Source: a virus | Taxonomy: Duplodnaviria > Caudoviricetes | Reading direction: 5' to 3' (one strand) | Length of the DNA stretch: 64,000 bases | Virus record (IMG/VR): IMGVR_UViG_3300021375_000006 | Part shown: in pieces, positions 1-64,000 of the stretch | Numbering within the stretch: the first letter of the stretch is position 1 | Layout: the number at the start of each line of letters is the position of its first letter | Notes under the pieces: generated by a model | What the model saw: only the letters and a program-made list of their open reading frames with translations | Database searches by the model: none | What the model was told of the DNA's origin: nothing | Program-made: the position numbers and the translations under genes

Positions 1-8643: not shown

Positions 8644-8795
8644 TATATTCCTTGTACGATTGCATTGTAGATTAACAATCCAACAACCATAGCAATAACT
8701 GCTATCATAGAAATACCTGCTAAGGTCTCATTGGTTTCTACTTGTTTTCTTGATCTACCTTGCCAATCGTTTGGGTTCCAATTTTTATCTTCCAT
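8643..8795 (-). CDS. small membrane protein (50 aa)
   Basis: MEDKNWNPNDWQGRSRKQVETNETLAGISMIAVIAMVVGLLIYNAIVQGI, with one C-terminal hydrophobic helix. Confidence 0.6.
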   Translation of the reverse strand: MEDKNWNPNDWQGRSRKQVETNETLAGISMIAVIAMVVGLLIYNAIVQGI

Positions 8796-8799
8796 AATT

Positions 8800-8967
8800 T
8801 TAAAATTCGTCTATTTCAGAGAGTAACCAGATAACTAAATATGCGTAAATGGCTCCTGGAATGAATAACATCAGAATTCTAACTAGTAGAACGTCTATGT
8901 TGAAGTAGTGTGCAAGTCCTGCACAAACTCCTCCAATCCATCCGGGTTTCCTATAGAACTTATTCAT
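8800..8967 (-). CDS. PspC-domain membrane protein (55 aa)
   Basis: MNKFYRKPGWIGGVCAGLAHYFNIDVLLVRILMLFIPGAIYAYLVIWLL matches the PspC GGVCAGLA-Y signature. Confidence 0.85.
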   Translation of the reverse strand: MNKFYRKPGWIGGVCAGLAHYFNIDVLLVRILMLFIPGAIYAYLVIWLLSEIDEF

Positions 8968-8979
8968 ATATTATTATAG

Positions 8980-9105
8980 TTAACTTGAGTATTTTGTTTC
9001 TGGGCAACAGTCTACGCGATTGCATTTTTGACATTTCCAATAACTATCTCCCTGTGATGTCATAACCTGCATTGGTATTTCACATTTCTTACAATACTTA
9101 TCCAT
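8980..9105 (-). CDS. small zinc-ribbon protein (41 aa)
   Basis: MDKYCKKCEIPMQVMTSQGDSYWKCQKCNRVDCCPETKYSS. Confidence 0.55.
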   Translation of the reverse strand: MDKYCKKCEIPMQVMTSQGDSYWKCQKCNRVDCCPETKYSS

Positions 9106-9112
9106 TAAGTAT

Positions 9113-9664
9113 TTATCGGCCTAATTCTTTGTTAGTATGAGGAAAGCTTAAATTAGTAAAATTTAACTCTGGTAAAAAGTTTTTTATATCCTCTCCTGTA
9201 TTTTTTTCTATATCGAATATTAATAGCCTTTTAGCTCTATCTCCAACAAAATATTCTCTAACTAGCCGATCATGATATAACCATTCAGATTTCCAGTAGT
9301 TAACTTGATCTATATCTTGATTAAGAATATGTTCAAACTCAGCTTCGTATGCATATTTAATTGTGCTATATAATTTTAACCTACTAATAACCCAATCTTT
9401 TATTGGTCTAATATTATAGATAAATTTTGCATCTGGGTATTGTTCTGCAAATAGTTGAAAATGTCTCTGTATAAAACCAACGTCAGTCCATGCTACAATA
9501 TCATCATAAGGCTCACATAGTGGTTTACCTAATCTATGATTTTCAATAAAATGTCTTTCCCATTTCTTATGGTCCCAATGTACGGCATTATGTCCATTCT
9601 GATTAAAAAAATTACAGATAGAAAGAGTTCCACATCTATTAAAACCTATTTGAAATACTTTCAT
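9113..9664 (-). CDS. sulfotransferase-family protein
   Basis: N-terminal FQIGFNRCGTLS (5'-PSB-like loop) and AKFIYNIRPIKDWVIS (3'-PB-like). Confidence 0.7.
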   Translation of the reverse strand: MKVFQIGFNRCGTLSICNFFNQNGHNAVHWDHKKWERHFIENHRLGKPLCEPYDDIVAWTDVGFIQRHFQLFAEQYPDAKFIYNIRPIKDWVISRLKLYSTIKYAYEAEFEHILNQDIDQVNYWKSEWLYHDRLVREYFVGDRAKRLLIFDIEKNTGEDIKNFLPELNFTNLSFPHTNKELGR

Positions 9665-9670
9665 AATTAT

Positions 9671-10060
9671 TTAAGCATTTATCGTCCTCAAATGTTTATA
9701 CCATTTAATTAGATGTGAAGCTGTCTTATAGTTAGTGGCTAGTGGTATATTGTGAACATCACAAAGTCTCATCAACATAGAAATATCTACATCGTGGGCA
9801 TGTTTACCTAGTGGATCTCTCATAAAAATAACCAGATCGATTTCACCTCTGGTTACCATTGCTGCAATTTCTGCATCACCACCTAGTGGTCCACTCTGTA
9901 CTGGTTCTACTTTCTTAATACCAGCTCTTTTACAATGAGAGCCAGTTGTACCCGTGGCTACAATGTGAATATCTTCCTCATTAAAAAAGGTTAACCTCTT
10001 TGATACAAAAGCAACCATATCTGCTTTCTTGTTGTCATGTGCTATTAAAGCGATTTTCAT
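9671..10060 (-). CDS. mgsA: methylglyoxal synthase
   Basis: IALIAHDNKK, ATGTTG, SGPLGGD, DPLGKHAHDVD, IPLATN. Confidence 0.95.
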   Translation of the reverse strand: MKIALIAHDNKKADMVAFVSKRLTFFNEEDIHIVATGTTGSHCKRAGIKKVEPVQSGPLGGDAEIAAMVTRGEIDLVIFMRDPLGKHAHDVDISMLMRLCDVHNIPLATNYKTASHLIKWYKHLRTINA

Positions 10061-10075
10061 AAATATCTATTTTAG

Positions 10076-10150
10076 TCGGGGTGGCAGGATTCGAACCTGC
10101 GGCCTCCACGTCCCAAACGTGGCGCGATAACCGGGCTACGCTACACCCCG
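10076..10150 (-). tRNA. tRNA-Pro(TGG)
   Basis: Cloverleaf CGGGGTG...CCACG-TTTGGGA-CGTGG...GGTTCGAATCC...CACCCCGA. No encoded CCA. Confidence 0.95.
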
Positions 10151-10552
10151 TTCGTGTAACTCTTTTTTCTTTTGAGGAAGATCTCCCTCTTCGATTTGCC
10201 TTAATAAATAAAGAGAATTGCTAGTTCTAAATAACCAGTAATTCTCTCTTGATTCTATAATTTCTTGAACTGCGGTGGTCTGCCATGTAAAAAAAGGATT
10301 GAATGGCGACATTAGAAGACTTAACCCCTCTTTTGGTAATTTATGTCTTTTTTTATACGTACGATCCTCATTAAACTCTAACCAAGTAACCTTTGCTGAT
10401 ATTTTTTGAAAGCCAGGTTCTTCTGGTTTTGTTAATATCCATTTAGGTTCACCTTCAGTCAGGCCAATTAACTCAGCCTGATCTCGATCAATTTTAAATT
10501 TACCATCTTCATCATAACCTAAGATGAGTTTGGGTTGACGTCCGCCTATCAT
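10136..10552 (-). CDS. hypothetical protein (its stop lies inside tRNA-Pro)
   Basis: 138-aa ORF preceded by TGAAAC-N17-TATAAC at 10582-10610. Confidence 0.7.
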   Translation of the reverse strand: MIGGRQPKLILGYDEDGKFKIDRDQAELIGLTEGEPKWILTKPEEPGFQKISAKVTWLEFNEDRTYKKRHKLPKEGLSLLMSPFNPFFTWQTTAVQEIIESRENYWLFRTSNSLYLLRQIEEGDLPQKKKELHERGVA

Positions 10553-10611
10553 GTCTTCATTACTTTATGTAATATTTATGTGTTATAGATAAAATCTGTG
10601 AATAGTTTCAC

Positions 10612-10690
10612 GGTAGTCAAGGAGAGACTTGAACTCTCATGTAACCAATTACTCTTTCAACAAGGTATAAGCTTGAGGAGATACTTGACT
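10612..10690 (-). ncRNA. non-canonical D-armless tRNA-like RNA with a TAT (Ile) anticodon loop
   Basis: 7-bp acceptor AGTCAAG/CTTGACT, T arm GAGAG-TTCAAGT-CTCTC, anticodon arm CAAG-CTTATAC-CTTG. No D arm, but an extra GTAA-TTGG-TTAC hairpin before the T arm. Confidence 0.7.
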
Positions 10691-10695
10691 ATGTG

Positions 10696-10769
10696 CGGTC
10701 TGGACGGGATTCGAACCCGCGACCCCATGCGTGACAGGCATGTATTCTAACCAGCTGAACTACCAGACC
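10696..10769 (-). tRNA. tRNA-Asp(GTC)
   Basis: GGTCTGG...CATGC-CTGTCAC-GCATG...GGTTCGAATCC...CCAGACCG. Confidence 0.95.
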
Positions 10770-10784
10770 ATAATAATATGTTTA

Positions 10785-10859
10785 CTCCACTTGGACTCTC
10801 CTTTCGGTTGTAGGCGTGAGATTTGACGCCTCGTTGTTCGGCTTTCGCCTATCCAAGAG
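10785..10859 (-). ncRNA. compact four-way-junction structured RNA candidate
   Basis: Closing stem CTTGGA/TCCAAG around hairpins GGC-GAAA-GCC, AGGCGT-N8-ACGCCT and CC-GAAA-GG. Confidence 0.55.
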
Positions 10860-10860
10860 C

Positions 10861-10976
10861 GGGGGAGTAGGGGATTCGAACCCCTACTTCTGCCTAACCA
10901 ACTTAATCACATCGCGTAACTAGTATGATGCTTTCAGTCTTAAGGTTGGAGCGTCGTACCGTTTGACTAACTCCCC
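10861..10976 (-). ncRNA. tRNA-like RNA (116 nt) with an enlarged anticodon domain / possible 35-nt intron
   Basis: Acceptor GGGGAGT/ACTCCCC, D arm GTC-AAACGGTAC-GAC, T arm AGGGG-TTCGAAT-CCCCT. Stem CCAAC/GTTGG encloses 42 nt instead of 7. Confidence 0.7.
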
Positions 10977-10984
10977 ATATTTAG

Positions 10985-11058
10985 TGAACCAGACAGGATT
11001 CGAACCTGTGACCGTCTGCTTAGAAGGCAGATGCTCTATCCAGCTGAGCTACTGGTCC
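10985..11058 (-). tRNA. tRNA-Arg(TCT)
   Basis: GGACCAG...TCTGC-CTTCTAA-GCAGA...GGTTCGAATCC...CTGGTTCA. Confidence 0.95.
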
Positions 11059-11063
11059 ATAAG

Positions 11064-11154
11064 AAAGAGAGGCTTCGGGTCTTTCGGGGTTACTACTATA
11101 TAGAAGCTAACCCTTGCTTTTATCCATATAAGTGTAGCTTCACTACCTCTCTTT
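11064..11154 (-). ncRNA. structured intergenic RNA candidate between tRNA-Leu and tRNA-Arg
   Basis: 9-bp closing stem AAAGAGAGG/CCTCTCTTT and a 7-bp inner stem GAAGCTA/TAGCTTC. Confidence 0.45.
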
Positions 11155-11157
11155 TAG

Positions 11158-11243
11158 TACCGCTGGGCGGGCTCGAACCGCCACGGACATTACTGTCCAA
11201 GGGATTTTAAGTCCCTCGTGTCTACCAATTCCACCACAGCGGC
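11158..11243 (-). tRNA. tRNA-Leu(TAA)
   Basis: GCCGCTG...AGGGA-CTTAAAA-TCCCT, long variable arm GGACAG-TAA-TGTCC, T arm, A discriminator. Confidence 0.95.
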
Positions 11244-11292
11244 ATTTGGTACTAAATCTAGATGTCAAAGAGCTTTGTTGCTAATTACAGTA

Positions 11293-11325
11293 CTAATATA
11301 CGAAAAATAATTGACAACTAAAAAT
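11293..11325 (-). promoter_or_regulatory. early/host-type promoter (Bacteroidota -7 box TATATTAG with upstream TGTCA) driving the tRNA array
   Basis: TTGTCAATTATTTTTCGTATATTAGTAC. Near-identical copies at 13086, 13200 and 36206. Confidence 0.65.
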
Positions 11326-11349
11326 CTGGGGGCAATTAATTTGTTAAAA

Positions 11350-12390
11350 TTATGAAATTAAGTGTGGTTTGGCTTCTGCTAGTCCTGCGTTTGTAACTAC
11401 ATTATATTCTGCTCGATTAAAATATTCAAGTAGATCATTAGCTCCAGCGTATGAGAATGCTGATTTGATTCCATCGGTTAGTCCATTGATAATAAACCTA
11501 GCGCCACCTTTAAATGGAATTGTAGTAGACTCGCCTTCAACATTACGTTGCTTTTGAGCGTGTGTAATTTTAGTCTCTAAAGATGCAGAACCACGATAAC
11601 GTTTGAAAAGACCTGCTGGAGTTTCAAGAATGGCTCCTGGCGACTCCTTTGTACCTGCTAATAGTGAACCAACCATTACACAATCGGCACCCACTGCGAG
11701 CGCTTTTGCAATGTCTCCGGATGATTTAATACCACCGTCTGCCATGATGGGAATTCCAGCAGAATCTGCAACTTTAAATACATCTTCAATTGAGGTTACA
11801 TTAGGTACACCGAAACCGGTCTTAATACGAGTGGTACAAAGAGAACCTCCCCCAATACCAACTCGTAGACCATCAGCTCCCCAAGCAATCAGATCTTCTG
11901 CTGCTTCTGCCGTTGCGATATTACCGGCAATAACATCTGTAAACTCTTCCAGATTTGCCTTCAATTCAGCTAGAGCGACTTCCATATTGCCATGGTGGCC
12001 ATGCGCAACATCAACGAGTATGATATTACAACCTGCTTCTTCAAGTGCGACAGCGCGGTCCAGGTAGTCTCCTACGACGCCCACTGCTGCCATGATAGGT
12101 AGATGTGAAAGTACAATATCACTGTCTCTAAAAGCTACTAGTTTTTTAACCTGTGCTACTTGCTCTTCGATAGACATAAACCTATGAATACAGCCAACTC
12201 CACCCATTTCCATCAGTGTTGCTGCCATTTCATACTCAGTTACTGTGTCCATACATGAACCTACAATTGGAATATCAATTGACCAGTTTCTACTAACATT
12301 AACTGCTAGTGAGATATTCTGGCGTGTTGGGATGTCAGAAAAGTTAGGGATGAGTTGAATATCATCGTACGTTAGTGCTTGCTTTCGCAT
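11350..12390 (-). CDS. IMP dehydrogenase / GMP reductase family (no CBS domains)
   Basis: MDTVTE, DVAHGH, VIAGNIAT, GIGGGSLCTTR, IMADGGIKSSGDIAKALAVGADCVMVGSLLAGTKESPG. Confidence 0.9.
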   Translation of the reverse strand: MRKQALTYDDIQLIPNFSDIPTRQNISLAVNVSRNWSIDIPIVGSCMDTVTEYEMAATLMEMGGVGCIHRFMSIEEQVAQVKKLVAFRDSDIVLSHLPIMAAVGVVGDYLDRAVALEEAGCNIILVDVAHGHHGNMEVALAELKANLEEFTDVIAGNIATAEAAEDLIAWGADGLRVGIGGGSLCTTRIKTGFGVPNVTSIEDVFKVADSAGIPIMADGGIKSSGDIAKALAVGADCVMVGSLLAGTKESPGAILETPAGLFKRYRGSASLETKITHAQKQRNVEGESTTIPFKGGARFIINGLTDGIKSAFSYAGANDLLEYFNRAEYNVVTNAGLAEAKPHLIS

Positions 12391-12452
12391 TTTGTTTTTA
12401 ATTTAAAAGGTAAGAATTTGATAGTTATACTATGATTATCTGTGTTTGTTTC

Positions 12453-13049
12453 TTAAACTTTACCAGCAATTATAGCTTTTCCTCTACGAATTCTATTTTT
12501 GATAGTCTGAAGAGGTAAGTCATACTTTTTAGCAATGTCTTCATATTTCATATTGTTAAGTAGCCTATCTTCTAGAATACCTTTGTACATTGGCTTAAGA
12601 GTTTCAATACCTTTAAGAGCTTGTTCGTATCTATTCATTAGCTCGTCATCTTCATCAATCCAATCTTGCTCAGATTTATATTCCATTTCAACAAGTAGAT
12701 CCTTTGCAGAAGTTCTAGCATAATACCTAGATACTTCTATTCCACTATCTTGAAGTGCATCAATAGATCTTTTTTTGTTTCTTTGGCGAATCCAGCCTAG
12801 ACATTCATTGAATGCAATTCTGTAAAGCCATGTTGTGATTTGATATTGTGGATCGTATTGGTCTATTTTAGTCCACATTTTAGTAAGTGTATTTGTGACA
12901 ATGTCATCTTTAGCATCATTGTCTTTGACTACGTTAAAGACATAGTTCTCTAAGCCTGGTTTTATTTTATCATATAAGACTTTGTAGTCTTTTTCTGATC
13001 TGGATTTTGTAAAATTTTCTGCTAGTTCGCGATAGGATTTTTTAGACAT
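12453..13049 (-). CDS. ECF-type RNA polymerase sigma factor
   Basis: Region 2: KDDIVTNTLTKMW...YDPQYQITTWLYRIAFNECLGWIRQR. Region 4 HTH: MKYEDIAKKYDLPLQTIKNRIRRGK. Confidence 0.92.
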   Translation of the reverse strand: MSKKSYRELAENFTKSRSEKDYKVLYDKIKPGLENYVFNVVKDNDAKDDIVTNTLTKMWTKIDQYDPQYQITTWLYRIAFNECLGWIRQRNKKRSIDALQDSGIEVSRYYARTSAKDLLVEMEYKSEQDWIDEDDELMNRYEQALKGIETLKPMYKGILEDRLLNNMKYEDIAKKYDLPLQTIKNRIRRGKAIIAGKV

Positions 13050-13085
13050 ATATGCTTTTTTAGGTTAAACTTCTTAATAACTGTA

Positions 13086-13118
13086 CTAATATAATAAAAA
13101 TAACTGATATAAAAAAAT
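13086..13118 (-). promoter_or_regulatory. early/host-type promoter upstream of the ECF sigma gene
   Basis: TATCAGTTATTTTTATTATATTAGTAC. Confidence 0.6.
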
Positions 13119-13199
13119 GTTTTTGCAATTATTTTGTAATTAGTTTGTCTGTTAGTAGTATTATTACATGCTTTTTCGCAAACTTACATAATTACAGTA

Positions 13200-13232
13200 C
13201 AAATATACGAAAAAAAACTGACATAAAAAAAT
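13200..13232 (-). promoter_or_regulatory. second early/host-type promoter (exact TAnnTTTG)
   Basis: TGTCAGTTTTTTTTCGTATATTTGTAC. Confidence 0.65.
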
Positions 13233-13268
13233 ATTATGGCAGTTATTTTGTAAAAGTTATTAACAATT

Positions 13269-13787
13269 TTAGAAATCTTGAAAAATTTCAATAAGTTTAG
13301 GTAACTCTTGTGGTTTGTGTCCCCATAGATCTGTTGACACATTAATAATCCTTTTTTTAGGATCTGATTTGAATTGTTTAGCTGGATAACCAATAAAAGA
13401 ATACCATTTCTTTCTTTTACCTGGCCATGCTGCTAATGGATAGTAGGATAGAGATGCTTTATTTTTTGCATCTTCTTCGATACACTTTATGATTTTACAG
13501 CCAGGTCTTAGCATATTCTTACTATCTAATAATTCTAAAGCTTGGTCATGTTCTCCTAAACAGAATAAGATTTTACCGTTTAATCTTAACATTGCATCTT
13601 GTCCAGTTTTAGGGTCATGTGCAAAATTACCTAAATGATAAACTATATCATTTTTTGTAACCGTTTCATTCCAAAGTGAAATTAATTTATCTGTCATCTC
13701 ATCGACGTTTTCAAAGTCTCGATTATACTTTTTAATAGCTGTCGGTCTACCTAATTGTAGATTTGATGTTACGAATATTTTACCCAT
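13269..13787 (-). CDS. calcineurin-like metallophosphoesterase fold protein with degenerate metal ligands
   Basis: FVTSNLQLG / DIVYHLGNFA / LGEHD align with the DxH / GD / GNHD motifs, but several ligands are substituted. Confidence 0.75.
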   Translation of the reverse strand: MGKIFVTSNLQLGRPTAIKKYNRDFENVDEMTDKLISLWNETVTKNDIVYHLGNFAHDPKTGQDAMLRLNGKILFCLGEHDQALELLDSKNMLRPGCKIIKCIEEDAKNKASLSYYPLAAWPGKRKKWYSFIGYPAKQFKSDPKKRIINVSTDLWGHKPQELPKLIEIFQDF

Positions 13788-14329
13788 TAGGCTACTATAA
13801 ATTTTATATTGTAATTATCCCAAAGCTCTCCAGTTAATGAAAGTTCGTTTACGCCTCCTTGTGCATTTTGAATTCTTTTATCATCTGAAATATCTACAAA
13901 AAGATAAAGTACAAAATCATAATGAGTTGCGTAAATCATTGACTGTCCAATACCAGCTCTAAGATCTGAACCTCTTTTTCCTTTCTTGAATTCAATAGCA
14001 ATTTTAATACCATTCATTTCAACTACCATGTCGGGTCTATTTCTAGTTCCCATAAAAAGGATATGATTAACAGTAGTGTTAACATCACCTTCCCATTTAA
14101 CAGAAGACTTAACTATTTCTTTTGCCTTCTCTTTATCATCCTCACCTTCAGAGACTAAATAATTTGTTAAGTCTCTAACAAGGTGTGGGTAAATAAATTG
14201 TTTGATCTGATCTTCTGACTTTTTCTTATAGTTCAGTGTTCCGAATATATCTTCATGTGTGATAGACTCAGAAATAAGATCTAAAAATTCTACTCTCTTC
14301 GAGGATTTACTTGCTTGTTTCATTTGCAA
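13787..14329 (-). CDS. PD-(D/E)XK nuclease-fold protein
   Basis: RPDMVVE...IAIEFKK...AGIGQSMIYA (PD..ExK plus QxxxY). Confidence 0.65.
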   Translation of the reverse strand: MQMKQASKSSKRVEFLDLISESITHEDIFGTLNYKKKSEDQIKQFIYPHLVRDLTNYLVSEGEDDKEKAKEIVKSSVKWEGDVNTTVNHILFMGTRNRPDMVVEMNGIKIAIEFKKGKRGSDLRAGIGQSMIYATHYDFVLYLFVDISDDKRIQNAQGGVNELSLTGELWDNYNIKFIVA

Positions 14330-14816
14330 CTGGTTCTACTTCCACTTCTACCTCTTCAGCACCTTGAATTTTAGTTTCTAATTCAGCTAATTCTTTATGT
14401 AAATCAGCTATTTCTTTATTCATAGTTGCTAATTCGGTCATAGCGGTAGATACAGTTTCTCCTACATGTGTTAACATAGTGATGAATTTTCTTGCATTTT
14501 CAATACCAGTACCTTCTACATTTAAAAGTGCTTGATATAAAGCATTTAATTCATGACCTCTTAGAGAAATAATAGTATCTTCGCTATCGGATTTTAATAA
14601 TTCTTTATTTTGCAATTTAAGTTGGTCATATAAAGTAACAACTACTGCTGCGTTATTAGTTTTCCAAGTATAACCTTTATTAAGGTGTTCCATTAAGGTT
14701 TTAACCATTTTTCTGTCATCAAACTTGATTTCAAATGTTTTCTCAGCTGCAGAAATCTGCATTTGGTCAACCTTTTCGGTTAATTCTTGTTTTTGTTTTG
14801 TTAGCGTTTTGCTCAT
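14307..14816 (-). CDS. hypothetical coiled-coil protein
   Basis: 169-aa ORF from the track. Confidence 0.75.
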   Translation of the reverse strand: MSKTLTKQKQELTEKVDQMQISAAEKTFEIKFDDRKMVKTLMEHLNKGYTWKTNNAAVVVTLYDQLKLQNKELLKSDSEDTIISLRGHELNALYQALLNVEGTGIENARKFITMLTHVGETVSTAMTELATMNKEIADLHKELAELETKIQGAEEVEVEVEPVANETSK

Positions 14817-14852
14817 TTTAATAAAAATTTAATCTAATTTATATATTGTTTT

Positions 14853-15326
14853 TTAAAAGTCATCATTTCTGACTCGTAAATCGAAGTCTTTGAAGTTCTC
14901 AAACTGGTCATCATCAGTATTCATCCTTCTAATGATAGAGTCATTTGGATCGTTTCTATATTCTAACCGTTCAACTCTAGTTATTCTAGGTGGATCTAAA
15001 TAAATTACCATACATTGGTCTCTGTATTCTTTAGGTAAAACATCTAAACCATCTTTTGACATTATCATTACATCGGCAAGATCGAAATCTTTTTTAGTCT
15101 GACCATAATACCATCCGTTAAACTCCATATACTCTACGAATTCTCCACATTCAATCATCGTTTCAAATTCTTCTTTGTCTACAAAATGATAATCTTGATG
15201 ATTAACTTCATTCTCTCTAGGAGGTCTAGTAGTGTGGCTAACACCGCTTACAAATCCTTTCTTAGCTAGTCTATTCTTTAAAAAATCTTTGCCTGCGGCT
15301 GCTTTACCTACTAGGATTAACTTCAT
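14853..15326 (-). CDS. gmk: guanylate kinase
   Basis: GKAAAGK P-loop, VSHTTRPPRENEVNHQDYHFV, FNGWYYG. Confidence 0.9.
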   Translation of the reverse strand: MKLILVGKAAAGKDFLKNRLAKKGFVSGVSHTTRPPRENEVNHQDYHFVDKEEFETMIECGEFVEYMEFNGWYYGQTKKDFDLADVMIMSKDGLDVLPKEYRDQCMVIYLDPPRITRVERLEYRNDPNDSIIRRMNTDDDQFENFKDFDLRVRNDDF

Positions 15327-15471
15327 AGTTCTTATACTGATTCTTTAGTTTTTGTTTTGTTTTTTATTGATTTAATAGCTAATGAAGCCACGAGTGCCAT
15401 AGCTGTGATGTTAAGTGCATTAGGATGCCAGTGTTCTCCACAAAATCCCATTGCATGGTAGATTAATTCTG

Positions 15472-16101
15472 TCATTTTTGTTTAATTTGATGTTTCCTTA
15501 AGTCTCTTACCACGTCTTTACGAACTGTTTCTAAATATTTCTTTCTTTTTGCGCTAGATACGAATGGTACTGACCAGAATTGTTTAGTCTTAGTCCATAA
15601 ACTAGCTCTCCAGCCAAAGACAAATGTAAATACTCCCATCACCAATCTAAGTTTAGGAGAGTTCAAATAAAGCGTTCTAACAGGCAGGGAAGGTGCGCCA
15701 TGTGTTATATAGGTTCTCACCTTTTTGTCGCTTAGAAACGGTCTGGGATATGCATAGGGACCTATCACTGGTACAAATTGATATGCATAGCCTGGAGTGA
15801 GTACTTCATCAAAGAATATCTCCATTCTTGGCGTTAATCTAAACCACCAGACTGGTGAGACAAAGTAAATACGATCTGCCCATTTAACTAGTTCTTTATA
15901 CTTGTCAATTAAATCTGTTCTAGGCCTAGCAAAACTATCTCTATACAGATCGATAACCTCAATTTCATTTAGATAGCCATCTTCTTCTAACAGAGTTTTC
16001 TTAATCGTCTTAAATATACCATTGTAGCAGAATGATTTCTCATCGGGATGGCCGACGACAATTAGGTTCTGCATTCTTTCTTTCTTCTTACAAATTGCCA
16101 T
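15472..16101 (-). CDS. flavodoxin-like NAD(P)H:quinone dehydrogenase
   Basis: IVVGHPDEKSF...IDLYRD...WADRIYFVSPVWWFRLTPRMEIFFDEV. Confidence 0.85.
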   Translation of the reverse strand: MAICKKKERMQNLIVVGHPDEKSFCYNGIFKTIKKTLLEEDGYLNEIEVIDLYRDSFARPRTDLIDKYKELVKWADRIYFVSPVWWFRLTPRMEIFFDEVLTPGYAYQFVPVIGPYAYPRPFLSDKKVRTYITHGAPSLPVRTLYLNSPKLRLVMGVFTFVFGWRASLWTKTKQFWSVPFVSSAKRKKYLETVRKDVVRDLRKHQIKQK

Positions 16102-16102
16102 T

Positions 16103-16216
16103 TTATTTCTTTTCTATTGGGTTCTCGTTCTCGTCGTATTCTGGTGCTGTCAATAATTCATAGGCAATCCAAATCCATGTGATTACAAATCCGATTGCAA
16201 ATAGTTTCCAAGTCAT
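16103..16216 (-). CDS. small membrane protein (37 aa)
   Basis: MTWKLFAIGFVITWIWIAYELLTAPEYDENENPIEKK. Confidence 0.5.
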   Translation of the reverse strand: MTWKLFAIGFVITWIWIAYELLTAPEYDENENPIEKK

Positions 16217-16641
16217 TCTGCTTTATTTAAGAGCCAAGAGCTCGATTGTATTTTATCTCCTAGACCATCTATCAATTCTACTCCGAGTTCTTTACAGATT
16301 TGAGCCTCTGGAATTGAGTTGTTATTCTGGTCTCCGCCGTTCGCAAACATAAATTTACGATGTATGGTAGTATTGTCTTTGACTATGGTTTCGATAGTCT
16401 CACAAACTGTTCTGTTTTTGTCGATCGACAAATAGGCTCTATCTACTACCCTCAATGAACTCACAATTTTTAAACGTTCTTCTTCATCTTGAAATGCTTT
16501 AGAGCCCTTTAGTTCTCTTTGTAGATCTGAGTTAACAATAACCCAAAGTTGGTCACCACATTTTCTAGCATTCTCAAAATACTCAATGTGGCCCTTATGA
16601 ATTGGGTTAAAATATCCGCTAACTATTACTACTCTTTGCAT
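16213..16641 (-). CDS. cytidylyltransferase-like nucleotidyltransferase (RfaE-II/RibL-like)
   Basis: SGYFNPIHKGH, ANGGDQ, KIQSSSW. Confidence 0.85.
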   Translation of the reverse strand: MQRVVIVSGYFNPIHKGHIEYFENARKCGDQLWVIVNSDLQRELKGSKAFQDEEERLKIVSSLRVVDRAYLSIDKNRTVCETIETIVKDNTTIHRKFMFANGGDQNNNSIPEAQICKELGVELIDGLGDKIQSSSWLLNKAE

Positions 16642-16883
16642 TAGGGTGTATTTTCCGGTCCTCTTTGTACTTCTATAATTTTATTGTAAGCGATTGTATC
16701 ATTTTCTTTCGCCCAAGTTTTCCAGTGCTCCACATACTCCATAGCCTCGACTTTACCGCTGCCTGGAGTTATTCCCCATTTAATAAAGCGTACAGCATCT
16801 AATACATCTTCTAAGTGCAGTGTTTTGTAAGCCTCTTCCATATTTTGTGGCCTATCATCATAATGTTCGTGGAGTCCCATCAT
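16641..16883 (-). CDS. hypothetical protein
   Basis: 80-aa ORF from the track. Confidence 0.65.
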   Translation of the reverse strand: MMGLHEHYDDRPQNMEEAYKTLHLEDVLDAVRFIKWGITPGSGKVEAMEYVEHWKTWAKENDTIAYNKIIEVQRGPENTP

Positions 16884-17059
16884 AAAAATTTAGTATATTT
16901 AGTTAATTCTTGTTTTCTTGCCTCTTCTAATCTCTTTGCATGATATTCTTTTGCATACTGCTCCATGATTTTACTCATTTGAGTATAATGTGAAAATGCA
17001 TCACTGTCAATAGCCAGATCTGGCCATTCGTTTTTATCTAGCCAATCCGCCGCGCTCAT
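16880..17059 (-). CDS. hypothetical protein (59 aa)
   Basis: MSAADWLDKNEWPDLAIDSDAFSHYTQMSKIMEQYAKEYHAKRLEEARKQELTKYTKFL. Fills the gap and is coupled ATGA to the next gene. Confidence 0.55.
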   Translation of the reverse strand: MSAADWLDKNEWPDLAIDSDAFSHYTQMSKIMEQYAKEYHAKRLEEARKQELTKYTKFL

Positions 17060-17870
17060 ATAAATACTCTCCTAAATCGTCTCTACTTGTTGGTACATCA
17101 TCCCATTTTGAATCATACCAAAATGTTCTACCGTTTCTATCTTTTCTCTTTGACATTTCTGCATTACCATAACACAACATAAACCGCTCCTGGATAGCTT
17201 CATCTCCAAATGGATTATCCCAATCCTTAATGCTTCCGCCACCTTTAGCATACGCTAGAAGTGGAATATCACGGCATAGATCTAGTAGTTTAGGGTATCT
17301 TGCGAATTGCATGCCTGCTGGTAAGAATGGATCTACATCATCAGCTCTATAAATAATTTCTGCTCTTAGGTAATTACCAATACCATTAAAATATTTTTGG
17401 TCCATTAACATTTCATAAAGTGGCTTCTTTAGTTTAGTCAGGTTAGTCATGACGTTATCCCAAAATGCTTTATACTCTGTTGTTGGATCTGGACCTCTAT
17501 TATCAGACCAAGATACACCCTGCTTCCACTTGCCAAAACGTCTGACATCTACAAAGGACATTGTAGTTCCGTCAGATCTATAAAATTTTAGGTGCGAATG
17601 TTTTGGCTCCTGCCCGGCGTTAGTCAGTTTAAAATGCCCGGACATACCCATCGTGATTCTTACAGGGATATATTGGTCTGAATGTTTATCTAAAAAGTAA
17701 AGTACCATTTCTTTACCCTTAGAAACTGCTTTAATTTTAAATGTTTCAAATGGAATATTAAGGTCCTCACATTTATGGACTGGATTCTTCTCCACTCTCA
17801 CGTAGGTTTGGCCTTCTGATACTTGGTTGACGTAGTCTGCTGTAAATTTGAGTTCCGCTAACTCTGGCAT
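17034..17870 (-). CDS. Fpg/Nei-family DNA glycosylase, zincless-finger type
   Basis: N-terminal MPELAE, KGK, H2TH LMDQKYFNGIGNYLRAEI, and C-terminal KDRNGRTFWY without a four-Cys finger. TGAAAC-N17-TATAAT at 17888-17916. Confidence 0.9.
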   Translation of the reverse strand: MPELAELKFTADYVNQVSEGQTYVRVEKNPVHKCEDLNIPFETFKIKAVSKGKEMVLYFLDKHSDQYIPVRITMGMSGHFKLTNAGQEPKHSHLKFYRSDGTTMSFVDVRRFGKWKQGVSWSDNRGPDPTTEYKAFWDNVMTNLTKLKKPLYEMLMDQKYFNGIGNYLRAEIIYRADDVDPFLPAGMQFARYPKLLDLCRDIPLLAYAKGGGSIKDWDNPFGDEAIQERFMLCYGNAEMSKRKDRNGRTFWYDSKWDDVPTSRDDLGEYLYERGGLAR

Positions 17871-17913
17871 AATAAACTGATTTAGTTATTATAGAGAATT
17901 AGCGGGACTTGTT

Positions 17914-18459
17914 TCAATCTTTTGGCCAAAGTGCCTCTTTAATATTATCAGCTAAATTAGGTCCATGCTTGAATGCATCGATTTCCCATTTACGGTCTGG
18001 ATAGTTTATCTCAGTAATATCATAGATTGTATCACCTTTCCAAACTACTGCTTTGCCACCTAGGGTTTTTAACCAATTCATCTCATATTGTTGTAGATGA
18101 ATTAACTCATGTGCAATCGTGTTGATTGCTGTAGATCTGCTAATCCCCTTTTTTACGAAAATAGCATACTGATCGCCGTTCGTTTTAATATAGGCATCAG
18201 TTTCATAGTCACCTCCAAGCGATTGAGCTTGGTCTTGATTTCTAATAACCACTACCACATTACTAATCGACAGTCTGTCTAGACCAACCTGAACAATCGT
18301 GTCGAGGTAAGCCTTCTTGTGTAGATTAAATACTGCGTTACGGTTATTGAACTCGTAGTTTTCAAATTTGCGCTCTGGACGCGAAGCTAGATAAATGATT
18401 AGAGCTATAACTAATAGAACTATTACACCTATCCAGTGTTTAGTCTTCATATTCGCCAT
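17914..18459 (-). CDS. membrane-anchored HExxH metallopeptidase-like protein
   Basis: N-terminal TM helix. AHELIHLQQY...WEIDAF. Confidence 0.6.
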   Translation of the reverse strand: MANMKTKHWIGVIVLLVIALIIYLASRPERKFENYEFNNRNAVFNLHKKAYLDTIVQVGLDRLSISNVVVVIRNQDQAQSLGGDYETDAYIKTNGDQYAIFVKKGISRSTAINTIAHELIHLQQYEMNWLKTLGGKAVVWKGDTIYDITEINYPDRKWEIDAFKHGPNLADNIKEALWPKD

Positions 18460-18536
18460 TCCATTTTTGAGAACCTCCCGAATTGTATATATTCCAGGAT
18501 TGCTCCCAATAAATGTGGTCGTTGTTGTGGTTAGTA

Positions 18537-18740
18537 TTAGTACTCGTCATCGAATTCATCTAGATCTTGCATAGATCTGACATTTTTGTAGTTTAAGCCA
18601 CGCTCCTTGTTGCGTTGCTTTTTCTTTTTGAAGTTAAGTTTGCGGCGACGGTTTTCATCGTCATCTCGGGCGTCCCAGCGCTTGCTCGACTTATTCATGA
18701 AGTAATTAAATAGTATTAAGAGTTCTTGTCTCCAGGCCAT
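18537..18740 (-). CDS. small basic hypothetical protein (start probably at the internal MNKSS)
   Basis: ORF track. K/R-rich. Confidence 0.5.
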   Translation of the reverse strand: MAWRQELLILFNYFMNKSSKRWDARDDDENRRRKLNFKKKKQRNKERGLNYKNVRSMQDLDEFDDEY

Positions 18741-18979
18741 TTTGTGTCTGGATATTCAAAAGGTTCCGAGTTAGTCCCATTGGTACTAGTTGTATACCAA
18801 GGTTGTCCAGGTCTATTTGGATCGTATGTCCAATCAGGATTAGAAGTCCAATATGGATTTGGATTATATGGGATATGTGTAATACCGTTATGGTTTTCAT
18901 TAGTTAGAAGTACTACTGCTTCTTCTGCAGTAATTTGCTTTTCGTCTAATAGTCTTTGTACAATGCTTGCCCTTGTCAT
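18716..18979 (-). CDS. hypothetical protein
   Basis: 87-aa ORF with a Pro/Trp/Asn-rich C-terminus. Confidence 0.65.
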   Translation of the reverse strand: MTRASIVQRLLDEKQITAEEAVVLLTNENHNGITHIPYNPNPYWTSNPDWTYDPNRPGQPWYTTSTNGTNSEPFEYPDTKWPGDKNS

Positions 18980-18982
18980 ATT

Positions 18983-19291
18983 TTATATATTTACTTTATG
19001 TGTATTAATAGCATTCATAATTTCAGAAATATTATCAGGGCTTAACCATCCTACTATATCGTCTTCTGCACCTGGTAGAATTTCTTTAGTAGCCCATTCA
19101 TTATTGTTATCTAAAATTGCAATTTCAAACGATTCATATTCTTCAATTAATTTTAGGTATAATTTAGGAGTACAGTATGCCATCTCACCACATACTACAG
19201 AGATTCTATATCCATTTTCAAATGTATACCATCCTGCCCATCCTCTTCCAAGTGGGTGTTTCGCAAATTTTAAATCGTTAAATGTTATCAT
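18983..19291 (-). CDS. hypothetical protein (start re-assigned to MITFNDL)
   Basis: The longer track ORF overlaps tRNA-Ser. The ATG at 19291 lies just downstream of the tRNA. Confidence 0.7.
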   Translation of the reverse strand: MITFNDLKFAKHPLGRGWAGWYTFENGYRISVVCGEMAYCTPKLYLKLIEEYESFEIAILDNNNEWATKEILPGAEDDIVGWLSPDNISEIMNAINTHKVNI

Positions 19292-19304
19292 AATTTTAAT
19301 TTTG

Positions 19305-19389
19305 CGGAGAAGGAGGGATTCGAACCCCCGGATCCGTGAAGATCGCCAGTTTTCAAGACTGGTGCATTCGACCACTCTGCCACTTCTCC
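19305..19389 (-). tRNA. tRNA-Ser(TGA)
   Basis: GGAGAAG...CCAGT-CTTGAAA-ACTGG, long variable arm, GGTTCGAATCC, G discriminator. Confidence 0.95.
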
Positions 19390-19414
19390 TATGTTCTTTA
19401 GTCTATTAGATTAA

Positions 19415-19741
19415 TTACAAACGTATTGTTTCTTTCACTTTTTTCTTAAGTTTATCAACGGTGTGAAAGAGGCCGTCGACAAACGCCGTATTGTCATTAA
19501 ACCTAGCGTCAATTCTAGATTCCATTTTATCTGTTCTTGAGTCAATATATCTATATACCTCGTCAAAATCAGACCTTTGTGATTTATGTAGACCATCAAC
19601 TTCTTCGTCTACTCTTTTTTCCAAGTATTCTACTTGGGATTGCAATGCTGCAATCTGTCTCTGTGACTTAAACATTGAAACAACGCCAGCCAAAGCCAAC
19701 ACTGTTAAAACACCTAAACCATAAATTAATAATTGTTCCAT
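19415..19741 (-). CDS. membrane-anchored coiled-coil protein
   Basis: N-terminal TM helix followed by heptads. Confidence 0.7.
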   Translation of the reverse strand: MEQLLIYGLGVLTVLALAGVVSMFKSQRQIAALQSQVEYLEKRVDEEVDGLHKSQRSDFDEVYRYIDSRTDKMESRIDARFNDNTAFVDGLFHTVDKLKKKVKETIRL

Positions 19742-19776
19742 ATTTTTATTGTTTTTATTTTGCGACTAAAGAACAA

Positions 19777-19875
19777 TTACATTAATGGGCCTGCACTACA
19801 TGAATAGATAGCAGCCTTCATTCTCTGCTCTTCTAGCCATTTCATATAGGTCCAAATTTGTTTTAATCTTTTCAT
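19777..19875 (-). CDS. small peptide (32 aa)
   Basis: MKRLKQIWTYMKWLEEQRMKAAIYSCSAGPLM. Confidence 0.45.
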   Translation of the reverse strand: MKRLKQIWTYMKWLEEQRMKAAIYSCSAGPLM

Positions 19876-19876
19876 A

Positions 19877-20185
19877 TTAATTATCTAATTGATAATCATC
19901 TGGTGGCAATTGCTCCAAATAACTTACAGGTACTTTATTCCATTTAGCTTCTGTTGTACTATTCTCATCAACTAATTTATCATAATCGTATTTACCTTTA
20001 ATAAATTCGTTTAGTGCTTTACCTTGACTTTCAGCATTATTAAAAGATTCGAAATCAGAACGACTAACGCCGTTATATAAGTAGCTTGCATGATTAAAAT
20101 TTACAATTAATGTTTTAGTTTTGTAATTATACTCAGCTGATGTCAGTGTAGAACTGTCGTAATGTGATGTGGTGTTGGTAATCAT
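19877..20185 (-). CDS. KTSC-domain protein
   Basis: SSTLTSAEYNYKTKTLIVNFNHASYLYNGV...AESQGKALNEFIKGKY. AGAAAC-N17-TATAAG upstream at 20202-20230. Confidence 0.85.
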   Translation of the reverse strand: MITNTTSHYDSSTLTSAEYNYKTKTLIVNFNHASYLYNGVSRSDFESFNNAESQGKALNEFIKGKYDYDKLVDENSTTEAKWNKVPVSYLEQLPPDDYQLDN

Positions 20186-20228
20186 AAAATATAATTTATG
20201 ACTTATATCTGATACTTAGTAAAAGTTT

Positions 20229-23200
20229 CTAACCTAATGCGTCGATATTCTTAATTTTAACACCGCTTGAAGTAAGTGCCTTATTAAGTTGCTTAATTGC
20301 AGATATTACTCCAGAGTTATCTCCACCAGAAGAACTTGAACCGCCGCCGGTAAATGCTGATTTAAGACTACCCATTGCGTTAGATATTGCATTACCAGAA
20401 TCTGCAGTTGCCGTCATACCATCACCTACTGTAGTTTTAAATTCACTTAACATATCTGCTAGATTTTGTAGAGCCTGTTCAAGAGATTCTCCCATCGCAG
20501 CAAGTATATCAGTTGGTTCTCCGCCTTCTGAAAGTACGCCAAGTGCTTCAAACATTTTTCTAGTCTCAACAAGTTTATCAAGATCCATCGCATTAATTGC
20601 ACCACTAATCTCTGGCATTGAATCTCCCATTCTAACAGTATTAGCACCAATTGTAGCCCATAACGTAGCCTGTTTAGCATAGCCCTCTGCTCTAGATTTT
20701 TCATCAACTGGACCTACAAATGCTCCAAAGAACAATTTACCTTTTTCTGGATCGAATGTATTAATTGCTGATATAATACCTGGAACGGAATTACCCATTT
20801 TCTCAAAAGTATTTCCAACAGCAGAAATCATCCATCTTTGTTCTTTAATAGTTTGCGCATCTGTCCCCTGGTCTACATTAGTAAATACTCCAATAATATC
20901 TGCCATTTTACCAGCAAACGCTTTAGAGTCCATATTACCTACTATTTCAATAATGGTTTTTACAGATTCACCTAATTTCTTATATGGCTCGCCAATCATA
21001 CTAACAATTTCAATACCCTTTTCAAAAGTGGTTTCGCCTTGCCACCACGATGATGTTTTAGCCTTGCCACTACCAATTACCATAAGAGTATCTGTTAGAG
21101 CCTCGATTAACATTTGAGTATTGGTTTGTATCTTTGCTTTCAGGCCTTCTGCATTTCCAATAGTCTGATAACCAGTAATTTTACCGTCTTTATCGTAAAT
21201 AGGGAACCTTAACTTGGCCATAGCTTCTACACCTTTCGCTAGGTTTAATAGAGGCTCACCAATACCTGTTACAATTGCAATACCTTTTTCAATAGTGGAT
21301 TTACCACCCCACCATGAACCATCATTTGCATCTGGATTTTTACCAATTTGAGCAAAAGTACCGGAAAGTGAACCGACTAACATTTGAGTATTATTAGCAA
21401 CTGCTTGAGCATCTTCTACACTAAATTGTCTATAGCCTGTAGCTTTACCTTCTTTATCAAAACCCGTTGGGAATTTAAGCATCGCCATATCTTGTACACC
21501 ACCTGCAATATTACTTAGGGCTTGTCCCATATTCATTACAGATTCAATACCCATTTGAACAGCACCGCCACCTGATAAGAAGCCTAATAGACCGCCTGAA
21601 CTTGGTCTACCAAAATCAACTGTCATTGGATTACCATCCGGGCCAATAACTTCTTGTTCACCACCCATTCCAATCTTAGCGAAAGGAACTGCAAGCGAAC
21701 CAACCATCATCATTGTATTTTTAACTACGTTCTTAAATGCATCACCACCAATAGTCTCAAATTTTGTTGGGTTACCTTCTTTATCAAAACCAATTGGGAA
21801 TCTAAGGTTGGCCATAGCCTGAACACCTTTAGCAATACCTGTAAGTGCCCTACCCATATTCATGGTTGACGCAACACCTATTGCAACTGTATTCTTTTTA
21901 CCTAAGCCAAATAAGCCGCCACCGCCGCCTCCAAATTTAACTTTAGTAATTGTACCGTCTGCGCCTAGAACTTCCATCTCTTCACCAGCACCAATTTTAT
22001 GGAATGGTACTGCTAATGTACCTAACATTAACGAGATATTTTTACCTAATACTGGTAAATCAAGTCCATCATTTTGTAGTTTAGCAAATCTTTTAAGACC
22101 AAGACCAACTGTCATTAAAGCAACACCTGCTGCAACCATTGCACCTGAACCTAATAAGATACCTGCTGCTGTCCATGGCCACATAACAAATGCATCACCA
22201 ATTGCTTTAAAGACAGGTACTAAACCAGTATCTTCATCGGTTAGTTTATCAATATTACCACCAGATAAAACTTTAGCCATAACAGCGATACCTGCTCCTA
22301 CTGCTAGTAAAGCAACACCTGCAACTATCATTGCTCCAGCCCCTAATGCAATAAACGCTGGAATTGGTCCTGCTCCTGCAATACCGAAGACTACACCTAG
22401 ACCACCAATCAGGGCCATCGTGGCGCCAATCATTGGCCAAGGATTTGAACCTAATGCTGCTGTAATAATTTTAAAACCTATTCCTATAACTATTAAGGAT
22501 GCTCCGACAAGTATCATCGCGATAGCTCCTTTCTTAATAAATTGTTCACCAAGGCCAATTACTGCAAACGCAGCTGCTAATAGACCTATTACTAAGAGTG
22601 CTCCTAAACTTTTCGCAGCCTCTTCACCAGTAATATTGCCAATTATTTTACCAAAGAATAGAAGTGAAAGACCTAATACGATAATGGATAAAGAAACCCA
22701 TAATAATGATTTTGCTCCGTTTTCAATATAATCACTTGCAAAGCCGACTAATGCGAACGCGAGTCCAATTGCAATTACAGTACCAACAACCATTAATATC
22801 GTACTAATGTTTGGCATAAGTAATTGGAATAGAGCTAAAGAAACACCTAATGCTAAAATTGATAGACCGGCCATTACAAGCCCTTTACCAGCTTTTTCCA
22901 TGTTATCTATAACACCAAACTCTTCTAATACATAAAATGCTAATGCAATTGCACCAATTACAAATATTGATAAGATAGCACCTTTAATCGCAGCACCTGC
23001 AATTAAACTAACTAGTGCAAATGTAACTGATAATGCTAATAGACCTAATGCAACGCCTAGAACGGCATCACCCATGGTTTTCATTTTATCTAATACTTTA
23101 TCTGGAATTATAGATGCAATTAATCCAATAGTACCTATTAATAAAACACTTACTAAAGCTCCCTTGAGTGCAGATTTTGAAATTAAGGTAACTAATGCTA

Positions 23201-23780
23201 AGGTGGCTGCTAATATCAGTATTGATTTACCGACATCTCCCATCATTTTAACCTTCTCTAGCTTTTCTTGATCTAAATTCTTAGTACCAAAATTAATACC
23301 TGCTACAAGCGCCCTTAATGTAAGTGCTATGAGTGGAGTACCTATTACTGCCACCATTAATAATGGGGTGGCTAATACCATATATCCAGCAAACTTTAGT
23401 ATTGATTTACCAACATCTCCTAGTAGAGTAATACCTGCTGCTAAGCCTTCCATTTTGGCTTTAACATCTTCTCCAGTATCTTCTAGATTATTTACAGCGT
23501 CTACAACAAATTGCAAACCTTTACCAAGAGGTTCCATGGAAGGTGCTAGCATTGCAATTGCCATGGCATTCCCTAGACCTCCGCCTACGCTCTTACCCTT
23601 TCCGTCTCTAATGTCTTCAATGGCAGTGGCCATAGCGTCCATTCTATCATAGAATTCACCACCTACTGCTAATGATACTGCAGTATTTTCAGTATTAACT
23701 GCTATTTGACCTAGAACATTACCCTGGCTACCTAACTTGTCGAAGGCGCCAGCTAACGATTTCATGAAATTTTGAGCCAT
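20229..23780 (-). CDS. tail tape measure protein
   Basis: 1183 aa, Ala/Gly-rich amphipathic and hydrophobic helical repeats. Located after the tube and chaperone genes. Confidence 0.8.
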   Translation of the reverse strand: MAQNFMKSLAGAFDKLGSQGNVLGQIAVNTENTAVSLAVGGEFYDRMDAMATAIEDIRDGKGKSVGGGLGNAMAIAMLAPSMEPLGKGLQFVVDAVNNLEDTGEDVKAKMEGLAAGITLLGDVGKSILKFAGYMVLATPLLMVAVIGTPLIALTLRALVAGINFGTKNLDQEKLEKVKMMGDVGKSILILAATLALVTLISKSALKGALVSVLLIGTIGLIASIIPDKVLDKMKTMGDAVLGVALGLLALSVTFALVSLIAGAAIKGAILSIFVIGAIALAFYVLEEFGVIDNMEKAGKGLVMAGLSILALGVSLALFQLLMPNISTILMVVGTVIAIGLAFALVGFASDYIENGAKSLLWVSLSIIVLGLSLLFFGKIIGNITGEEAAKSLGALLVIGLLAAAFAVIGLGEQFIKKGAIAMILVGASLIVIGIGFKIITAALGSNPWPMIGATMALIGGLGVVFGIAGAGPIPAFIALGAGAMIVAGVALLAVGAGIAVMAKVLSGGNIDKLTDEDTGLVPVFKAIGDAFVMWPWTAAGILLGSGAMVAAGVALMTVGLGLKRFAKLQNDGLDLPVLGKNISLMLGTLAVPFHKIGAGEEMEVLGADGTITKVKFGGGGGGLFGLGKKNTVAIGVASTMNMGRALTGIAKGVQAMANLRFPIGFDKEGNPTKFETIGGDAFKNVVKNTMMMVGSLAVPFAKIGMGGEQEVIGPDGNPMTVDFGRPSSGGLLGFLSGGGAVQMGIESVMNMGQALSNIAGGVQDMAMLKFPTGFDKEGKATGYRQFSVEDAQAVANNTQMLVGSLSGTFAQIGKNPDANDGSWWGGKSTIEKGIAIVTGIGEPLLNLAKGVEAMAKLRFPIYDKDGKITGYQTIGNAEGLKAKIQTNTQMLIEALTDTLMVIGSGKAKTSSWWQGETTFEKGIEIVSMIGEPYKKLGESVKTIIEIVGNMDSKAFAGKMADIIGVFTNVDQGTDAQTIKEQRWMISAVGNTFEKMGNSVPGIISAINTFDPEKGKLFFGAFVGPVDEKSRAEGYAKQATLWATIGANTVRMGDSMPEISGAINAMDLDKLVETRKMFEALGVLSEGGEPTDILAAMGESLEQALQNLADMLSEFKTTVGDGMTATADSGNAISNAMGSLKSAFTGGGSSSSGGDNSGVISAIKQLNKALTSSGVKIKNIDALG

Positions 23781-23862
23781 GTATAAGTACCGCTGATTAT
23801 TTTTTAGTATACAGGAACACCACTGTAAAAAGTGGTGCTCCTTATTACTATATTATATATCT

Positions 23863-24174
23863 CTACAACTTCGGCATCTTAATAGATGGAGTCTTGAGAG
23901 ATGGGGTGCTTGGCATCTTAGGCGGTTTATATTGAGATCTCATTGCTGACATCTGACTCGCCTGTTGTTCTTGTTGCTCCCCTTGCTGTTTATTCTTATT
24001 CTTGATGTATTCCGAAAGATTCTTAACGTAGTACCAAAATTCGTAGTAATACATATTTTCAATCTCGCTCGGTTGCATCCTAAGATGAATACCCAGGTAG
24101 AACTTTGTCTTAAAGTAGTTCTCCAGCGAGATCTGAAATAATGAAAAGACTTTTGATGCCACCTGGGAACTCAA
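23863..24174 (-). CDS. baseplate hub assembly chaperone, C-terminal part (gp51-like / GT-like), no ATG start
   Basis: QISLENYFKTKFYL...PSEIENMYYYE resembles the small T4-like hub chaperone ORFs. Overlaps the previous ORF in the +1 frame. Confidence 0.6.
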   Translation of the reverse strand: MSSQVASKVFSLFQISLENYFKTKFYLGIHLRMQPSEIENMYYYEFWYYVKNLSEYIKNKNKQQGEQQEQQASQMSAMRSQYKPPKMPSTPSLKTPSIKMPKL

Positions 24175-25114
24175 GAGGGGCTTTCACCAACTCTCCTTCA
24201 AAGGTAGTTTCTAGTGTAGTAGATACACCAATTTTCATTCTTTCAGCCAATCTATAGATTACCATGAACTTTTTCTCATCCCATGCTTTATAGTCAACTT
24301 CGTGTTGGAAAATCTTACTTAAACCTAAAGTTCTCCAATCTGGTTGCATATAAGGCAATACTTGAATAAATGCTCTATCAAAATCTACTTCTTTTTCTTG
24401 CCTATCTTTAAGATATGAAGTAATCTCTTGCATAACACCAATTGTAGGTGGTTTCATTCTAACTTCACCAGCAGAACGTGTTTTGATTATATAAGTTCTT
24501 TCTTTTTCAGAATAATATCTTTCGATTTCTTCATCAATTTCAGTTGGAACTAAATTCTTAACAGCTAATTCAACGTCAACTTGTTTTTTAGTTTTTTCAG
24601 TTTTACCCTTTAAAACTAATTTGTTTTCTGGCTCAGGAAAGGTAAGATCTCTAATACTTAATAAAACAACAATTCTATCCTCTTCTAAAAGATCTTTCCA
24701 AGAAAGTCTTTTCTTATCTGCAGTTATCTGCATACAAGTTTCAACAATAGAATTTAACTTTTCTTCCATATCGATGTAATTATTTTCATCCATAGTTGAA
24801 AAGTGTCTAATTTCTGCAGCCTTTGCAGATCTAATTTTAATTACAGCATTAGCAGGATAAAATTTACCCTGAGATGGTAATGTAGTTAAATCTAATACAT
24901 GCCATCCTAAAGCAGAATCAGTAGATTGTGCTTTTTCTGGTGTAAAATTACCCATATTAACTTTACCTAAACCACCTTCTGTAATCGCGTCTTCAATATT
25001 TGAAGCCTGTTCATCAGTAGATTCAACCTTAGGGTTGTTAATAGCATCTTTAGCCTCTAGTGCTTTTGCCATCTTTTGCTCTTCCGGAGTCAATTTGTTT
25101 TTGTCTTCGCTCAT
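24110..25114 (-). CDS. baseplate hub / tail assembly chaperone (gp26-like)
   Basis: LTTLPSQGKFY...IKIRSAKAAEI...EDRIVVLLSIRDLTF...VRMKPPTIG. Position between tube and tape measure. Confidence 0.65.
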   Translation of the reverse strand: MSEDKNKLTPEEQKMAKALEAKDAINNPKVESTDEQASNIEDAITEGGLGKVNMGNFTPEKAQSTDSALGWHVLDLTTLPSQGKFYPANAVIKIRSAKAAEIRHFSTMDENNYIDMEEKLNSIVETCMQITADKKRLSWKDLLEEDRIVVLLSIRDLTFPEPENKLVLKGKTEKTKKQVDVELAVKNLVPTEIDEEIERYYSEKERTYIIKTRSAGEVRMKPPTIGVMQEITSYLKDRQEKEVDFDRAFIQVLPYMQPDWRTLGLSKIFQHEVDYKAWDEKKFMVIYRLAERMKIGVSTTLETTFEGELVKAPLEFPGGIKSLFIISDLAGELL

Positions 25115-25116
25115 TT

Positions 25117-25335
25117 TTATTTACTTTTTAAGTTTTTAAGATTTTGTTTAATGTAGGATCTCTGCTCTACAGTTCTCCTATCAAGTTCTAATTGTATAAG
25201 GGATCTGATAAATGCACTCACAGATACAGGACGTCTTTCCTGATCCAGGGCGTCATTCAAAATAACCCTATTAACTTCTCGGACCTCGTCCTCGGTCAAT
25301 AGAACCTGTAGTTTTTTTGTTAGTTTATCACTCAT
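25117..25335 (-). CDS. small hypothetical (ribbon-helix-helix-like)
   Basis: KLQVLLTEDE...VSAFIRSLIQLEL. Confidence 0.6.
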   Translation of the reverse strand: MSDKLTKKLQVLLTEDEVREVNRVILNDALDQERRPVSVSAFIRSLIQLELDRRTVEQRSYIKQNLKNLKSK

Positions 25336-25377
25336 AATCTCTTATTATTAGGATATTATATTATGTTTTTCAAAGTT

Positions 25378-25410
25378 AAAAAAAGAACGTGTTGTTTAGA
25401 CACGTTCTTT
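25378..25410 (-). terminator. intrinsic terminator after the tail tube gene
   Basis: aaagaacgtgt-tgtttag-acacgttcttt with an A-run on the + strand. Confidence 0.75.
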
Positions 25411-25429
25411 ATGATTTAATTCTATTAAA

Positions 25430-25987
25430 TTACGCTAATTCTTCTGAGTAAGTATCACACTTCCAAGTTACATCCATTGCAACTGCGTCAGGTGTTTCGT
25501 AATTTAGATCTGCATTTAAGTTTACACCTGATGTAATGAAACAATCATCTAGTGTTACTTTTCTGTAAATGTCACCTTCTCTGTTGAATTGTACGACAAC
25601 AATAGTACCTACATAATTCTTCTTAAGACCCATTTCGCCAGTTTCAGGGTTATACGCTGCTCTGTACCATTGTCTTAATGTTTTGTATATGTAAGCCTGA
25701 TTCGAATCGTTCAGGTTTAGAGAGAAATTGATCCCAATGTCTAGCGATGTTTGCGCCGGCATACCTGCGAAATTTCTTTCTGCAAATTTATACTTTTGTG
25801 GAACTGCAGCTAGCTCAACGCTCATGCCGTCTAAACCAGTAATTGAATTAACTTGCTGTAAGAGCATCTCTGCACCAGTTACACCTGCTGGAGGTAATAA
25901 TGTTACCTCAAATAGGTTACCTTGTACTGGTTCAAAATTTCTACCCTTCTTTTGAGTTTGGTCCTCTGAATAATGTGGTAAAGCCAT
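25430..25987 (-). CDS. tail tube protein (gp19-like)
   Basis: EPVQGNLFEV...FSLNLN...LRQWY...GTIVVVQFNREG...MDVTWKCD. Directly downstream of the sheath. Confidence 0.85.
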   Translation of the reverse strand: MALPHYSEDQTQKKGRNFEPVQGNLFEVTLLPPAGVTGAEMLLQQVNSITGLDGMSVELAAVPQKYKFAERNFAGMPAQTSLDIGINFSLNLNDSNQAYIYKTLRQWYRAAYNPETGEMGLKKNYVGTIVVVQFNREGDIYRKVTLDDCFITSGVNLNADLNYETPDAVAMDVTWKCDTYSEELA

Positions 25988-26026
25988 ATCTTTTATTTCT
26001 TATTTTATTTATATATCGTTGTTTTA

Positions 26027-28879
26027 TTATGCAAAGTTACCTGTTGCGATCTCTCCTGTATTTAATACAGTTACCCTAGATACTAGAATCTCAAGACCTT
26101 TAACTGGTTCAACGAATGTATCAAGAATACCCATGTTGTTATCGATCACCTCAGTTGTGTTGTTTGAAGTGTCCATGATGTTCTTGTAGTCGTATACACC
26201 ACCATCTTTCTTAACTGATTCCATAAAGTTATCAGCTAAAGTTTTGATTTCTAATCTAGTTTGAGCTGTATTAAACTCGAACAGATAGTTTTTAAGAATT
26301 TCAGCTAAACCATCTTCAATATAGATAAGAACTTCTCTTACGTGTGCTGAAGATAAGGCTGATTGAATTCCTTGTTGTGCAGTTTTATTACCTTTAATTG
26401 TTAAACCAACGCCTCTTTCAAATACGATTGGGTTGTAACCAAATGGTTCAAGTACATCTCTATCATTCTTATCGAATGAGAATTCTAAAGATTGAACACC
26501 TGTTCCACCTACAACACCTCTTCTTGGGCCTGCGATGATTGACCATGGTAATGCATCTAAATATTTGTCAATATAGTTATTTGATACGTAAGCTGCTGGT
26601 GGAATAACTTTAGTTCTACCGTTCTCAATTACATTAAGACCAGGACCGTAGTAGAATGCATAGTTTGCACCTTCATTGATCGATGGTAATGTGTAAAGAG
26701 CTGTTGGGTTTAACTCTAAGTTACCTCCTGTTGCAACGTTATTCACGTCAAATGCACCAGTGATAGCATTTAAGAATGATGGGTTTGTAGAAGCTTTTAA
26801 TTCTTTCACCATTGGTGCGTTAAGAATTGCAGAAGCGTTCTGTCTTTCTTTACATAAGAATGATAATTCTTCTTTGTTTAAGATTCCACCGTTCTCTAAT
26901 GAACCGAATGTATCAACTACATATCTAAATGTAATATTATCTTTATCTACTAAAGCGTTACCTAAACCAGTACCTGGCTTAATTGCTGTTAGTAATTCTG
27001 CAATACTTTTTGCAGTTTGAGTTGCTCCTTCTAATGGGAATGTCTTATAGAATCCACCTGCATCCTCATATCTCTTAAGAGAGTATGATGGTCTTGAAGA
27101 AACTGCTCTATGTGTTTCAAATCTGTAGTAAGTAGTTCCGTTAACAACAGTTTTAACGATCTTTTTAATTCTAGATAGTTTACCACTGTCACCTGGTACA
27201 TACATACCTACTTTAATATCTGAATTCCAAGTTGCATCATTTGAACCTGATAGTGTGAAGATACCTGCACCGTTATCAGTAAATGTCCATCCTTCTGATA
27301 ATGTTGGGAACATTTCTGCTCTTGCATTTGGAGTTAATGTCCATACATCAAATGATGTATTAATAGCAGGAGCGAAAGCTGTTAATGAATTACCAACACC
27401 GCCATATTGAGTGCTAAATGAAAGTCCACCTGCACATGAGATTGTTAATTCACCATCTTCTACAGAAACATTTGAGATAGCAACATACTCACCAGCGTTA
27501 ACTGATTCTAAGAAGTTACCAACTATAATTGATTCGTAAGATGTTGGTGTTGCATCAACTACAATATTACCATCTTCATTAACAATAAAGTTAGCGTTAG
27601 ATGCCCATGGAGCTGGAGTACCTGGATTATATTTTTCATAAGATTTTGAAATAGCACCAGAAGCAACGATTGTTACTTGACCTTCACCATTTGCACCAGT
27701 ACCAGTATTAGTGATACTTTCGATCTTAACATATTCACCTCCAACATAAGCTTCTAAATATTTAGAATCTGTAATACCGTGTAAAGAGGATAAATTAGCT
27801 GCACTTAAAGCAGGATCGTTACCTTGGATAGTTAATGTTGAACCAGCAACTGATACGATACCAGCTTGTGCTGTTAAATCTACGATAGATTCTGCAGCTA
27901 CTTGCTTCACTTTATGAGAAAGAATCTCATAATCTTGGTAGATGTCAAAGTTGTTACCTACTAGATCAATTTGTGGAAGTGCATCTTCTTGTACTGCACA
28001 GAATAAACCAGTTCTTCTAGCCTCCATATTAATTAGAGTCTCGATATACATTTGGTTACCTTCTGCATCAATAAATTCAGGAATTAATGATACACCATTA
28101 TATTGTGCTAACAGAGTTACTTCTCTTAAACCAGCAAACTTAGCGAATTCTGATTTTAATAACCCGTCTTGAGTAAAGTAGTTTCCGTAGTTTGGATCGT
28201 TATTTAATTCAGCAGCATCAAACTTGCCTTTAAATACAAATACATCTACTAGGTAATCTGATACATACTCATCTGCATCAATACCTTCTGGAATATTTGA
28301 TTCACCATACCATTCTCTTGCTGTTAATTCAAAACCTCTAACATCTCCAGCTTGTCTAATGATAACTGTGATTGGATCTTGTTTGATATTAACAAATGAG
28401 ATTGCGTGGTTTGTGTCTTCTGCAGCAGCAGATAAGAGTTTTTCATCTGAAGGATTCCAAAACTTGTCTGTATCAAATACAGCATTAAATTGCTTTGAAG
28501 CAGCATTTGATGCTTGTAATGAATTAGCTGATAAACCTTCTTGCGATGAGTTAGTTGCTGGAGAGAAAATTGATACTCTGTCAGCAATATCTGCAGCAGT
28601 TAGGTTTAATGCTAGAATAGGACCTCTAGATAAAGCTTCAATAGCTGATCTGTGGAAGAACATATTTTTCTTTTCTAAGGACTTGTCTACACCACCGAAA
28701 ACTTGCTTGAATTGCTCTACATCTTCTACTAATACTGGAGTATTGTAAGGACCCTTTTTAGATCTACCTACAACTAGTCTAATAGTTTCTGCAGGGATGT
28801 TAACAGTCTGTGACTTGTCAAACTCTAAGCGATATACGCCCGAGCTTTTGAACTGTAATAATTGAGGACTTAATGCCAT
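26027..28879 (-). CDS. tail sheath protein (gp18-like) with a large internal insertion
   Basis: N-terminal SSGVYRLEFDKS...GRSKKGPYNTP. C-terminal PWSIIAGPRRG...YNPIV...GNKT...VREVLIYIE...YLFEFN. Confidence 0.92.
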   Translation of the reverse strand: MALSPQLLQFKSSGVYRLEFDKSQTVNIPAETIRLVVGRSKKGPYNTPVLVEDVEQFKQVFGGVDKSLEKKNMFFHRSAIEALSRGPILALNLTAADIADRVSIFSPATNSSQEGLSANSLQASNAASKQFNAVFDTDKFWNPSDEKLLSAAAEDTNHAISFVNIKQDPITVIIRQAGDVRGFELTAREWYGESNIPEGIDADEYVSDYLVDVFVFKGKFDAAELNNDPNYGNYFTQDGLLKSEFAKFAGLREVTLLAQYNGVSLIPEFIDAEGNQMYIETLINMEARRTGLFCAVQEDALPQIDLVGNNFDIYQDYEILSHKVKQVAAESIVDLTAQAGIVSVAGSTLTIQGNDPALSAANLSSLHGITDSKYLEAYVGGEYVKIESITNTGTGANGEGQVTIVASGAISKSYEKYNPGTPAPWASNANFIVNEDGNIVVDATPTSYESIIVGNFLESVNAGEYVAISNVSVEDGELTISCAGGLSFSTQYGGVGNSLTAFAPAINTSFDVWTLTPNARAEMFPTLSEGWTFTDNGAGIFTLSGSNDATWNSDIKVGMYVPGDSGKLSRIKKIVKTVVNGTTYYRFETHRAVSSRPSYSLKRYEDAGGFYKTFPLEGATQTAKSIAELLTAIKPGTGLGNALVDKDNITFRYVVDTFGSLENGGILNKEELSFLCKERQNASAILNAPMVKELKASTNPSFLNAITGAFDVNNVATGGNLELNPTALYTLPSINEGANYAFYYGPGLNVIENGRTKVIPPAAYVSNNYIDKYLDALPWSIIAGPRRGVVGGTGVQSLEFSFDKNDRDVLEPFGYNPIVFERGVGLTIKGNKTAQQGIQSALSSAHVREVLIYIEDGLAEILKNYLFEFNTAQTRLEIKTLADNFMESVKKDGGVYDYKNIMDTSNNTTEVIDNNMGILDTFVEPVKGLEILVSRVTVLNTGEIATGNFA

Positions 28880-28936
28880 AATCTTTTAGTTATTATTTTT
28901 TATTCTTTTATTATATATCCTTGTCTTTCTGCAAAT

Positions 28937-30769
28937 TTATTTCAATAGGTCATAAATATCATATTGTAAATCCCCTTGTTGGTCGCTGTCCTTATATAGG
29001 ATTGCTTCCATCTCGTCATGGAGCTCAGGGTCTATGAAATCTAAGATCTCTTCCACGAAGTCTGCATAGTCTGTTGTATTAAAAAATTCAGTTGCAGTGA
29101 TGCAAGTCATTATCACGTCATCATTGCCCATTTGGGCTCCATAACTTCCATTTGGTAAAGTACCAAAAAGACTAGCTTCCGTCACTGTAACTTCATCAGT
29201 TAAATCTAATCTATTTATCTTATACAATTTTGCGAAATTCTGGCAAAAGATAGCTTTATTGTCAGATTTCAGTTTGATACCTGGTTTTAATGACCTTCCA
29301 TCATGTCGGTGTTTAAATTTAACTACCATCTCATCATCGAAATCATTTCTTTGTGGGAATATACTTCTTAGATATTGGAATAGAACTGTACCATAAGTAT
29401 TATACTCTACGATCATCTTTACATTTTCTGGATAGAATATATCTACTGCTAAAGTATACAATACTTTTGCAAAATCTTCAATCACATGTTCATTTGATCT
29501 AAATCTAGCTACTTGTGTAAATTTAAAAAAGTCATACATCGCACCTGGATTAACGACATTTTTAATCTCATTTGAATCCATTGGATTAACCTGAAAGATA
29601 TTAATTACCGATGAGTCACCACCGTTACCTTCTGCAATATCTACAGAGAATACCCAAAAGTTTTCTGTATCTTTACATGTATCAATATCAAAGTCTGGAT
29701 CCCATTCTAAGAAACCTTTTGTGTCAATTGAAATATAATCAAATTCATCAAAGTCGTGATAAACATAAGGCTTCATTCTCTTTCTCATCTTTTTCATATC
29801 GACTGGGTCTAATAGGAGGTTAGATGAGCTGACGAACTCATTTCCATACTGTTTATTAAAGGCTTCAATCGAACCTAGGTTAGCAAGCTCTCTTTCATAC
29901 CATGCCTCATCTCTATCTGGATGTTGCCACCAGTCAATTCTTGTCGCTAGATATTCATTATCACCACGCTCTGCCGCAGCATAGATTTGATAGAACTTAT
30001 TAAATCCATTTGGAGTAGACGTAATTGTTATTCTTGAGACTTTCGATGAGGATAATGTAGGATATACATTCTCATAGAAAGAGTCTGCTATCGATGGATG
30101 AACGTGGGCAAACTCATCTAGGTATAAGTTATGGATTGTAAAACCAATACCAGATTTTGCTGTTGTTGATTGTCCTATTAGACGACAACCATTATCACAA
30201 CGTACATTCATTACATCATATTTAATAATACCAGGTTTCATAAAGAACGGTAAGTTCTCGATTACTGTTTTGGCTTTATCAATAATTTCTTTTGTTGAAT
30301 CAGATTTATTCGCAAGTAATAGAGTATTCTTATCCATATTAAAGGTAACATACCATGCATTAAATATAGATGCGGTTACGGTTTTACCCATTTGTCGAGC
30401 AGCAAGAACAATATTAAATCTATCATTCTGGAAATTCCTCAACATTTCTTTTTGATAATCTCTCAGCTTTACTTGTTGAATACCTTCATCTGTCATTACT
30501 ACTGCATACTTCTCTGCAAAGTAGACGATGTCCTTGGCACATCTGGCCAACTCAGTAATTTCCTCATCAGTATATTCAAATACAATATTACCCTTCTTTA
30601 GAAATTGTCTACCCTCGTAGAATGGTAACTTAATCTTAGGGCGATAACCCTGGTCCATAGCAACCAACAAGTCGTTGATCTGCCTGGTAGACCATACGAT
30701 TCTATCAGACATGGTGGCATCACCCTCTGCTTTTGGAATCCATTTATTATCTCCTACTCCGTCTGACAT
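28937..30769 (-). CDS. terminase large subunit (gp17-like)
   Basis: LRDYQ, ARQMGKT (Walker A), LYLDEFAH (Walker B), ITSTPNG, SVDIAEG, NDDVIM. Confidence 0.97.
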   Translation of the reverse strand: MSDGVGDNKWIPKAEGDATMSDRIVWSTRQINDLLVAMDQGYRPKIKLPFYEGRQFLKKGNIVFEYTDEEITELARCAKDIVYFAEKYAVVMTDEGIQQVKLRDYQKEMLRNFQNDRFNIVLAARQMGKTVTASIFNAWYVTFNMDKNTLLLANKSDSTKEIIDKAKTVIENLPFFMKPGIIKYDVMNVRCDNGCRLIGQSTTAKSGIGFTIHNLYLDEFAHVHPSIADSFYENVYPTLSSSKVSRITITSTPNGFNKFYQIYAAAERGDNEYLATRIDWWQHPDRDEAWYERELANLGSIEAFNKQYGNEFVSSSNLLLDPVDMKKMRKRMKPYVYHDFDEFDYISIDTKGFLEWDPDFDIDTCKDTENFWVFSVDIAEGNGGDSSVINIFQVNPMDSNEIKNVVNPGAMYDFFKFTQVARFRSNEHVIEDFAKVLYTLAVDIFYPENVKMIVEYNTYGTVLFQYLRSIFPQRNDFDDEMVVKFKHRHDGRSLKPGIKLKSDNKAIFCQNFAKLYKINRLDLTDEVTVTEASLFGTLPNGSYGAQMGNDDVIMTCITATEFFNTTDYADFVEEILDFIDPELHDEMEAILYKDSDQQGDLQYDIYDLLK

Positions 30770-30772
30770 TTA

Positions 30773-31432
30773 TTATTCTTCTGTTGGTTCAACGTCTTCA
30801 ATATCCTCTTCTTCAGCAGCTCCGTGTATACCTGCTTGAATTGCAGCCATTAAATCTTTTGTACCTCTTTGGATATTTTTATTACCAGTATCTCCGCCAG
30901 CACCTTTGATTTCAGATTGATTTGCTCTTTGCTGATATATCTCAATATCTCTAGCAATTCTTTTTGTACCCTCTTCTGCTGCCATTAAATACATGGTCTG
31001 AGATTTAATAATATCTAACATTGACTTTTGTAGAGTTGCTAACACCTCGAACATTCTTGGTGCTAATTCGCCAGAGTCAATTGTTTCTAATAGAGTGGTT
31101 AAGGCTTTTTCACCGGCTTGTAGCTGATATATCAAAGATGACATAGTCATCTCATCCATTTGCTTTTTAGCTTTAATATACTCATCTTTTTCAATAATAT
31201 CTGCATCCAGATAGAATTTCATTAAAGAAGTTATAGTTTTTTGTGCCTTCTTTGTTGCACCAGCTTTTAACTCAGTATAATTAACCAGTGGCGCCATGGC
31301 CGTTGGTTTAGCCTGAATAGGCAAATCCTTAGGATCGTTATCAACATCAAGAGGAGAGTCTCCAATTAATGCATCTAATTCCTGCCTAATATCATCTGCT
31401 TGTTCTGCTATTGTTTTTTTCTTTTCACTCAT
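30773..31432 (-). CDS. hypothetical protein, possible terminase small subunit
   Basis: Helical ORF immediately upstream of the large terminase, with PRMFEVLATLQK...SMLD. Assignment by position only. Confidence 0.45.
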   Translation of the reverse strand: MSEKKKTIAEQADDIRQELDALIGDSPLDVDNDPKDLPIQAKPTAMAPLVNYTELKAGATKKAQKTITSLMKFYLDADIIEKDEYIKAKKQMDEMTMSSLIYQLQAGEKALTTLLETIDSGELAPRMFEVLATLQKSMLDIIKSQTMYLMAAEEGTKRIARDIEIYQQRANQSEIKGAGGDTGNKNIQRGTKDLMAAIQAGIHGAAEEEDIEDVEPTEE

Positions 31433-31492
31433 AATATAATATTATATTCTATATATCTAGAAAATTTTATAGCAAAATTTAATGATAAAAAA

Positions 31493-31657
31493 TTAACCAA
31501 GTGGTTCAATGCCGTTAGGTGGCGTAAGGTGGTGTTTAGACTCTGGTTTCCAGTCTTTTAAATAATATTCTCTTAACTTCTTTCCTAGTTCGGAATCGTT
31601 TGGCGTGTCTTCTACAAGTTTCATAACTTGTTTAAATCTATAATATGTGCCGTCCAT
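31493..31657 (-). CDS. small protein (54 aa), paralogue of 57250..57459
   Basis: MDGTYYRFKQVMKLVEDTPNDSELGKKLREYYLKDWKPESKHHLTPPNGIEPLG. Confidence 0.7.
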   Translation of the reverse strand: MDGTYYRFKQVMKLVEDTPNDSELGKKLREYYLKDWKPESKHHLTPPNGIEPLG

Positions 31658-31663
31658 AATTTA

Positions 31664-33628
31664 TTATCGGTTTTGGTTATACTTCCTTAATTGAATAGAA
31701 GGAACTGCATTGTCAATAATCTCTGCTAGGTGACTATCTCTTACAATATATTGCTGTAACATATTTGTATGCTGATCCTTTCCTATTGTTTGGTTAAATA
31801 ATCTAATATTCGTAACGGCTAAATTACCAGGCATTAGCGAATATTGTTTTTGAGTTACCCATCCTTGCGCAGCTGTGATTTCAAAATTGTGATCCATCAC
31901 GTTTTCTAATGTATCTGAAACTGGCATAGATGTTAATTTATTACTATTTGGATTTAGCTTGTATACATTAGCTGAAGTATTTAAGTACTTATTATTTAGA
32001 TTATACACTAAGCCGTACCAATTACCATTAACTGGTGGTGTAGCAAATCCATATTCTAAAATTAAATCATTAATATATGCTTTAATAAAAGTTTGATTTA
32101 CTGTTATTTTTATACCTTTACCTCCTTGCCATCCATCAAATATAGTTTGCTCTTGGGTAGCAGAAGTCATATTAGGTTTGAACCATGTGGTTATTGCTAA
32201 ATTATTAGTATTCGGTAGTTGTGAAAATTTCTTGTATAATAAACATTCAATACCTCGATCTTTTACAGATTCTAAATCATAATGATTTTTTGCAACAATC
32301 GTCCACTTGTTTCTAAGTTCTTTATCTGATATAACTAAACCATTATGAATTCTATCTCTAACTCCATCTCCTACCTCAGAGAATACAGTTTGATATTGTG
32401 TGGATTTAGTAGTTTTTTCAAATTCATCTTTTTGCTCAGCACCAAATACTTCTTCAACACCGGTATAAAGATCATCTAATTGCTGTTCCATTGCTTGACC
32501 CTCAACAGTATCTGTATCTATAATACTTGACGTACGTTCTTCATATTTAGATAACATTAATCTCCAGTAAGTCATGGTCTGATTAAACTCATCAGCAAAA
32601 CTTACAGAAGATACTTCATACATTCTATTCATAATTGGAATGTACATATAGTCTCTAGGCCTTGGATGAATACCTGGTCCAAATGCTGCTTCCATTTGAC
32701 CTTTTGTAATATGGATTTCAAAATCCTCGAAGCCCATTCCAAAAATATCATATTGGAATTCTCTAGTAGGCATCTCATTATCAGGAACCATAATCTTTAG
32801 GTTCCCTTGTTCTTTTACATTATATAGAGAATATTCTTTTAAGATTACATCTCTAGATCTCTGATCAGGTTCAACTCTAAAATACTGAGTATCATGTCCC
32901 CACATATTAGCAGATAATTCACTAATCTCTGAATATATCGAAGTAGGTTTACTTAAATTATATGGATCGTAAATAGGGTCTGAACAATCAATTACTACAT
33001 TTGTACAACCTGCTAGATATGGGTCATCACAATCTGTACAAAGTTGTGGACAAGATTGTATTGTACCGTCTGCTGTTTCTAATTCGAAAGTAACTGAAAG
33101 TAAACTTAAACTATGTAAAGATGAAAGTCTATGAACTTCTGCTTTTACATCAATCCAAAGTGGTTTTGTTGGATCAAAAGTCATACCTAGTAAATCTCTT
33201 GGGCCAATACTATTATTCAAAGGCCTTAACTCCGACATCTGTCCACCATCACTAGAAACGCTATCCTGTGACCATCTGAAATCATAGTTAAAATAATTAT
33301 CTGCGTCTGTATATTCATAAAATTTTACAGCACTTGCAGAAAAACTAGCAGATTCTACAGTAGTAATAACATTTCCTTCAACGCTATTAACCTGAAATAT
33401 TTGAGATCCTGCAATAAACAAATTGCCGGGACTTAAATTAAAATTAGTACCAGTACCAATAATTGTCGTACTACCTTGAGTTATTGCTAAAGTACCTACT
33501 GAATTAGGTGAGTTTACACCCACTAAAATATTCCAAGAAAGAATACGATTAACATTCGTATATGGTTCCTGTAATTTAGCGAAGAAATAATCCCCGATAG
33601 CATTCGCTGTAAAATTTGTTACTGCCAT
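31664..33628 (-). CDS. virion structural protein; gp14-like neck region plus C-terminal LamG/ConA-like domain
   Basis: MWGHDTQYFRVEP...FGMGFEDFEIHI...PRPRDYMYIPIMNRMYEV. C-terminal ITTWFKP...WYGLVY...NIRLFN. Confidence 0.55.
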   Translation of the reverse strand: MAVTNFTANAIGDYFFAKLQEPYTNVNRILSWNILVGVNSPNSVGTLAITQGSTTIIGTGTNFNLSPGNLFIAGSQIFQVNSVEGNVITTVESASFSASAVKFYEYTDADNYFNYDFRWSQDSVSSDGGQMSELRPLNNSIGPRDLLGMTFDPTKPLWIDVKAEVHRLSSLHSLSLLSVTFELETADGTIQSCPQLCTDCDDPYLAGCTNVVIDCSDPIYDPYNLSKPTSIYSEISELSANMWGHDTQYFRVEPDQRSRDVILKEYSLYNVKEQGNLKIMVPDNEMPTREFQYDIFGMGFEDFEIHITKGQMEAAFGPGIHPRPRDYMYIPIMNRMYEVSSVSFADEFNQTMTYWRLMLSKYEERTSSIIDTDTVEGQAMEQQLDDLYTGVEEVFGAEQKDEFEKTTKSTQYQTVFSEVGDGVRDRIHNGLVISDKELRNKWTIVAKNHYDLESVKDRGIECLLYKKFSQLPNTNNLAITTWFKPNMTSATQEQTIFDGWQGGKGIKITVNQTFIKAYINDLILEYGFATPPVNGNWYGLVYNLNNKYLNTSANVYKLNPNSNKLTSMPVSDTLENVMDHNFEITAAQGWVTQKQYSLMPGNLAVTNIRLFNQTIGKDQHTNMLQQYIVRDSHLAEIIDNAVPSIQLRKYNQNR

Positions 33629-33658
33629 ATTAAAAGAGTCTTAACTCTACTATTTTTA

Positions 33659-34327
33659 TTATATATCTGACTCCCAATCGGTGATTAAAAGCATTTCAGG
33701 ATTATCTTGTTCATGGTGTTCTAATGCGTGAATAAATGCATTAGTTACACCTAAAGTTTCAACTGTATTATTCTCAGATTGAAATAAATCTAAAGACTCT
33801 AAAAAGTCTTTTACTCTAAATATACTAAACTTATCTCCTTCTTTTAAAAGACCAGCTCTTACTAATATAGAATTAGATAAATGTAATTCGTGCATATTAA
33901 ATAGATCAAACATACGAATACTTCCTCGTAGTGTTTTAATATCATATTTAATAGTCTTAGCTTGATCTACTGTTACAATTCTATTATAGCTAGAATTTTT
34001 ATTTAGATTAACTTTAATATATTTTAGGTTTGGCATAGTATCAAAAATCTGCCAAATAAAATAAATTGATGTAGCCTCTTTATGTATGTTTATACCACTA
34101 ACAGATTTGAATCTATTAACATCTTTCTTAAAACCATATTCTAAATATTGGAGCATACGGTTTTTACTAACTAATACTACGTCATCATTAGTTTTTTTTA
34201 CCTCACTATCTCTATTTAATATACCCCATAATTTAATATCTATTGAGTTATATTTGTAAAGAGTAATGTCTATGATCTCTGTAAAATAGTCTTCAACTTT
34301 TTGCATAAACTTGTATCTGTTCTTCAA
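33659..34327 (-). CDS. hypothetical protein
   Basis: 222-aa ORF from the track. Confidence 0.7.
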   Translation of the reverse strand: MKNRYKFMQKVEDYFTEIIDITLYKYNSIDIKLWGILNRDSEVKKTNDDVVLVSKNRMLQYLEYGFKKDVNRFKSVSGINIHKEATSIYFIWQIFDTMPNLKYIKVNLNKNSSYNRIVTVDQAKTIKYDIKTLRGSIRMFDLFNMHELHLSNSILVRAGLLKEGDKFSIFRVKDFLESLDLFQSENNTVETLGVTNAFIHALEHHEQDNPEMLLITDWESDI

Positions 34328-34724
34328 TTTTTTTCAAATCAGCGAAAAGATGGTCTTTAGCAAAAAGTTTTAATTCATTAAATTCTCTGCTTCCAATCTC
34401 GTTCTTGTCCATGTACATGGCAACGACCCTTTCACTTGGAATATATTTATCTGCTTTATTTTTAGCAGCCTTTTTGGTTTTAGTATAGAACCAACCTGGA
34501 ACAGATTTGAATCGAGAAGCAACGGTTGCCCAACATTCTACTACATTACCACCATTAATACCATTAATATTAAATAGTTGAGCATTACTAGGATATTTAA
34601 TAGACATAAAACGATTAATCATAAAATGATGTCGCTTCTTTGTGCTATTCTTTAATGTATTATATTGGGCTCTTTTCGTGAACATTATCTTCACGAAGTC
34701 AAATAGTTTAGTTTCGTCTAACAT
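34293..34724 (-). CDS. possible clamp-loader small subunit (gp62-like)
   Basis: LFDFVK...HFMINRFMSIKYP pattern and proximity to gp44. GTAAAC-N17-TATAAT upstream. Confidence 0.45.
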   Translation of the reverse strand: MLDETKLFDFVKIMFTKRAQYNTLKNSTKKRHHFMINRFMSIKYPSNAQLFNINGINGGNVVECWATVASRFKSVPGWFYTKTKKAAKNKADKYIPSERVVAMYMDKNEIGSREFNELKLFAKDHLFADLKKIEEQIQVYAKS

Positions 34725-34753
34725 GTTTATTATATGTTAATAAGTGGTAAAGT

Positions 34754-34912
34754 TTACTTACACCACTCGAGGAATGCCATATTATATGCTTCCTCATAAG
34801 AATATCCTTCTTTTAAAAGTTTATTAGCCCATTTAGTAACTTCGGCTTTTAAGCCATAAGCATTGGCTTCAGCTAGAATTTCTTCAATTAATAAATGTTC
34901 ATCTAAAGTCAT
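34754..34912 (-). CDS. small hypothetical protein (52 aa)
   Basis: MTLDEHLLIEEILAEANAYGLKAEVTKWANKLLKEGYSYEEAYNMAFLEWCK. TAATG coupling. Confidence 0.6.
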   Translation of the reverse strand: MTLDEHLLIEEILAEANAYGLKAEVTKWANKLLKEGYSYEEAYNMAFLEWCK

Positions 34913-36177
34913 TAGAATAACTTTTTAGTTGGATCTTTTTTTAATGTCTTCTTAGTCTTTTTACCTACTAACTTCATAGGAGACTTTGGATCTTCTTTTG
35001 GAATATCCATACCTGCGAAAGGGTCTGGTGCAAAGTTAGCTTTCTTAGCTCCTTCTAACCAATCAGTACCTTCTAGTATTTTATCCATCTCCATAATAGA
35101 CTCTTTCGATTCAATTGCTCCTTCCCAATCTCTTTCAATAGCTTCATAGATAGCTTTTTGAATTGGATCTGGGATAGTTTTATTATGCAATAACATTAGA
35201 GCAATATTGGTAGTAAGATTAGTCTTAATTAAAGTAGTATTAGTATGTCCTATTACTCTATAGATAATATCTGATAGAATATCTTTTGCTTCTGATGAAA
35301 ACAAGAAGTCAATTGTAAAGTTGTCGTACTCTTTAATGTATTGTTTCCAGATAGTCTCTGCAGTTTTGTCTGTGATAGAATAGTTTCTAAGTTTACCATT
35401 CTTCATTTCTTTTTGCCATGTAACAACTGACTGGATATTATCTGATTTATCACCTACAAGTATTTTCTTAAAGATAAACTCATCACAGTCAATCTCTTCT
35501 GTTTTAATCTTGTTAGCTTTTATCCAGTCCATAATATCGTTTTGATAATTATCACGCAACATAGACTGACCGCCCATATTGAATAACATATCATCATTTG
35601 AAATTTCTGCAGTAGCTGAAGTAGTCATATCCCTTTCGAAACCTTTATATGCATAAAGTGTTTTCTTAGTATTGTAATACCACAGTGTATGTGCATCGTT
35701 AGTTTGTGAATAGTTAACTAATTGAATTAGATCGCGATCACCTGACCATACAATACATGATTTACCTCTAGCATTTAGAGCGGCTGACCATCCGAAGATA
35801 ACATCATCTGCTTCTGCACCTTGGATCTGGTGTACAGTAACACCCTTGCTTGCTACAATCTTTTGAAATTCTTCATAGACTGCATATACCGATGGCCAGT
35901 CTACAGTTTGGTTTTGCTTTCTTGTACCTTTATAGTCTGATGCTGGAAATAGATCTTTACGCCAAGACTTTGAGTCTACAGCTAATACTACATCATCTAC
36001 AAACATTTTAAGCTTACGCATCTCTGATGCAAAGTCAATAGATAATTTGCGCATAAACTGCGCTCGTTGTTTATCATCAGCAAGTAATTTGCCTTGCTTT
36101 GGTTTCGGTAATACGAATAGTCTACTGAAGACAAAGTAGTTACCGTCGATTAATAGTGTATGTTTTCCCACTTTCAT
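34912..36177 (-). CDS. 5'-3' exonuclease / RNase H (T4 Rnh-like)
   Basis: LLIDGN, AVDSKSWRK, GAEADD, SGDRDLIQL, GDKSDNI. Early-type promoter at 36206. Confidence 0.9.
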   Translation of the reverse strand: MKVGKHTLLIDGNYFVFSRLFVLPKPKQGKLLADDKQRAQFMRKLSIDFASEMRKLKMFVDDVVLAVDSKSWRKDLFPASDYKGTRKQNQTVDWPSVYAVYEEFQKIVASKGVTVHQIQGAEADDVIFGWSAALNARGKSCIVWSGDRDLIQLVNYSQTNDAHTLWYYNTKKTLYAYKGFERDMTTSATAEISNDDMLFNMGGQSMLRDNYQNDIMDWIKANKIKTEEIDCDEFIFKKILVGDKSDNIQSVVTWQKEMKNGKLRNYSITDKTAETIWKQYIKEYDNFTIDFLFSSEAKDILSDIIYRVIGHTNTTLIKTNLTTNIALMLLHNKTIPDPIQKAIYEAIERDWEGAIESKESIMEMDKILEGTDWLEGAKKANFAPDPFAGMDIPKEDPKSPMKLVGKKTKKTLKKDPTKKLF

Positions 36178-36253
36178 ATCTTATGTTTGTTATGCTTTTC
36201 TAGTACTAATATACGAAAAATATCTGACATAGAAAAATTATTTAACACTTTTT

Positions 36254-37228
36254 TTAGCCTTTAATTATTCCTTGTATCTCATAAACACAACTTAACATTG
36301 TGATTACGGGATCTATTACATGAACTCTCTGCTGTTGGTGTTTAGCTACAGAAATAATGATCTGTGGGATATGCTTAACCGATTGCAATTGTTCTTGTTG
36401 TATATATTCTACAAACTCTTCGCCTAACGATTGTAGAATATCATCGACTCTATTAGAATAATTACTAACTAGTAGTTGATAGTTTTTAGCTGGATCTGTC
36501 TCGTTAAAGATTAATTCAAATACATCTTTATAGACTGAGTTAAATCGCTTTACGTCACCAACTGTGATATTATTTGTACCTTGAGTTTTAAACCCTTGTA
36601 GTTTGTTAAGCGTAGATCTAAGATCTGGGAAGTTACGCCTAACAAATTCTACTAGAGCATCTTTCTCAATTGTCATTTCTTCCTGTTTACAAATATCATA
36701 TACTCTACGAATATACTTCTTTGTTAACTCGGTCTCCTCTTCTTTATCAAAGTCAAAGTTAATAACTTCAAATCTAGATAGGATTGGGTCTGGTAATTTA
36801 TTAATATAATTACATGTTGCAATAAATCTTGAGTTACTTGCAAATGTTTCCATTGTTGCACGAAGTGCTTTAAAGAACTGATCTGATACACCATCAACCT
36901 CATCTAGGATAACCACCTTAAACATCCCAGGCTCATCCATAATTGAGACTGTAGAACAAAAATCTGTAATTCTAGTTCTAATTACATCTACAGAGGTATC
37001 TGTGGACGCGTTAATGTACAGATAAGGCAATCCAAACTGATTGACAATGGCTTTTGCAGTAGAGGTCTTACCTGTTCCTGGTGAGCCTGCAAATAGCATA
37101 TTCTGGACTAGTCCGTCTTTGAACTTATTCATTACTGCATCAGGCAGTATTAGTTCTTCTAAATTTTTTGGCCGATACTTTTCGGTAAAGAGTTGGTTTA
37201 TTGATTGCATACAACTTTGTTTAGTCAT
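36254..37228 (-). CDS. clamp loader large subunit (gp44/RFC AAA+)
   Basis: EKYRP, GSPGTGKT, ILDEVD, SRF, FPDLR. TGAAAC-N18-TATAAT at 37227-37256. Confidence 0.95.
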   Translation of the reverse strand: MTKQSCMQSINQLFTEKYRPKNLEELILPDAVMNKFKDGLVQNMLFAGSPGTGKTSTAKAIVNQFGLPYLYINASTDTSVDVIRTRITDFCSTVSIMDEPGMFKVVILDEVDGVSDQFFKALRATMETFASNSRFIATCNYINKLPDPILSRFEVINFDFDKEEETELTKKYIRRVYDICKQEEMTIEKDALVEFVRRNFPDLRSTLNKLQGFKTQGTNNITVGDVKRFNSVYKDVFELIFNETDPAKNYQLLVSNYSNRVDDILQSLGEEFVEYIQQEQLQSVKHIPQIIISVAKHQQQRVHVIDPVITMLSCVYEIQGIIKG

Positions 37229-37272
37229 TATAGTACCAGATGGCTAAAATGTTTCATAGATAAATATACTAT

Positions 37273-37767
37273 ATGAGTATACGAATTGAGAAGACAGGAG
37301 GCCCATGGCCAGCAAACCGATACGGTATTGTTCTAAAGTACTTACCAAGATTCTTAAGAAAGTTTCTAATAACTCACAGGAATCTTGCTAAATGGTCTGA
37401 TGATGACCAATTCATGGAATGTGTTTTAAAGATACAGCGACCGAATTCTAGAACTAATACTAAGATTTATTGGGATATGATAAATGATAGAGCAATAGAT
37501 GAAAAAGGTCTAGAGCGTTCCTATAATACTATTGATTGGTATTGTGCCATCTCACTAAAACCTATTAGGGCTAAGTTTATGAATTTCGATTTAAAGAATT
37601 TCATACACCCTGAATATTACGATGTCTTAGAAGCGCCAATGGTGGATAGTCGTATACTTAAATCATCAGTTGACTTTCGCAAGAAATGCAAAAAACTCCT
37701 GCTCGCAGAACGAGAGGAGTTTCTTAAACTTGCTAAAAAGAACTCTAAGTCTAATTTATCTACTTAG
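37273..37767 (+). CDS. hypothetical protein (rare + strand gene)
   Basis: 164-aa ORF with GATAAATA at 37259. Confidence 0.7.
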   Translation: MSIRIEKTGGPWPANRYGIVLKYLPRFLRKFLITHRNLAKWSDDDQFMECVLKIQRPNSRTNTKIYWDMINDRAIDEKGLERSYNTIDWYCAISLKPIRAKFMNFDLKNFIHPEYYDVLEAPMVDSRILKSSVDFRKKCKKLLLAEREEFLKLAKKNSKSNLST

Positions 37768-39684
37768 AATTATTTTCATTTTATCAGCAATTGACATTGA
37801 CTCATGCAATTCAATTTTCTGATTTATACCTAAGTCTTCTTTTAAAGATTCCCAAGTTAATTCTTTAGATTCGTTCTTGGCTTTTTGTTTTTTCTTAATT
37901 TCATCAAATTCTCCATTCTTAACTGCTTTTAAATCTTTTGCAGCCTGGTCTACCTCCTTTTGATCTTGAGGAATCTCTTTGTCTTTTAATTCCTTCTCTC
38001 TATTTTTAAGATCTTCTTTTTTCTTTTTCAGATCTTCAATTTCATCTTTTGCAACTTGTACTGCAGCTTCTTGGTCAGAAGATTTAGCCTCTTCGACTTC
38101 TTGAGAACCCTTCGCTTCTTGATAATTTAATTTTGCATTTTTAACATCTGATTGTGCATCTTTAATTTCAGCTTCGTCTCCACTAAGTTCAGCTTTAGTT
38201 AATTTAGCTTGTGCAATTTCTAATTTTTTTGACATAACGTCAGGATGTGATCTTGAATTTAATTTATTCATTAAAGGAACTAGTTCATCTTCTAATTTCT
38301 TAATTTGATCGTCTACGTTTTTAATATCTTTTGCACTAGGTGGATCGGAAGCCGCGGCAATGTCTTCTGCTTTTGCAATATCACCATCAACCTTGTTAAT
38401 TGCATCAGGTATTTCTTCTAATTCATCCTTGTCATCTTGTAATTCCTTTTGAGCAGAAGCTAATTTATCTTGAGCCTTTTTAAGTTCTGGATTTTTAGGT
38501 TTTTCTTCTTTTCCATCATCTTTCATTAACGGATTCTCCGTTGTATCAGATTTACCATCTTCAGTACTACCAGCTTTAGAATCTTTCTTTTCGTAATCTT
38601 CACCCTTTAATGCAGCTCTTTGAGCTTTTAACTCTTCTAGGTAATCTTCTAAGTAGTAAATACCTTCTTGTGTTTTATCTTCTTGTTGTTTCGCTGCCGC
38701 TAAGTCTGCCTCTAATTTACTTTTTTCTTCCGGAGTTGCGTCTGCTAAATCTTTCTTAATATCAGTAATTTTAGATTGTACAGGTGCAAGATCCTCATCC
38801 TTTTCTCTATCAATTTCAGTTTGAATTTTCTTAATATCCTCTTCTAACTTAGGATCGACATCTTTTGAAAGCTCTTTAATAGCTTCATCTGCCTCTTTAG
38901 ACTTGGCTCCCATTTTCTTAAGCTCATCAGCAGCCTCTTTTGCAGCATCTGATTTACCCTTTTCTTTTGCAATTCTACCCTTTTCTCTTAGGCCTTCTAG
39001 CTTTACTTCGTTAACAATTTTCTTTTTAGTATTAGCATAAAGATCTCCTTCGCTACCACTTGGCATATTCTCCTCATACTTCTTTAGGTCGTCATTAGCC
39101 TCTTCTAAAGCTTGTTTTGCTTTCTCTTTTACCTCTTCGAATTTTTCACTAAGATCTGACTTCTTCTCTTTAAGTGCTTTAATTGTGGCAATTGCTTTTT
39201 GTTTGATTGCATCCTTTTTAGGACCAGCAGCTTCATCCCTAGCACGCTTCATTTTATCAATAGAAGCTTCTATTTTTTTTAATGCATCATATTCTTTAGC
39301 AGCAATAATATCTGCATTAGAAGTAGAAAGTAAATCTTTATATTTACCTTTTAATAGAGCTATACCCTTTACGAAGTTGGCCTGTTTCTTAACCCATCCT
39401 AAGATTGCCTCTAGACTTTCGTTTAGTGGTCTATTTTCTTGAAAAAAAAAATCTTTATTTACAGTCTCTGTTATTTGCTTTGATAGTGTTTCTAAATTAG
39501 TTAGAATTTTATCCACATCTGCAATAATTTCTGCTCGAACCTTATCTCCTGTAGATTTAACAGTTTTATCAACTGATATAGAAGATGTATTGGTATTACC
39601 TAAGGGTGCAACATTTTGGCCTGGGTTTGAAACCTCACCTGCAGCAAACTCTTCAAATAATTTTACTTTATTGGTTTTAATCAT
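37756..39684 (-). CDS. long coiled-coil K/E/D-rich protein, probable internal head protein
   Basis: N-terminal KLFEEF motif, late promoter at 39713, position after the major capsid gene. Confidence 0.6.
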   Translation of the reverse strand: MIKTNKVKLFEEFAAGEVSNPGQNVAPLGNTNTSSISVDKTVKSTGDKVRAEIIADVDKILTNLETLSKQITETVNKDFFFQENRPLNESLEAILGWVKKQANFVKGIALLKGKYKDLLSTSNADIIAAKEYDALKKIEASIDKMKRARDEAAGPKKDAIKQKAIATIKALKEKKSDLSEKFEEVKEKAKQALEEANDDLKKYEENMPSGSEGDLYANTKKKIVNEVKLEGLREKGRIAKEKGKSDAAKEAADELKKMGAKSKEADEAIKELSKDVDPKLEEDIKKIQTEIDREKDEDLAPVQSKITDIKKDLADATPEEKSKLEADLAAAKQQEDKTQEGIYYLEDYLEELKAQRAALKGEDYEKKDSKAGSTEDGKSDTTENPLMKDDGKEEKPKNPELKKAQDKLASAQKELQDDKDELEEIPDAINKVDGDIAKAEDIAAASDPPSAKDIKNVDDQIKKLEDELVPLMNKLNSRSHPDVMSKKLEIAQAKLTKAELSGDEAEIKDAQSDVKNAKLNYQEAKGSQEVEEAKSSDQEAAVQVAKDEIEDLKKKKEDLKNREKELKDKEIPQDQKEVDQAAKDLKAVKNGEFDEIKKKQKAKNESKELTWESLKEDLGINQKIELHESMSIADKMKIILSR

Positions 39685-39735
39685 TTTTCAATATATGTGT
39701 TTGTCTATGTTTTATATATCTGGATGATTTTGCAT

Positions 39736-39763
39736 AAAAAAAGCCCCTCGATGAGGGGCTTTT
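39736..39763 (-). terminator. intrinsic terminator after the major capsid gene
   Basis: aaaaaaagcccctc-ga-tgaggggctttt. Confidence 0.85.
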
Positions 39764-39790
39764 ATATTAAATTACTAATTGCTATTTAGA

Positions 39791-41176
39791 TTATAGTCTA
39801 AAACCTGCAACAGTAAATTTCTCGTATTGAGTTTGTGGGTGGAATCCAGCTTCAACTAATGCGTATCTAGATTTTACAGCTACTTTTGGAGCCATAGTAC
39901 CTTCAACGATAGCCTGTACTGATTCAGCCATTAAGTAAGGCATGAATACAAGACCTGGACCGTTACCGTCACCTTTTCTACCAACTAATACTTCACCAGA
40001 AGCGAAGTCAACTGAAGGGTCAGTATAGATGTTAATACCTGCTACAGAACCTAAAGGATAGATTGAACCTGCAACTTGGTTAACAGTGTTAGCCATTGGG
40101 TAAGCAACGAAACCTGCTACAGATTGTAAAGCAGATGCCATTTTACCACCTACAACAGCGAAGTTACCTGCACCTCTTCTACCACTTTGCGCGATTAAGT
40201 TCGCAGCAGCAAGGATTGAAGTTAAGATAGCTCTGTGTTGGTCAGCGATAGTTTCACCACCAGTTAAAGCACCAGCAGCAGGAATAGTAAATCCTAAACC
40301 GTTAGTAGTACCAGCGATAGATCTCATCTTAGTTAAGATGTGATTGTTGATAGACTGAGTTAATTCGTTAGTTAAAACTGCTTCTACTTGAGCAACAGCG
40401 TCAACACCGAATTGTTTAAGGTCTTGTACTTGCTCTCTAGTTACAGCAGCAGCTACTTGGAAAGTCTCTGCAGAAACTGATTTAGAGAATAAGCTTAAGC
40501 CCATTACTTTGTCTGGAGTTTGTTCCCCAACACCTCTATCGAAAGGAGCACCAGCATCGTTAGCACCAGAGAAACCAGGAATATGGTCTTCTAAAGCTTT
40601 TACTAATTCAGCACCATCATATCTAACTGAAATACTAGTTTCAGCTGGATCTGCAGTCGCATCTAATGCATCAACAATTCTGATGATTGATTTTCCGTCA
40701 ATTCTAGAAGTTCCAACTTTTACGTCGTTACCTGCAGCTACAGAATCTTTATCACCAAACTTGATGTAAGTTGGAGTTGTTGAACCAGCAGTCTTACCAC
40801 CTTCGTATACGAAGTCTAAGTAAGAAAGTAATCCCATTGGTCCAGCCATAGGTACAACAGGTACTAGGTCTAAACCGATTGTTTGAGCAGCAACTTGCAT
40901 TGCTAAAGGTAATAACGTTGGTGATTTGTCACCTGAACCGTCTGCACCTGCACCACCTTGGGCAGTATTGTTACCTCCTGGGTAGCTTGTTGCTCCCATA
41001 CCAAAGATGTTACCAGCAGTGCCTAAGGCCATGATGTTTGCATCTTCATAAAGCTTGTGATTGTGGCAGTATTCTGACATCCAAGCTAGTTTTGAGCTTT
41101 CGTTAATTCCAGTTGCTTCTTCGATAATCGGAGACCAAGTGTTTCTAACTTCAGCTTCATTAATTAAATTTGCCAT
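39791..41176 (-). CDS. major capsid protein (gp23-like)
   Basis: QTIGLDLVPVVPMAGPMG, TFQVAAAVTREQVQDL, ELTQSIN, FMPY, KSRYAL. Confidence 0.95.
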   Translation of the reverse strand: MANLINEAEVRNTWSPIIEEATGINESSKLAWMSEYCHNHKLYEDANIMALGTAGNIFGMGATSYPGGNNTAQGGAGADGSGDKSPTLLPLAMQVAAQTIGLDLVPVVPMAGPMGLLSYLDFVYEGGKTAGSTTPTYIKFGDKDSVAAGNDVKVGTSRIDGKSIIRIVDALDATADPAETSISVRYDGAELVKALEDHIPGFSGANDAGAPFDRGVGEQTPDKVMGLSLFSKSVSAETFQVAAAVTREQVQDLKQFGVDAVAQVEAVLTNELTQSINNHILTKMRSIAGTTNGLGFTIPAAGALTGGETIADQHRAILTSILAAANLIAQSGRRGAGNFAVVGGKMASALQSVAGFVAYPMANTVNQVAGSIYPLGSVAGINIYTDPSVDFASGEVLVGRKGDGNGPGLVFMPYLMAESVQAIVEGTMAPKVAVKSRYALVEAGFHPQTQYEKFTVAGFRL

Positions 41177-41283
41177 TTTGTTAAATTATTTTTTTAATGG
41201 TTTTGTTTAAGCGTTCATTTCTGAACTCGACTTGCTTGGAGTTTCTGCTTCTTACTCCTTTATCGTCGATTAATTATATATCT

Positions 41284-43644
41284 TTACTTTTTAAATCTTT
41301 TCTTTAAGCCCTCAGCGTAGCTAGACACATCGTAAAGTGGCTTCTTCTCTTCAGCTTTAACTGCTGATTCGTTAATAGAAGCTAACTTTTCTAGGTCAAC
41401 TTTTACCTCTCTTAGATCTCTAGTTTCCCAGAAGTTTCTAACTTGATACTCAGTTTTTAGAGTATGGTATTTTGATTGAGCTTTAATTTGATTTTGTTTA
41501 GACTCAGAAAGAGCTTCGAACTTCTCTTTGTACTCTGCAGGAGCTGCAGTGATAAAGAATGGTTCAGCTGTTTTAGCTTCTACAACTGCTTCAGCAGATT
41601 CAACGATTGCGTTGATTTCGCCTTCAGTCATAAAACCTCTTTTAGCAACTCTTTGTCTAACTTCAGTTTTAGCATCTTCGTTTAGAGCATTATATTTCTC
41701 TTGAGTTGTGCTAGATACAACTTTAAAGAATGATGGATTTTCATTTTCTTTAACTTGTGCAGCTTCAACTAGAGCGTCTAACTTAGATGAAATTTCTTTT
41801 TTGTAAGTATCTAAAGCAGATTCTTCAACTTCTTCAGTTTCTTCAACTTCTTCAGTTTCTTCAACTTCATCTTCTTCAGCTACTTCTTCGTTTTCAGTTT
41901 TGATACCTTCTTCTTCAGCGTATTCTTCAGCATTTTCTTTGTCGTCAGCATCAACACCTTCAACATCATACTCTTCATCGCCTACTTTGAATTTAGATTC
42001 ACCTTTAGCAATAGCTTCTGCTCTTGCAGAACCGAATGCGTTACCTTCTTCGACTTCGTCTTCTTCAGCAACTTCTTCAGCACCTTCGCCAGCTTCGTCT
42101 TCTTCAGCAACTTCGTCTTCAACTACTTCTTCAGCGCCCTCACCTGCTTCATCTTCTTCAGCAACTTCTTCGCTTTCTTCTTCAGTAACTTCGTCTTCAA
42201 CTACTTCTTCAGCACCTTCGCCAGCTTCGTCTTCTTCAGCAACTTCTTCAGTTTCTTCAACTTCTTCAGTTTCTTCAACTTCTTCCTCTTCAGCTACTTC
42301 TTTAGCACCTTCTTCACCGTCTACTAATTCGTCTTCTAATTCATCAGACTCATCTTCAACTTTATCTTCAACTTCAGCGTCAGATTTTACAGTTTCGTCT
42401 TCTAACTCTTCAGCAGGCTCACCAGAATCACCAGATTCTACATCACCTTCTTCTGAATTATCACCAACGTTTTCAATATCGTCTTCAGCTTCTTCTTTTT
42501 CTTGACCAGGCTCTTCAGCTTCGTCTTCTTCTTCGGTTACTAAACTTTCATTGATTTGAGTAGCAATATATTCTGCATACTCAGAAACATTTTGTAAATT
42601 TTCTTTCAAATACTCTACATAAGATAATAAGTTCTCAGAAGTTTCCGTACCTTCATTATGTTGTTCAGCCAAATAGTTAGAAAAATCTTTAACTTTACTA
42701 ACAGCTTCAGCTAAATGCTCAGAGTATTGAATACCTTGATCTAATTTTTCTGCTACATTTTCTGTATATGAAATACCTTGATCGGCTTTTTCAGCTACAT
42801 GCTCTGTATATTGGATTGACTCGTCTAATTTGCCAGCTAAATACTCTACGTATTCTGAGAGAGTATTAACGCGCTCGACGATGTGGTCGTTATGAGACTT
42901 TACGTTCTCTAACGTGTTATCTTCGCTATTCGCTCCGATAGACTCTTTAATGCCTTTAATTTCGTTAGCTAAGTACTCAGAATACTTGTGGAAATCTTCA
43001 GCCTTTACAAATTCTGCCATGTTTTTATTATTATTTGTTTCTATATTGGTTTCTGTAATTTCTTGTGCTACTTCAGGAGCTTCTGCGCCCTCGCCGTTCA
43101 TTTCGTAGATCCATAGACCTGAGTTATCATCAAAGCCATAAGATTCATTTACTCTCTTTAACTCAGCATTAGCGAATCCAGGATCTGCTACTAAGTCATA
43201 AGTAAATAATTGCTTGATTTTAACTTTACCGTTAGATTCAACGGCACCAGCTGCTCTAGAAGAGATTTGTAAAGGTACTCCAGCATCAACAAGAGCTTTA
43301 GCTTGTCTACCAGCATCAGTATCTAAAAGTCTGATTTTACCTTTAACGTGTTTGTTATCTTTGTCGTAATAAAGTTCTTCAATAATGTGTGAAACATTCT
43401 TAAGAGAAACATCAAACTGTTGTGGGTGATCTAATTCACCTAATAGTTTAGAAGATTTAATCTTATCTTGTAATTGCTGAATTTGAGGAATATACTCATC
43501 TTCAGTGTAGATACGATTATTTTTATTCTTGGAGTCAATTTCTCCAAAGATACCTTCTAGAATGTACTCTTTGTTTTCACCTTCAGCTACTTTTAACTGA
43601 GATGAAGACATTTCTACGATCAATAAGTCGTTTTTGTTTGCCAT
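41284..43644 (-). CDS. prohead protease (gp21-like) fused to scaffold/core (gp22-like) through an acidic repeat linker
   Basis: LEGIF...KNKNNRIY...LGELDHP...ISSRAAG...TYDLVADPG, then coiled YSEYL repeats and an E-rich tract. Confidence 0.9.
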   Translation of the reverse strand: MANKNDLLIVEMSSSQLKVAEGENKEYILEGIFGEIDSKNKNNRIYTEDEYIPQIQQLQDKIKSSKLLGELDHPQQFDVSLKNVSHIIEELYYDKDNKHVKGKIRLLDTDAGRQAKALVDAGVPLQISSRAAGAVESNGKVKIKQLFTYDLVADPGFANAELKRVNESYGFDDNSGLWIYEMNGEGAEAPEVAQEITETNIETNNNKNMAEFVKAEDFHKYSEYLANEIKGIKESIGANSEDNTLENVKSHNDHIVERVNTLSEYVEYLAGKLDESIQYTEHVAEKADQGISYTENVAEKLDQGIQYSEHLAEAVSKVKDFSNYLAEQHNEGTETSENLLSYVEYLKENLQNVSEYAEYIATQINESLVTEEEDEAEEPGQEKEEAEDDIENVGDNSEEGDVESGDSGEPAEELEDETVKSDAEVEDKVEDESDELEDELVDGEEGAKEVAEEEEVEETEEVEETEEVAEEDEAGEGAEEVVEDEVTEEESEEVAEEDEAGEGAEEVVEDEVAEEDEAGEGAEEVAEEDEVEEGNAFGSARAEAIAKGESKFKVGDEEYDVEGVDADDKENAEEYAEEEGIKTENEEVAEEDEVEETEEVEETEEVEESALDTYKKEISSKLDALVEAAQVKENENPSFFKVVSSTTQEKYNALNEDAKTEVRQRVAKRGFMTEGEINAIVESAEAVVEAKTAEPFFITAAPAEYKEKFEALSESKQNQIKAQSKYHTLKTEYQVRNFWETRDLREVKVDLEKLASINESAVKAEEKKPLYDVSSYAEGLKKRFKK
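41820..42310 (-). repeat. acidic tandem repeats (EEDEAGEGAEEV x3; EEVEETEEVEETEEV x2)
   Basis: Visible at both DNA and protein level within the protease-scaffold gene. Confidence 0.85.
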
Positions 43645-43705
43645 ATCTATGGTTTATCTATTTTTATTATATATCTTGTTGTATTATACAAATATCTTAA
43701 TATCT

Positions 43706-44062
43706 TTAGACGCCTGCTAACGGATCTTCTTCTTCTCCGCCACCAGCATCTGCTTCGGCTTCTTTCTCTTCTTCCTTCTCTTGCTCAGCGTCCTCTGCCG
43801 ATTTATCTAAATAATATGCTACTAGAACATCCATCTCACCTTCAGCGAATGCATCTACTCCATACTCTCTATAGAAATACTCTTTAAATTCGCCCTCTGT
43901 TTTAGAAGAAGTAATAACTCCTAATATTTCAGCGGATTTGATTGTAGCACCAGAATCTAATTTTAAGTCTTCGACATAAATTTTAGAGTCTTCACCTGCC
44001 TTCATAGCGTCCTCTGCTATAAAATCTTCAAAGGTTTTAATTATTTTAAAATCGTTTTTCAT
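43706..44062 (-). CDS. small head-associated protein with a capsid-targeting-like N-terminus
   Basis: KIIKTFEDFIAE. Between portal and protease, with a late promoter at 44067. Confidence 0.6.
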   Translation of the reverse strand: MKNDFKIIKTFEDFIAEDAMKAGEDSKIYVEDLKLDSGATIKSAEILGVITSSKTEGEFKEYFYREYGVDAFAEGEMDVLVAYYLDKSAEDAEQEKEEEKEAEADAGGGEEEDPLAGV

Positions 44063-44095
44063 AATTTATATATCTCTTTTTCTGGCGAATCTAGG

Positions 44096-45691
44096 TTAAA
44101 GTGCATTCGGGTCCTCTTTCTCAGGCTCATCTGCATTATCTTTAGCCTCCTTTGCCTTATAGGCTTTGTTAGCTCTAATCTCGTCGTCAGTTAATTTTAA
44201 GTATTTAGTTACTAGATATTCTTGATCGAAATAGTATTCTTCTTCCATAGTTTCTGGATTAGTTGTCATTAGAGAGTCTCTCATGCTTGCGATAAAGTCT
44301 AATCTCAATTGCATGATTTCTTGCTCTTTTAATTCTGCAAATACATTCTCTTCATTATATCTTAATGCTACTTGAGTTTTAAACTGTGGATCGTCTACAA
44401 ACTCTGGGTACTTAAGACACATTTGAATATAAAGTGGTTTTACTAATATCTCTTGGAAGACTGATCTTAGACGCTTGATAAATTTACCAAACTTAATCTC
44501 ATCTCTTACCATACCGTCACCGGCTAGTGCGTAGTCACCACCATCATCTTCATATAAGAATCTATTGTAAGGAATTTTTGAAACCTCTTTTAATTTATCT
44601 GAGAAGTATTTAAGTGCTTCAGTGTCTGATAGATCTGGACCATCACCACCAAGGGTTTCAATTTCTGGCGTTTCACCATCTTTAGAAGGTAGCCAGTATT
44701 CTTTAGAGAATTGTAACATTGGCTTACCATCAGTTTCTAATGTTCCTGATTCAAAGTCAAAGTCTACAACTTCTTTATAGTTATTCATCAGCTGTGCTAA
44801 TGATTGTTTTGCTCTTGTTTTAGATTTACCACCAACAGGGATAATAAACTTCATTCTGAATGAAGCGTTCGTTACTGCCCATACCACTCTGGTATGTTCC
44901 ATAATTCTTAGTAAGTTAAAAGATCTTACTAGTCTCTCAACGTAACTTACTCTTGAAGCAGTTGAAAGGGAAGAATATGAAATGTAAATAATTTGAGAAT
45001 CATAAAGTACTCTCTCCTTTACAGGATCGTCTTTATATTGAATCCATACTTTCTTACCATCGTCTTTATTGTAACCTGGCATTAGAGTGATAGGATCGAT
45101 CTCTTTAAAACCTATAATCTCTTTTTGGTCTGGGGAATAAATTATCTCAAATGATAAGTAACCATCTACTAGGAATTTTCTAAAGAAGTACCATGCTGAT
45201 TGCTCACCATTAAATCCAAAGTAGTGATAGATTTGTCTAAAGTATTTGTTCAGGTCTTTGTTAACCTGGTCTGAGACATCAAGTCCCATAATCTCTGGTT
45301 GACAAAAGAAATTCTTTTCATTATATACCACTGCCTCGTCACAAAGAATATCTAGAATATCTTCAACCTCATCGTTCATTGAGAATCTTCTCAATTCATC
45401 TCTCTTACCTGGATAATCAATGTCAAAGAAAGGTACATTCTTCTTCATATTGATGTCACCCATTGATAGTGCTGCAAACGCACCATAGATGTCATCATTA
45501 TCTAAACCGAATGGATTCATTTCCTTATAGCCAAATTGGTCTTCCATTGGACCAATAGCTTGGGATTGACGTAGAACCATATCATCATAGCGCATACCAA
45601 AAGAACTTAGCGTCTTCAGTGCACTGGAGAGGCTAAATGGTCTTGTGTTAGAACTAAATGGTCCGTTTCTTTTATCTGCAAATCCTGCCAT
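44096..45691 (-). CDS. portal protein (gp20-like)
   Basis: FLVDGYL, SYVERLVRSFNLLRIME...WAVTNA, EYWLP, EIETL, EIKFGKFIKRLR. Confidence 0.95.
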   Translation of the reverse strand: MAGFADKRNGPFSSNTRPFSLSSALKTLSSFGMRYDDMVLRQSQAIGPMEDQFGYKEMNPFGLDNDDIYGAFAALSMGDINMKKNVPFFDIDYPGKRDELRRFSMNDEVEDILDILCDEAVVYNEKNFFCQPEIMGLDVSDQVNKDLNKYFRQIYHYFGFNGEQSAWYFFRKFLVDGYLSFEIIYSPDQKEIIGFKEIDPITLMPGYNKDDGKKVWIQYKDDPVKERVLYDSQIIYISYSSLSTASRVSYVERLVRSFNLLRIMEHTRVVWAVTNASFRMKFIIPVGGKSKTRAKQSLAQLMNNYKEVVDFDFESGTLETDGKPMLQFSKEYWLPSKDGETPEIETLGGDGPDLSDTEALKYFSDKLKEVSKIPYNRFLYEDDGGDYALAGDGMVRDEIKFGKFIKRLRSVFQEILVKPLYIQMCLKYPEFVDDPQFKTQVALRYNEENVFAELKEQEIMQLRLDFIASMRDSLMTTNPETMEEEYYFDQEYLVTKYLKLTDDEIRANKAYKAKEAKDNADEPEKEDPNAL

Positions 45692-45720
45692 AATATAGTA
45701 TTATTTCTGTTTTATATATC

Positions 45721-46317
45721 TCATTTATTTAGGTGGTTTCTGAAGGCTGCTCTAATCTTACCAACTGATGAGTTGTTTAACTCTAAAAAGTCGCATAATG
45801 CTATTCTTGCCCAATGTTCATAAGATACCACTTGTTGTTGTGATTTACGACTAGCTTTATATTGTCTAATCGCAAAGTCAAATCCATAGCGTTGTAAAAA
45901 CGCCTTTGCACCTCTATAACTTAATGATAGTGGTGCTTGAGCTCTAGCGTTCTCTGCCTTAGCGCCACTAGTCTGCCCATTAATATATTGTTTGTATTGT
46001 TCGTATACAAAATCTAAAAGTTGTTCTTTGATAGGTACTGGTAACATGTTTAAATTAATACCCATATCATTACCTGAATCTGATGTGTCTAAAGCTAATA
46101 CTACTGGATTACTATCCCACCAAAATGCTGAAACTGGATTTTGGTATCTGAAAACATATATTTTTCCAGGTTCAAATCTTCGCATCGATCTAGCAACCGA
46201 TTGTACTCTTATAGATTTAGATGTACTTTGGAACCATTCTTCTGCAGCGGATGCAGCCCTTCTCTTTCCACCAGCTTCTTTACTTAATGCCCTTATGTCT
46301 TTTAATACTTGTCCCAT
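45721..46317 (-). CDS. DNA end protector (gp2-like)
   Basis: PGKIYVFRY...WWDSNPVV...GINLNMLP...AIRQY. Confidence 0.8.
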   Translation of the reverse strand: MGQVLKDIRALSKEAGGKRRAASAAEEWFQSTSKSIRVQSVARSMRRFEPGKIYVFRYQNPVSAFWWDSNPVVLALDTSDSGNDMGINLNMLPVPIKEQLLDFVYEQYKQYINGQTSGAKAENARAQAPLSLSYRGAKAFLQRYGFDFAIRQYKASRKSQQQVVSYEHWARIALCDFLELNNSSVGKIRAAFRNHLNK

Positions 46318-46796
46318 TACTTAAGAGTTTTTTCTGTTAGGACAATAAACCTCCAACCCCTATTTTCACACCATGCATTTGCATAGGCGTATTTGTCTCT
46401 ATTCTTAATATATTGTTCAGCTAAAAATTTATATGAATTAAGTGCCTTTTTAGATTTAGTTTTTGGGGGAAGTGGTTTCTTAATCTGGGCTTCTGGTTTT
46501 ATTTCAACCAACCACTCTACAGGGCCTTCATCGCCCTGGCCCTTTGTCTTCATATAGAAGTCTGGGTAGTACTTATGTTCTTTCTTGTCCATTGTAGACC
46601 TGTACTTAATCGTAACCGGCTCGCTGGACCACTTTAATACGTTATCTTTCGTATCGCACATAATCATAAACTTTCTTTCCCAAGAGGAACGATAAATGAT
46701 CGGAGTTGGTCCGATATATCTGTCAGGGTTTTCTGGGTTAAAATAGCCTTGTACAAATCCTGAGTTACTGCTTGGTTTTAAGTTCTTTATTGACAT
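46317..46796 (-). CDS. head completion nuclease (gp4-like, TnsA-type)
   Basis: GYFNPENPDRYIG...IIYRSSWERKF...WSSE...YYPDFY...EIKP...NRDK...WRFIVLTE. Confidence 0.9.
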   Translation of the reverse strand: MSIKNLKPSSNSGFVQGYFNPENPDRYIGPTPIIYRSSWERKFMIMCDTKDNVLKWSSEPVTIKYRSTMDKKEHKYYPDFYMKTKGQGDEGPVEWLVEIKPEAQIKKPLPPKTKSKKALNSYKFLAEQYIKNRDKYAYANAWCENRGWRFIVLTEKTLK

Positions 46797-47174
46797 TTAT
46801 ATGTTAAACATTCCGCCTTCCGAGCTACCGTTATTGGTATTAATCTTATCCATAGAAAGTGTATTTTTATATTTCTGTGGATGTAGTTTATTCCAACCCT
46901 TAGCGTAACCACGCTTTGCTATTTCTGTAAAATATGCAAATGCATTAGTATATTTAGGATTGAAGTTTCTCCAATACTTTAATAGGTCTAAAATAGCAAA
47001 TTGTAGACAATCATTTTTATCATCTGAATTTAGATATACTAATCTATTTATTGCTCTTTCAGCCAGAAGTATTAACATTTTCTCTGCGTCGGGCGTTAAC
47101 TTATCCGCCTCTTTTGAGAGAACAATTTGATCGTATAGATCCCTATTGTTTAAGTAATTCTTTTTTCTTGGCAC
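46797..47174 (-). CDS. late-transcription sigma factor (gp55-like, short)
   Basis: NYLNNRDL...YWRNFNPKYTNAFAYFTEIA. CGAAAC-N17-TATAAT at 47197-47225. Confidence 0.8.
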   Translation of the reverse strand: MPRKKNYLNNRDLYDQIVLSKEADKLTPDAEKMLILLAERAINRLVYLNSDDKNDCLQFAILDLLKYWRNFNPKYTNAFAYFTEIAKRGYAKGWNKLHPQKYKNTLSMDKINTNNGSSEGGMFNI

Positions 47175-47204
47175 GTTTCGTTCTAATTATTTACTAATTA
47201 TATG

Positions 47205-47237
47205 AAAAAAAGCCCATTTGTTTCGAAATGGGCTTTT
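47205..47237. terminator. intrinsic terminator overlapping the gp55 promoter spacer
   Basis: aaaaaaagcccattt-gtttcg-aaatgggctttt. Confidence 0.75.
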
Positions 47238-47265
47238 CTAAATTTAAAATTAAAATTTAAAACAA

Positions 47266-48453
47266 TTATACGTTGTCTTCTTGTGAAATATTAATCTTGT
47301 ACTTTTCTACTCTGAATGGTTTGTTCTCTATGAATACAGTTAAAATATCATTCTTACCTGCTTGATTAAATTCAACAGCATCAACTTTAACTTGCGCGTC
47401 TTCTGGTAAACCGTCAACCTCACCTTTTAAAGATGCAGTTACATAACCATCCTCAATACCTAATTGTTCTTCTTCTAAAACCTTTAAATCTGATTGGATT
47501 TTTTTAATTTCAGTTTCGATTAAATTATCTGCAGCTTTAATATCTGGTAATGTTCTATCAGCTTCTGCTAATCTACCTCTTTGGTCGAATAGGAAGGATA
47601 ACATTTCTTTGTATAGGTTAATATTATCATCTTTTACTTTACTAATACTAGCAGCAGCCTCTAATAAATCAGAAAACTGTTCAGTTATATCTGCACCGGT
47701 TTCGGTTGCAACATACTCAACAGCAGCATCTGCTAATAGTTGTTGGAATTTATCTAATTTAGTATCTTCGTTTACTCTATAAGTATACACTCTATTTTCT
47801 GCTCTCATTGCTAAAACTGTAACTTGACCAGACTTAGATTCTGTTAAGAAATCTAAAACCTTAAAAGTATCAAAGTTTTCTGAAGCTAATTGAAACATCT
47901 CTAAGACTGCTTTATCCTGGTATTTAATATAACCAACATTAAAAAATCTTTCTGATAATCTCTCTTCATTACCCATTGTCACTTCAATATTACCTGCAAA
48001 GAATTTACCTGATTCTTTGTTATATCTAAAGTTAATTGCAATTGAAGAAGATTTAGTCTCTTCTATTTTAGCTTGAGTAGCATCTAGTTCTTTGGTAACT
48101 TCTGTTAGAGCTTCACCCTTTTTACCAGCTAGTTTTAATTCTTTTGCTTTACCTTCTAAAAAGGAAGCAGTTTCATTTAATTCAGATAAAGTATCAAATG
48201 CTTCTACAGCACCCTCTTCTACTTTATTTAAAATTTGTTTTCTATTATAGTCATATAAAAAAGAGATGCCTTCGTTAGTAATTTCGAAAGACTTATTAGC
48301 AGCAACTAGGCTATTAAATAAATCATTAGTCTCATCAATCTTCTCAATATGATTGCCTGTAATTTTAAAGTTAGCACCTGCCGCATGAAATAGGAAACCT
48401 TGTCCTTGTTCTAAAATAGGCGATGTTAATTCTTTGTTTATTGAATTTGTCAT
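47266..48453 (-). CDS. hypothetical protein (late promoter at 48480)
   Basis: 395-aa ORF from the track. Confidence 0.75.
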   Translation of the reverse strand: MTNSINKELTSPILEQGQGFLFHAAGANFKITGNHIEKIDETNDLFNSLVAANKSFEITNEGISFLYDYNRKQILNKVEEGAVEAFDTLSELNETASFLEGKAKELKLAGKKGEALTEVTKELDATQAKIEETKSSSIAINFRYNKESGKFFAGNIEVTMGNEERLSERFFNVGYIKYQDKAVLEMFQLASENFDTFKVLDFLTESKSGQVTVLAMRAENRVYTYRVNEDTKLDKFQQLLADAAVEYVATETGADITEQFSDLLEAAASISKVKDDNINLYKEMLSFLFDQRGRLAEADRTLPDIKAADNLIETEIKKIQSDLKVLEEEQLGIEDGYVTASLKGEVDGLPEDAQVKVDAVEFNQAGKNDILTVFIENKPFRVEKYKINISQEDNV

Positions 48454-48478
48454 TTCAAATTATTTATGTTTTCTTATA

Positions 48479-49537
48479 CTATATATCATCCAAATTTCCT
48501 TTCACAGTGAAGTTATCACCGAAGAGCGCTGAGTTAGGCTCATCCTTAGGTGGGACGACTGTATTACTATTTCCAATTGTAAACATTCTATTCGATTGTT
48601 TCTTACGTCTAGATACTCTCTTAATCTGAGTTTCTGTATTTTGTAGATTACCTAAAGTGGCTGCTACTGCTGGATCTGAGCAACTTAAACCATCTTCAAC
48701 TTTTATCCATTCAATACCGTTTGATTCCCATTTAGCAGGATAATAACTATCATAATAAACGTTAGGTGTAAAACCTGGATCGATAAATCCATTTGGATTT
48801 TCATAATCACCACATACAGCATTTGCATAATTAGTTCTTGTATACTTTCTATAAGTATCTTCTTCAAAATCAAATGAAGGTATAAACGAATTAATTTCTA
48901 AGCTAAATGTTATTTTATGGTTTGCTTTATCATCAAATGAATATTCAATTGGACGTTCTTGTGTATAATCTTCTGGCATCATATACTCAGATGAGATTCT
49001 ATAAGTACCCTCTTCTAAATGTCCAGCATCTACATGATAAAAATTAGCCTTATACATTTTTTTAACAATAGCCTCTGTAACTTTAAATAGATCTAACTGA
49101 CTTGATACTAAAATCTCAATATCGACTCCTAATACTACTGGAATCATTTCAAACTCAGCGACGAAGCCTTCCATTAAACCCTGCTCATTCATCATTGAGT
49201 ATTGACCCATATTTCTTTTATTAACTAGCTTAGAAGGGTCTACATTAAATGATGTTAGATTTACAATACCTCTTGGGATTTTATCATAATTACCATCTGC
49301 GAATTCACCATCTGGATCACAGCCTAATCCATTGACATTAGAGAATAAGAAATTATCTTTCATAAAATTCTCATCACCAGAAACTGCGTAAAAGAATGGT
49401 ACATCTACCTCGACTCTCTCATCATTACTAATCTGTCTCCAAAAGCTTAATTTGCTATTGAGGTCTGCTAATAGTCCGACAACAACATGTCTAATAACTG
49501 AGTCGTCTTTATTAAATTTTAAATTATATGTAGCCAT
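48479..49537 (-). CDS. tail sheath stabiliser / tail completion (gp15-like)
   Basis: IRHVVVGLLADLN...VDVPFFY...IPRGIV...MIPV...QLDLFKV..I. Confidence 0.65.
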   Translation of the reverse strand: MATYNLKFNKDDSVIRHVVVGLLADLNSKLSFWRQISNDERVEVDVPFFYAVSGDENFMKDNFLFSNVNGLGCDPDGEFADGNYDKIPRGIVNLTSFNVDPSKLVNKRNMGQYSMMNEQGLMEGFVAEFEMIPVVLGVDIEILVSSQLDLFKVTEAIVKKMYKANFYHVDAGHLEEGTYRISSEYMMPEDYTQERPIEYSFDDKANHKITFSLEINSFIPSFDFEEDTYRKYTRTNYANAVCGDYENPNGFIDPGFTPNVYYDSYYPAKWESNGIEWIKVEDGLSCSDPAVAATLGNLQNTETQIKRVSRRKKQSNRMFTIGNSNTVVPPKDEPNSALFGDNFTVKGNLDDI

Positions 49538-49565
49538 AGATTATATATCAACCTTTACTGGTAAC

Positions 49566-49597
49566 AAAAATGGCCAATATTTCTATTGGCCATTTTT
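49566..49597. terminator. intrinsic terminator
   Basis: aaaaatggccaata-tttc-tattggccattttt. Confidence 0.8.
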
Positions 49598-49618
49598 ACT
49601 TATTTTGGTTAAGTTCTA

Positions 49619-50416
49619 TTAATATTCAGTGTCGCCACCATTACATACCGCACCGGTTTCTTCTGCATTCCAGGCAGGAACTACATCACCGATTGGAGAA
49701 GGTGTTACGTCAACCATTCCAGCTTCAGATTGAGCTAAAGAACATATCTGCCTTGATTGTCCAGCACCAAGTGGTGAAGAAGCTGACGCTGTTGTTGGAT
49801 TTGCAATATCAGCTTGTTGTAGTGGATAATAGTTATACAGTACAGGATCTCCACTTTCGTTAACTAGTTGCCAAATTCTACCAGCGTAACTTGCAATTGT
49901 AGTTGTTGGTTCTGCTACTGTAAAGTTAGTGTAATAGTCTAGGTTACTATCTGCCCAAGTTTTCCACGTAGCAGCATCCTTGCCGGAAGGCATTGACCCG
50001 TTATTAAGTACATTTCCTGCGCTTTCATTTTTGTCCTTAATATGTTGAATTGCTGCAACAAAAGCATCATCACCAGTTCCAGCTTTAAATCTAATATACG
50101 CGTCGTTTACTTCTAACTGAGGTTGATCCGCATTATCAGGCGGAGGTGTAGGTTGTGTACCTGTTGTTGTAGATAATTGAGGTTGTCCTTCATTATTACA
50201 AATTAAATATGCTATGTGCCATGCAAATCCTTCTCTAGCTTCATTTATCCCGTTAATCCAATAAGAATCAGTTAATCCTGAATAAACATTAGATTCTGCT
50301 TGTTGGTTAGCACGAATTAATCTATTATTAGGCCCGTAGGCTGTATAATTTGAAGGTGCTGAATGAACGGTACCTGTGAAAACAGACCATATTCTTGAAT
50401 TGGTGTTGGTAGCCAT
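49619..50416 (-). CDS. hypothetical protein, probably virion-associated
   Basis: 265-aa ORF with its own GATATATA at 50445 and a downstream terminator. Confidence 0.7.
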   Translation of the reverse strand: MATNTNSRIWSVFTGTVHSAPSNYTAYGPNNRLIRANQQAESNVYSGLTDSYWINGINEAREGFAWHIAYLICNNEGQPQLSTTTGTQPTPPPDNADQPQLEVNDAYIRFKAGTGDDAFVAAIQHIKDKNESAGNVLNNGSMPSGKDAATWKTWADSNLDYYTNFTVAEPTTTIASYAGRIWQLVNESGDPVLYNYYPLQQADIANPTTASASSPLGAGQSRQICSLAQSEAGMVDVTPSPIGDVVPAWNAEETGAVCNGGDTEY

Positions 50417-50456
50417 AATTAGTTTTTAATCTTTTTTGTTTTATTATATATCCCTG

Positions 50457-52127
50457 TTAATCTATACTTTCGATAACAAACTTAGAGAAGCCATTCTCTC
50501 TATATATTTGAATCTTCTTATCAAATATCTCATGGGGTAATACAGAGTGGTTAATTACAAAAGTATTTATCTTATGTTCTTTAATAACTTGATTAAGTAT
50601 CTTTAGGATATTATAGACTCCATCGTGGTCTACAGAAGATAATAACTCATCTAAGAAAAGAAGATTTAATTGTGGAAACCTTAGTTTTAATATTTTAATA
50701 ATAGCAACAATAACAATAAAGTCTGCTTTCTTACGTTCTCCAGTTGAAAGTGTCATTGGATTAATATCTTCACCAAGGTGATTAATAATACAATTAAACT
50801 TTTCATCAAATCTAATATGGAATTGCAGGTGCATGGTTTGAGCCATGGCTGCAATATTAGTATTAAGTCCTGGTAGAATAGTTTTAACTGCTAAATTCTT
50901 AACACCATCTTCACCTAATACTTGTTCTACGATTTCCATAAAGTTGTAGTCACCATTTAACTGGTCTTTACTTGCAGATTTCTCAGCCTCCTTCTCTTCA
51001 AACTCTGTAATAAGTCCTCTTAAGTGATCGAAGTCAGATCCTTCTGGAGTATCTTTTAACTTCATTAATTCAGCCTTAAGACTGCGCATCGTTACTTTAT
51101 TATCTGAGATCTGACCTTCTAAATCTAGTTTAGCAGTTCTAGCCTTTAAAACTTTATCTTGTAGAACATCCATCTCTATTTTAATAGACTTAATATCATT
51201 TGTGCTGGCATCGATCTTTTCAGTAAAAGAATCTTTTTGTTTTACGTGCCAATCAGAAGTTAACTTAGTTTCACAAGTTGGACAATGTCCACTTTCATAT
51301 AACTTTAACTTCTTATTTAGATAATCAATTTCTCTTTTAATATCTCCAGCCTCAGTTCTCTTTTCATTGTATTCTTTATTGAACTTATTCATCGCATCTT
51401 CTTCCTTCGTACGATTAGCTTCAATATCTAATACAGTTTCATGTAGAGTAACTAATTGGTCTTTTAATTCTTGGATCTTAGATTTATTTGCAGTTTTAGA
51501 TTCTGCAAGTAGAGTATTTAATTTACCTTTAACTGATCCAATTGAATTCATTATCTCATTTAACTCAGCATCATAAGCATCAATATCAAATTTAATATCT
51601 CTACGTTCTTCTTTGATTTGCCTTTGCATATCATTAAGAATAGAGAAACCAAACATTCTATCGATAATCTGCTTCTTGTCTTGATTTGACATAGTTAAAA
51701 ATGATTTAAAATCATTTACTGATAGAATAATTATATTTTTAAATACATGATATGGAATACCGAATACTTCGTCTTCTAAATACTCTTGTACAGATTTTTT
51801 ACCTGCTTTATCAAACTCAACTCCATTAATTAAGACGTTAAATCTATTTGGTGCAATACCTCGCTCTATTTCTATAGCCATAGTACCGCATTGTAAACCA
51901 ATCTTTACATGAAGTTCTTTATTAATACGATTAGGTAGGTCTGCTAATTTAACACCTTCTACTTTTCCATATAGAGCATAGATAATAGCATTAGCGATAG
52001 TAGTTTTACCATCACCATTTTTACCTAGAGTTAAAAATAACTCAGATCCGTCTTGCTTAAAATCTATTCGTTGTCTTTGGTTTCCGTATGAAGCAAAGTT
52101 CTTAAACTCAATATAGTCTATTCTCAT
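50457..52127 (-). CDS. SbcC/gp46-like recombination nuclease ATPase subunit
   Basis: GKNGDGKT, CPTC hook, LSTGE, LFLDE, H-loop. Confidence 0.95.
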   Translation of the reverse strand: MRIDYIEFKNFASYGNQRQRIDFKQDGSELFLTLGKNGDGKTTIANAIIYALYGKVEGVKLADLPNRINKELHVKIGLQCGTMAIEIERGIAPNRFNVLINGVEFDKAGKKSVQEYLEDEVFGIPYHVFKNIIILSVNDFKSFLTMSNQDKKQIIDRMFGFSILNDMQRQIKEERRDIKFDIDAYDAELNEIMNSIGSVKGKLNTLLAESKTANKSKIQELKDQLVTLHETVLDIEANRTKEEDAMNKFNKEYNEKRTEAGDIKREIDYLNKKLKLYESGHCPTCETKLTSDWHVKQKDSFTEKIDASTNDIKSIKIEMDVLQDKVLKARTAKLDLEGQISDNKVTMRSLKAELMKLKDTPEGSDFDHLRGLITEFEEKEAEKSASKDQLNGDYNFMEIVEQVLGEDGVKNLAVKTILPGLNTNIAAMAQTMHLQFHIRFDEKFNCIINHLGEDINPMTLSTGERKKADFIVIVAIIKILKLRFPQLNLLFLDELLSSVDHDGVYNILKILNQVIKEHKINTFVINHSVLPHEIFDKKIQIYRENGFSKFVIESID

Positions 52128-53242
52128 TATTTGTCGGTGTCATAATTGTAAGCACATTGTGTATACAATTGTTTTAACTTGCTCTTTAGTTTTAGAGCTA
52201 AATCCTCATCTTGTTTCATACCATCAATATACATATTACAAAGATTAAGAATATTGTAATTCTTGTACATCTCTTCAATTTCATTAATGTCATAAAAGTC
52301 TTTATCGATATATGAATCTTCTTCATAAATATTCGGTTCTAACTTTCTAGAAATATGTTGAATCTCATTAACCAGTTTGCTCAATGCATTGGTTGTAGCG
52401 ATTTGCGATGGTACGAATAGATCTACAAAGTTATTTTCTATTTGCTCCTTAAACTTGCCAAGAGGCATATCATATAGCGCTTTAATATTGTATCTTAAAA
52501 ACTTGGGGGAAATATGATTCTCAAAGAAAGTCTCTTCCATTGTTTCTAGATTAACTAGATCAAATCCTTTCGGATTATCTCTATCGGATCTTGTTAATTG
52601 ATATGGTACACCGACCATTAGTAGTTTACCTCTTTCCTGTCTGAAGTGGATATGACCTGAGTAAACTCTTGTATATTTGTCATAGATGTTAGAATCTGTA
52701 CCATGCTCGTTTTTAACTTTAGCATTAAGGTAAATACCTCTAACTTCTGAGTGACAATATACAATATCTGCTTGTGGATAATCTGCTAGAGTTTCTGTTT
52801 CATGTTCTGCATCTCTTCTCCAAGGCATTAATAATACATTCTTACCAGACCAATTTAAAAGTTCTGGCTCTTTGTAAACTTGTACGTTAGGAATCCATTT
52901 TAAACTATCAATTGATGAAATATCATTTGACTTCTTAGCCCAAATATCATGGTTACCGCAGATTACATAACATGGTAGAATCTGACCTAGTCTTTCAAAT
53001 AGATCCACGGCATAGCTTAATACCTTAATATTAATAGATTGTCTATTATCAAAGGTGTCTCCTACTTGTACTAGGACATCACCTGGTTGTACATGCTTCT
53101 TCAAGGTTGGGATAAACATGTTCTCGAAGAAGTCTTTTTGGATATTTAGCCACTCAACCGAGTTTGCTCTTACACCAAAGTGTAAGTCTCCAAGGACCCA
53201 TACTCTTTTGGCTCCTTGTTTAATTACCTTGGGTTCAATCAT
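52127..53242 (-). CDS. SbcD/gp47-like nuclease subunit
   Basis: GDLHFG, GDTFD, GNHD, SGHIH. Confidence 0.95.
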   Translation of the reverse strand: MIEPKVIKQGAKRVWVLGDLHFGVRANSVEWLNIQKDFFENMFIPTLKKHVQPGDVLVQVGDTFDNRQSINIKVLSYAVDLFERLGQILPCYVICGNHDIWAKKSNDISSIDSLKWIPNVQVYKEPELLNWSGKNVLLMPWRRDAEHETETLADYPQADIVYCHSEVRGIYLNAKVKNEHGTDSNIYDKYTRVYSGHIHFRQERGKLLMVGVPYQLTRSDRDNPKGFDLVNLETMEETFFENHISPKFLRYNIKALYDMPLGKFKEQIENNFVDLFVPSQIATTNALSKLVNEIQHISRKLEPNIYEEDSYIDKDFYDINEIEEMYKNYNILNLCNMYIDGMKQDEDLALKLKSKLKQLYTQCAYNYDTDK

Positions 53243-53677
53243 TTAAAATAACTTTTTAATGTTCTTCTTTTCTAAAATACCTGTTTTTCTATCTAGCTCT
53301 TGAATAAGATCTTCCTTATATACATTTGAAAGTGAACTATAGAATTTTACAGGTCTAATATCAAAGTAAATACACATTTCACTAAAAATATCGATGCGAC
53401 TCCATTTAGCCTGCATCTCACCTATAATATAGCCGTAAACTTCATTAATATCAGTCTTTCTTAGTTTATTACATTTACCTAGTTCGTCTACCTCATTAAA
53501 AATTTTAAATCTAGAAACTGTAATTAGCTCATGGATCGTACGAGCTATCATCTCGTAATGAATCTTTTCCTCTTCGTCTAGATCTTCTCTTAATGACGGA
53601 TCCAAATCAAAACTAATATTACTTAGTTCAAATTCTGGTGTGTCAAAACTGTTATTAAAAATTTTATCATTTGCCAT
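53243..53677 (-). CDS. hypothetical protein
   Basis: 144-aa ORF from the track. Confidence 0.75.
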   Translation of the reverse strand: MANDKIFNNSFDTPEFELSNISFDLDPSLREDLDEEEKIHYEMIARTIHELITVSRFKIFNEVDELGKCNKLRKTDINEVYGYIIGEMQAKWSRIDIFSEMCIYFDIRPVKFYSSLSNVYKEDLIQELDRKTGILEKKNIKKLF

Positions 53678-53694
53678 ATTTAATTTTGTTTATT

Positions 53695-55011
53695 TTAAAT
53701 GCTATGAATGCTAGAAGTACTAATATCTTCTGTTTCTATTAATCGCATAAAGTTATAGTCAACATTCAACTTACATTTATTTCCTTTACCCTCACCATCT
53801 CTAATCTTAAGTACCTTTAACCAATACTCTTGGTTAGCACGCATTAAGTCGTCTTGAATAATACCAAGCATTACGTCAGCTGTATGTGAAAGACCTGCAG
53901 ATTCTGCAACGTCTGACATGGAAATATCTGAAGAATTATAGCCGTTTCTGTTTATTTGAGTTGCTGTGACGATCAACCAATTGTTACGAATACCCATAGC
54001 ACGAAGGTCTTCTGCAATTTGCTTGATCTTCATATATGTATTCTCCGTATTTTGGTTACGATAATTGGCTAAGATGTTGATATAGTCAATTACAACTGCG
54101 CCGACTTTAATCTGTAACTCCTCTTCTATTTGTGCAACGTAAGCTTCAATATCTAAGACTGTCGCCTGAGATGTTGGGAATTGTTTTACATAAAGATTTC
54201 CAGGTGGAGTAAATCCATCTCCAACCGTTTCTAATCTTCTTTTAATGTGGTCTCTATTTTTTGCCTTCTCAGCATAATCATTAATATTAATATTAAGAAG
54301 GTTCGAGCCAATTCTTTTTACAAATTTATGGGCTGCCATTTCCGCAGTAATTACTACGGTATTAGTTCCCATCTTGACAAAGTTAGCTGCGTCATTTGCT
54401 AAGTAAATAGATTTACCAATATTCTGTTCACCAGCATAAACTACAAGGTTACCGCCTTTGTCATAACCACCGCCTAACATTCTGTCTAAGAAATTGTAAC
54501 CTGTACTAACTTTCTCAGACTCTTTCTGGTCGTGTGCATCAAAATCAAAGAAGTTAAGACCAAGATCAGAATTAAATGTTAAGTTATTTCTATCGTTAAT
54601 TAAACCTTTTACTTTGGTTACGATAGCTTCTACGTTTTCTGGATTAACATCAGTGGTTTTAATATACTCAATTGTATCTGTCAATGAGTTATTAAATGTT
54701 CTCCACTTAATCCAAGCTTCTGCAGTATTAGTTAGCCACTCCTCATCGTATTTGTCTAGATCAACATCAAAGATCATATCTAAGATACCATCTGAAACTC
54801 TCTCCTTAGACTTAGGATGATTTTGAACTAATAACTTTAAATTCTCTCTAGTTGGCGTCTCATTAAATTTAGCATAGAACTTATTAGCTAAAAAACTTAA
54901 GGCATCAATCTCTTCTGAAGTGTAGAAGTTAAATTTAATTGCCTGTAAGTATTTTGGCTTCTCTAATGAGATTCTAAAGAATATTTTTTCAAAGTCTTGT
55001 CCGAACTGCAT
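53695..55011 (-). CDS. replicative helicase (gp41/DnaB-like)
   Basis: AGEQNIGKS, VVIDYI, TATQINR, AESAGL...AD. Confidence 0.95.
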   Translation of the reverse strand: MQFGQDFEKIFFRISLEKPKYLQAIKFNFYTSEEIDALSFLANKFYAKFNETPTRENLKLLVQNHPKSKERVSDGILDMIFDVDLDKYDEEWLTNTAEAWIKWRTFNNSLTDTIEYIKTTDVNPENVEAIVTKVKGLINDRNNLTFNSDLGLNFFDFDAHDQKESEKVSTGYNFLDRMLGGGYDKGGNLVVYAGEQNIGKSIYLANDAANFVKMGTNTVVITAEMAAHKFVKRIGSNLLNININDYAEKAKNRDHIKRRLETVGDGFTPPGNLYVKQFPTSQATVLDIEAYVAQIEEELQIKVGAVVIDYINILANYRNQNTENTYMKIKQIAEDLRAMGIRNNWLIVTATQINRNGYNSSDISMSDVAESAGLSHTADVMLGIIQDDLMRANQEYWLKVLKIRDGEGKGNKCKLNVDYNFMRLIETEDISTSSIHSI

Positions 55012-55025
55012 ATTATTGTTTTTAC

Positions 55026-55604
55026 TTATTCTATGATTAATTCACCTATTTGTTTAGAATATGGTTCCTTTTCCCATAGATTAATTGCTATTGCCTTTCT
55101 AGTACCGCGTGTAACTTGCTGGACTGTGTGTGGATCTTGTCCAGCTTGAAATATGATAAATCTATTAGGTCTTGCTTTGATGATCTCTGGGGTTGATTCT
55201 TGGCCATCTGCATATATAGCTAATTCACCGCCATCAAAATCTTGTCCTGCTGGATAATATACACTACCTATTAATGGACTAACCACCTCTCCTTTTTTTT
55301 GCCACCACGCTTCATCTTTATCAAAATGGATTGGTAGATTATTAATATAACCGTCGTTTAGATTATCTGCAGACTGGTGTCCAGTCCAATATTCAAAACC
55401 GTCTATATTAAATTGCTGGTTAATAGGACAATGGTCTCCCCATACATATTGAATTATACGTTGAGTTGTATTTTTAGCCGGAGTATTCCACCAGCCGCCA
55501 TACCATTTGTATGCGCCAGGATCTTTAAAGATCTGACTATAATTCTGTTCTATTTCTTTTAAAAGAGCTGCGTCTTTAATAAAATTGTCAAATACTGCTA
55601 TCAT
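55026..55604 (-). CDS. 2OG-Fe(II) oxygenase
   Basis: HFD...GGEL...H...R (HxD...H plus R). Confidence 0.8.
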   Translation of the reverse strand: MIAVFDNFIKDAALLKEIEQNYSQIFKDPGAYKWYGGWWNTPAKNTTQRIIQYVWGDHCPINQQFNIDGFEYWTGHQSADNLNDGYINNLPIHFDKDEAWWQKKGEVVSPLIGSVYYPAGQDFDGGELAIYADGQESTPEIIKARPNRFIIFQAGQDPHTVQQVTRGTRKAIAINLWEKEPYSKQIGELIIE

Positions 55605-55903
55605 AATTCAAATGGGTTTATTATTATTTTAAAGGCCTCTTTACCGGGGTCTTCGTTCGTTTGTTCGCATAAACCCAAAGTTACTAATTCTTTTGCAGAT
55701 TCTAAAATTTTATCTGGATCTGATTCTGGGAATCTATAAGTTTTTAATGCGTGGTAGGTAAAGCTACCTTTATATCTGTCAGGATTTCTATTGCAGAGTT
55801 TTACTTCAGCTTGTAAAATATCTAGCGCCGTAGGATAATCTGGTAAATCTTTTTCTATCCCTAGGATATACTTGATCGGCAGTTTATCTTTATTCAACTT
55901 CAT
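55601..55903 (-). CDS. hypothetical protein
   Basis: 100-aa ORF from the track. Confidence 0.7.
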   Translation of the reverse strand: MKLNKDKLPIKYILGIEKDLPDYPTALDILQAEVKLCNRNPDRYKGSFTYHALKTYRFPESDPDKILESAKELVTLGLCEQTNEDPGKEAFKIIINPFEL

Positions 55904-57005
55904 TCTCTGCTTCTAGTAACTCGTCTACGTTTAGCTCTCTGTGTTCAGTGCTATAATTGAATATTGGCTGAATCTTCTTTTCAATCTTTTGTAGAATCTC
56001 TTCTGTAAATACTTTGCTAGTAAAGAATTCTGTATTAGGAACTGCTTCGTCTAGGTGTTTACAAATCCAACCCCTTGCCGTAGCCTTAGGTGTTTTAACT
56101 CCCTTTTCAATACTACCTTTTGCAATACCTATTTCTTCCCAATCAATATATTGTTCTAAGCCAACATATCTGTTCATACCTTCGGTAAAATGTAAGTGGA
56201 ACTTAATTGGATGTGGTTTTGCAAATCTATTTTTATTTGGTTTTGCAGTTACAATAATACCAGTCTTTTCACCACCCTCTTTAAGTTGTGCTTTACCTAA
56301 GAATAAAACTATTGAAGCTGCATATTCTGGTCCAGTACCACCACCTGCTACCGTTTGTGAAATAAACGATTGCGTTTGGTATGTGTGATTAGTAAAGATG
56401 AATGGTATTTTAAGATCTGCTAAAGGTGTCATGATAATTCTAAAGATAGACTTTAAGATTTTAGATCTAGTCATATCTGATTTTTCAGAGCCTGATTTAG
56501 CATCTTCAATTTCTTTTGCAGTTGCTAAGTTACCAGCTGAATCTAAGATAATCATTACTTTAGGAGTTTCACCACCAGCTCTTTTTACCTCTTGCATTTT
56601 AGAAGTAATCGTAGTTACTGATTGGCGAAAATCTTGTACTGTATTACATGGTTGGTAATTAACTTTATTAGTATCAATACCAAACTTCTTCATTAGCTCT
56701 CTATCAACTGCTGCTTCTGAATCATAGAAAATAACACTATAACCCATATCAATTGCTCTTGCAATAGAGTTTAAGATTAAATATGTTTTACCAGTTCCTG
56801 AAGGACCTGCAATCGAACATGATCTATTGTTAGGCCATCCACCAAATAATGAACCACTAACACATGCGTTTAAATGATAATTACCAGTATCGATCCATTC
56901 TGTAACTTCACTAAAGCTAGAATGTTCCATAACTGAACCTAGCGGATTAATATCTGCTAATTCTTTATTAATGTCATCAAAACTAAATGATTTCTTTTTT
57001 GCCAT
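55890..57005 (-). CDS. uvsX: RecA-like recombinase (UvsX)
   Basis: AGPSGTGKT, YDSE, ILDSAG, TNHTY, GGGTG..YAAS. Confidence 0.93.
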   Translation of the reverse strand: MAKKKSFSFDDINKELADINPLGSVMEHSSFSEVTEWIDTGNYHLNACVSGSLFGGWPNNRSCSIAGPSGTGKTYLILNSIARAIDMGYSVIFYDSEAAVDRELMKKFGIDTNKVNYQPCNTVQDFRQSVTTITSKMQEVKRAGGETPKVMIILDSAGNLATAKEIEDAKSGSEKSDMTRSKILKSIFRIIMTPLADLKIPFIFTNHTYQTQSFISQTVAGGGTGPEYAASIVLFLGKAQLKEGGEKTGIIVTAKPNKNRFAKPHPIKFHLHFTEGMNRYVGLEQYIDWEEIGIAKGSIEKGVKTPKATARGWICKHLDEAVPNTEFFTSKVFTEEILQKIEKKIQPIFNYSTEHRELNVDELLEAENEVE

Positions 57006-57049
57006 TATATTCTTTTTGTTTATTGTTATATGTGGAAAGACTAAATTGT

Positions 57050-57250
57050 TTAGAGTACGTTATCTTCTCCAAACTCAGCTTTTTCTTTTGCTCTAAGTTT
57101 TTCCAATTCTTCTAAGTAGTATTTAGCCTTTCCGCTTAATACTCTAATTTGATCTTGGACATCAGCAAGTCCATGTAAGATTCTTTGATATTCTCTTACA
57201 TATTCTTGTTGATCTTCTGGTAAGTCTTCTATGTTAATCTTGCTGTCCAT
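57050..57250 (-). CDS. hypothetical coiled-coil protein
   Basis: 66-aa ORF from the track. Confidence 0.65.
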   Translation of the reverse strand: MDSKINIEDLPEDQQEYVREYQRILHGLADVQDQIRVLSGKAKYYLEELEKLRAKEKAEFGEDNVL

Positions 57251-57459
57251 TAGTCCTCTGCTCTCCTCGCCACCTTATCAATATCTGTATCTTCTATTAT
57301 TTCCTCATCTGGAAATTCTATCTTTAATTGATTAGGATTGGCTTGAGTTTTTTTCTGTGCCCAGTAGAACTCTCTTACTTTTTCACCTAATTCCATATCA
57401 TTAGGGTGTTGTTCTGCTAAAGCCATGATTTGTCTAAATTTGTGATATGTTCCGTCCAT
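57250..57459 (-). CDS. small protein, paralogue of 31493..31657
   Basis: MDGTYHKFRQIM...PNDMELGEKVREFY. Confidence 0.7.
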   Translation of the reverse strand: MDGTYHKFRQIMALAEQHPNDMELGEKVREFYWAQKKTQANPNQLKIEFPDEEIIEDTDIDKVARRAED

Positions 57460-57463
57460 AATT

Positions 57464-58672
57464 TTAAAATAATGCTGATGCGTAGATCAGGTTAGTGTCT
57501 AATGTTTGTAGTCCAATTGCTTTTAATACTCTATTAAGTGGATCTATCATACATTTTTCAAATTGTGTATCAAAATCAACTTGTGGTGCAATCTCATAAG
57601 GATGTTCACCGGGTAGATATGCATAAACTTCTGAGATTGGTGTTTTACAGTTGTAAATTTTTAACTTCTCACCATTACCAATTACTTTATACTTATTCTT
57701 ATATTTTTGATTTTGATTTAAAATATAATTATAGTAGCCAGCTGCTTTTACGTTAGCTGGACATTTTAGTCCTACTTGAAATTCAATTTGATCGTCGACA
57801 ATATACTTTTCAATATTATTAGTTCTACGATTAAATGAAATGTCATCGACATCTGCTAGTTGAAATTCTTTTTTAGATGCTTTCATAAATGCAACTAATT
57901 CTTGTAATTCTTCAGCACCGGGGGTTTTTTGTGATTTAAACAAAATCCTAAGTGCTTCTACTAATTTCTCTCTAGCAAATTTTGGAGTTGAGGATTGAAT
58001 AGTATCAAATCCAATAGTCTTTACTTTCTTTAGGGACTTATGTCTATCAGTAACTTCTAGCTTATCATCCCATGCAATGTTTTGAATATACTTTTTCTTA
58101 GACATCCAAATACCATTATATGCTAAAGATTCTAGTTCAAAGAATAAGAAGTTATCTGTGTTTCTAGTATCAGCATACTTCTTCATACATGCTGTAATAT
58201 AATCCTTAAGTCTAAATGCGTAGAATGCTAAGATAAACTCATCAATTGGTAGAGCTTTAGCGTCATCATTCCAAACAATAGTTTCATATAGATCTTGAAA
58301 CTGTACGTAACAAGAATCTGTATCAATATAGATTACTGCAGGCTTTTCAACTTTACCTTTTACTGTTAAGCCGAATTGCTCATGTACTTTAGTATCTTTA
58401 TGCCAAAACTCTTGACAATACTTATTTAAGATAGACTCAGAGTAGAGGATAGCATTTTTACCCTGTTTTGTAATAGACTCTGCAATATCTATATTAAAAA
58501 AGTGAAACCATTTGTTACCGAATGCACCGTAGATAGAGTTAAGAGTTAATTTTACTGCTTGTTCATAGGCAGTATATTTAGCAGACATCTGCTTGTAGTG
58601 GTCTACAAGCAGCCCTGCATCTTCTCTACTAAGTTGATCGATAGGTTTCTCAGTGAGTTTTGTTATATCCAT
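57464..58672 (-). CDS. family-B DNA polymerase, C-terminal half (fingers/palm/thumb)
   Basis: KLTLNSIYG (motif B), YIDTDS (motif C), KKKY. Lacks the exonuclease and motif A. Confidence 0.93.
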   Translation of the reverse strand: MDITKLTEKPIDQLSREDAGLLVDHYKQMSAKYTAYEQAVKLTLNSIYGAFGNKWFHFFNIDIAESITKQGKNAILYSESILNKYCQEFWHKDTKVHEQFGLTVKGKVEKPAVIYIDTDSCYVQFQDLYETIVWNDDAKALPIDEFILAFYAFRLKDYITACMKKYADTRNTDNFLFFELESLAYNGIWMSKKKYIQNIAWDDKLEVTDRHKSLKKVKTIGFDTIQSSTPKFAREKLVEALRILFKSQKTPGAEELQELVAFMKASKKEFQLADVDDISFNRRTNNIEKYIVDDQIEFQVGLKCPANVKAAGYYNYILNQNQKYKNKYKVIGNGEKLKIYNCKTPISEVYAYLPGEHPYEIAPQVDFDTQFEKCMIDPLNRVLKAIGLQTLDTNLIYASALF

Positions 58673-58673
58673 A

Positions 58674-59417
58674 TTAAGCCGTTTGGCAAGTAGATACTGT
58701 TAATAGTGTGTTTGATTCTGTAGATTGGAATACTAGCTTAGAGTCAGTAACGTGTACTTTTTGTTCTTCTCTATCTAATAGGTTTAAGTACTTTTTGTAA
58801 ACTGTTACTGTACCTTCTCCATTAGATTCTGGATTAATTACTGCATTAAATGATTTACCATTTACAGCAACACCTTTACCATTTGCCTTTACGCTAAATG
58901 TTTCTTCACTATCAAGTCCAAATAAGTTCTTTACTTTATTAATAGTATGTGTATCGATATTAAAGCTAAATTTAGTATTATCTACTGCGAAGATAGCGTC
59001 TTGTTGTGCTGGAGTTAAGTCTTTAAAACCTAATGAAGGTTCTGAACAAGCAAGAGTAATTTCTAATTCATCATTGTACATTCTTAAAGATGATGCGATT
59101 AACTCGCCCTCTTGTTCAATAAATTCTAACTCACCTTTAATAGCATCGCTTTCAAAGTGTTTAATAGCATCAATTACTTTTGAACCTTCAAAGAAGGCAA
59201 CTTTCATTTCTGCATCTGTGTCTGGCCATTCGCTTACTTGGAAAATCTTATCACAGGCTACAGAATGTGATTTTACTGCATCTCGTTGTGGAAGATAAAC
59301 CGCTGAGTGGATTTGGCCGTTTTGGATTTTCATATAGACAAAAGAGTCTATAAGCTTTACTCGGTTGATAAACCCAGTTAAAGCGTGTTGGTCAATTCGA
59401 TCAATTTGTAGTTTCAT
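58674..59417 (-). CDS. sliding clamp (gp45-like)
   Basis: 247 aa with a two-domain clamp-like size and pattern, next to the polymerase. TGAAAC-N17-TATAAT at 59441-59469. Confidence 0.65.
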   Translation of the reverse strand: MKLQIDRIDQHALTGFINRVKLIDSFVYMKIQNGQIHSAVYLPQRDAVKSHSVACDKIFQVSEWPDTDAEMKVAFFEGSKVIDAIKHFESDAIKGELEFIEQEGELIASSLRMYNDELEITLACSEPSLGFKDLTPAQQDAIFAVDNTKFSFNIDTHTINKVKNLFGLDSEETFSVKANGKGVAVNGKSFNAVINPESNGEGTVTVYKKYLNLLDREEQKVHVTDSKLVFQSTESNTLLTVSTCQTA

Positions 59418-59470
59418 CTAAATATATTTTTTGTTTGATTATTATACTGGTAAGTAACTAGTTGTTTCAT

Positions 59471-59556
59471 AAAAGTTGAGGCCGGAGAGTAGCGAACTTC
59501 CGGCCTCTTAATCCGAGAACTATCCCGGTCCTAAGACGTGGTCTTCAAACCACACC
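59471..59556 (-). terminator. three consecutive hairpins ending in an intrinsic terminator after nrdA
   Basis: GTGGT/ACCAC, CCGGGA/TCTCGG, then GAGGCCGGA/TCCGGCCTC followed by AACTTTT. Confidence 0.65.
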
Positions 59557-59557
59557 T

Positions 59558-61378
59558 TTATCCGTCACATGCCAGACAATCTGGATCTGTAGCGGCTGCG
59601 GCAATATCGCCTCTTAAAACCGATTCAGTTCGCATGTAATAAAGAGTCTTCACTCCCTCTTTGTAAGCCTCTAAGTGTACTTTATTAATAAACTTAGTAT
59701 CGGCCTCTTTTGGGAATGCTAGATTTAAACTTACAGCCTGGTCAACATATTGTTGTCTAACACCGGCTTGTTTTACTAGATCTAGTTGATTAATTTCTTT
59801 AAATGTCTTAAAGATATTCTTTACTGGAATAAAAAGATCTTTATCTTTCTCTTCTAAATTATCAAATTTAGTCTGAGTAATAATATTATCTTTATCTAAA
59901 ATAGAAGTGGCTAGTTTTACATAGTAGTCTTCAATAAAGTCTAGTCCTTGTACAGAACCTCCGTCTTCTAAAATTTTATCCCAAGTTTTCTTAGAGTTTC
60001 TATTGATTAATTTTAAGAATTGCTCTAATACTGGATTCTTTCTAATAAAAGTACCCTTTGCTGTTTGTTCTGTAAACACGTTAGCAGCCCAAGGCTCAAT
60101 ACCTGCAGATACATTACCTGCTAGTTTTGAGTTGCTTACAGTTGGTGCCACGGCTCTCAGGTGAGTGTTTCTCATTCCTGTATTAACACACCATAGAGGT
60201 TCGCCATATTCATGTGCCATATCTCTAGATGCCTTTTCACTTTCCGTCTTTAACTGAGAAAAAATCTTGCGAGTCTCAAATTGAGCTGATAAGCCTTCAA
60301 ATGGAATACCTCTTTCTTGTAAATAAGTATGCCATCCTAAAACTCCAAGTCCTAGAGCTCTACCCTTTTCTGCAGATCTTACCGAGTTCTCAAACCCTCT
60401 CATGAATTTTGCTTTCTGAATAAATTCATCTAACACTCCATCCAGGAACCAAGTTGCTGTATAAACTAAATCAGTATCTTTCCACTCATCATATTTTGCT
60501 AAGTTAACTGAGGATAAACAACAAACAAAAGAGTGAGACTCATCTGTATGTAGAGTAATTTCAGAACAGATATTAGTCATATAAACTTTTAATCCGTTTT
60601 GCTTATACGCTTCTGGGTTTGCTCTATTAATATTACCTTTGAACATTACATAAGGCTCACCAGTTGCTTTTCTCTTTCTAAGTACTGCAACCCATCTTCT
60701 TCTAGCCTCTTTATCTCCAGCGTCAATCTTTTCCATAAAACCGTCAGGTACTACAACACATTGATGTAGGTTTAAAGATTGTCTATTGACATCTCCTTTT
60801 GGTTCTCTAATTTCTAACCATTCCCAGAAATCACCATGTTCAATATCGATATTGACAGATGCAGCTCCTCTTCTTACTGAACCCTGGTTCGTAGCCAAGA
60901 TTGTTGAGTCATAGATTTTAGTAAATGGAACTACACCATCCGATGTACCATTACCGGTAATCTTACTACCTGCTGGTCTGATTTGATTGATACCAATACC
61001 TACTCCACCACCATGTTTTGCTAATAACATCATCTCTAAGTTTTTAGATCCAATGTCGTGAATAGAGTCTGCTACGTCGATACCAAAACAAGAAATTGGA
61101 AGTCCTCTTTCTAGTCCTGTATTAGATAAAACTGGAGAGGCTAGGTTCAACCAGCCTTTCCAGATATAATCAAAAAATTTGCTTGCTAATTCAGGTTTAC
61201 CTAAACGTCTTGCTACTGTAGTTGAAACTCTCCAGTATGCGTCCTTTGGTTTCTCGTCACCAAATAGGTAACCTGCTGATATTGTTTTAACATAAACTTC
61301 GGTGTTTGCCCAAAGTGGAAAGTCCACTCCCAGTTCCCAACCGAGATGTTCTCCTTGGTTTTTTATTTTGTCTGCCAT
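59558..61378 (-). CDS. nrdA: ribonucleotide reductase class I alpha subunit (no ATP cone)
   Basis: ISCF, TNICSEI, CCLSS, APTVSN, DQAVSLN, TLYY, C-terminal CLAC. Confidence 0.95.
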   Translation of the reverse strand: MADKIKNQGEHLGWELGVDFPLWANTEVYVKTISAGYLFGDEKPKDAYWRVSTTVARRLGKPELASKFFDYIWKGWLNLASPVLSNTGLERGLPISCFGIDVADSIHDIGSKNLEMMLLAKHGGGVGIGINQIRPAGSKITGNGTSDGVVPFTKIYDSTILATNQGSVRRGAASVNIDIEHGDFWEWLEIREPKGDVNRQSLNLHQCVVVPDGFMEKIDAGDKEARRRWVAVLRKRKATGEPYVMFKGNINRANPEAYKQNGLKVYMTNICSEITLHTDESHSFVCCLSSVNLAKYDEWKDTDLVYTATWFLDGVLDEFIQKAKFMRGFENSVRSAEKGRALGLGVLGWHTYLQERGIPFEGLSAQFETRKIFSQLKTESEKASRDMAHEYGEPLWCVNTGMRNTHLRAVAPTVSNSKLAGNVSAGIEPWAANVFTEQTAKGTFIRKNPVLEQFLKLINRNSKKTWDKILEDGGSVQGLDFIEDYYVKLATSILDKDNIITQTKFDNLEEKDKDLFIPVKNIFKTFKEINQLDLVKQAGVRQQYVDQAVSLNLAFPKEADTKFINKVHLEAYKEGVKTLYYMRTESVLRGDIAAAATDPDCLACDG

Positions 61379-61387
61379 AATTTAATT

Positions 61388-62389
61388 TTAGTCGAATAAG
61401 TCGTCTTCGTCCCAGTTTTCACCTTCGCCAGCTTTAGAATAATCTGTAGATCTGATAGCGAAGAAATCTGTGTGGGTATGACCACCAGTTAAGTGGTAGA
61501 ACCAATCCAGTTCTCCAGCAGAATCTTCATCGTAATCGAATGCTGGTTCGTAACCAAGCTCTTGTAACTTTTCGTTAACTCTCTTAGTGATAAAGTTCTT
61601 AAGGTCTTTAGCTTTTAAGTTATCTAGATCTCCTTGTTCGAACATCTTATCGATAAACTTATGCTCTAATTCCTTAATAAGCTCTCCTGCTTTTAATACG
61701 TCGGATTGTACTGATTGTTTCAAGTCTGGGTACTCTTCACACATGTGTCTAAATAATCTACAACCCATTCTAGAGTGTAGAGATTCATCACGTACTGACC
61801 ACTTCATTTGTTGGCCAACACCTTTTAATAAGTTTCTCATTTGGAATGAGTATAAAACTGCAAAAGAACTATAGAGTGAGCAACCCTCTGCAAACGCCGA
61901 AAAAATAGCAAGAGATCTAGCAACCTCTTTTCTAGCGGTCGCATTAAACTTCAAATCTTCGTGAGTATAAGGAGCTGTTGTTTGAGTTAATAGTTCAAAT
62001 TTATCTGCAGTTGCAGGTTCATGTAAAAATGCTTCAAAGTCTTCAAGACCTAATGTCTCGTTTAAGTACGAGTATGCTGTTGCGTGGATAGTTTCCTGCG
62101 AGCCAAACATCATTGCCATCTGTTTGATTTCATGTTTTGGAAACCAAGTTGTAACATATTGAGTCCAGTAATCTGATACAGCACATTCGGTTTGAGCAAA
62201 ACCTAATAGGATATTACCTACTAAGTGTTTTTCGTGAGGTAAAAGATTTTCATTCCAATCTTTAACATCACCCTGCATTGAGATTTCTGTGTGTAACCAA
62301 AAGGCTTGGGCTTGTTTTAGCCAACCTTCTGTATAATATTCTGGATATTCAAATGGTTTAAAGGCAATTCTTTCTGTGAATAATGACAT
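61388..62389 (-). CDS. nrdB: ribonucleotide reductase beta subunit
   Basis: FKPFEYP, FW..EI, ETIH...Y, AEG..LYSSF, RDESLH. Confidence 0.95.
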   Translation of the reverse strand: MSLFTERIAFKPFEYPEYYTEGWLKQAQAFWLHTEISMQGDVKDWNENLLPHEKHLVGNILLGFAQTECAVSDYWTQYVTTWFPKHEIKQMAMMFGSQETIHATAYSYLNETLGLEDFEAFLHEPATADKFELLTQTTAPYTHEDLKFNATARKEVARSLAIFSAFAEGCSLYSSFAVLYSFQMRNLLKGVGQQMKWSVRDESLHSRMGCRLFRHMCEEYPDLKQSVQSDVLKAGELIKELEHKFIDKMFEQGDLDNLKAKDLKNFITKRVNEKLQELGYEPAFDYDEDSAGELDWFYHLTGGHTHTDFFAIRSTDYSKAGEGENWDEDDLFD

Positions 62390-62554
62390 TTGCTAATTCT
62401 TTATTTTTTATGGTTTTCTAATTAATTTAATAAAAGGGTCATTTAGACTAAAAAAGGTCTATCCGACCTCATTTAACCTCTACTTAAACCTAATAAATTA
62501 TTAGCAGCGCTGCTATTAGATTATATATCTTTGCGCTGCAGGAATTTATTGACT

Positions 62555-63961
62555 TTAGAGGTTAAATTTTTTTTCGATTTCATGCGCTTTTTCATAATAT
62601 GTGTAAGAAGTTTTCTTATAGTCTTTTCTTTGGTCATATAGATCTGCTAAAATCTTTTTAAGAATACTATCTTTCTTCTGATATACTACGCCATTCTCAC
62701 AAACAATTACTGATTCATCTTTACGACGCTCAGCTATTTGCGATTCCTCTACCATTTCAACGAATGAATCAGGTGAGATATTAAACTGCCTCATGATGGA
62801 TGGATATAGCGATGCGAAGTCAAATGCACTCACACCACCATAATATCCAACAATTGGTTGTTTAACAAAAGCACCCTCGTACTTACTATCCTTCTTACCA
62901 TCCTCTTTGTCGTATTCTACACCGATACGTTTACCCTGTTCGGTTAGTTTACGAGCCATTAGAGATTCGGTAACAGCCACTGGTGAAGCGGCTTTATATA
63001 GAGGCATTCTAGTTATTGTTGCTAAAGTAAGCAGTACTTCCATCGATCTAAGCTTTTGATCGATATAGTAAACTAGACAGGAGTCAACCACATTATAGAA
63101 AACATACTTTTGAAAGTCGTTTTCATAGAGGTCTTGTAAGCTACCACTATATTGTATTTTACTTATACCCTCAAGGACTGCACCAGAAACAAATGCTAAT
63201 GCATTAGATTCTTTTACTGCAACCGATCTATCATATTTATCGTACAATTGCATGTAGTCCAAAATACCCATGTGAAGTGGGCGAGAGTCTTTTTTATCAA
63301 GAGCACCAGTACAAGCAACTTCTGTTAAATCAATTTGTAAGATTTTACATCTGTTGACAATATACTGCCAGTCATAATTGATAAAATTCCAACCTGTCAT
63401 CATAGGAAATTTAGGTAAAAACTTATGCAAGAAAGCGTAGACCATGTCATATTCATTCTTGAATTTGTAATAACTAAATTCCCAATCAGTATCATACCCA
63501 TTAAAATGAGCATTTGTATCGGATTCAATCTTATTAATTTGATCGGCCGAAAGATCTTTAAGACCCAATACAATTGCTTTTCTTTCTGGAGTAATAATAG
63601 AAAAGGTTAAGATTCTAGACTTAGCCTCTTCAGGTTTCGGGAAGCCATCAACAATCTCTGTCTCAATATCGACAAAGTATGTTCGTGGCATATTGAACTC
63701 AAAGATTTCATCTTGGTCTTTTTGTGGTAGACCATCCATGAAATAAAGAAGTGAAAACTTATTAAAAGATCTAGAGATAGACTTCTTAACATGGCGACCA
63801 TCCCAGTTTCTAGCTGTTGCGTCTTTCCATCTATCGTTATCTTTAGCTACAACCCAGTTTTGAAACTTGTCAATGTTGTATCTTTTAAAGGCAACTTCAC
63901 CCTGTTTATCGTAATATGATACGATTACTTCTTTCTCTTTTTGTTCAATATCTAATAGCAT
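62555..63961 (-). CDS. family-B DNA polymerase, N-terminal half (3'-5' exonuclease + motif A)
   Basis: DIET (ExoI), GWNFINYD (ExoII), YNVVD (ExoIII), DFASLYPS (motif A). Ends in the fingers helix. Confidence 0.93.
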   Translation of the reverse strand: MLLDIEQKEKEVIVSYYDKQGEVAFKRYNIDKFQNWVVAKDNDRWKDATARNWDGRHVKKSISRSFNKFSLLYFMDGLPQKDQDEIFEFNMPRTYFVDIETEIVDGFPKPEEAKSRILTFSIITPERKAIVLGLKDLSADQINKIESDTNAHFNGYDTDWEFSYYKFKNEYDMVYAFLHKFLPKFPMMTGWNFINYDWQYIVNRCKILQIDLTEVACTGALDKKDSRPLHMGILDYMQLYDKYDRSVAVKESNALAFVSGAVLEGISKIQYSGSLQDLYENDFQKYVFYNVVDSCLVYYIDQKLRSMEVLLTLATITRMPLYKAASPVAVTESLMARKLTEQGKRIGVEYDKEDGKKDSKYEGAFVKQPIVGYYGGVSAFDFASLYPSIMRQFNISPDSFVEMVEESQIAERRKDESVIVCENGVVYQKKDSILKKILADLYDQRKDYKKTSYTYYEKAHEIEKKFNL

Positions 63962-64000
63962 TAATATCCTCGGTTTTGACGGTCATGGTTTTCTGCATTC
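63961..64000 (-). CDS. 3' end of a probable dCTPase/dimeric dUTPase (gp56-like), partial
   Basis: ...NAENHDRQNRGY* resembles the C-terminal KNxENxxRQ..GY motif of this family. Confidence 0.5.
   Translation of the reverse strand, partial: NAENHDRQNRGY

Follow-up and report, generated by a model that had tools for sequence, protein, structure and literature searches.

In the permuted tRNA genes of Cyanidioschyzon merolae, the 3' half precedes the 5' half, and a circular intermediate restores the normal cloverleaf. The D-armless and armless tRNAs of mitochondria have lost the D stem together with the contacts between the D loop and the T loop, and depend on adapted partner proteins (PMC7609411). 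In bacterial translation the cloverleaf is regarded as universal; a paper published in 2024 states that it is adopted by all known bacterial tRNAs, and describes engineered non-canonical tRNAs in E. coli and laboratory evolution (PMC11551756). A canonical tRNA-Ile(UAU) occurs in Mycoplasma mobile (PMC3575796).

The gene described here, 77 nt in length, occupies positions 10614-10690 on the minus strand of a 64,000-nt stretch of viral DNA (IMG/VR record IMGVR_UViG_3300021375_000006; the window hereafter) and, to judge from its sequence and those of its relatives, probably encodes a functional elongator tRNA-Ile(UAU) with a rewired chain connectivity. Like the permuted genes of C. merolae, it has tRNA segments out of textbook order; unlike them, it has its two acceptor strands at the ends of the gene, and its RNA would stay rewired after maturation. 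As in the mitochondrial D-armless tRNAs, no D hairpin separates position 9 from the anticodon stem; unlike them, the RNA retains a D stem, the whole D loop and the elbow nucleotides, and must use ordinary bacterial machinery. The engineered E. coli tRNAs address the same question, namely whether a tRNA of non-cloverleaf shape can serve in bacterial translation; unlike those constructs, the rewired family would be a natural counter-example, carried by phages and mobile elements. The layout is undescribed in the full-text literature searched, including a review of non-canonical tRNAs, although most subscription journals lie outside that coverage and such an absence is not proof.

The genome behind the window is that of a myovirus-like phage with a G+C content of ~34% and genes for a tail sheath, a large terminase, a portal protein and a ribonucleotide reductase. 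The rewired gene belongs to a minus-strand tRNA cluster that comprises, in the order listed, tRNA-Leu(UAA), tRNA-Arg(UCU), an odd 116-nt tRNA-like RNA, tRNA-Asp(GUC), the rewired element, an ORF of 138 codons and tRNA-Pro(UGG), with tRNA-Asp ending 5 nt ahead of the rewired element. The letters given for positions 10612-10690 in the original prediction match the minus strand of the window exactly. The CCA end is partly encoded, in that the discriminator A is followed by an adjoining CC and then by G; the four canonical tRNAs of the cluster have C at position 74 and likewise lack a full CCA. ARAGORN never called the rewired element, whether run on the window or on the element in standard, mitochondrial and low-threshold modes. 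Searches with all 4227 Rfam models, at the gathering score and at E values up to 10, returned zero matches on 10612-10690; neither the tRNA model (RF00005) nor any family for the tmRNA tRNA-like domain, viral TLS, mascRNA or Y-RNA-like mimics matches the element at E up to 10. The element has a complete anticodon arm, which is usually missing from tRNA-like mimics. With the whole cluster as a Megablast query, GenBank phages gave matches to the neighbouring canonical tRNAs alone, and the closest virus record examined, a 33-kb fragment, is without a copy of the rewired gene. A scan of the cluster for sigma-70 promoters and terminators gave none exceeding the shuffled expectation.

The family to which this gene belongs comprises at least 240 IMG/VR loci. 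An exact 30-nt pattern is found in 14 IMG/VR contigs in which the element is near-identical and the flanks are wholly different, and two degenerate patterns have at least 120 IMG/VR matches each, with 74 and 104 distinct 77-nt sequences among the matches listed. Copies are also present in 77 cultured Streptomyces phages, including Jay2Jay, and among other GenBank phages in Kehishuvirus 'tikkala', the crAss-like phage cr130_1 and a 462-kb phage. Nearly all GenBank phages that carry a copy lack an annotation for the gene, one record giving it as tRNA-Leu; rewired genes in GenBank are either unannotated or labelled tRNA-Leu, tRNA-OTHER or tRNA-Undet. The base at position -1 is U in 87 of 128 family members.

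Covariation among homologues was analysed in two alignments, A1 with 78 sequences and A2 with 148 sequences, the latter selected so that the search pattern left the proposed D stem free. The original prediction proposed a canonical acceptor stem (7 bp), anticodon arm (loop C-U-UAU-A-C) and T arm (5 bp, loop UUCAAGU), and covariation supports all three, with abundant compensatory change in both A1 and A2. The D arm had been considered absent; in fact, a D stem forms between nt 11-13 and nt 37-39, enclosing the anticodon arm, with double changes at all three pairs, and it is paired in 100% of the A2 sequences. Pair 11:39 is CG in 115 sequences, AU in 24 and UA in 9; pair 12:38 is CG in 98, GC in 35, UA in 10, AU in 3 and UG in 2; and pair 13:37 is CG in 109, GC in 34, UA in 3 and AU in 2. 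RNAalifold, with no structure supplied, predicts the same D helix enclosing the anticodon stem and leaves nt 40-52 unpaired. Nucleotides 40-49 read U-A-R-Y-Y-G-G-U-N-R and can be aligned to standard positions 13, A14, R15, 16, 17, G18, G19, 20, 20a and 21. Nucleotides 41-49, drawn earlier as part of a hairpin, are a standard D loop, unpaired. R42 covaries with Y52, the pyrimidine directly 5' of the T stem (AU 99, GC 37, GU 3 and other 9 in A2), and this covariation is, as read from the alignment, the equivalent of the 15:48 Levitt pair of ordinary tRNAs. U8, A9 and the equivalents of A14, G18, G19 and the T-loop nucleotides U54, U55, C56 and A58 are invariant wherever they were unforced. The parts of the window copy are listed in Table 1, together with neighbouring elements. 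U40 stands opposite U10 as a conserved U.U at the 13:22 position. The GAAA of the linker was forced by the search patterns, yet it is also seen in three GenBank blastn matches; linkers other than GAAA occur in divergent family members.

Table 1. Parts of the rewired tRNA gene in the window, and neighbouring elements of its cluster
Feature	Position	Strand	Basis or remark
Acceptor stem, 5' strand (nt 1-7, AGUCAAG)	10684..10690	-	Pairs with 10615-10621; 7/7 pairs compensatory in A1 and A2
U8 A9	10682..10683	-	Invariant in 148 sequences at positions unforced by the search pattern
D-stem strand, canonical 22-25 (U10 C11 U12 C13)	10678..10681	-	11:39, 12:38 and 13:37 100% paired; RNAalifold helix
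C14, inferred to be position 26	10677..10677	-	Conservation >=90%
Anticodon arm	10660..10676	-	Conserved mismatch U15.U31; 4 covarying Watson-Crick pairs; loop CUUAUAC
Anticodon UAU	10667-10669	-	U33 and A37 both present
Linker: variable nt 32 (position 44 equivalent) and invariant GAAA	10655..10659	-	
D-stem strand, canonical 10-13 (G37 A38 G39 U40)	10651..10654	-	Partner of 10678-10680
D loop (A14 R15 Y16 Y17 G18 G19 U20 N R21 equivalents; AAUUGGUUA)	10642..10650	-	A41, G45, G46 and U47 invariant in A1, unforced
C50 A51 U52	10639..10641	-	C50 and A51 invariant in A1; U52 is position 48 and pairs with A42
T arm (GAGAG / UUCAAGU / CUCUC)	10622..10638	-	4/5 pairs covary; G53:C61 equivalent invariant
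Acceptor stem, 3' strand	10615..10621	-	As for the 5' strand
Discriminator A (10614) and CC	10612..10614	-	Next base G
MGS-like domain protein gene, flanking the cluster	9671-10060	-	Auxiliary gene
Compact RNA with two GAAA-capped hairpins	10785-10859	-	Immediately after the 116-nt tRNA-like gene
116-nt tRNA-like gene	10861-10976	-	Well-formed acceptor, D and T arms; 41.6 bits against RF00005; 58-nt insertion replaces the anticodon arm; no ARAGORN call
tRNA-Leu/tRNA-Arg spacer	11059-11156	-	Long closing helix (AAGAGAGG ... CCUCUCUU); may be a further small structured RNA
GMP reductase/IMPDH-family protein gene, flanking the cluster	11350-12390	-	Auxiliary gene
ECF-type sigma factor gene, flanking the cluster	12453-13049	-	Auxiliary gene

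The fold first proposed for this RNA, truly D-armless in the manner of animal mitochondrial tRNA-Ser and with a variable-arm hairpin GUAA-UUGG-UUAC that contains the GG, equals the minimum-free-energy fold of the single sequence, but that fold has a z-score of -0.87 and is no better than those of shuffled sequences. The hairpin (39-42/47-50, GUAA/UUAC) shows no compensatory change, its 41:48 pair is broken in 32 of 77 sequences, and it does not appear in the RNAalifold prediction. R42 covaries with Y52 and not with nt 47, and in LR756500 a G39-to-U change disrupts the hairpin while preserving the 11:39 pair. This fold is thus very improbable. Chance can be excluded because the element is conserved across hundreds of unrelated flanks, and not by its folding energy. 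It is barely credible that the element is what remains of a decaying tRNA, or chiefly a site acting at the DNA level (e.g., an integration target) whose RNA has no function. The T loops of two bacterial copies (L253 and L281) are interrupted by the same palindromic sequence and a partial canonical tRNA lies immediately upstream of the cr130_1 copy, as such a history might leave; against this, the anticodon loop is intact, copies with unrelated flanks number in the hundreds, and all four helices are kept by compensatory change, which indicates that selection acts on the RNA rather than on a DNA site.

Compared with a canonical elongator tRNA-Ile (RF00005), the RNA has the same 7-bp acceptor stem, 5-bp T arm with a UUCRANY loop, 7-nt anticodon loop, U33, NAU anticodon, A37 and A73, the same U8, A14, R15:Y48, G18, G19 and U20, and the same location in a tRNA cluster. 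It differs in the place of segment 10-21, which in a canonical tRNA lies between positions 9 and 22 and here lies between the equivalents of 44/45 and 46-48. Between A9 and the anticodon stem there are 5 nt only, and the D hairpin that would stand between positions 9 and 26 in a four-way junction is absent. On the evidence of the alignments, the 5' strand of the D stem and the D loop are relocated to the position of the variable loop. The whole can be accounted for, we infer, as the 74 nt of a class I tRNA plus 3 extra nucleotides, with segment 10-21 moved into the variable loop. As a result of this relocation the anticodon arm lies inside the D stem, and the junction is three-way where that of the cloverleaf is four-way.

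The chain would run from the acceptor 5' strand through U8-A9, strand 22-25, position 26 and the anticodon arm to a 5-nt linker (N-GAAA), and from there through 10-13, the D loop (14-21), 3 nt ending at the equivalent of 48, and the T arm to the acceptor 3' strand. In the L-shape of tRNA, the D stem stacks on the anticodon stem, with strand 10-13 following strand 39-44 across a nick, and positions 21 and 48, like positions 9 and 22, are neighbours. A linker from 44 to 10 should be sterically easy because 10-13 continues 39-44 across this nick, and since the short linker closes the nick while the chain is opened at 9/10 and 21/22, the three-dimensional fold should stay intact. All tertiary contacts could persist, because 44 and 10, 21 and 48, and 9 and 22 adjoin one another. 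The contacts retained would be U8-A14, R15-Y48, those of G18 and G19 with the T loop, and the stacking of the D stem on the anticodon stem; the invariant GAAA and CA may substitute for the groove-filling nucleotides 45-47.

The anticodon and the nucleotides that identify an isoleucine tRNA are strongly constrained. Variants of the core pattern in which position 35 was not A gave a single match, a chance one in coding-like DNA, and those in which position 36 was not U gave none; the control version recovers 243 of 247 family members. Anticodons of the Ile-type core are restricted to NAU, and among the matches listed the viral loci have UAU in 215 cases, GAU in 28 and CAU in 13. A structural scan of all retrieved loci with the anticodon left free found UAU 249, GAU 44 and CAU 22, plus Arg anticodons; it yielded the layout for Ile and Arg only, the remaining matches being misparsed ordinary tRNAs. 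The discriminator is A in all 293 UAU and GAU members and in all 22 CAU members, and nt 20 is U in 314 of 315 Ile-type members. A73 and U20 are determinants for bacterial IleRS, while A20 is the main determinant for bacterial ArgRS (Table 1 of PMC9976931). The core determinants listed there for E. coli IleRS are U20, U21, G16, U12:A23, C29:G41 and C4:G69; the window copy, with a UAU anticodon, A37 and A73, matches C4:G69 and does not match U12:A23 (here G:C), C29:G41 (here A:U) or G16 (here U). U12:A23 and C29:G41 are often present in GAU members. AUA makes up 18% of Ile codons in the window (12.4 per 1000 codons), and the canonical tRNAs of the cluster fit the favoured phage codons AGA, UUA and CCA. 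The RNA would be excised from the transcript of the tRNA cluster, receive its CCA and be charged by the host IleRS, with which the NAU anticodon, A37, A73 and U20 are consistent, and the charged RNA would read AUA alongside the phage tRNAs for AGA, UUA and CCA. With its UAU anticodon, the RNA may plausibly bypass TilS.

The idea that the rewired layout is exclusive to NAU anticodons had to be narrowed when a model built from Ile-type sequences only (R1) found weaker relatives of the same layout, scoring 57-63 bits, with Arg anticodons and other linker lengths. A scan for this Arg type gave at least 122 matches, with acceptor and T stems intact in all 122 listed; among the matches listed, the anticodon is UCU in 56, ACG in 51 and UCG in 15 (CCU was found too), nt 20 is A in 119 of 121, and CCA is encoded in 82 of 121. 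The two families share the succession of U8-A9, a short D strand, the anticodon arm, a linker, the other D strand, UAAYNGG and the T arm. They differ in that Arg-type members have G, U or A as discriminator, vary in the lengths of the linker and the D stem, and often encode CCA. Escherichia phage alia, whose host is E. coli K-12, has a rewired tRNA-Arg(UCU) with an encoded CCA (NC_052655, 140530-140603) in an unannotated gap of its tRNA array. The restriction to Ile and Arg might reflect a single origin with a switch from UAU to UCU, a possibility raised by the AGAAA linker and the CAU ahead of the T stem that some Arg-type members have in common with the Ile type; alternatively, it might be tied to the reading of the D loop by both of these class Ia synthetases.

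The companion genes of the viral loci are mainly tRNA-Arg(UCU), tRNA-Leu(UAA) and tRNA-Met(CAU). Coexistence was counted in 99 arrays, each with 8 or more canonical tRNAs. A rewired gene is accompanied by its canonical counterpart with the same anticodon in 7 of 110 cases; where the array lacks that rewired gene, the counterpart is present in 142 of 484, a baseline in which every array was itself retrieved because it holds some rewired gene (one-sided Fisher p = 3e-8). For UAU alone, coexistence is 1 of 28 against a baseline of 20 of 71. In large arrays, a rewired gene takes the place of its canonical counterpart. The usual combination is a rewired UAU gene with a canonical GAU gene, the converse is found in 'tikkala', and rewired GAU and UAU genes occur together in four phages. 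Jay2Jay is an exception: its rewired GAU gene is accompanied by canonical GAU and UAU genes and is hence redundant, in a phage with many duplicate tRNAs.

A functional elongator tRNA-Ile fits best with the restriction to Ile anticodons, the determinants outside the anticodon, the replacement of isoacceptors, the placement in a cluster and the U at position -1, all features read from sequence. Counted against it are the redundancy in Jay2Jay, two U.U pairs in the acceptor stem of the 'tikkala' copy, the unmatched minor determinants of the window copy, a mismatched 6:67 pair in 17-21 aligned sequences (A1/A2), and a D stem of just 3 Watson-Crick pairs. Of the original prediction of an arm-rearranged functional Ile tRNA, the function is thus the favoured reading, on the strength of the NAU anticodon, A73/U20 and isoacceptor replacement; the structure was misdrawn, as a D stem exists and the supposed hairpin is the D loop.

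A scan of species-representative bacterial genomes gave 56 matches. A Cytophagales group (Chryseolinea, Chryseosolibacter, Ohtaekwangia and related MAGs) has one common variant, and a single copy is present in each of the 5 genomes checked (three of Chryseolinea/Ohtaekwangia, a Pedobacter and one MAG). In three Chryseolinea and Ohtaekwangia chromosomes (L314, L315 and L316) the neighbouring genes encode a MobA/VirD2 relaxase, two RlaP RNA-repair proteins, an HD + P-loop kinase (AAA_33) protein and a WYL/WCX regulator, and the region may be a mobile island for tRNA supply and RNA repair. Because of these neighbours, the bacterial copies in the three contexts examined appear to ride on mobile tRNA arrays, outside the core translation set. 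A role as the core AUA decoder of Cytophagales, in replacement of the lysidine route, was considered and rejected, given the TilS encoded in 5 of 5 bacterial genomes carrying a copy, the single copy and the mobile-type neighbours.

The RNA-repair genes bear on a different explanation, in which the RNA is a mimic or decoy of tRNA-Ile that occupies an anticodon nuclease or other tRNA-targeting defence, a TilS-like modifier or a sensor of uncharged tRNA. Bacterial copies adjoin genes for RlaP and for the HD + P-loop kinase protein, the Jay2Jay copy is redundant with canonical Ile genes in a phage that encodes Ro, an RNA ligase, a polynucleotide kinase and a tmRNA, and the unusual core would be an odd choice were decoding all that mattered. 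A decoy would, however, have no need to avoid a canonical gene of the same anticodon, which these genes do, nor to retain isotype-specific synthetase determinants beyond the anticodon (A73/U20 in one family, A20 in the other); many Arg-type genes encode CCA, UAU and GAU versions occur together within single phages, and we know of no nuclease specific for tRNA-Ile. A decoy is therefore decidedly unlikely, and less likely than the functional Ile tRNA with rearranged segments. It is possible, though still unlikely, that a translating tRNA has had its core rewired as an adaptation, making it invisible or resistant to an enzyme that reads the ordinary geometry of the D arm and variable pocket; candidates for that enzyme are a host defence nuclease and an activity of the phage itself that depletes host tRNAs. 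Such an adaptation would explain why phages and mobile elements alone have the design and why it travels with RNA-repair genes, and why it is found for Ile and Arg only, the two isotypes for which the class Ia synthetase reads nucleotide 20 in the D loop.

If the rewired RNA is charged and decodes, it would represent a second natural tRNA topology acceptable to bacterial RNase P, the CCA-adding enzyme, IleRS and ArgRS, EF-Tu and ribosomes, and would separate the topological accidents of tRNA from its required features. It would also expose a blind spot of tRNA finders, with phage repertoires for AUA, AUY, AGA and CGN under-counted, and would offer new scaffolds for the design of orthogonal tRNAs. 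Tractable systems are at hand in Jay2Jay with S. lividans, 'tikkala' with Bacteroides cellulosilyticus and, for the Arg form, alia with E. coli K-12.

Several further features of these loci were observed. In Jay2Jay (L434/L435), the rewired gene has a gene for a small nucleotidyltransferase (gp110) on one side and an FtsK-like gene on the other, and the RNA ligase of this phage is T4-like. The compact RNA with two GAAA-capped hairpins recurs ~20 nt upstream of the rewired gene in six sister contigs (L003, L004, L005, L008, L009 and L014), in which tRNA-Asp is absent. The partial canonical tRNA of cr130_1 (L133:1436-1480; NC_055901) is a 5' half directly upstream of the rewired gene, comprising the acceptor strand, the D arm and the beginning of the anticodon stem. 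In two bacterial genomes (L253:5211-5287 and L281:3734-3810), the shared palindrome (CCGATAGCTATCGG) interrupts the T loop near its start, and it looks as if an element has inserted there, as happens in ordinary tRNA genes. A copy that is one base off the window copy (at nt 32) is found on a 29-kb contig of the MAG Flavobacteriaceae SAT1509 (L303:2803-2879), preceded by genes for tRNA-Leu(UAA), tRNA-Arg(UCU) and tRNA-Lys(UUU); this copy may point to a host among the Flavobacteriaceae, or a phage contig may have been mis-binned.

Follow-up and report, generated by a model that had tools for sequence, protein, structure and literature searches.

A widespread phage RNA domain with a pseudoknotted four-way junction at the 3' end of tRNA look-alikes and other small RNAs

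Theta ribozymes, which are minimal HDV-like ribozymes, adjoin the 3' ends of phage tRNAs and have been proposed to free the tRNAs there (Kienbeck et al. 2024, PMC10879173). The YrlA-type Y RNAs of bacteria and phages combine a tRNA-mimicking module with a second conserved module (Chen et al. 2014, PMC4201824; Rfam RF02553). Here we describe a further RNA of about 75–100 nt, undescribed, widespread and restricted to phages, of which one copy lies in the stretch of 64,000 nucleotides that we analysed (hereafter the window). Like the theta ribozymes, it is a small phage RNA domain whose first base, a G, directly follows a tRNA-shaped RNA, and it is closed by its P1 helix. Like YrlA, it joins a tRNA-like module to a second module, and the loci L291, L338 and L344 share the circularly permuted layout. 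What is new is a fold proven by covariation, a pseudoknot, a wider family, and 5' modules that are exchangeable and in some cases permuted.

The element and its tRNA array

The window is a fragment of a myovirus genome of about 34% G+C that encodes a tail sheath, a major head protein, a portal and a protease. The 75-base element lies inside a tRNA array on the minus strand. In the order of that strand, the array comprises tRNA-Leu(UAA) (11157-11243), tRNA-Arg(UCU) (10984-11058), a non-decoding tRNA look-alike of 116 nt (10861-10976), the domain, tRNA-Asp(GUC) (10695-10769), an odd tRNA-like sequence (10612-10690), and beyond it an ORF of 138 aa and then tRNA-Pro. The look-alike is the 5' module of the composite RNA. 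It scores 41.6 bits with the Rfam tRNA model and was not called by ARAGORN. Its acceptor, D and T arms are intact, and a folded insert of about 58 nt replaces the anticodon arm. Its last base, C10861, occupies the discriminator position N73. An RNase P cut at tRNA-Asp (10769) would leave the domain with a trailer of about 15 nt only. The nearest virus record (G001) lacks the region.

Two other parts of the array deserve mention. The spacer between tRNA-Leu and tRNA-Arg (11062-11155, minus strand) is structured over about 91 nt and closed by AGAGAGG/CCUCUCU; it is missing from the closest relatives (L001 and others), which have a spacer of 11 nt, and one contig from an RNA library skips it (joint 11061>11153). 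To judge by its appearance, this spacer is a small RNA module that was inserted here. The odd sequence at 10612-10690 (minus strand) has an acceptor stem, a T arm, an anticodon-type loop CUUAUAC (UAU) and an irregular D region. It was called neither by ARAGORN nor by Rfam, and it is conserved in L001-L007.

The minus strand of the element reads CUUGGA / UA / GGC[GAAA]GCC / GAACAACG / AGGCGU CAAAUCUC ACGCCU / ACAA / CC[GAAA]GG / AGAG / UCCAAG, exactly as given by the original prediction, which was made from the letters of the window. Positions 10785-10860 fold into four helices around an open junction, and the element alone reaches -25.1 kcal/mol (z = -2.86, single-sequence fold). It had been placed directly 3' of the tRNA-like element; the two do adjoin, with the start of the domain two bases past 10861. 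The invariant linker G-C that follows N73 (10859-10860) is part of the GC(U) that flanks the element 5' in 60 marine members; in the wider family, N73-G is followed by a P1 that starts with C. G10860 is unpaired, while C10859 pairs with G10788 and closes P1 across a mismatch of U10858 and U10789, an extension of the helix beyond the one first proposed.

P1 pairs CUUGGA (10852-10857) with UCCAAG (10790-10795) and covaries. It is followed by the linker J1/2, UA in the window (10850-10851) and (G)UA in its family form, before the G that opens P2; this linker is invariant in our alignments A1 and A4. All three pairs of the P2 hairpin GGC-GAAA-GCC (10840-10849) covary. The next linker, J2/3 (GAACAACG, 10832-10839), is invariant even in the 5'- and 3'-anchored scans that left it free. 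In the P3 hairpin (10812-10831) the helix is near-invariant and the loop varies in length, with variants such as CAGNAC, ...AUCC and expanded forms. This loop contains the strand CUC (10818-10820), which pairs with 10785-10787 and covaries across the family. J3/4 (ACAA, 10808-10811) is invariant in the marine members obtained from patterns that left it free. The pairs of the P4 hairpin CC-GAAA-GG (10800-10807) covary (ACC/GGU, GUC/GAC, GCC/GGU and longer stems). J4/1, AGAG in the window (10796-10799), has the family form RGAG, with AGAG in 61 and GGAG in 40 of the 106 distinct members. The 3' tail UGGAG (10785-10789) provides the mismatched U10789, the G10788 that closes P1 and the pseudoknot strand GAG (10785-10787). 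Immediately 3' of 10785 the sequences of the relatives diverge.

Two complementarities between invariant segments were also observed. The GUAG of J1/2 and CUAC (the last two bases of P3 with the first two of J3/4) are perfectly complementary and invariant in all members, and could make an alternative helix of 4 bp in competition with the base of P3. The CGAAC in J2/3 is complementary to the GUUCG of the T loop, and both are invariant.

Covariation and pseudoknot in the family

Marine relatives were collected by exact and degenerate pattern scans of IMG/VR and of metagenome contigs, each anchored on a different part of the element. A covariance model (R1), built from 20 sequences, gave 35 viral and 91 metagenome matches with scores of 72–109 bits. 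The core GAACAACG-AGGCGU...ACGCCU-ACAA was invariant in the marine members, also in the scans that left the core free. The remaining helices changed with compensation: P1 occurs as CUUGGA/UCCAAG, CUUAGA/UCUAAG and CUUAAA/UUUAAG, P2 as GGC/GCC, GGU/ACC and GGUUC/GAACU, and P4 as CC/GG, ACC/GGU, GUC/GAC and stems of 6 bp. Among the 64 distinct marine rows, 97.5% of the pair cells were standard and double changes occurred in 12 of the 18 pairs; pairing fell to 19–43% when the partner was slid by 1–3 columns. A tRNA look-alike lies directly upstream in every marine relative and is far more variable, its acceptor stem included. More than half of the distinct marine loci (59 of 101) have no canonical tRNA within 1.5 kb. 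Hence, look-alike and domain form an autonomous unit rather than a by-product of tRNA arrays.

A second scan was anchored on the centre of the element only (GAACAACGAGG...GCCUACAA). It gave at least 120 matches and revealed a wider family, with at least about 85 further members that score 24–72 bits with R1. Viral and metagenome contigs together supplied at least about 200 loci of the family, with more than 130 distinct sequences among them. P1, P2 and P4 of the wider family are unrelated in sequence to the marine ones and follow the same plan: (N)GC - P1 (7–8 bp) - GUA - P2 - GAACAACG - P3 - ACAA - P4 - RGAG - P1' - G.... In the 68 distinct rows of this set, 96.5% of the cells were paired. 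Double changes were counted in 261 cells, versus 67 in shuffles, and the covariation score reached 0.578, versus 0.164 in shuffles. Every pair of P1, P2 and P4 covaries, with up to six pair types, and all six P1 pairs change on both sides. The strand and the four-way junction of the original prediction hold, and the proof of the fold is comparative, from the pairing and covariation in both sets of relatives (97.5% of pair cells in the 64 marine rows, 96.5% in the 68 wider-family rows).

P3 stays AGGCGU/ACGCCU in the wider family. The search pattern prescribed about half of it and a part of the linkers, so that their invariance is there partly a matter of ascertainment; they were not fixed in the marine subfamily. 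The two GAAA tetraloops had been stressed in the original prediction, an emphasis that the family does not bear out. Among the 106 distinct members that could be parsed, the loop is of the GNRA type in 28% of P2 and 59% of P4 hairpins. GAAA loops are therefore common caps and do not define the family.

The wider-family loci span 29–59% G+C and lie on contigs of 2 to 459 kb (among the matches listed). Four large phage records, of 212–459 kb, carry exactly one copy of the domain each. The only locus with two copies among the matches listed is L291 (3221-3470, minus strand), where two units of a permuted tRNA-like module and a domain stand in tandem. A possible distant stand-alone variant was found at L227 (1640-1723, minus strand; JACXTT010148817.1), with a score of 23.8 bits. 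It has GAACAACG, a shortened P3, ACAA, P4 and AGAG, with CGAUAGG/CCUAUCG as P1; a clear P2 is missing, and an intrinsic terminator lies behind the variant.

Once the members were sorted by the 3' end of their P3 loop, this end was found to pair with the 2–8 bases that follow P1. In the window, C10818 pairs with G10787, U10819 with A10786 and C10820 with G10785. The pairings found in the family include AC:GU (in loops CAGNAC), CC:GG, CUC:GAG (as in the window) and UCC:GGA, and among the longer ones AUCC with GGAU or GGGU, UGUCC with GGGCA, CUAGCC with GGCUAG, and AGACAUCC with GGGUGUUU. Over 66 distinct combinations of loop and tail, the mean contiguous helix was 3.09 bp, versus 1.86 ± 0.13 bp with shuffled partners (maximum 2.29 in 5000 shuffles) and 0.55–1.48 bp in slid registers. 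The second pair, which uses U-A, A-U and C-G, forms in 85% of the distinct combinations, versus 44% in shuffles (none of 2000 reached the observed value). This pseudoknot between the CUC of the P3 loop (10818-10820) and GAG (10785-10787) was not part of the original prediction. It sets 10785 as the 3' border of the domain, i.e., the point at which conservation among the relatives stops.

Several other pairings were considered and rejected. Pairing of AGCA in the P3 loop with a 5' UGCU, the GAG of J4/1 as general partner of the loop CUC, and an imitation of the acceptor 5' strand by the 3' tail GGAGU were all dropped for want of covariation. The same applies to the alternative CCGCU/AGUGG of the minimum free energy fold, which moreover fails where N73 is A. 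A reading of J4/1 and the tail as interdigitated T-loops, as in T-boxes, was discarded because the segments lie at opposite ends of P1.

The domain matched no family of Rfam 15 at the position of the element, at the gathering score or at E ≤ 10, in the window and in eight other members. Neither the marine nor the wider form gave a blastn match in 50,697 GenBank phage records, and the domain was not found in E. coli genomes. The pattern scan of species-representative genomes gave a single match (L136), which lacks the fold and is due to chance, and the only match of model R2 in 151 Pseudomonadota genomes (L374, 27.9 bits) lies in a coding region and is false. A full-text search of the literature with the core string and keywords found no description of the domain. 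The novelty first proposed for the element, which had not been recognised as a known riboswitch or ribozyme, thus stands with respect to Rfam 15 (E ≤ 10, window and eight other members), the 50,697 phage records and the literature searched. Two sets of matches were set aside: those of the 3'-anchored pattern at L138-L162 are mostly coding regions, with one ordinary tRNA, and none fits the model, while the transposase-like L170 group of the metagenome scan is a chance match.

A constant 3' module behind exchangeable 5' modules

In every member collected, the domain is the 3' module of a composite RNA. In the standard topology, the 3' strand of the acceptor stem is followed by N73, the invariant unpaired G and the P1 that starts with C, and, in 145 of the 168 distinct contexts, 28–38 nt separate the end of the T arm from the core. 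The tRNA-like module is permuted in L291 (both tandem units), L338 and L344, where a T arm, an acceptor hairpin and a D arm are closed by an anticodon-type stem. This is the layout of YrlA, and the YrlA model of Rfam scores 30.8 bits in L291 and 28.6 bits in L338, versus a gathering score of 69; these matches are confined to the upstream tRNA-like part and do not include the domain. Other 5' modules lack a T arm and have other folds (L272, L281, L345, L367 and others). The domain stays constant behind standard, permuted and other 5' folds, and is therefore the constant 3' part of RNAs whose 5' part is exchangeable.

The giant tRNA arrays that hold the domain and the permuted YrlA-like modules in L338 and L291 also encode full-length GOLLD RNAs (L338 1780-2200, 272 bits; L291 3961-4386, 250 bits; both on the minus strand). 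In the look-alike, the insert in the place of the anticodon loop ends in a hairpin with a palindromic hexamer in its loop (window 10905-10925; also L276, L285 and L288). The hexamers found are ACUAGU, GCUAGC, GAUAUC and UGAUCA. That they remain palindromic while the sequence changes suggests loop-loop dimerisation.

It had been suggested that the look-alike and the domain may form one transcript of about 190 nt. The junction of N73, G, C and P1 is invariant in all members of standard topology, which fits a single unit. Contigs from the RNA libraries of three runs bridge the junction of look-alike and domain in a relative without tRNA-Asp, and cover the ORF, the odd tRNA, the domain, the tRNA look-alike and tRNA-Arg. 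These contigs are assemblies that may include DNA, and they show presence and continuity and not RNA ends, strand or level. They agree with the single unit, but as evidence of presence only and not of one mature transcript.

Some units have a strong sigma-70-type promoter just upstream, e.g., TTGACA-16-CATAAT with an upstream TG in L276. No intrinsic terminator was found behind the domain in the units inspected. There is no common family of neighbouring proteins: the best one, a short ORF over the tRNA-like region, occurs at 33 of 103 marine loci, and the best in the wider family at 16 of 79 loci. The lack of a linked protein family, together with the span of 29–59% G+C, argues that the domain either functions by itself or has a partner that is widely conserved.

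The TROVE (Ro60-like) domain had no match in 10 of the 12 records searched (11 of which carry the RNA domain), including a 100% complete record of 161 kb. Weak TROVE matches were found in ORFs of 547 and 583 aa (L375/L377, G005 C1 160123-160827; L376, G004 C1 105196-105402). Both ORFs belong to jumbo-phage records in which the domain also occurs, at a distance of more than 180 kb.

Possible functions and relation to known RNAs

As judged from the alignments, P1, P2 and P4 vary freely with compensation, and P3 and the A-rich linkers are an essentially invariant core of about 30 bases. This core is more conserved than the adjacent tRNAs, across 29–59% G+C and without a linked protein, which points to catalysis or to recognition by a universal cellular machine. 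The explanation that we favour, tentatively, is that the domain serves as a constant module that folds by itself, by which the 3' end would be locked and which would be read by a putative partner conserved across many hosts. The pseudoknot would tuck the 3' end in, and so define and protect the end of a transcript that has no terminator. P3 and the A-rich linkers (G)UA, GAACAACG, ACAA and RGAG would offer an invariant surface to the partner, which may be a universal factor of the host or a protein that the phage encodes elsewhere. By analogy with the modular Y RNAs, the tRNA-like module may serve as a second handle, and both modules would stay joined in the mature RNA. An argument against a 3'-end lock is that a simple exonuclease block needs no set of about 30 invariant bases.

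Small ribozymes just as typically combine invariant junction strands with a terminal pseudoknot. The main rival, possible if doubtful, is that the domain is a new small self-cleaving ribozyme. It would cut at its own 5' edge, between N73 and the invariant G, and the release of the look-alike, or of other cargo, would give that RNA a defined 3' end. The unpaired G directly after N73 sits at the place where theta and HDV-like ribozymes cleave. This G is invariant and at a fixed position, followed by the P1 that starts with C; the pseudoknot of 2–8 bp has the local topology of the P1.1 of HDV, and the junction nucleotides are invariant while the helices covary. That no protein partner was found, and that very different phages carry the domain, is as expected for self-contained ribozymes, and the theta ribozymes that abut phage tRNA 3' ends are a precedent (PMC10879173). 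Yet the ribozyme families of Rfam 15 gave no match even at E ≤ 10 (window and eight other members), and the P2 pseudoknot that defines the HDV fold is missing, as is the J4/2 connectivity. Moreover, the domain is never found behind the canonical tRNAs that flank it in arrays, and it does occur behind permuted modules and folds that have no N73. The RNA-library contigs bridge the putative cut site, which weighs little given that DNA carry-over or precursors could account for it. That the domain might represent a new class of ribozymes, a four-way junction locked by its pseudoknot and equipped with a minihelix like P1.1 of HDV, with which phages of many hosts would free tRNA mimics and small RNAs at a defined 3' end, seems to us unlikely.

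Much less probable than cleavage by the domain itself is its origin as a degenerate tRNA descendant kept as a processing signal, with RNase P and RNase Z seeing the tandem as a dimeric tRNA precursor, as in T4. The cloverleaf layout, the P1 of 7–8 bp followed by UA-G as at tRNA positions 8–10, the purine after P2 as at position 26, the 4-nt linker in the place of the variable region and the tandem arrangement with tRNA-like genes inside tRNA arrays would all suit such a descent. However, the Rfam tRNA model gives no score at E ≤ 10, and the 8-nt J2/3 and the 4-nt J4/1 break the stacking of a tRNA. The domain has no T loop, no D loop and no CCA-like tail, the pseudoknot between loop and tail has no counterpart in tRNA, and conservation is far above that of the real tRNAs alongside.

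We regard it as highly improbable that the domain is a Ro60/Rsr-binding module, i.e., that the composite is a phage Y RNA of YrlA type in which the protein-binding stem was replaced. The modular architecture, the weak YrlA scores over the upstream modules of L291 and L338 (30.8 and 28.6 bits) and the weak TROVE ORFs in two jumbo-phage records with the domain would fit this. Nevertheless, the scores are far under the gathering score of 69, leave the domain itself uncovered and have no equivalent in the window; 10 of 12 records had no TROVE match, the two TROVE ORFs are separated from the RNA by more than 180 kb, and the motif GNCGAAN0-1G fits by coincidence, only where P2 has a GAAA loop. Scarcely credible, finally, is a ligand-sensing, riboswitch-like aptamer that controls the composite RNA or downstream genes: the compact pseudoknotted junction and the invariant purine-rich core recall many aptamers, but there is no expression platform, no terminator, no consistent downstream gene (the next feature in the window is a tRNA 15 nt away) and no match to an Rfam riboswitch.

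Within the family of this domain, the phage "tRNA genes with odd anticodon arms" are exchangeable front halves of composite RNAs. The domain is thus a handle for finding tRNA mimics, for correcting the annotation of phage tRNAs and for asking what the mimics are used for.

Among known RNAs, the theta and HDV ribozymes share with the domain a short helix in which the 3' side of the P3 loop pairs with the bases directly after P1. This is P1.1 in the ribozymes; in the domain it has 2–8 bp and covaries. The P1 of the ribozymes starts at the G of the cleavage site, at the 5' edge. The domain has an invariant G after N73, which is unpaired, and its P1 starts at the next base, a C. The domain has no P2 pseudoknot, and so no nested double pseudoknot; its P2 is a local hairpin. 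Conservation stops directly behind the P1.1-like strand, and nothing remains there for the P2 of HDV or its J4/2 with the catalytic C. The P3 of the domain has 6 bp, versus about 3 in theta ribozymes, and long A-rich linkers as well as two additional hairpins set the domain apart. The RNAs to which it is joined are non-decoding tRNA mimics and other cargo, never the ordinary tRNAs alongside. The HDV-type models of Rfam had no match at E ≤ 10 in the window and eight members. Unlike the hairpin and twister-sister ribozymes, which likewise gave no Rfam match (E ≤ 10), the domain has uninterrupted arms, without internal loops that carry a cleavage site.

The domain shares with tRNA (RF00005) the helix order of the cloverleaf and a closing helix of 7–8 bp followed by UA-G, and the cloverleaf is a possible evolutionary origin. 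It differs from tRNA in lacking T, D and anticodon loops (the loops in the window are GAAA, CAAAUCUC and GAAA), in its long J2/3 and J4/1, and in its pseudoknot from loop to 3' tail; neither ARAGORN nor Rfam (E ≤ 10) called a tRNA at 10785-10860. Compared with YrlA (RF02553), which has no match in the window at E ≤ 10, the second module is a pseudoknotted four-way junction and not a Ro-binding stem with GNCGAAN0-1G. That motif was rejected as coincidental, occurring only where P2 is GNC-GAAA-G, and the domain has no rsr/TROVE gene nearby (within a few kb, on the same strand).

The rnaD (species 2) and rnaC (species 1) of T4 are a pair of stable non-tRNA RNAs right behind tRNA-Arg in the tRNA cluster of a myovirus; in the window, too, tRNA-Arg is followed by the look-alike and then the domain. 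In T4, however, the RNA that bears a T arm is the second of the pair, whereas in the window it is the first. Model R2 had no match in the T4 pair (L137 2909-3172; filters off, E ≤ 10), and kinship was rejected, as the two share no similarity of sequence or structure. Finally, GOLLD and ROOL are, like the domain, highly structured phage RNAs within tRNA arrays; they are 400–800 nt long and unrelated in sequence and fold, whereas the domain, of about 80 nt, is the 3' module of a composite RNA.

Follow-up and report, generated by a model that had tools for sequence, protein, structure and literature searches.

A 116-nt RNA with the shape of a tRNA, encoded on the minus strand within a phage tRNA cluster, probably mimics a tRNA without taking part in decoding and forms the first of two modules of a phage RNA. 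The cluster lies in a 64,000-nt stretch of viral DNA (the window), and we refer to the two modules as X and Y. X combines the core of a tRNA with a long, covarying arm that takes the place of the anticodon arm, and it is followed by Y, a small four-way junction that is far more conserved than X. Positions of all features are given in Table 1.

Table 1. Features of the X-Y locus and of the neighbouring tRNA genes in the window
Feature	Position	Strand	Partner, context or basis
X, 116-nt tRNA-shaped RNA without anticodon	10861..10976	(-)	Full-length match to RF00005
X acceptor stem, 5′ strand GGGGAGU	10970..10976	(-)	Partner ACUCCCC, 10862-10868
X D arm, GUCA / AACGGUA / CGAC, with A14, G18 G19, A21	10953..10967	(-)	RF00005 alignment
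X long arm, 62 nt, replacing the anticodon arm	10890..10951	(-)	Covariation
Proximal stem, 5′ strand CU-CC-AACC	10944..10951	(-)	Partner GGUU-A-GG-C-AG, 10890-10899, containing two single-base bulges
4-nt bulge UUAA, 5′ strand	10940..10943	(-)	
Middle stem, 5′ strand GACU	10936..10939	(-)	Pairs with AGUU, 10900-10903
Internal loop, 3′ side GAUUA	10904..10908	(-)	Faces GAAA, 10932-10935
Distal hairpin, stem GCAUC/GAUGU	10909..10931	(-)	13-nt apical loop, 10914-10926
Self-complementary hexamer ACUAGU, arm tip	10919..10924	(-)	
X variable loop AAGU, 4 nt	10886-10889	(-)	
X T arm, AGGGG / UUCGAAU / CCCCU	10869..10885	(-)	RF00005 alignment
Y, 77-nt four-way-junction RNA	10784..10860	(-)	Begins one base past the X discriminator, no spacer
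tRNA-Arg(UCU)	10984..11058	(-)	ARAGORN and Rfam; 7 nt upstream of X
tRNA-Leu(UAA), genuine, with long variable arm	11157..11243	(-)	ARAGORN and Rfam

Core, long arm and tip of X

The Rfam tRNA model (RF00005) spans X end to end with a score of 41.6 bits (whole-window E 2e-5), and its alignment leaves 58 extra nucleotides at the site of the anticodon arm. The acceptor stem (GGGGAGU/ACUCCCC), D arm and T arm, which a reading of the DNA letters alone (the sequence-only reading) had assigned to X, are all present. These helices are accompanied by U8, A14, G18 G19 and, in the T arm, every one of the positions T54, psi55, C56 and A58, as in the core of a canonical tRNA. The discriminator had been read as C, and it is indeed C, at 10861; no CCA is encoded. 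ARAGORN with default settings did not call X in the window. tmRNAs are recognized by a tRNA-like domain that lacks a D stem, a G3-U70 pair, pseudoknots and a tag reading frame. ARAGORN found no tmRNA, and X was rejected as a candidate, having a D stem, G3-C70, a length of 116 nt and no reading frame.

Single-sequence MFE folding of X was unexceptional (z -1.34), and homologues folded inconsistently. Folding being uninformative, we relied on comparative analysis instead. The covariance model R1 identified 81 X homologues scoring 39.6–139.6 bits, which represent 71 distinct sequences and come solely from viral and marine metagenome contigs, of large marine myoviruses. Over these 71 sequences, covariation is seen in the acceptor, D and T helices. 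In some distant subfamilies, positions 3–5 of the acceptor stem are mismatched, an unexpected feature if tRNA enzymes act on X. In many phages X stands alone, outside any tRNA cluster, and proteins neighbouring X-Y are 30–97% identical across phages. The region of X is absent from the nearest related record (G001). BLAST of X, Y and 20 kb of the window against GenBank phages returned ordinary tRNA similarity alone and no homologue, and the core sequence of Y had 0 matches in 185,579 species genomes of cellular organisms. We found no description of the X-Y pair in Rfam or in the literature on theta ribozymes, tRNA-like phage RNAs, tRNA mimics and CCA enzymes, or rnaC/rnaD.

Pairing was evaluated on two alignments. 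In the MAFFT alignment of 11 sequences (A1), which is independent of structure, 93.6% of the cells of the long arm are paired, compared with 42–52% in slid controls. Pair counts from the family alignment (A3) are inflated, since A3 was fitted to the structure of the model; on these terms, 91.6% of long-arm cells are paired against 44–51% in slid controls, and compensatory change is seen at 28 of the 33 pairs of the structure. Taken by element, the same inflated counts give compensatory changes at 4/7 acceptor pairs (94.2% of family cells paired), covariation in 3/4 pairs of the D arm and 4/5 of the T arm (99.7% paired), changes on both sides at 8/8 pairs of the proximal stem (91.8% paired) and 5/5 of the distal stem, and covariation at 4/4 pairs of the middle stem (96.7% paired), which appears as GACU/AGUU, GGCC/GGCU, GAUU/AAUC or GGUU/AAUC. 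In A1, the distal stem shows C-G to U-A covariation together with G-U variants. Folding of X with its tip palindrome kept unpaired resulted in the same long-arm structure.

The long arm is built, in order, of a proximal stem, a 4-nt bulge, a middle stem, an internal loop, a distal stem and an apical loop. Every X subfamily has a bulge of 4–5 nt at the same place, in most cases rich in U, with A or AA at its end (UUAA, UAUA, UCUA, UCAA). In L031, L035 and L122 an entire additional hairpin is found at the bulge site. The internal loop in most members reads ..AGUA facing GAA(A) or GGAA, the AUUA of the window being a variant; judged by these sequences, it is probably a sarcin-ricin/loop E (bulged-G) motif in most members.

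This structure only partly agrees with the one first drawn for the insert. The inner pairing GCATC/GATGT is real and covaries, while the pairing TTAA/TTAA is unsupported, the first UUAA being the conserved 4-nt bulge. The stem CCAAC/GTTGG, which had been proposed to enclose a 42-nt ‘loop’, is possible on paper in the window, but across the family it is 51.6% paired, which is the level of chance. Both this stem and the long-arm register are compatible with the 11 close relatives, and the wider family alone discriminates between them. Thus, the covariation analysis suggested at the time supports a long arm different from the CCAAC/GTTGG stem.

The tip of the arm carries ACUAGU, GCUAGC, UGAUCA, GAUAUC or GAGCUC in 68 of the 70 distinct members, usually with AU immediately 5′. 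In L080 the tip is GCUAGU, which is self-complementary via G-U pairs; L075 has no palindrome and contains two mutually complementary loops instead. Over the 70 distinct sequences the self-complementarity of the tip is kept by compensatory change, the sequence behaviour expected of a kissing loop, and the hexamer always lies in the unpaired end of a covarying helix. Because five different perfect palindromes occupy this place in nearly all members, they point to putative kissing-loop dimerisation of X. It is unlikely that the palindrome acts in the DNA, as a site for a dimeric regulator or nuclease inside a tRNA-like gene, with RNA dimerisation being irrelevant. The five hexamers are classic DNA palindromes, and such a sequence could equally serve a dimeric protein; however, a protein site should hold its sequence rather than switch among five unrelated palindromes, and self-complementarity that is reached only through G-U pairs, as in L080, is possible in RNA but not in DNA. 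The exchange of the palindrome for two loops complementary to each other in L075 and the constant location of the hexamer at an unpaired helix tip also argue against a DNA site and for kissing-loop contacts between X molecules.

Module Y and the proposed two-part RNA

Y is located directly 3′ of X in all 82 unique X-Y units retrieved via the Y core sequence, and among the close relatives of X only the L024/L029/L032 group is without it. Its fold comprises three hairpins within one closing helix, with covariation in P1 (UUGGA/UCCAA, UUAGA/UCUAA, UUAAA/UUUAA), in P2 and in P4, which carries a GAAA loop. Over 42 distinct sequences, 54 positions of Y are invariant, and this constraint suggests catalysis or a precise molecular partner. 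A search of Y against Rfam at E up to 1 revealed no family, ribozymes included. Comparison by eye with the folds of HDV-like, hammerhead, hatchet and twister-sister ribozymes gave no convincing fit to Y. Mutual information between columns of X and columns of Y contained phylogenetic signal only. One may speculate that the GAAA tetraloop of P4 docks on the UAA bulge of X in a tetraloop-receptor contact and that the GUGGAG tail of Y pairs with the 3′ acceptor strand of X.

The order tRNA-Leu(UAA), tRNA-Arg(UCU), X was found in 11 related loci. In 26 loci, X-Y is adjoined by a gene for a 241-aa phage tRNA nucleotidyltransferase (PF01743 at 8e-18, PHROG 24229 at 3.7e-63), and in one record (G003) a gene for a CCA-type enzyme comes after the X-bearing tRNA cluster. 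A TATAA(A/T) sequence is present 7–11 nt upstream of 30 of 46 stand-alone copies of X, a hint only given the AT-rich surroundings. A sigma-70 and terminator scan of the tRNA cluster in the window was uninformative.

We propose that X-Y would be transcribed together with the tRNA cluster in the phage of the window, while standing alone in others. The tRNA-like core of X would recruit enzymes of tRNA maturation, with RNase P acting at the 5′ end, and a cut at the discriminator would free X from Y. The enzyme that then adds CCA to X could be that of the host, or the phage tRNA nucleotidyltransferase whose gene is seen in related loci. Through the tip hexamer, two X molecules may dimerise by a 6-bp kissing-loop contact. 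X would be neither spliced nor decoding; our leading guess is that it may act as a handle in the processing and stability of Y and/or offer a tRNA-binding protein a two-ended scaffold or sponge.

A bolder extension of this scheme, which we regard as rather doubtful, is a new phage RNA device. In it, Y would be catalytic, or ligand- or protein-binding, and would set the 3′ end of X by self-cleavage or by mimicking a substrate of RNase P, a dedicated phage nucleotidyltransferase would add CCA, and a rod of two X molecules joined tip to tip would bridge or trap two copies of a host tRNA-binding machine (such as a ribosome, synthetase or tRNA-directed defence nuclease). Such a device might be a marine-phage counterpart of T4 RNAC/RNAD, a puzzle of 50 years' standing.

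Alternatively, X could be matured, CCA-tailed and aminoacylated, and either deliver its amino acid outside decoding, for example to a transferase, or enter the ribosome in the manner of tmRNA. The intact minihelix of acceptor stem and T arm, the elbow and the tRNA nucleotidyltransferase gene adjacent to X-Y are consistent with this possibility. It is nevertheless quite unlikely: positions 2–5 of the acceptor stem vary freely across the family, with neither a conserved identity element nor a G3-U70 pair, the discriminator may be A, C or G, and there is no long variable arm. A tag-like reading frame is absent from the family, a neighbouring gene for a partner such as SmpB was not noticed, and the long arm would be expected to clash with the decoding site.

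Anticodon and the intron question

A canonical anticodon arm, with its 5-bp stem, 7-nt loop, U33 and conserved anticodon, is replaced in X by an arm of at least 17 bp. U33 is not conserved in the family (L023 has UAUAAG there). None of the 70 distinct members was called as a tRNA by ARAGORN with default settings, and when introns were allowed at least 16 different anticodons were obtained for the same members. Even among close homologues the implied anticodon differs (Ile, Val, Trp, Tyr, Phe, Lys, Arg and others).

It is therefore very improbable, given such anticodon variation and the unconserved U33, that X represents a tRNA gene for Leu-UAA or Ile-UAU with a short intron, which an endonuclease and a ligase of phage or host would excise to leave a normal anticodon stem-loop. 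The tRNA core of X is intact, and the arithmetic of the sequence-only reading works: removing 35 nt leaves a formally acceptable 7-nt loop, CU-UAA-GA. ARAGORN -i also predicts a 35-nt intron in the window. The register is ambiguous, however, as ARAGORN excises a different 35 nt and reports tRNA-Ile(tat), that is, Ile-UAU. The Leu identity fails as well, for a Leu tRNA needs a long variable arm, which is absent from X. Moreover, the cluster already has a genuine tRNA-Leu(UAA), so that a second one would be redundant, and relatives also have tRNA-Ile(UAU). In most subfamilies the proximal stem is continuous over 8–10 bp; consequently, no single excision gives a 5-bp stem and a 7-nt loop. Conservation is higher in the apical and internal loops than in the supposed exon loop, a pattern not shown by protein-spliced introns.

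In a bulge-helix-bulge motif, each exon-intron border has a 3-nt bulge, the two bulges being on opposite strands with a 4-bp helix between them. The only bulge beside the proximal stem of X is 4 nt long and lies in the 5′ strand, the next element being a 4×5 internal loop, and the strand order is the reverse of that in a bulge-helix-bulge. The remark that the junction is not a clean motif of this type was thus correct, the bulges being on the wrong strands. Group I introns have a catalytic core P3-P9 and are usually >200 nt long. The insert of X had rightly been considered too small for one, as it measures 35–60 nt and matches no Rfam intron family.

An intron-less copy of the tRNA body of X was found in 0 contigs of IMG/VR, compared with 13 contigs carrying the insert. 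RNA-library contigs (three RNA-seq runs from two studies), read as evidence only where there was coverage, span tRNA-Arg, X and Y unspliced, with no joint across the insert, although such contigs may be carried-over DNA, drop rare spliced forms and cannot show ends or strand. A search for splicing genes, as had been proposed along with the intron, revealed neither RtcB (PF01139) nor a tRNA_int_endo splicing endonuclease (PF01974) in G001-G004, a weak negative given that these records of relatives are only 12–76% complete. Of the two interpretations offered by the sequence-only reading, an intron-containing tRNA is thus not supported, with an anticodon that is not conserved in 70 homologues and no intron-less copy in IMG/VR, whereas a non-spliced tRNA-shaped RNA, its regulatory or decoy role being hypothetical, is supported by the covarying long arm and agrees with the unspliced RNA-library contigs.

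There is likewise hardly any chance that X is a decaying, functionless tRNA pseudogene whose anticodon arm was broken by an insertion (e.g. a mobile-element scar): phage tRNA clusters do carry homing endonucleases such as T4 segB, and acceptor-stem mismatches do occur in some members, but every helix is kept by compensatory change in 81 copies from diverse phages, in evidence of purifying selection, the tip hexamer alters in self-complementary ways only, and X stands alone outside tRNA clusters in many phages and remains joined to the highly conserved Y.

The reading of X as a non-decoding mimic has a practical side. Intron-permitting tRNA finders will mislabel X genes as intron-bearing tRNAs with arbitrary anticodons, and genes mislabelled in this way would corrupt inference on phage codon supply and recoding.

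Comparison with known RNA systems

X-Y is a widespread RNA of solely viral and marine metagenome contigs, and the constraint on Y is unusual. The combination of a tRNA core, a probable loop-E arm and a self-pairing tip would suit dimers built of RNA alone, as a design found in nature. Among phage-linked ornate RNAs, self-assembly is an emerging theme.

Extra sequence in the anticodon region is a feature that X shares with archaeal and eukaryotic protein-spliced tRNAs and with bacterial tRNAs containing group I introns. In contrast to these, X has a conserved, structured insert and lacks a conserved anticodon, a bulge-helix-bulge and intron-less homologues.

Dimerisation by kissing loops is known for the DIS/SL1 hairpin of HIV-1, and phi29 pRNA assembles through loop-loop contacts. 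Like X, the HIV-1 DIS has a 6-nt self-complementary apical loop over an internal loop, and its variants keep self-complementarity, while phi29 pRNA resembles L075 in having two mutually complementary loops. X differs from both in that its hairpin is grafted on a tRNA core and has no link to genome packaging, and its dimerisation is predicted only.

MHV68 TMERs and MALAT1-mascRNA provide examples of a non-decoding tRNA-like module that lies beside a second RNA and is separated from it by tRNA-processing enzymes; the tRNA-like part can gain CCA while remaining uncharged. X-Y has a similar layout, with a tRNA-shaped, non-decoding module next to a second RNA. However, TMERs and mascRNA are herpesvirus or eukaryotic RNAs without a counterpart of the long, putatively dimerising arm of X, and the processing of X-Y is putative.

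HDV-like and theta ribozymes form a nested double pseudoknot (P1-P1.1-P2-P3-P4) with a catalytic C in J4/2 and self-cleave at the 5′ end. Y is a four-way junction and lacks this HDV-type architecture. Theta (minimal HDV-like) ribozymes have been reported downstream of phage tRNAs (Kienbeck et al. 2024, PMC10879173). Like Y, they are small conserved RNAs at, or a few nucleotides from, a phage tRNA-type 3′ end, and could create that end.

The nearest analogues of X-Y, in position and kind, appear to be RNAC and RNAD of phage T4. RNAD (species 2, 119 nt) and RNAC (species 1, 139 nt) are small, stable, non-coding RNAs found right after tRNA-Arg(UCU) in the tRNA cluster of a large myovirus, so the T4 order tRNA-Arg(UCU), RNAD, RNAC parallels tRNA-Arg(UCU), X, Y. 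RNAC also has a tRNA-like T arm and a closing stem, as in X. Nevertheless, architectures, folds and lengths differ between the two systems. The annotated 119 nt of RNAD end in ACC and the next base is A, meaning that CCA is encoded, whereas X encodes none. Against T4, R1 reached just 13.9 bits, confined to the T arm of rnaC, and did not match rnaD; no sequence or model similarity that would indicate homology emerged. RNAC and RNAD are late RNAs whose function is still unsolved (PMC3014915, PMC9697503). For the old question of the role of phage stable RNAs, raised by RNAD and RNAC, X-Y offers a second and sequence-rich system, one that makes the question approachable by covariation-guided mutagenesis.

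A tRNA core with a long folded arm

The phage of the window is a large myovirus (G+C ~35%) carrying genes for tail sheath, large terminase, major head protein, portal, ribonucleotide reductase and DNA polymerase. One of its proteins has a type IX secretion signal domain, pointing to a Bacteroidota host. The tRNA run containing X, a 116-nt tRNA-shaped RNA, lies downstream of a GMP reductase gene. Against the Rfam tRNA model (gathering score 29), X gives a full-length match of 41.6 bits in which 58 nt stand in place of 13 anticodon-arm positions. Acceptor stem, D arm, T arm and all conserved elbow nucleotides are retained, which bears out the tRNA body with a large insert described in the sequence-only reading. 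A default ARAGORN run makes no call at X.

Positions of X, Y and other features in the window and in related loci
Feature	Position	Strand	Remarks
GMP reductase gene	11350-12390		PF00478 at 4e-102
tRNA-Leu(UAA)	11157-11243	minus	first in transcription order
Structured spacer, 91 nt	11064-11154	minus	separates tRNA-Leu and tRNA-Arg
tRNA-Arg(UCU)	10984-11058	minus	second in transcription order, directly before X
X	10861-10976	minus	within run of minus-strand tRNA genes
Y	10784-10860	minus	77 nt, from the base after the X discriminator
tRNA-Asp(GUC)	10695-10769	minus	next tRNA after X in transcription order
Second odd tRNA-like element	10614-10690	minus	
tRNA-Pro(UGG)	10075-10150	minus	last in transcription order
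Nucleotidyltransferase gene (example)	L055 3193-3918	plus	also in 25 other loci
Divergent X	L075 2273-2416	minus	
Other tRNA-like gene	L020 7510-7615	minus	~104 nt

Relatives of X were reached through the neighbouring GMP reductase gene, through short DNA patterns and, most productively, through the invariant core of Y (the four-way-junction RNA joined to the 3′ end of X), searched in IMG/VR and marine metagenomes; GenBank phages yielded no carrier of X. A covariance model (R1), based on 11 sequences and on the long-arm structure, recovers 81 copies of X, 71 of them distinct, at 39.6–139.6 bits, and ordinary tRNAs of the same loci score at most 38 bits with it. The family comprises several subfamilies with widely divergent acceptor stems, D stems and arms. 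In the literature searched, nothing described X-Y, which makes a new family among tRNA-like non-coding RNAs, a kind already known. In subfamilies C and D, acceptor mismatches (A-A, A-C, U-C, U-U) recur at positions 3–5 (e.g. L039, L043, L047, L130), with positions 1, 6 and 7 invariant; such mismatches are unusual for RNAs that tRNA enzymes handle.

When 11 sequences are aligned by plain MAFFT, the 5-bp stem CCAAC/GTTGG of the sequence-only reading and an extended register fit about equally, and it is the wider family that decides for the long arm. On the family alignment, which was fitted to the long-arm model and thereby favours it, 91.6% of cells are paired (proximal helix 91.8%, middle 96.7%, distal 79.8%) against 44–51% with slid partners and 51.6%, i.e. 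chance, for CCAAC/GTTGG; compensatory changes occur in 28 of 33 pairs. The unfitted MAFFT alignment and the raw sequences of distant subfamilies also agree with the long arm. In the window it starts with a proximal stem in which CU-CC-AACC pairs with GGUU-A-GG-C-AG. After the 4-nt bulge UUAA comes the middle stem (GACU/AGUU), followed by an internal loop where GAAA faces GAUUA; the distal stem (GCAUC/GAUGU) is capped by a 13-nt apical loop. Thermodynamic folding with the loop hexamer held unpaired returns the identical structure. Two motifs recur. The first is a 4–5-nt bulge in the 5′ strand, usually rich in U and with A or AA at its end; in its place three subfamilies have an extra whole hairpin or three-way junction. 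As the second, most members have an internal loop with GAA(A) or GGAA opposite ..AGUA (AUUA in the window), the sequence and orientation of a putative sarcin-ricin (loop E) motif.

Non-spliced and intron readings of X

X is very likely a tRNA mimic that is conserved, lacks an anticodon and carries a structured arm. Its non-spliced nature, one of two possibilities raised from the sequence, agrees with the conserved arm, with the lack of a shared anticodon and with RNA-seq contigs spanning tRNA-Arg, X and Y (three libraries, two studies) that contain no joint over the insert, the last being weak evidence because such contigs may derive from DNA and drop rare forms. In the RNA runs X17 and X18, contigs of very high word depth at window 10600-11300 match ordinary tRNAs (Asp, Arg, Leu), with one joint, 10639 to 11217, enclosing 29 foreign letters; these are most likely tRNAs of other organisms and not of the window phage.

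The other possibility, a tRNA with a 35-nt intron, is rejected on family-wide evidence. Excision of 35 nt to a 7-nt loop can indeed be drawn, but its register is not unique: since UUAA flanks the insert on both sides, several registers yield such a loop, and ARAGORN with introns allowed removes a different 35 nt and calls tRNA-Ile(UAU). Among 70 distinct members, the default program calls none, and allowing introns gives at least 16 different anticodons, the proposed identities including Lys, Arg, Ile, Phe, Ser, Val, Tyr, Trp, Thr, Pro, Asn, Glu, Cys and stop. Near relatives already differ at U33. The stem leaving the tRNA core is a continuous 8–10 bp in most subfamilies, so that no single excision gives a 5-bp stem with a 7-nt loop. 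An intron-less body is likewise missing: in 2.9 million viral contigs, the tRNA body of X occurs with a D-to-T spacing of 55–85 nt in 13 contigs and with the normal 14–44 nt in none. RtcB and tRNA splicing endonuclease were absent from four related phage records, a weak negative because these are only 12–76% complete. The Leu identity is implausible, given a 4-nt variable loop in place of a long variable arm and a genuine tRNA-Leu(UAA) 180 nt upstream in the same cluster.

The palindromic tip and the X-Y unit

Five perfect 6-nt palindromes occur in the apical loop, one or another of them in 68 of 70 distinct sequences: ACUAGU, as in the window (30 sequences), GCUAGC (29), UGAUCA, GAUAUC and GAGCUC (3 each). 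A random hexamer is palindromic with a chance of 1/64, and each change between types requires paired substitutions. The hexamer is usually preceded by AU; the remaining loop positions vary freely. One locus (L058) has two loops that each carry the palindrome. Two sequences lack a perfect one: in L080 the hexamer is GCUAGU, which still self-pairs via G-U pairs; L075 is a divergent X whose arm is a multi-hairpin junction lacking a single palindromic loop, and two of its hairpin loops, UCGCGU and ACGCGA, are mutually complementary. The simplest reading is that the tips would be under selection for loop-loop (kissing) pairing of two RNA copies. Palindromes could also be explained at the DNA level; we favour an RNA-level explanation because of the G-U variant and the L075 arrangement. 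Judging from these patterns, dimerisation of X through its tip is, on balance, probable.

Y follows X in all 82 unique units recovered via the Y core, and in all near relatives found independently of Y except one group (L024/L029/L032). It is very likely that X and Y together make up one bipartite RNA. The four-way junction of Y comprises a closing helix, a variable hairpin, an invariant hairpin with loop sequence CAAAUCUC and a short GAAA-capped hairpin. Covariation is seen in P1, the closing helix (UUGGA/UCCAA, UUAGA/UCUAA, UUAAA/UUUAA, with G-U intermediates), in P2 and in P4, the short GAAA-capped hairpin. In 42 distinct sequences 54 positions of Y are invariant; X, in contrast, diverges freely, and X-Y covariation does not exceed shared ancestry. 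A comparison of Y with Rfam gives no family up to E 1, and the Y core is absent from 50,697 GenBank phage records and 185,579 prokaryotic species genomes. The function of the unit may lie mainly in Y, which could be a ribozyme or aptamer.

Gene neighbourhood and known analogues

In the window subfamily, X-Y always follows tRNA-Leu(UAA) and tRNA-Arg(UCU). The spacer between these tRNAs is closed by the stem AGAGAGG/CCUCUCU, with pairings that compete inside it; the closest relatives (L001 type, gap 10 nt) lack it, and more distant ones (L006, L019, L021) have 60–180 nt there. In the second odd element, AGUCAAG/CUUGACU forms an acceptor-like stem and GAGAG-UUCAAGU-CUCUC a T arm, but there is no normal D arm; the element is kept in the closest relatives (e.g. 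L001), where tRNA-Asp is absent and it follows Y and a short spacer. A relative with 27 tRNA genes (L020) carries another tRNA-like gene, outside the X family, with two additional hairpins between anticodon region and T arm (one loop AGUACA), which ARAGORN -i wrongly reports as Ser(aga) with an intron.

X-Y of other subfamilies is a stand-alone element, the sole tRNA-like gene of its locus; a UvdE gene and a 96-aa ORF flank it on one side, and across from them lie conserved ORFs of 100 aa and ~330 aa. A 181-kb record (G002) has X distant from its remaining five tRNAs. Directly beside X-Y, 26 loci have a gene for a tRNA nucleotidyltransferase of 241 aa (PF01743 at 8e-18; PHROG 24229 at 3.7e-63); this is a compact enzyme, a PolyA_pol head plus an RNA-binding domain, in phages with no other tRNA gene in the locus. 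In another record (G003) a CCA-type enzyme gene follows the X-containing tRNA cluster. Such neighbours suggest tRNA-like maturation of X with addition of CCA; tRNA end-processing and CCA-adding enzymes probably handle it. TATAA(A/T) lies 7–11 nt upstream of 30 of 46 stand-alone copies; it resembles a T4-type late promoter, which is only a hint because the surroundings are AT-rich.

Analogues of X-Y include the MHV68 TMERs and MALAT1-mascRNA, in which tRNA enzymes process a tRNA-like module joined to another RNA, and the tip of X has analogues in the kissing-loop dimerisation hairpins of HIV-1 DIS and phi29 pRNA. The position of Y is reminiscent of theta (HDV-like) ribozymes, located 3′ of phage tRNAs (PMC10879173); its fold differs from theirs. 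No homology was found between X and the T4 RNAs (13.9 bits with R1, from the RNAC T arm only). In position and kind, phage T4 nevertheless offers the closest analogue of X-Y: its tRNA-Arg(UCU) is directly followed by two stable RNAs, RNAD of 119 nt and RNAC of 139 nt, the latter with a T arm, both late RNAs (PMC9697503) whose roles are still unassigned in the literature (PMC3014915).

Follow-up and report, generated by a model that had tools for sequence, protein, structure and literature searches.

A probable two-module RNA gene with a tRNA-like 5' part in uncultured large tailed phages

A tRNA-like module fused to other RNA is known from the TMERs of murine gammaherpesvirus-68 and from MALAT1/mascRNA, in which RNase Z/RNase P separate the two parts and the tRNA-like part receives CCA and is not used in translation. 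The bacterial Y-RNA-like RNA YrlA is non-coding, mimics the T arm, the D arm and the acceptor of a tRNA, and also occurs in some phages. The GOLLD and ROOL RNAs are associated with phages and are homo-oligomeric (PMC12286853). Phage tRNA clusters are usually annotated as helpers of codon usage; their non-tRNA members, RNAs C and D of phage T4, have been without an assigned function for about 50 years. What these two RNAs do is still unknown (PMC3014915; PMC9697503).

In this work, we analyzed a 116-nt element within a stretch of 64,000 nucleotides of a tailed phage (the window; IMG/VR record IMGVR_UViG_3300021375_000006). The original prediction had taken it for either a short intron-containing tRNA or a tRNA-shaped RNA that is not spliced. 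On balance, we consider it probable that a non-coding RNA gene of about 196 nt is built from two modules here, with the element as the 5' one, and that the RNA neither decodes as a tRNA nor is a precursor with an intron. The prediction was right about the tRNA shape, but what it treated as a complete RNA appears to be half of the gene, with a four-way junction directly after it (Table 1).

Genomic setting and homologues of the unit

The window belongs to a myovirus-type phage (tail sheath, terminase, portal and major head genes), and the strand of the unit is consistent with that of the tRNA cluster in which it lies. In some relatives the unit also stands alone outside tRNA clusters, directly upstream of varied ORFs. 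The neighbourhoods change from lineage to lineage and revealed no conserved protein partner. A gene for a CCA-adding enzyme adjoins the unit in two relatives (L072 and L075), lies one gene further downstream in L074 and 2.2 kb away in G002, and is also present in G006; the enzyme of L075 (7617-8342) has 241 aa. Scans for promoters and terminators around the cluster gave results no better than shuffled sequences.

Table 1. Features of the unit and its neighbours (positions in the window)
Feature	Position	Strand	Remarks
tRNA-Arg(UCU)	10984..11058	minus	7 nt upstream of the unit; usual upstream neighbour in the window's lineage
Whole conserved unit, ~196 nt	10781..10976 (10976->10781)	minus	tRNA-like module, discriminator nucleotide, four-way-junction module
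Module 1, tRNA-like RNA, 116 nt	10861..10976 (10976->10861)	minus	Rfam tRNA 41.6 bits; ARAGORN only with intron option
Acceptor stem, 7 bp	GGGGAGU 10970..10976 with ACUCCCC 10862-10868	minus	100% of cells paired, 23 relatives
D arm: GUCA, loop AACGGUA (A14, A15, G18, G19, A21), CGAC	10953..10967	minus	three invariant pairs
P2	CUCCAACC (5' strand) 10944..10951 with GGUUAGGCAG 10890-10899 (A and C bulged)	minus	starts at tRNA positions 27:43
P3	(G)ACU (5' strand) 10936..10939 with AGU(U) 10900-10903	minus	3/3 core pairs compensatory
Internal loop	GAAA 10932..10935 opposite GAUUA 10904-10908	minus	GAAA invariant in alignment A1
P4 hairpin: GCAUC, 13-nt loop, GAUGU	10909..10931	minus	88.7% of cells paired
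Self-complementary hexamer ACUAGU, apical loop	10919..10924	minus	proposed kissing-loop dimerisation site; palindrome in every lineage
Variable loop AAGU and T arm AGGGG-UUCGAAU-CCCCU	10869..10889	minus	100% of cells paired; 1 compensatory pair (A-U vs G-C)
Discriminator C	10861	minus	C, A, G or U among homologues
Module 2, four-way-junction RNA, ~80 nt	10781..10860 (10860->10781)	minus	model R1 97.4 bits, E = 2e-24
P1'	10852-10859 with 10785-10795	minus	module 2
P2' hairpin, GNRA loop	10840-10849	minus	module 2
P3' hairpin, loop CAAAUCUC	10812-10831	minus	module 2
P4' hairpin, GAAA loop	10800-10807	minus	module 2
tRNA-Asp(GUC)	10695..10769	minus	next gene downstream; downstream neighbour varies among relatives

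Homologues were collected from IMG/VR and metagenome contigs, amounting to 40 distinct variants of the tRNA-like module and 28 of the 3' module; pattern-scan matches inside coding regions were left out as false positives (L030, L044 and L048, and further L079, L081, L083-L089, L091, L092, L094-L096, L098-L100 and L103). The two modules always co-occurred at a fixed spacing, the second starting one nucleotide after the discriminator in every homologue, and the unit was single-copy in the window as well as in five records of 167-212 kb. Mean identity in the A1 alignment was 0.97 for the tRNA body, 0.93 for module 2, 0.83 for the columns of the supposed intron and 0.76 for those of the putative anticodon loop.

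The locus was absent from the nearest record (G001, a 33-kb fragment). In the GenBank phage collection the region matched ordinary tRNAs only and the 202-nt unit gave zero matches, and the module-2 core, scanned exactly against 185,579 prokaryote genomes, likewise gave 0 matches. As judged from these sequences, the two-module gene appears to be conserved in, and confined to, uncultured large tailed phages. Searches of the literature on phage tRNA-like RNAs, phage intron tRNAs, kissing-loop tRNA-like RNAs and structured-RNA motifs, as well as a literal-sequence search, returned no description of a bipartite RNA of this kind; it is a new family with respect to the databases and literature searched. 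Such a family offers a much larger comparative handle on the non-tRNA members of phage tRNA clusters: it comprises dozens of diverged copies with a defined architecture of two modules, the junction between them is fixed at the discriminator, and a dimer interface is probable.

The tRNA-like module and its extended arm

The Rfam tRNA model (RF00005) recognised module 1 at the coordinates of Table 1, above its gathering score of 29 (E = 2e-5 over the window). This match is more than chance, and in distant members the same model scored module 1 at 42-56 bits. The 7-bp acceptor stem, a D arm with G18G19 and a T arm with a UUCRANY loop were all found, the tRNA tertiary nucleotides being intact. On the minus strand, acceptor stem, T arm and discriminator C were present as originally described, and so was the D arm with its GUC/GAC pairs, whereas its fourth pair (13:22) is an A.C mismatch in the window and A-U in three aligned relatives (L012, L021 and L032). 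The Rfam alignment leaves 58 nt as an insertion in the anticodon arm. Furthermore, Infernal pairs C27-G43 and U28-A42, outside the stem first proposed, which leaves an ordinary 1-nt linker between the D and anticodon arms and a 4-nt variable loop. These two pairs account for the 3-nt linker reported earlier and for a 12-nt variable region. Module 1 is best described, from its sequence, as the upper half of a tRNA only: acceptor stem, D arm (G18G19), 4-nt variable loop with A15:U48, and T arm.

The single-sequence minimum-free-energy fold of the 116 nt was not tRNA-like and not significant (z = -1.34), and comparative analysis was used instead. RNAalifold on the A1 alignment mis-paired the acceptor stem with the D region, and an explicit structure was used in its place; the constrained minimum-free-energy fold of the window sequence gives the proposed structure. 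In the helices of module 1, 95.5% of 1131 cells were paired as compared with about 42% in slid controls. The covariation analysis called for originally found 11 pairs with compensatory change in this module, in P2, P3 (all three of its pairs) and P4 among other helices. As for the origin of module 1, a comparison with 31 phage tRNAs pointed convincingly to no particular isoacceptor, and the closest ones did not include the type II tRNA-Leu genes. No synthetase is proposed for it, because G3.U70 and G-1 are absent and the discriminator varies.

One of the two possibilities in the original prediction was a tRNA, read here as Leu-UAA, Ile-UAU or Lys-UUU, with an insert of 35 nt near 37/38 that a protein endonuclease and an RNA ligase would remove to give a decoding tRNA. 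The CCAAC/GUUGG stem does enclose 42 nt, in which GCAUC/GAUGU and UUAA/UUAA are able to pair, and removal of 35 nt from the window sequence leaves a loop of 7 nt that has U33 and a purine at 37; this removal is however not unique, since sliding it yields Lys UUU, Ile UAU or Leu UAA. Default ARAGORN made no call on module 1, and with introns allowed it accepted a tRNA-Ile(UAU) with a 35-nt intron at 36/37. Of 23 close relatives, 18 retain the sequence UAAG on the loop's 5' side, and one relative (G006) encodes a T4 Rnl1-type RNA ligase.

Against such a tRNA, (i) the gene as encoded has a 42-nt loop instead of a 5-bp anticodon stem with a 7-nt loop, and under the predicted splicing CUUAAGA is restored in 10 of the 23 aligned relatives, U33 is replaced by A or G in 11 (UAUAAGG in ten, UGUAAGG in one), CUGAAGA with the anticodon GAA occurs in one, and CUAAAGA, UUAAAUG and UUAAAAG, some of them reading AAA, are found elsewhere, while distant members have no alignable anticodon loop; (ii) ARAGORN -i assigned 11 identities across the family (Ile, Val, Phe, Arg, Trp, Pro, Thr, Ser, Lys, Leu and Stop), neither the anticodon nor the discriminator being conserved among orthologues; (iii) an intron should be less constrained than its exons, but the insert is better conserved than the loop, with covarying helices, a maintained palindrome and a length of 35 to >70 nt that grows by whole extra hairpins (at least 25 nt in some members); (iv) as had been noted, there is no clean bulge-helix-bulge, the sequence offering no 3-nt bulge, 4-bp helix and 3-nt bulge, and a group I intron, with its P1-P9 core, takes about 200 nt or more, far above the 35 nt here, no Rfam intron model matching; (v) the splicing enzymes suggested as a check, tRNA splicing endonuclease (PF01974) and RtcB (PF01139), were not found in the records of relatives G002-G004 (169-212 kb, only 56-76% complete); (vi) the window already has an ordinary tRNA-Leu(UAA), and its relatives have ordinary Leu(UAA) and Lys(UUU) plus Ile(UAU) or Ile(GAU); and (vii) the obligatory module 2 would be left unexplained. 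We therefore regard a spliced tRNA as highly improbable. The other possibility raised at the outset, a tRNA-shaped RNA that is not spliced, is supported. Caution is advisable in annotation: the identity that intron-tolerant tRNA finders give to such genes is arbitrary, a suppressor included (tRNA-Stop in L076).

Since compensatory changes support its helices, we model the anticodon stem-loop as replaced by a long irregular arm, in which a UAAG junction links P2 (8 bp) to P3 and a GAAA/AUUA internal loop separates P3 from P4. P2, of which 92.6% of cells were paired and two pairs showed compensatory change, was identical in the constrained minimum-free-energy fold. P3 occurs as ACU/AGU, GCC/GGC, ACC/GGU, AUU/AAU and ACA/UGU, with an A.A mismatch in five aligned relatives, and P4 has two pairs with compensatory change (CAUC/GAUG vs UAUC/GAUA). 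The register first suggested for the insert (CCAAC/GUUGG with UUAA/UUAA) was less well kept in relatives, with 78-80% of cells paired vs about 93% for P2/P3. Within the window's own subgroup CCAAC/GUUGG is perfect, one of its pairs covaries (34-102; A-U in 10, G-C in 8), and the RNA may adopt two conformers, one in each register. In the internal loop most other lineages have GAA opposite AGUA, with AGUA(A) seen in L021, L037, L056, L065, L069, L070 and L073, which would fit the consensus of the loop E/bulged-G motif.

The apical loop carries a palindrome of at least 6 nt (a 6-8-mer) in every lineage, expected by chance at 0.05-0.16 per loop, and its sequence depends on the lineage. Six different palindromes were found, ACUAGU, GCUAGC/UGCUAGCA, UGAUAUCA, (C)UGAUCA(G), UCGCGA and GUAAUUAC, with GAUAUC among the hexamers. 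Two clean double substitutions can be read where the surroundings align (L069 vs L065; L070 vs L073), and paired substitutions distinguish ACUAGU from GCUAGC and UGCUAGCA from UGAUAUCA; the self-complementarity of the loop is thus maintained by compensatory change, as in kissing loops.

The same sequences are palindromic in DNA, where they could in principle be a site for a dimeric DNA-binding protein. Their resemblance to restriction sites and the non-significant single-sequence fold would be compatible with a decayed tRNA pseudogene carrying an insertion, or with a DNA-level element (attachment site or protein-binding palindrome), in either case lacking an RNA function. The unit is however kept across phages with completely different flanking genes, six helices show compensatory changes in the A1 alignment, it is single-copy on the strand of the tRNA cluster and it retains the tRNA tertiary nucleotides, which makes this reading barely credible.

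The four-way junction and possible roles of the RNA

Module 2 was the sole match of model R1 in the window and had no match in Rfam at E <= 10. Its helices were paired in 98.9% of cells vs 28-43% in slid controls, with three compensatory pairs, and its minimum-free-energy fold had a z of -2.55. P4' covaries (CC-GAAA-GG, GUC-GAAA-GAC, ACC-GAAA-GGU). The module is near-invariant, junction nucleotides included, and G+1 is invariant. We do not claim a pseudoknot of the P3' loop (CUC) with the GAG that precedes P1', since the L082 and L090 types do not retain it.

Cleavage at the 5' edge of the catalytic RNA is known for the HDV-like and hatchet ribozymes, and module 2 could in principle be an unrecognised self-cleaving ribozyme that cuts between the discriminator and G+1, making the tRNA-like 3' end without RNase Z. 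Any of the four nucleotides can precede the junction, whereas neither G+1 nor the junction nucleotides vary, and the very high primary-sequence conservation of unpaired junctions would suit such an activity. On the other hand, a plain four-way junction in which a nested pseudoknot is not supported speaks against it, as does the comparison of positions 10765-10985 with the hammerhead, HDV-like, hatchet, pistol, twister and twister-sister models, none of which matched at E <= 10. We consider a ribozyme improbable.

It is also conceivable, if doubtful, that module 2 is the functional part and that module 1 is a processing handle, recruiting RNase P and RNase Z to give module 2 a defined 5' end, much as in the TMERs and MALAT1/mascRNA. 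The greater sequence invariance of module 2 across lineages, the junction fixed at discriminator +1 and the solitary units next to varied ORFs speak for this account. An ordinary tRNA would serve that purpose, however, and the conserved arm with its GAAA/AGUA internal loop and compensated palindrome would not be needed. A handle and a tRNA mimic are not mutually exclusive.

Taken together, the sequence comparisons suggest a bipartite tRNA mimic that is probably matured by tRNA-processing enzymes and probably self-dimerises. The unit would be transcribed with the tRNA cluster, and RNase P would form its 5' end, given the intact tRNA top half and a pyrimidine at -1 of the leader, as in the neighbouring tRNAs. 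A cut of the RNase Z type after the discriminator could separate the modules, and the CCA-adding enzyme that relatives themselves encode could cap module 1; alternatively, module 2, which abuts the discriminator, might hinder RNase Z instead of being set free by it. Two copies may pair loop to loop, as the palindrome-preserving covariation suggests. The product could be a stable tRNA mimic that stays out of translation and, serving as decoy or scaffold, engages some factor that recognises the acceptor/T-arm half of tRNA; module 2 would perhaps act as a co-delivered effector or partner domain. That carriers also encode CCA-adding enzymes, and one of them an RNA ligase, points to an arms race of tRNA attack and repair. 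It is tempting to speculate that this is a new class of phage RNA from large aquatic phages, a tentative proposal in which an anticodon-less, self-dimerising tRNA mimic joined to an ultra-conserved four-way junction would divert, as decoy or sponge, host factors attacking or recognising the acceptor/T-arm half of tRNAs (tRNA-targeting immunity), or would be an acceptor with CCA that stays outside the ribosome; the junction could also be a new ribozyme or a protein-binding effector defining the 3' end of the mimic.

Comparison with known systems

T4 RNAs C and D (species 1 and 2) share the position of the unit: they are stable non-tRNA RNAs of a phage tRNA cluster, two in a row immediately after tRNA-Arg(UCU), and RNA C ends 3' in an acceptor-like helix and a GGGUUCGAAUCCC T arm. 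In T4, however, the tRNA-like part lies at the 3' end of the second RNA, whereas here it is the first module, and no equivalent of the four-way junction is recognisable. The best match of model R1 in T4 (8.6 bits, E = 1.2) lay outside rnaC and rnaD, and blastn against these genes found a 13-nt T loop only; no other similarity was found.

Insertions in the region of the anticodon loop are shared with the archaeal/eukaryal bulge-helix-bulge introns at 37/38 and with the cyanobacterial group I intron of tRNA-Leu(UAA), and the UAA of the window is rightly placed for such a tRNA. Module 1 differs from them in its 35-nt insert, which is conserved while the loop varies, in lacking a bulge-helix-bulge, and in that splicing enzymes were not found in the relatives searched. 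Like the tRNA-like domain of tmRNA, it has the upper half of acceptor and T arm and, in place of the anticodon arm, a long helix, which in tmRNA connects to further domains. In contrast to tmRNA, its third pair is G3-C70 instead of G3.U70, it has neither a tag reading frame nor pseudoknots, and its 5' and 3' ends are not joined across another domain; ARAGORN and Rfam made no tmRNA call. The TMERs and MALAT1/mascRNA are eukaryotic and have an anticodon arm of ordinary size, and the processing of the phage RNA is a prediction.

The HIV-1 DIS and GOLLD/ROOL (PMC12286853) likewise present a self-complementary 6-mer in a hairpin loop, with unpaired purine flanks and a palindrome that varies by lineage; the RNA described here, for which a dimer is predicted, is small (about 200 nt) and tRNA-shaped. 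Finally, YrlA ends in a Ro-binding stem that replaces the anticodon stem, whereas the ends of module 1 form the acceptor stem.

A tRNA-like element in the tRNA cluster

The window carries genes of a tailed phage (tail sheath, large terminase, portal, protease and major head genes) with a G+C content of 35%, and searches of the GenBank phage collection with the region and with the unit found no close GenBank phage. Module 1, the tRNA-like RNA, lies within its tRNA cluster. The arms originally predicted are present: the acceptor stem has 7 bp (GGGGAGU/ACUCCCC) and is followed by U8 and A9, the D arm GUC(A)/(C)GAC has AACGGUA as its loop, the T arm reads AGGGG-UUCGAAU-CCCCU, and the discriminator is C. 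The Rfam tRNA model matches exactly this span with 41.6 bits (gathering score 29), skipping 58 nt in the anticodon arm. G1 follows a pyrimidine within an A/U-rich leader, an arrangement shared by the adjoining tRNAs, and CCA is not encoded by the tRNA genes of this phage, module 1 included. Default ARAGORN over the window called five ordinary tRNAs (Pro, Asp, Arg, Leu and Ser, all minus) and not module 1; with introns allowed, module 1 became a tRNA-Ile(UAU) with a 35-nt intron. Removal of 35 nt does restore the Leu(UAA) loop of the original prediction, but the sequence common to the two ends of the 42-nt loop lets the deletion slide, giving UUU, UAU or UAA. The observation is therefore confirmed, yet the suggested tRNA identity is arbitrary.

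A 9-10 bp helix, AAAGAGAGG/CCUCUCUUU, closes the 98-nt insert between tRNA-Leu and tRNA-Arg (z = -2.07); loci L010 and L026 have a similar stretch at the same place, and relatives of the L016 type have a 10-nt spacer only. A second conserved tRNA-like RNA, called by neither ARAGORN (including -mt) nor Rfam, has an 8-bp acceptor-like helix UAGUCAAG/CUUGACUA and a 3' ACC, and lacks a D arm. Its T arm, GAGAG-UUCAAGU-CUCUC, shows compensatory change among relatives (GUGAG/CUCAC, GUGGG/CCCAC), and it also has two hairpins, CAAG-CUUAUAC-CUUG, whose loop is 7 nt long, and GUAA-UUGG-UUAC. In L001, L036 and L037 only about 17 nt separate it from the bipartite unit (modules 1 and 2) that precedes it. 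Where a tRNA-Lys replaces the unit (L013 and L022), the examined part of the contigs showed no copy of it.

Coordinates of features in the window and at loci (L) or in records (G) of relatives
Feature	Location	Strand	Remark
tRNA-Leu(UAA)	11243-11157	minus	before the Leu-Arg spacer
Leu-Arg spacer	11059-11156	minus	98 nt
tRNA-Arg(UCU)	11058-10984	minus	directly before module 1
Module 1	10976-10861	minus	116 nt
Module 2	10860-10781	minus	about 80 nt
tRNA-Asp	10769-10695	minus	next tRNA after module 1
Second tRNA-like RNA	10612-10691	minus	just 3' of tRNA-Asp
Extra-hairpin members	L012:8554-8695; L056:5593-5731; L021:3266-3403		strands change together
tRNA-Lys(UUU), ordinary	L013:7448-7521; L022:7357-7430		directly after tRNA-Arg(UCU)
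Member labelled tRNA-Stop	L076:5291-5412		
T4 rnaC	L063:4909-5047		
Mini-tmRNA	L080:6437-6500		64 nt
Rnl1-type RNA ligase	G006:C1:132558-133076		74 bits
CCA-adding enzyme (PolyA_pol head)	G002:C1:185553-185930; G006:C1:138137-138514		382-388-aa form
Short CCA-adding enzyme gene	L075:7617-8342		also L072, L074

An extended arm in place of the anticodon arm

A search of IMG/VR with a DNA pattern based on the 5' half retrieved six near-identical copies, more distant loci were reached via the neighbouring dehydrogenase gene, and looser patterns gave 25 distinct variants on viral and metagenome contigs, among which the tRNA upper body is near-invariant (mean identity 0.97). Pairs were counted against an explicit structure on a 23-sequence alignment of the unit: 95.5% of cells pair, compared with about 42% with slid partners, and 11 pairs show two-sided changes. 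The arm begins at the normal place with C27-G43 and U28-A42 (Infernal agrees), leaving a variable loop of normal size (4 nt, AAGU) and an A15:U48 pair. P2 (8 bp, two bulges) is followed by a UAAG junction and by P3, all three pairs of which covary (ACU/AGU, GCC/GGC, ACC/GGU, AUU/AAU, ACA/UGU). The internal loop after P3 is GAAA opposite AUUA in the window and GAA opposite AGUA in most other lineages, the latter probably representing the consensus of the loop E/bulged-G motif; in the terminal hairpin P4, CAUC/GAUG alternates with UAUC/GAUA. Constrained MFE folding of the window sequence reproduces this P2/P3/P4 structure. Some members insert a whole extra 9-10 bp hairpin between P2 and P3, whose strands differ by lineage and stay complementary. 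The pairing initially proposed (CCAAC/GUUGG and UUAA/UUAA) is perfect in the window's subgroup but kept at only 78-80% overall, and may be an alternative conformer.

Under the proposed splice model, the Leu(UAA) loop CUUAAGA is restored in 10 of the 23 aligned relatives; UAUAAGG (10) and UGUAAGG (1) lose U33, CUGAAGA (1) would have the anticodon GAA, and CUAAAGA (2), UUAAAUG and UUAAAAG (1 each) would have AAA. All four nucleotides (C, A, G, U) occur as discriminator across the family, and ARAGORN -i assigns Ile, Val, Phe, Arg, Trp, Pro, Thr, Ser, Lys, Stop or Leu. In a decoding tRNA the anticodon loop is expected to be kept while an intron drifts; here the reverse holds, mean identity being 0.83 in insert columns and 0.76 in loop columns. 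The originally suggested search for splicing enzymes covered three relatives' records (G002-G004, 56-76% complete) and found neither RtcB nor a tRNA splicing endonuclease. The intron-bearing reading is unsupported: a decoding tRNA was rejected on its varying loop, identity and discriminator, a protein-spliced one on its loop and better-kept insert, and a group I intron tRNA on the 35-nt length of the insert, much too short for such an intron. The other original suggestion, a non-spliced tRNA-shaped RNA, is supported by the covarying arm, the unconserved anticodon loop and the maintained palindrome described below.

With introns allowed, ARAGORN labels one member, in L076, 'tRNA-Stop (tta)'. 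Automatic annotation could mistake such genes for suppressor tRNAs, and stop-codon recoding could be wrongly inferred.

Four-way junction and palindromic loop

The 91-nt 'spacer' between module 1 and tRNA-Asp is not a spacer: it is largely module 2, which is conserved in every homologue, starts exactly 1 nt after the discriminator and forms a four-way junction. Its helices are P1' (CUC + UUGGA with UCCAA + GAG, GUG bulge), P2' (a GG..CC hairpin, with a GNRA loop in the window), P3' (AGGCGU/ACGCCU, loop CAAAUCUC) and P4' (CC-GAAA-GG), and the MFE fold gives the same junction (z = -2.55). An alignment of 26 variants has 98.9% of its cells paired, the slid controls reaching 28-43%, and P1' and P2' show compensatory changes. 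P4' alternates between CC/GG, GUC/GAC and ACC/GGU. The junction strands AUAGG, CCGAACAACGAG, CCUACAA and GAGUC..AAGUGG are invariant across lineages with wholly different flanking genes. No Rfam family matched module 2 at E <= 10. A module-2 covariance model found one copy in the window (97.4 bits), exactly one in each of five relatives' records (167-212 kb) and nothing in the T4 tRNA region. Either module as query always retrieved the other (40 module-1 and 28 module-2 variants); both form one evolutionary unit, a conserved, single-copy, two-module structured RNA gene with a tRNA upper half.

Far more distant members were reached by scanning for the 3' domain. In every lineage the homologous apical loop of the module-1 arm has a self-complementary stretch of at least 6 nt whose sequence differs by lineage: ACUAGU (the window); GCUAGC or UGCUAGCA; UGAUAUCA; UGAUCA, CUGAUCAG or CCUGAUCAGG; UCGCGA; and GUAAUUAC. 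In clearly alignable pairs (L069 and L065, L070 and L073) the change is a double, symmetric substitution. The probability of a 6-nt palindrome in a random loop of the same size is 0.05-0.16, and six independent palindromes at one structural position by chance are not plausible. The simplest reading is a putative loop-loop (kissing) homodimer site, likened to the HIV-1 dimerisation site and to the homo-oligomeric GOLLD/ROOL RNAs (PMC12286853).

Possible role and known systems

The element is very probably a structured non-coding RNA of two parts rather than an intron tRNA. Its 5' end would be formed by RNase P, an RNase Z-type cut after the discriminator may part the modules, CCA may be added and two copies may dimerise. 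The RNA might then mimic a tRNA and serve as decoy or scaffold for a factor recognising the acceptor/T-arm half of tRNAs, in phages also investing in tRNA end repair. We regard this particular chain of processing, dimerisation and decoy as speculative and rather unlikely to hold in full. G006, a record carrying the window-type RNA, encodes a T4 Rnl1-type RNA ligase, with a sub-threshold match only to the general RNA_ligase family, about 5 kb from its CCA-adding enzyme gene, which suggests a tRNA-repair gene set. In G002 the unit and the CCA-adding enzyme gene are 2.2 kb apart. Another lineage has a 241-aa PolyA_pol-head protein, whose gene is the immediate downstream neighbour of the unit in L072 and L075 and lies one gene further downstream in L074. 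No ORF with a GGxVRD motif was found within the 64-kb window.

The unit was found neither in RNA family databases nor described in the searchable literature; the feature is real and is best classed as a new family of two-module tRNA-mimic RNAs in uncultured large phages. The tRNA-like domain of tmRNA also has a replaced anticodon arm, as in module 1, although the unit was rejected as a tmRNA, whose defining features it lacks. The phage contig L080, which holds a divergent copy of the unit, encodes a 'mini-tmRNA' (Rfam tmRNA, 59.5 bits, model positions 1-374) consisting of the tRNA-like domain only, with G3.U70 and a GGUUCGACG motif and without the tag-coding middle.

By genome position the nearest precedent is T4, in which RNA D and RNA C come after tRNA-Arg(UCU), both still without function (PMC3014915, PMC9697503). 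The 3' end of RNA C is a tRNA-like acceptor plus T arm, but homology of these RNAs to the unit is confined to the T loop. T4 rnaC combines a canonical T arm with an acceptor-like helix of 8 bp, and its interior holds an 8-nt palindrome, UUUUAAAA; this may parallel the palindromic loop here or have arisen by chance in a sequence rich in A/U. The logic of the unit is similar to that of herpesvirus tRNA-miRNA transcripts and of MALAT1/mascRNA, in which tRNA-processing enzymes cut a tRNA-like module that is fused to another RNA.

Follow-up and report, generated by a model that had tools for sequence, protein, structure and literature searches.

Three promoter classes and a proposed sigma relay in an uncultured jumbo phage of marine Flavobacteriia

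The early, middle and late gene sets of an uncultured jumbo phage of the T4 superfamily, whose hosts are marine Flavobacteria/Flavobacteriia, are sorted by three clearly separate promoter types. These promoters are probably read in turn by the host sigma factor, a phage-encoded ECF-type sigma and a gp55-type sigma. In the proposed relay, gene timing would follow from a different sigma reading each promoter type on the host core RNA polymerase. Unmodified host holoenzyme would read class 1 at once, yielding tRNAs, small early genes, RNase H and the ECF-type sigma. The latter would read class 2, giving replication, recombination, repair and nucleotide genes as well as gp55, and gp55, probably with the sliding clamp, would read class 3 to express virion and some other late genes. 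The order in time and the matching of sigmas to classes are read from sequence. The relay is well supported by the motif statistics, the fixed pairing of motifs with orthologues, the sigma inventory of a complete relative, the host-type build of class 1 and the ECF-style build of class 2. The analysis covered a stretch of 64,000 nucleotides (IMG/VR record IMGVR_UViG_3300021375_000006), hereafter the window, together with related contigs.

Motif excess and pairing with orthologues

Intergenic sequence makes up 7.5% of the window, whose gene layout is almost totally minus-strand; because nearly all genes lie on that strand, the motifs are read as reverse complements. Read in this way, all of the class 1, 2 and 3 motifs listed by the first-pass annotation are present (Table 1), far in excess of the chance expectation, which was taken from second-order Markov simulations of the window. 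The class 3 box GATATATA occurs 18 times against a simulated mean of 4.5 and maximum of 9, and 17 of the 18 copies lie at gene starts. The class 2 motif GAAAC-N17-TATAA was found seven times (mean 0.42) and the class 1 motif TATATT[AT]GTAC four times (mean 0.22). Intergenic copies number 15, 5 and 4 for classes 3, 2 and 1, where 1.2, 0.07 and 0.03 are expected. Because one-mismatch versions of GATATATA are almost all intragenic (GATATAT[CGT] is intergenic in 0 of 15 cases), the exact octamer is under selection.

The pairing of each promoter class with the same orthologues is maintained across 2.26 Mb of related IMG/VR contigs, in which upstream regions were grouped by orthologue. When all 1024 5-mers at N17 from TATAA are compared among these relatives, GAAAC ranks first (155 unique sites versus 7 in controls) and TAAAC second. 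Counts of GAAAC/TATAA pairs fall from 155 at N17 to 65 at N18 and 27 at N19; other spacings from N12 to N23 mostly give 8 or fewer, and N24 gives 17. In information profiles, class 3 has one box, class 2 two parts and class 1 three. All three classes stand in strict sense orientation 5 to 130 nt ahead of starts, often after terminators, and the median length of the downstream ORF is 116, 156 and 251 aa for classes 1, 2 and 3, respectively. In the window and in relatives alike, the classes divide genes by function.

Table 1. Promoter elements and sigma genes of the window. Orthologues, fraction of orthologues with the same class; first-pass list, sites absent from the first-pass annotation.
Feature	Position	Strand	Context	Orthologues	First-pass list
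Class 1 (CAAAtTAATTGC..TTTTTAGTTGTCA-N11-TATATTAGTAC)	11290..11345	-	47 nt upstream of tRNA-Leu		
Class 1, sigma-gene proximal	13083..13138	-	34 nt upstream of ATG		
Hairpin	13100..13185	-	between two tandem class 1 promoters; conserved, compensatory stem changes in relatives		
Class 1, sigma-gene distal	13197..13252	-	-7 box TATATTTG, perfect TAnnTTTG		
Class 1	36203..36258	-	26 nt upstream of RNase H / 5'-3' exonuclease gene		
ECF-type sigma gene, 198 aa	12453..13049	-	Pfam Sigma70_r2 + r4_2		
gp55-like late sigma gene, 125 aa	46797..47174	-	GTG start; phrog_234 late sigma transcription factor, E 2e-10		
Class 2 (GAAAC-N17-TATAA)	6684..6710	-	DUF2589 gene 6130-6660	5/5	
Class 2	8974..9000	-	small PspC-like ORF; ATG 5 nt past TATAAT		
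Class 2	10583..10609	-	within tRNA array; ORF 10136-10552		
Class 2, N18	12425..12452	-	GMP reductase gene	11/13	absent
Class 2, weak AAAAC variant	15332..15358	-	guanylate kinase gene	28/52	absent
Class 2	17889..17915	-	Fpg/Nei glycosylase gene		
Class 2	20203..20229	-	KTSC-domain gene	24/26	
Class 2, TAAAC variant	34730..34756	-	ORF 34293-34724		
Class 2, N18	37228..37255	-	gp44 clamp-loader gene	14/14	
Class 2	47198..47224	-	gp55 gene	45/45	
Class 2, TAAAC variant	57026..57052	-	UvsX gene	18/18	
Class 2	59442..59468	-	probable sliding-clamp gene 58674-59417		
Class 3 (GATATATA)	2497..2504	-	gene 1222-2424; half of divergent pair		absent
Class 3	2533..2540	+	T9SS-tagged gene 2607-4442		absent
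Class 3 (GATATATA)	5021-5028		intragenic copy		absent
Class 3	8231..8238	-	DUF2589 gene 7608-8195	5/5	absent
Class 3	23854..23861	-	1183-aa gene 20229-23780	8/8	
Class 3	26010..26017	-	tail tube gene		
Class 3	28912..28919	-	tail sheath gene		
Class 3	31450..31457	-	gene 30773-31432 (upstream of large terminase gene)		
Class 3	33660..33667	-	gene 31664-33628		
Class 3	39713..39720	-	past terminator; gene 37756-39684	11/11	
Class 3	41275..41282	-	gp23 major capsid gene; 99-nt leader		
Class 3	43668..43675	-	prohead protease gene	35/35	
Class 3	44067..44074	-	5 nt upstream of ATG of 43706-44062		
Class 3	45713..45720	-	portal gene	44/44	
Class 3	48480..48487	-	gene 47266-48453	46/46	
Class 3	49542..49549	-	5 nt upstream of ATG of gp15-like gene	40/43	
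Class 3	50445..50452	-	gene 49619-50416	7/7	
Class 3	62522..62529	-	133 nt upstream of nrdB (non-virion)		absent
GATAAATA variant	6714..6721	+	gene 6743-7549; back to back with class 2 site		absent
GATAAATA variant	37259..37266	+	gene 37273-37767; back to back with class 2 site	11/13	absent
GATAAATA variant	9117	-			absent

Candidate readers of classes 1 and 2

Class 1 is a cassette of roughly 57 bp composed of AAAATAAtTGC, TTTTTTtATGTCA, N11 and TATATT(T/A)(G/A), without an AAC -35 box. Behind it lie tRNAs, small early genes, RNase H and the ECF-type sigma gene, whose upstream regions in relatives carry class 1 in 43 of 60 cases and class 2 in 1 of 60, in agreement with the first-pass placement of this gene under class 1. 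The -7 box of Bacteroidota sigma-A promoters is TAnnTTTG (PMC9723704, PMC7366714, PMC2483708), accompanied by TTTG at -33. The class 1 box fits this -7 element, and a T-run spans -36 to -30, which suggests that class 1 is a promoter of the host sigma-A type. It differs from the Bacteroidota consensus in often having A at the last G and A at the third T, and in adding conserved ATGTCA and AAAATAAtTGC elements. Chryseobacterium phage MA9V-2 carries a tripartite cassette identical in build, and Tenacibaculum phage PTm1 shows a TTTG..TATATTTG architecture. A search for the window's ECF sigma in these two phages gave no match in either, and pairwise BLAST found their own sigmas unrelated to it. Class 1 also resembles the PeSL cassettes of T4-type phages, which combine an early promoter with a stem-loop (PMC2839356, PMC4122927): both are long, dispersed and near-identical, and class 1 often lies beside a stem-loop and heads islands of small genes. 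However, class 1 uses the Bacteroidota -7/-33 grammar, whereas PeSLs use sigma70 -35/-10 elements.

Class 2 has the consensus tGAAAC-N17(18)-TATAAt and precedes genes for replication, recombination, repair and nucleotide metabolism as well as gp55. The gene calls for RNase H, gp44, Fpg and UvsX were upheld, and class 2 stands ahead of the clamp loader, Fpg and UvsX as the first-pass annotation had claimed; for the clamp, the motif is in place and the identity of gene 58674-59417 is only probable. At gp44, the first ATG shares bases with the -10 box, and the real start may therefore be the ATG at about 37210. The gp55 gene, also assigned to class 2 at first pass, keeps this promoter in all 45 orthologues. 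There, GAAAC doubles as the loop of the terminator hairpin of the gene upstream, and in relatives GAAAC and TATAA are invariant while the surrounding stem shows compensatory substitutions.

The phage ECF-type sigma contains just regions 2 and 4. It scores 57.6 bits against the ECF superfamily model TIGR02937 (cut-off 42.9), and SigW is its best PDB match. SigW of B. subtilis reads TGAAAC-N16-CGTA, with TGAAAC as the -35 box, and E. coli sigma-E reads GGAACTT-N16-TCnnA. Class 2 shares with these promoters a -35 box, TGAAAC, with an AAC core; unlike them, it has TATAA(T) instead of a CGT-type -10 box and a spacer of 17 to 18 nt, and no anti-sigma gene was found adjoining the phage sigma gene. 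The -35 recognition helix of the phage sigma resembles that of SigW (TIKNRIRRGK vs TVKTRIHRGR). The TGAAAC box and the SigW-like helix suggest that class 2 goes with the phage sigma. The helix, QT(I/V)KNRIxRG, does not vary among orthologues of 56% identity or more, and the LR756500.1 orthologue, 33% identical, retains it; in the LR756500.1 genome, 23 GAAAC-N17-TATAA sites occur versus 3 in the control. In the homologue from Lak-A1 the helix is STVKNYLYKG, and the Lak-A1 genome has 2 such sites versus 8. Helix and motif thus appear to covary, across three lineages only. Some 36 promoters built in the same way (TGAAAC-N17-TATAAT) occur in phage PAU, whose sigma is non-orthologous to the window's; hence, the class 2 motif is not tied to the window's sigma lineage alone.

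The TATAAT-like -10 box of class 2 is unusual for an ECF sigma. For Flavobacterium psychrophilum, a single ECF-type motif has been reported, and it contains a CGT box (PMC9723704); the phage ECF-family sigma gp36 of phiEco32, with its TATA-like motif tAATGTATAtA, provides a precedent (PMC4281155).

The inventory of sigma factors and activators was taken from a complete relative of 256 kb, G002, in place of the window's own genome. Besides gp55, G002 encodes one sigma70-family gene (Sigma70_r2), the orthologue of the window's sigma. AsiA and MotA (MotCF) gave no match in G002, and the T4 positive control matched. No fourth promoter class was found there, nothing but tRNAs and variants of the three classes being present in the remaining intergenic gaps.

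Class 2 could instead be read by a host sigma-A holoenzyme remodelled by unrecognised GAAAC-binding phage proteins, with the ECF-type sigma in a minor or other role; such sigma appropriation would recall MotA/AsiA of T4 but use unrelated proteins. This reading, which is unlikely, draws on the -10 box TATAAT, which is not ECF-like, on the shared motif and non-orthologous sigma of PAU, and on the majority of the window's small phage proteins having no known function. Against it stand the need of Bacteroidota sigma-A for TAnnTTTG, missing from class 2 (PMC7366714), the absence from G002 of AsiA and MotA families and of any fourth motif left for the ECF sigma, and the rigid 17-nt spacing typical of a two-domain sigma. 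It is distinctly improbable that a common Bacteroidota alternative sigma of the ECF type reads class 2, with a host stress regulon borrowed for middle genes. Cellular ECF sigmas typically use -35 boxes of the TGAAAC type, and PAU and the window's phage family have the motif in common but not the sigma, yet PTm1, MA9V-2 and Lak lack the motif despite related hosts. The conserved phage sigma would also have no target, and the gp55 gene, and through it the late programme as a whole, would hinge on a conditional host factor.

A swapped assignment, in which class 1 is the ECF sigma's self-activating promoter and class 2 the host-read early class, is very improbable. ECF sigma genes are commonly self-regulated, class 1 precedes the sigma gene, and CGTA stands directly before the TATATT box in many class 1 copies. 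However, relatives do not conserve CGTA, an AAC -35 box is missing from class 1, whose -7 box is that of the host consensus, and the cassette also occurs in two phages without the window's sigma; because class 2 is so rare upstream of the sigma gene, that gene would have no host-read promoter. That the repeats serve mainly as something other than promoters, with class 1 as recombination or mobility cassettes only and the short boxes as AT-rich translation or packaging signals, is scarcely credible. Conservation over about 57 bp exceeds what a promoter needs and recalls PeSL shuffling cassettes (PMC4122927), but PeSLs are themselves early promoters, and the strict orientation, the distances to starts, the frequent preceding terminators and the partition of genes by function argue against this view. 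The host-to-ECF-to-gp55 relay is the preferred reading.

Late promoters and relation to known phage cascades

Class 3 is a single box, GATATATA(A), without a -35 element, located 5 to 100 nt ahead of virion and some other late genes. Its assignment to virion genes at first pass is borne out by the portal and prohead protease orthologues, and extends to some non-virion genes such as nrdB. At 43706-44062, the box is so close to the ATG that a leaderless mRNA would result. The T4 late promoter, TATAAATA, is read with gp55, gp33 and the gp45 clamp. As in T4, a single AT-rich box of 8 bp, with no -35 element, precedes the genes for capsid, portal, sheath, tube and protease, and a gp55 homologue and a probable clamp gene are present. 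The start codon of gp55 is kept as GTG or ATG in relatives, and gp55 homologues in other relatives are weak matches. Unlike in T4, the box is GATATATA(A), with variants GATAAATA and AATATATA (the corresponding box of phages PAU and PTm1 is TATACATA), no homologue of the gp33 co-activator was found within the window, and the gp55 gene has a class 2 promoter.

The middle mode of T4 relies on MotA/AsiA sigma appropriation at MotA-box promoters. Class 2 likewise serves replication, recombination and nucleotide genes together with the gp55 gene, and combines a -10 box of the sigma70 kind with a special box further upstream. In contrast to T4, that upstream box lies at -35 with a fixed 17-nt spacing, a whole replacement sigma is encoded, and neither AsiA nor MotA family members occur in G002, which supports the first-pass proposal of a sigma relay in place of the MotA/AsiA mode. 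In Bacillus phage SPO1, the cascade runs from host sigma-A to gp28 and then to gp33/gp34. The proposed relay would resemble it in equipping the host core polymerase with three sigmas in turn, each stage's sigma gene being transcribed by the preceding stage; the phage lineage and sigmas are unrelated, and here the middle sigma is of the ECF type and the last step would depend on the T4-type minimal sigma gp55. As proposed here, gp36 of phiEco32, an ECF-type phage sigma made from a host-read promoter, redirects the host polymerase to a TATA-like -10 box rich in A and T (PMC4281155). However, phiEco32 is a podovirus with a single-element motif for middle and late genes (PMC4281155), whereas here a bipartite promoter with a TGAAAC -35 box would be followed by a separate gp55 step. 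The relay would thus be a variation on known phage sigma cascades, namely those of SPO1, phiEco32 and the late stage of T4.

Promoter motifs of the window and its relatives

Three promoter classes recur in the window: a TATATT-box cassette (class 1), the motif GAAAC-N17-TATAA (class 2) and a single AT-rich octamer (class 3). All 27 sites listed for them in the first-pass annotation are present, with plus-strand coordinates and motifs that read on the minus strand, and additional sites of every class were found in the window. Relative to second-order Markov simulations of the window, TATATT[AT]GTAC occurs 4 times against 0.22 expected, GAAAC-N17-TATAA 7 times against 0.42, and the class 3 octamer GATATATA 18 times against 4.5. 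Intergenic sequence makes up 7.5% of the window, and 17 of the 18 octamers lie in it or at its edge; all 17 are oriented toward the next gene. One-base variants of GATATATA in the window fall nearly all within genes. The coordinates of the features discussed here are collected in the table below.

Coordinates of genes, promoter-associated elements and other features in the window
Feature	Coordinates	Strand
ECF-type sigma gene	12453-13049	-
Hairpin upstream of the sigma gene	13100-13185	
gp55-like gene	46797-47174	-
Intrinsic terminator overlapping the gp55 promoter	47198-47250	
TnsA-like endonuclease gene	46317-46796	
Late boxes close to an ATG	44067-44074; 49542-49549	
Divergent intergenic regions with a common block	6661-6742; 37229-37272	
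Nominally intergenic region with short ORFs	8490-9112	
Family-B DNA polymerase genes	62555-63961; 57464-58672	
GC-rich structured spacers	10770-10983; 11059-11156; 59418-59557	

The minus strand holds nearly all of the approximately 70 genes, which include T4-type core genes: gp23 capsid, gp20 portal, prohead protease, sheath, large terminase, the gp44 clamp loader, RNase H, UvsX, gp46/47, a DnaB-like helicase, ribonucleotide reductase and a family-B DNA polymerase that is divided between two genes. A probable clamp gene is also present. The two polymerase genes are about 4 kb apart, one encoding the exonuclease domain plus the N-terminal portion of the polymerase and the other its C-terminal portion, with nrdA, nrdB and the probable clamp gene between them; separate polymerase pieces also occur in the relatives PTm1, PAU and MA9V-2. 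Two of the three GC-rich structured spacers lie within the tRNA array and contain tRNA-like arms uncalled by ARAGORN, and the third comes after nrdA; additional non-canonical tRNAs or elements for processing are possible identities for these spacers. One window protein has a T9SS sorting domain, and the closest GenBank relatives are LR756500.1, the Lak megaphages of Prevotella, PAU, the Tenacibaculum phages PTm1 and pT24, and the Chryseobacterium phage MA9V, which together point to a Bacteroidota host.

Relatives alone supplied the genome-wide motif counts. When 20 kb of the window was compared with GenBank phages by megablast, no match was returned, and the closest available record, G001, is a fragment of 33 kb that lacks the sigma gene. 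With the sigma and gp55 proteins as queries, 159 related loci were retrieved from IMG/VR (2.26 Mb in total; sigma identity 99% to 56%), and the profile of each class draws on hundreds of unique sites. Class 1 is a cassette in three parts, about 57 bp long (aAAATAAtTGC, TTTTTTtATGTCA, N11, TATATT(t/a)(a/g)c), class 2 is bipartite (ttGAAACaa, spacer, aTATAA), and class 3 is one box, GATATATAa, with a flat upstream region devoid of signal (413 unique sites). Unbiased k-mer and spacing tests were preferred; an iterative search with long position-weight matrices overfitted, drifting to the gp55 site. Among the 1024 5-mers located 17 nt ahead of TATAA in the 2.26 Mb of relatives, GAAAC is the most enriched and TAAAC the second. 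GAAAC precedes TATAA by 17 nt at 155 unique sites versus 7 at control spacings, by 18 nt at 65 and by 19 nt at 27; other spacings from N12 to N23 mostly have at most 8 sites, and N24 has 17.

A block of 22 nt, AAAATGTTTCATnGATAAATATA, is common to the two divergent intergenic regions; it carries a class 2 -35 box on the minus strand and a late-like box, GATAAATA, on the plus strand, where it serves the few plus-strand genes. The nominally intergenic region holds several ORFs of fewer than 60 aa, among them a PspC-domain-like membrane peptide directly after a class 2 box and, following a GATAAATA box, a zinc-ribbon peptide with CxxC. The two late boxes close to an ATG end only 4 to 5 nt before it; their mRNAs would either lack a leader or be translated from start codons located farther downstream.

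Pairing of promoter classes with orthologous genes

The proposal under examination is a relay in which host sigma-A, a phage ECF-type sigma and gp55 succeed one another on the host core RNA polymerase. It depends on two links, namely that the sigma gene has class 1 promoters and the gp55 gene a class 2 promoter. Both are true family-wide, as the upstream regions of orthologous genes in relatives demonstrate.

Promoter classes in upstream regions of orthologues
Gene	Class	Upstream regions
sigma	1	43/60
sigma	2	1/60
sigma	3	0/60
gp55	2	45/45
gp44	2	14/14
UvsX	2	18/18
KTSC gene	2	24/26
GMP reductase	2	11/13
portal	3	44/44
protease	3	35/35
gene 47266	3	46/46

At gp55, the -35 box coincides with the loop of the intrinsic terminator that ends the upstream gene (AAAGCCCATTT-CGAAAC-AAATGGGCTTTTTTT), whose T-run serves as the spacer. 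This overlap is kept in 45 of 45 distinct relatives with compensatory stem changes (GCCCA..TGGGC versus GCCCG..CGGGC), and GAAAC and TATAA are invariant. Together with the orthologue pairing, this invariance indicates that the two key links drawn in the first-pass annotation hold across the family. The TnsA-like endonuclease gene, located between the genes for gp55 and gp2 (the DNA end protector), keeps its position in 46 distinct relatives and lacks its own promoter box.

The region upstream of the sigma gene contains a conserved hairpin of about 40 nt between tandem class 1 promoters, also found at loci L005, L008, L011 and L013 of relatives. Its stem covaries (UUUCUCAA/UUGAGAGA versus UUUGUUAG/CUAACAGA), and it holds the direct repeat ATGTAA-N13-ATGTAA. 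Farther upstream lies an inverted-repeat element, TTGTTAATAACTTTT, which also precedes the sigma gene of MA9V-2. The hairpin and inverted repeat may constitute an operator or a PeSL-type stem-loop. Class 1 cassettes with a stem-loop beside them are similar to PeSLs, the early-promoter cassettes known from T4-type phages (PMC2839356, PMC4122927).

Probable assignment of the classes to three sigma factors

The sigma comprises 198 aa, with Pfam Sigma70_r2 at residues 25-91 and r4_2 at residues 145-192, and regions 1 and 3 are absent. It scores 57.6 bits against the ECF superfamily model TIGR02937 (cut-off 42.9), reaches no subfamily cut-off, and has SigW and sigma-E as its best PDB matches. Anti-sigma factors are frequently, though not obligatorily, co-encoded with ECF sigmas; none was found beside the sigma gene, whose neighbors encode a phosphoesterase and GMP reductase. 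The gp55-like late sigma (125 aa; phrog_234, E 2e-10), of a type whose kinship with sigma factors is confined to region 2, matches TIGR02937 weakly in that region.

The complete relative G002 (256,444 bp, direct terminal repeats, 100% complete by CheckV) allows the inventory of sigmas to be set beside that of promoters. A profile search found one Sigma70_r2 gene in G002, the orthologue of the window's sigma (64% identity); in other relatives, the same search gave weak sub-threshold matches in ORFs of 127 to 135 aa, which we take to be homologues of gp55. Neither the AsiA family (PF09010) nor that of the MotA C-terminal domain (PF09158) is present in G002 or in three partial relatives, and T4 as positive control scored E 2e-43 and 7e-71 in that search. 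G002 has approximately 23 class 1, 42 class 2 and 54 class 3 boxes. No fourth promoter class was found in its intergenic gaps without a strict match, which contain only relaxed variants (AATATATA; TATATTTAC) or tRNAs. The number of promoter classes, three, thus equals that of the sigmas, namely host sigma-A, the ECF-type sigma and gp55. The median ORF length rises from 116 aa after class 1 to 156 aa after class 2 and 251 aa after class 3, an order that fits early, middle and late expression.

Class 3 is very probably read by gp55, because it obeys the rule known from T4, in which one AT-rich -10 box stands ahead of virion genes: the box spans about 8 bp, has no -35 element and has the shape of a T4-type late promoter. 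The claim that it stands ahead of virion genes is borne out in the window and among orthologues, though not exclusively, as class 3 also precedes nrdB, a DUF2589 gene and an exported T9SS module. This last step of the relay resembles the gp55 mode of T4. Late promoters of the T4 type start transcription 6 to 7 nt past the box in dependence on gp55, and they are activated through gp33 and the sliding clamp; the window has a probable clamp gene, and a gp33 was not found among its scanned unknown-function proteins. A late box other than class 3, TATACATA, is used in PAU and PTm1, whose gp55 proteins are divergent.

The primary sigma of Bacteroidota is unusual. It recognizes TAnnTTTG between -12 and -5; a TTTG at -33 is optional (PMC9723704, PMC7366714, PMC2483708) and is reported to be dispensable (PMC2483708, PMC7366714). 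The class 1 -7 boxes of the window, TATATTTG (one copy) and TATATTAG (three copies), conform to TAnnTTTG; the family consensus is TATATTta, and a T-run at -36 to -30, mostly lacking the G, lies at the right distance for the -33 TTTG. Class 1 is thus very likely read by host sigma-A.

The swapped assignment, in which the ECF-type sigma reads class 1 and the host enzyme class 2, is largely ruled out by phages that have class 1-like promoters without this sigma. MA9V-2 has nearly the same tripartite cassette (AAAATAgTTGC..TTTTCAtATGTCA-N11-TATATTTG), including a copy ahead of its own, different sigma gene, and in PTm1, where TATATTTG is the top intergenic 8-mer, the order is terminator, TTTG, TATATTTG. 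Searches with the window's sigma gave no match in either phage, and pairwise BLAST found their sigmas unrelated to it, so that the common reader must be the host enzyme. In the cognate promoters of ECF (group 4) sigmas, the -35 box contains AAC and the -10 box is of CGT type. The CGTA of class 1 was rejected as such a -10 box: it is unconserved, and an AAC box is missing at 16 to 17 nt upstream of it.

We infer that class 2 is probably read by the ECF-type sigma. The host box is absent from class 2, which leaves this sigma by elimination, and class 2 has an ECF-type -35 box built around AAC. The -10 box TATAA(T) that accompanies TGAAAC, however, is atypical of ECF sigmas. SigW of B. subtilis, the closest solved relative, has the -35 box TGAAAC, and the recognition helices are alike (TIKNRIRRGK versus TVKTRIHRGR in SigW). 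A small covariation series of helix and motif points the same way: the helix QT(I/V)KNRIxRG is invariant in the family; the LR756500.1 orthologue (33% identity) retains it, and that genome has 23 GAAAC-N17-TATAA sites versus 3 in the control; in Lak-A1, whose homologue carries STVKNYLYKG, the counts are 2 versus 8. There is also a precedent in phiEco32 gp36, a phage ECF sigma that reads tAATGTATAtA (PMC4281155).

PAU weakens a strict reading of one sigma per motif. Its whole genome (JQ362498.1) has 23 TGAAAC-N17-TATAAT sites and about 13 TGAAAC..TAGTACTAT sites, all sense-oriented ahead of ORFs; these approximately 36 highly similar promoters read (G/T)AACTGAAACTTT..TTTCGTAGTATAAT or ..TAGTACTAT (loci L174-L184). 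The PAU sigma, of 362 aa, is not orthologous to that of the window, and host-type TAnnTTTG boxes are not enriched upstream of PAU genes genome-wide. Either two unrelated phage sigmas may have one specificity, or some shared factor may be involved. PAU, PTm1, pT24, MA9V-2 and LR756500.1 all match the ECF/sigma70 model. Since the comparison set includes no phage with gp55 but without a second sigma, co-occurrence can be judged at the orthologue level only. For the window's family, the ECF-type sigma is still the probable reader of class 2.

A probable sigma relay in marine phages of Bacteroidota

The chain as a whole, from host sigma-A through the ECF sigma to gp55, is supported by the class pairing in relatives and the G002 inventory, and we consider it reasonably likely. 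Its logic is that of the SPO1 cascade. The ECF sigma stands at the stage occupied in T4 by MotA/AsiA, and phiEco32 gp36 resembles this middle step. T4-like jumbo phages encode minimal and fuller sigmas, according to Iyer et al. (PMC7824862), and the core genes given for aquatic 'moraphages' in a paper of 2025 include a sigma (PMC12619734); no literature description of these promoter classes or of the relay was found. On balance, we favor the view that a widespread family of T4-superfamily jumbo phages of marine Flavobacteriia uses an ECF replacement sigma in place of MotA/AsiA, one that is unusual because the -10 box it reads along with the -35 box TGAAAC is sigma70-like (TATAAT), within a full three-sigma relay that couples termination to re-initiation at the gp55 terminator loop.

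Standard promoters fail in Bacteroidota. If the ECF assignment is true, the sigma and its promoter would form an orthogonal pair for the Bacteroidota core polymerase, of use in genetic tools. To our knowledge, almost nothing is known of the timing of gene expression in large lytic Bacteroidota phages. With the three motifs, the contigs of uncultured marine phages, which number in the hundreds, can be annotated directly for expression time: the box upstream of a gene assigns it to the early, middle or late set, whether or not its function is known. More broadly, if the ECF assignment is true, the T4 superfamily would have a second route to the middle stage, by a replacement sigma as opposed to sigma appropriation.
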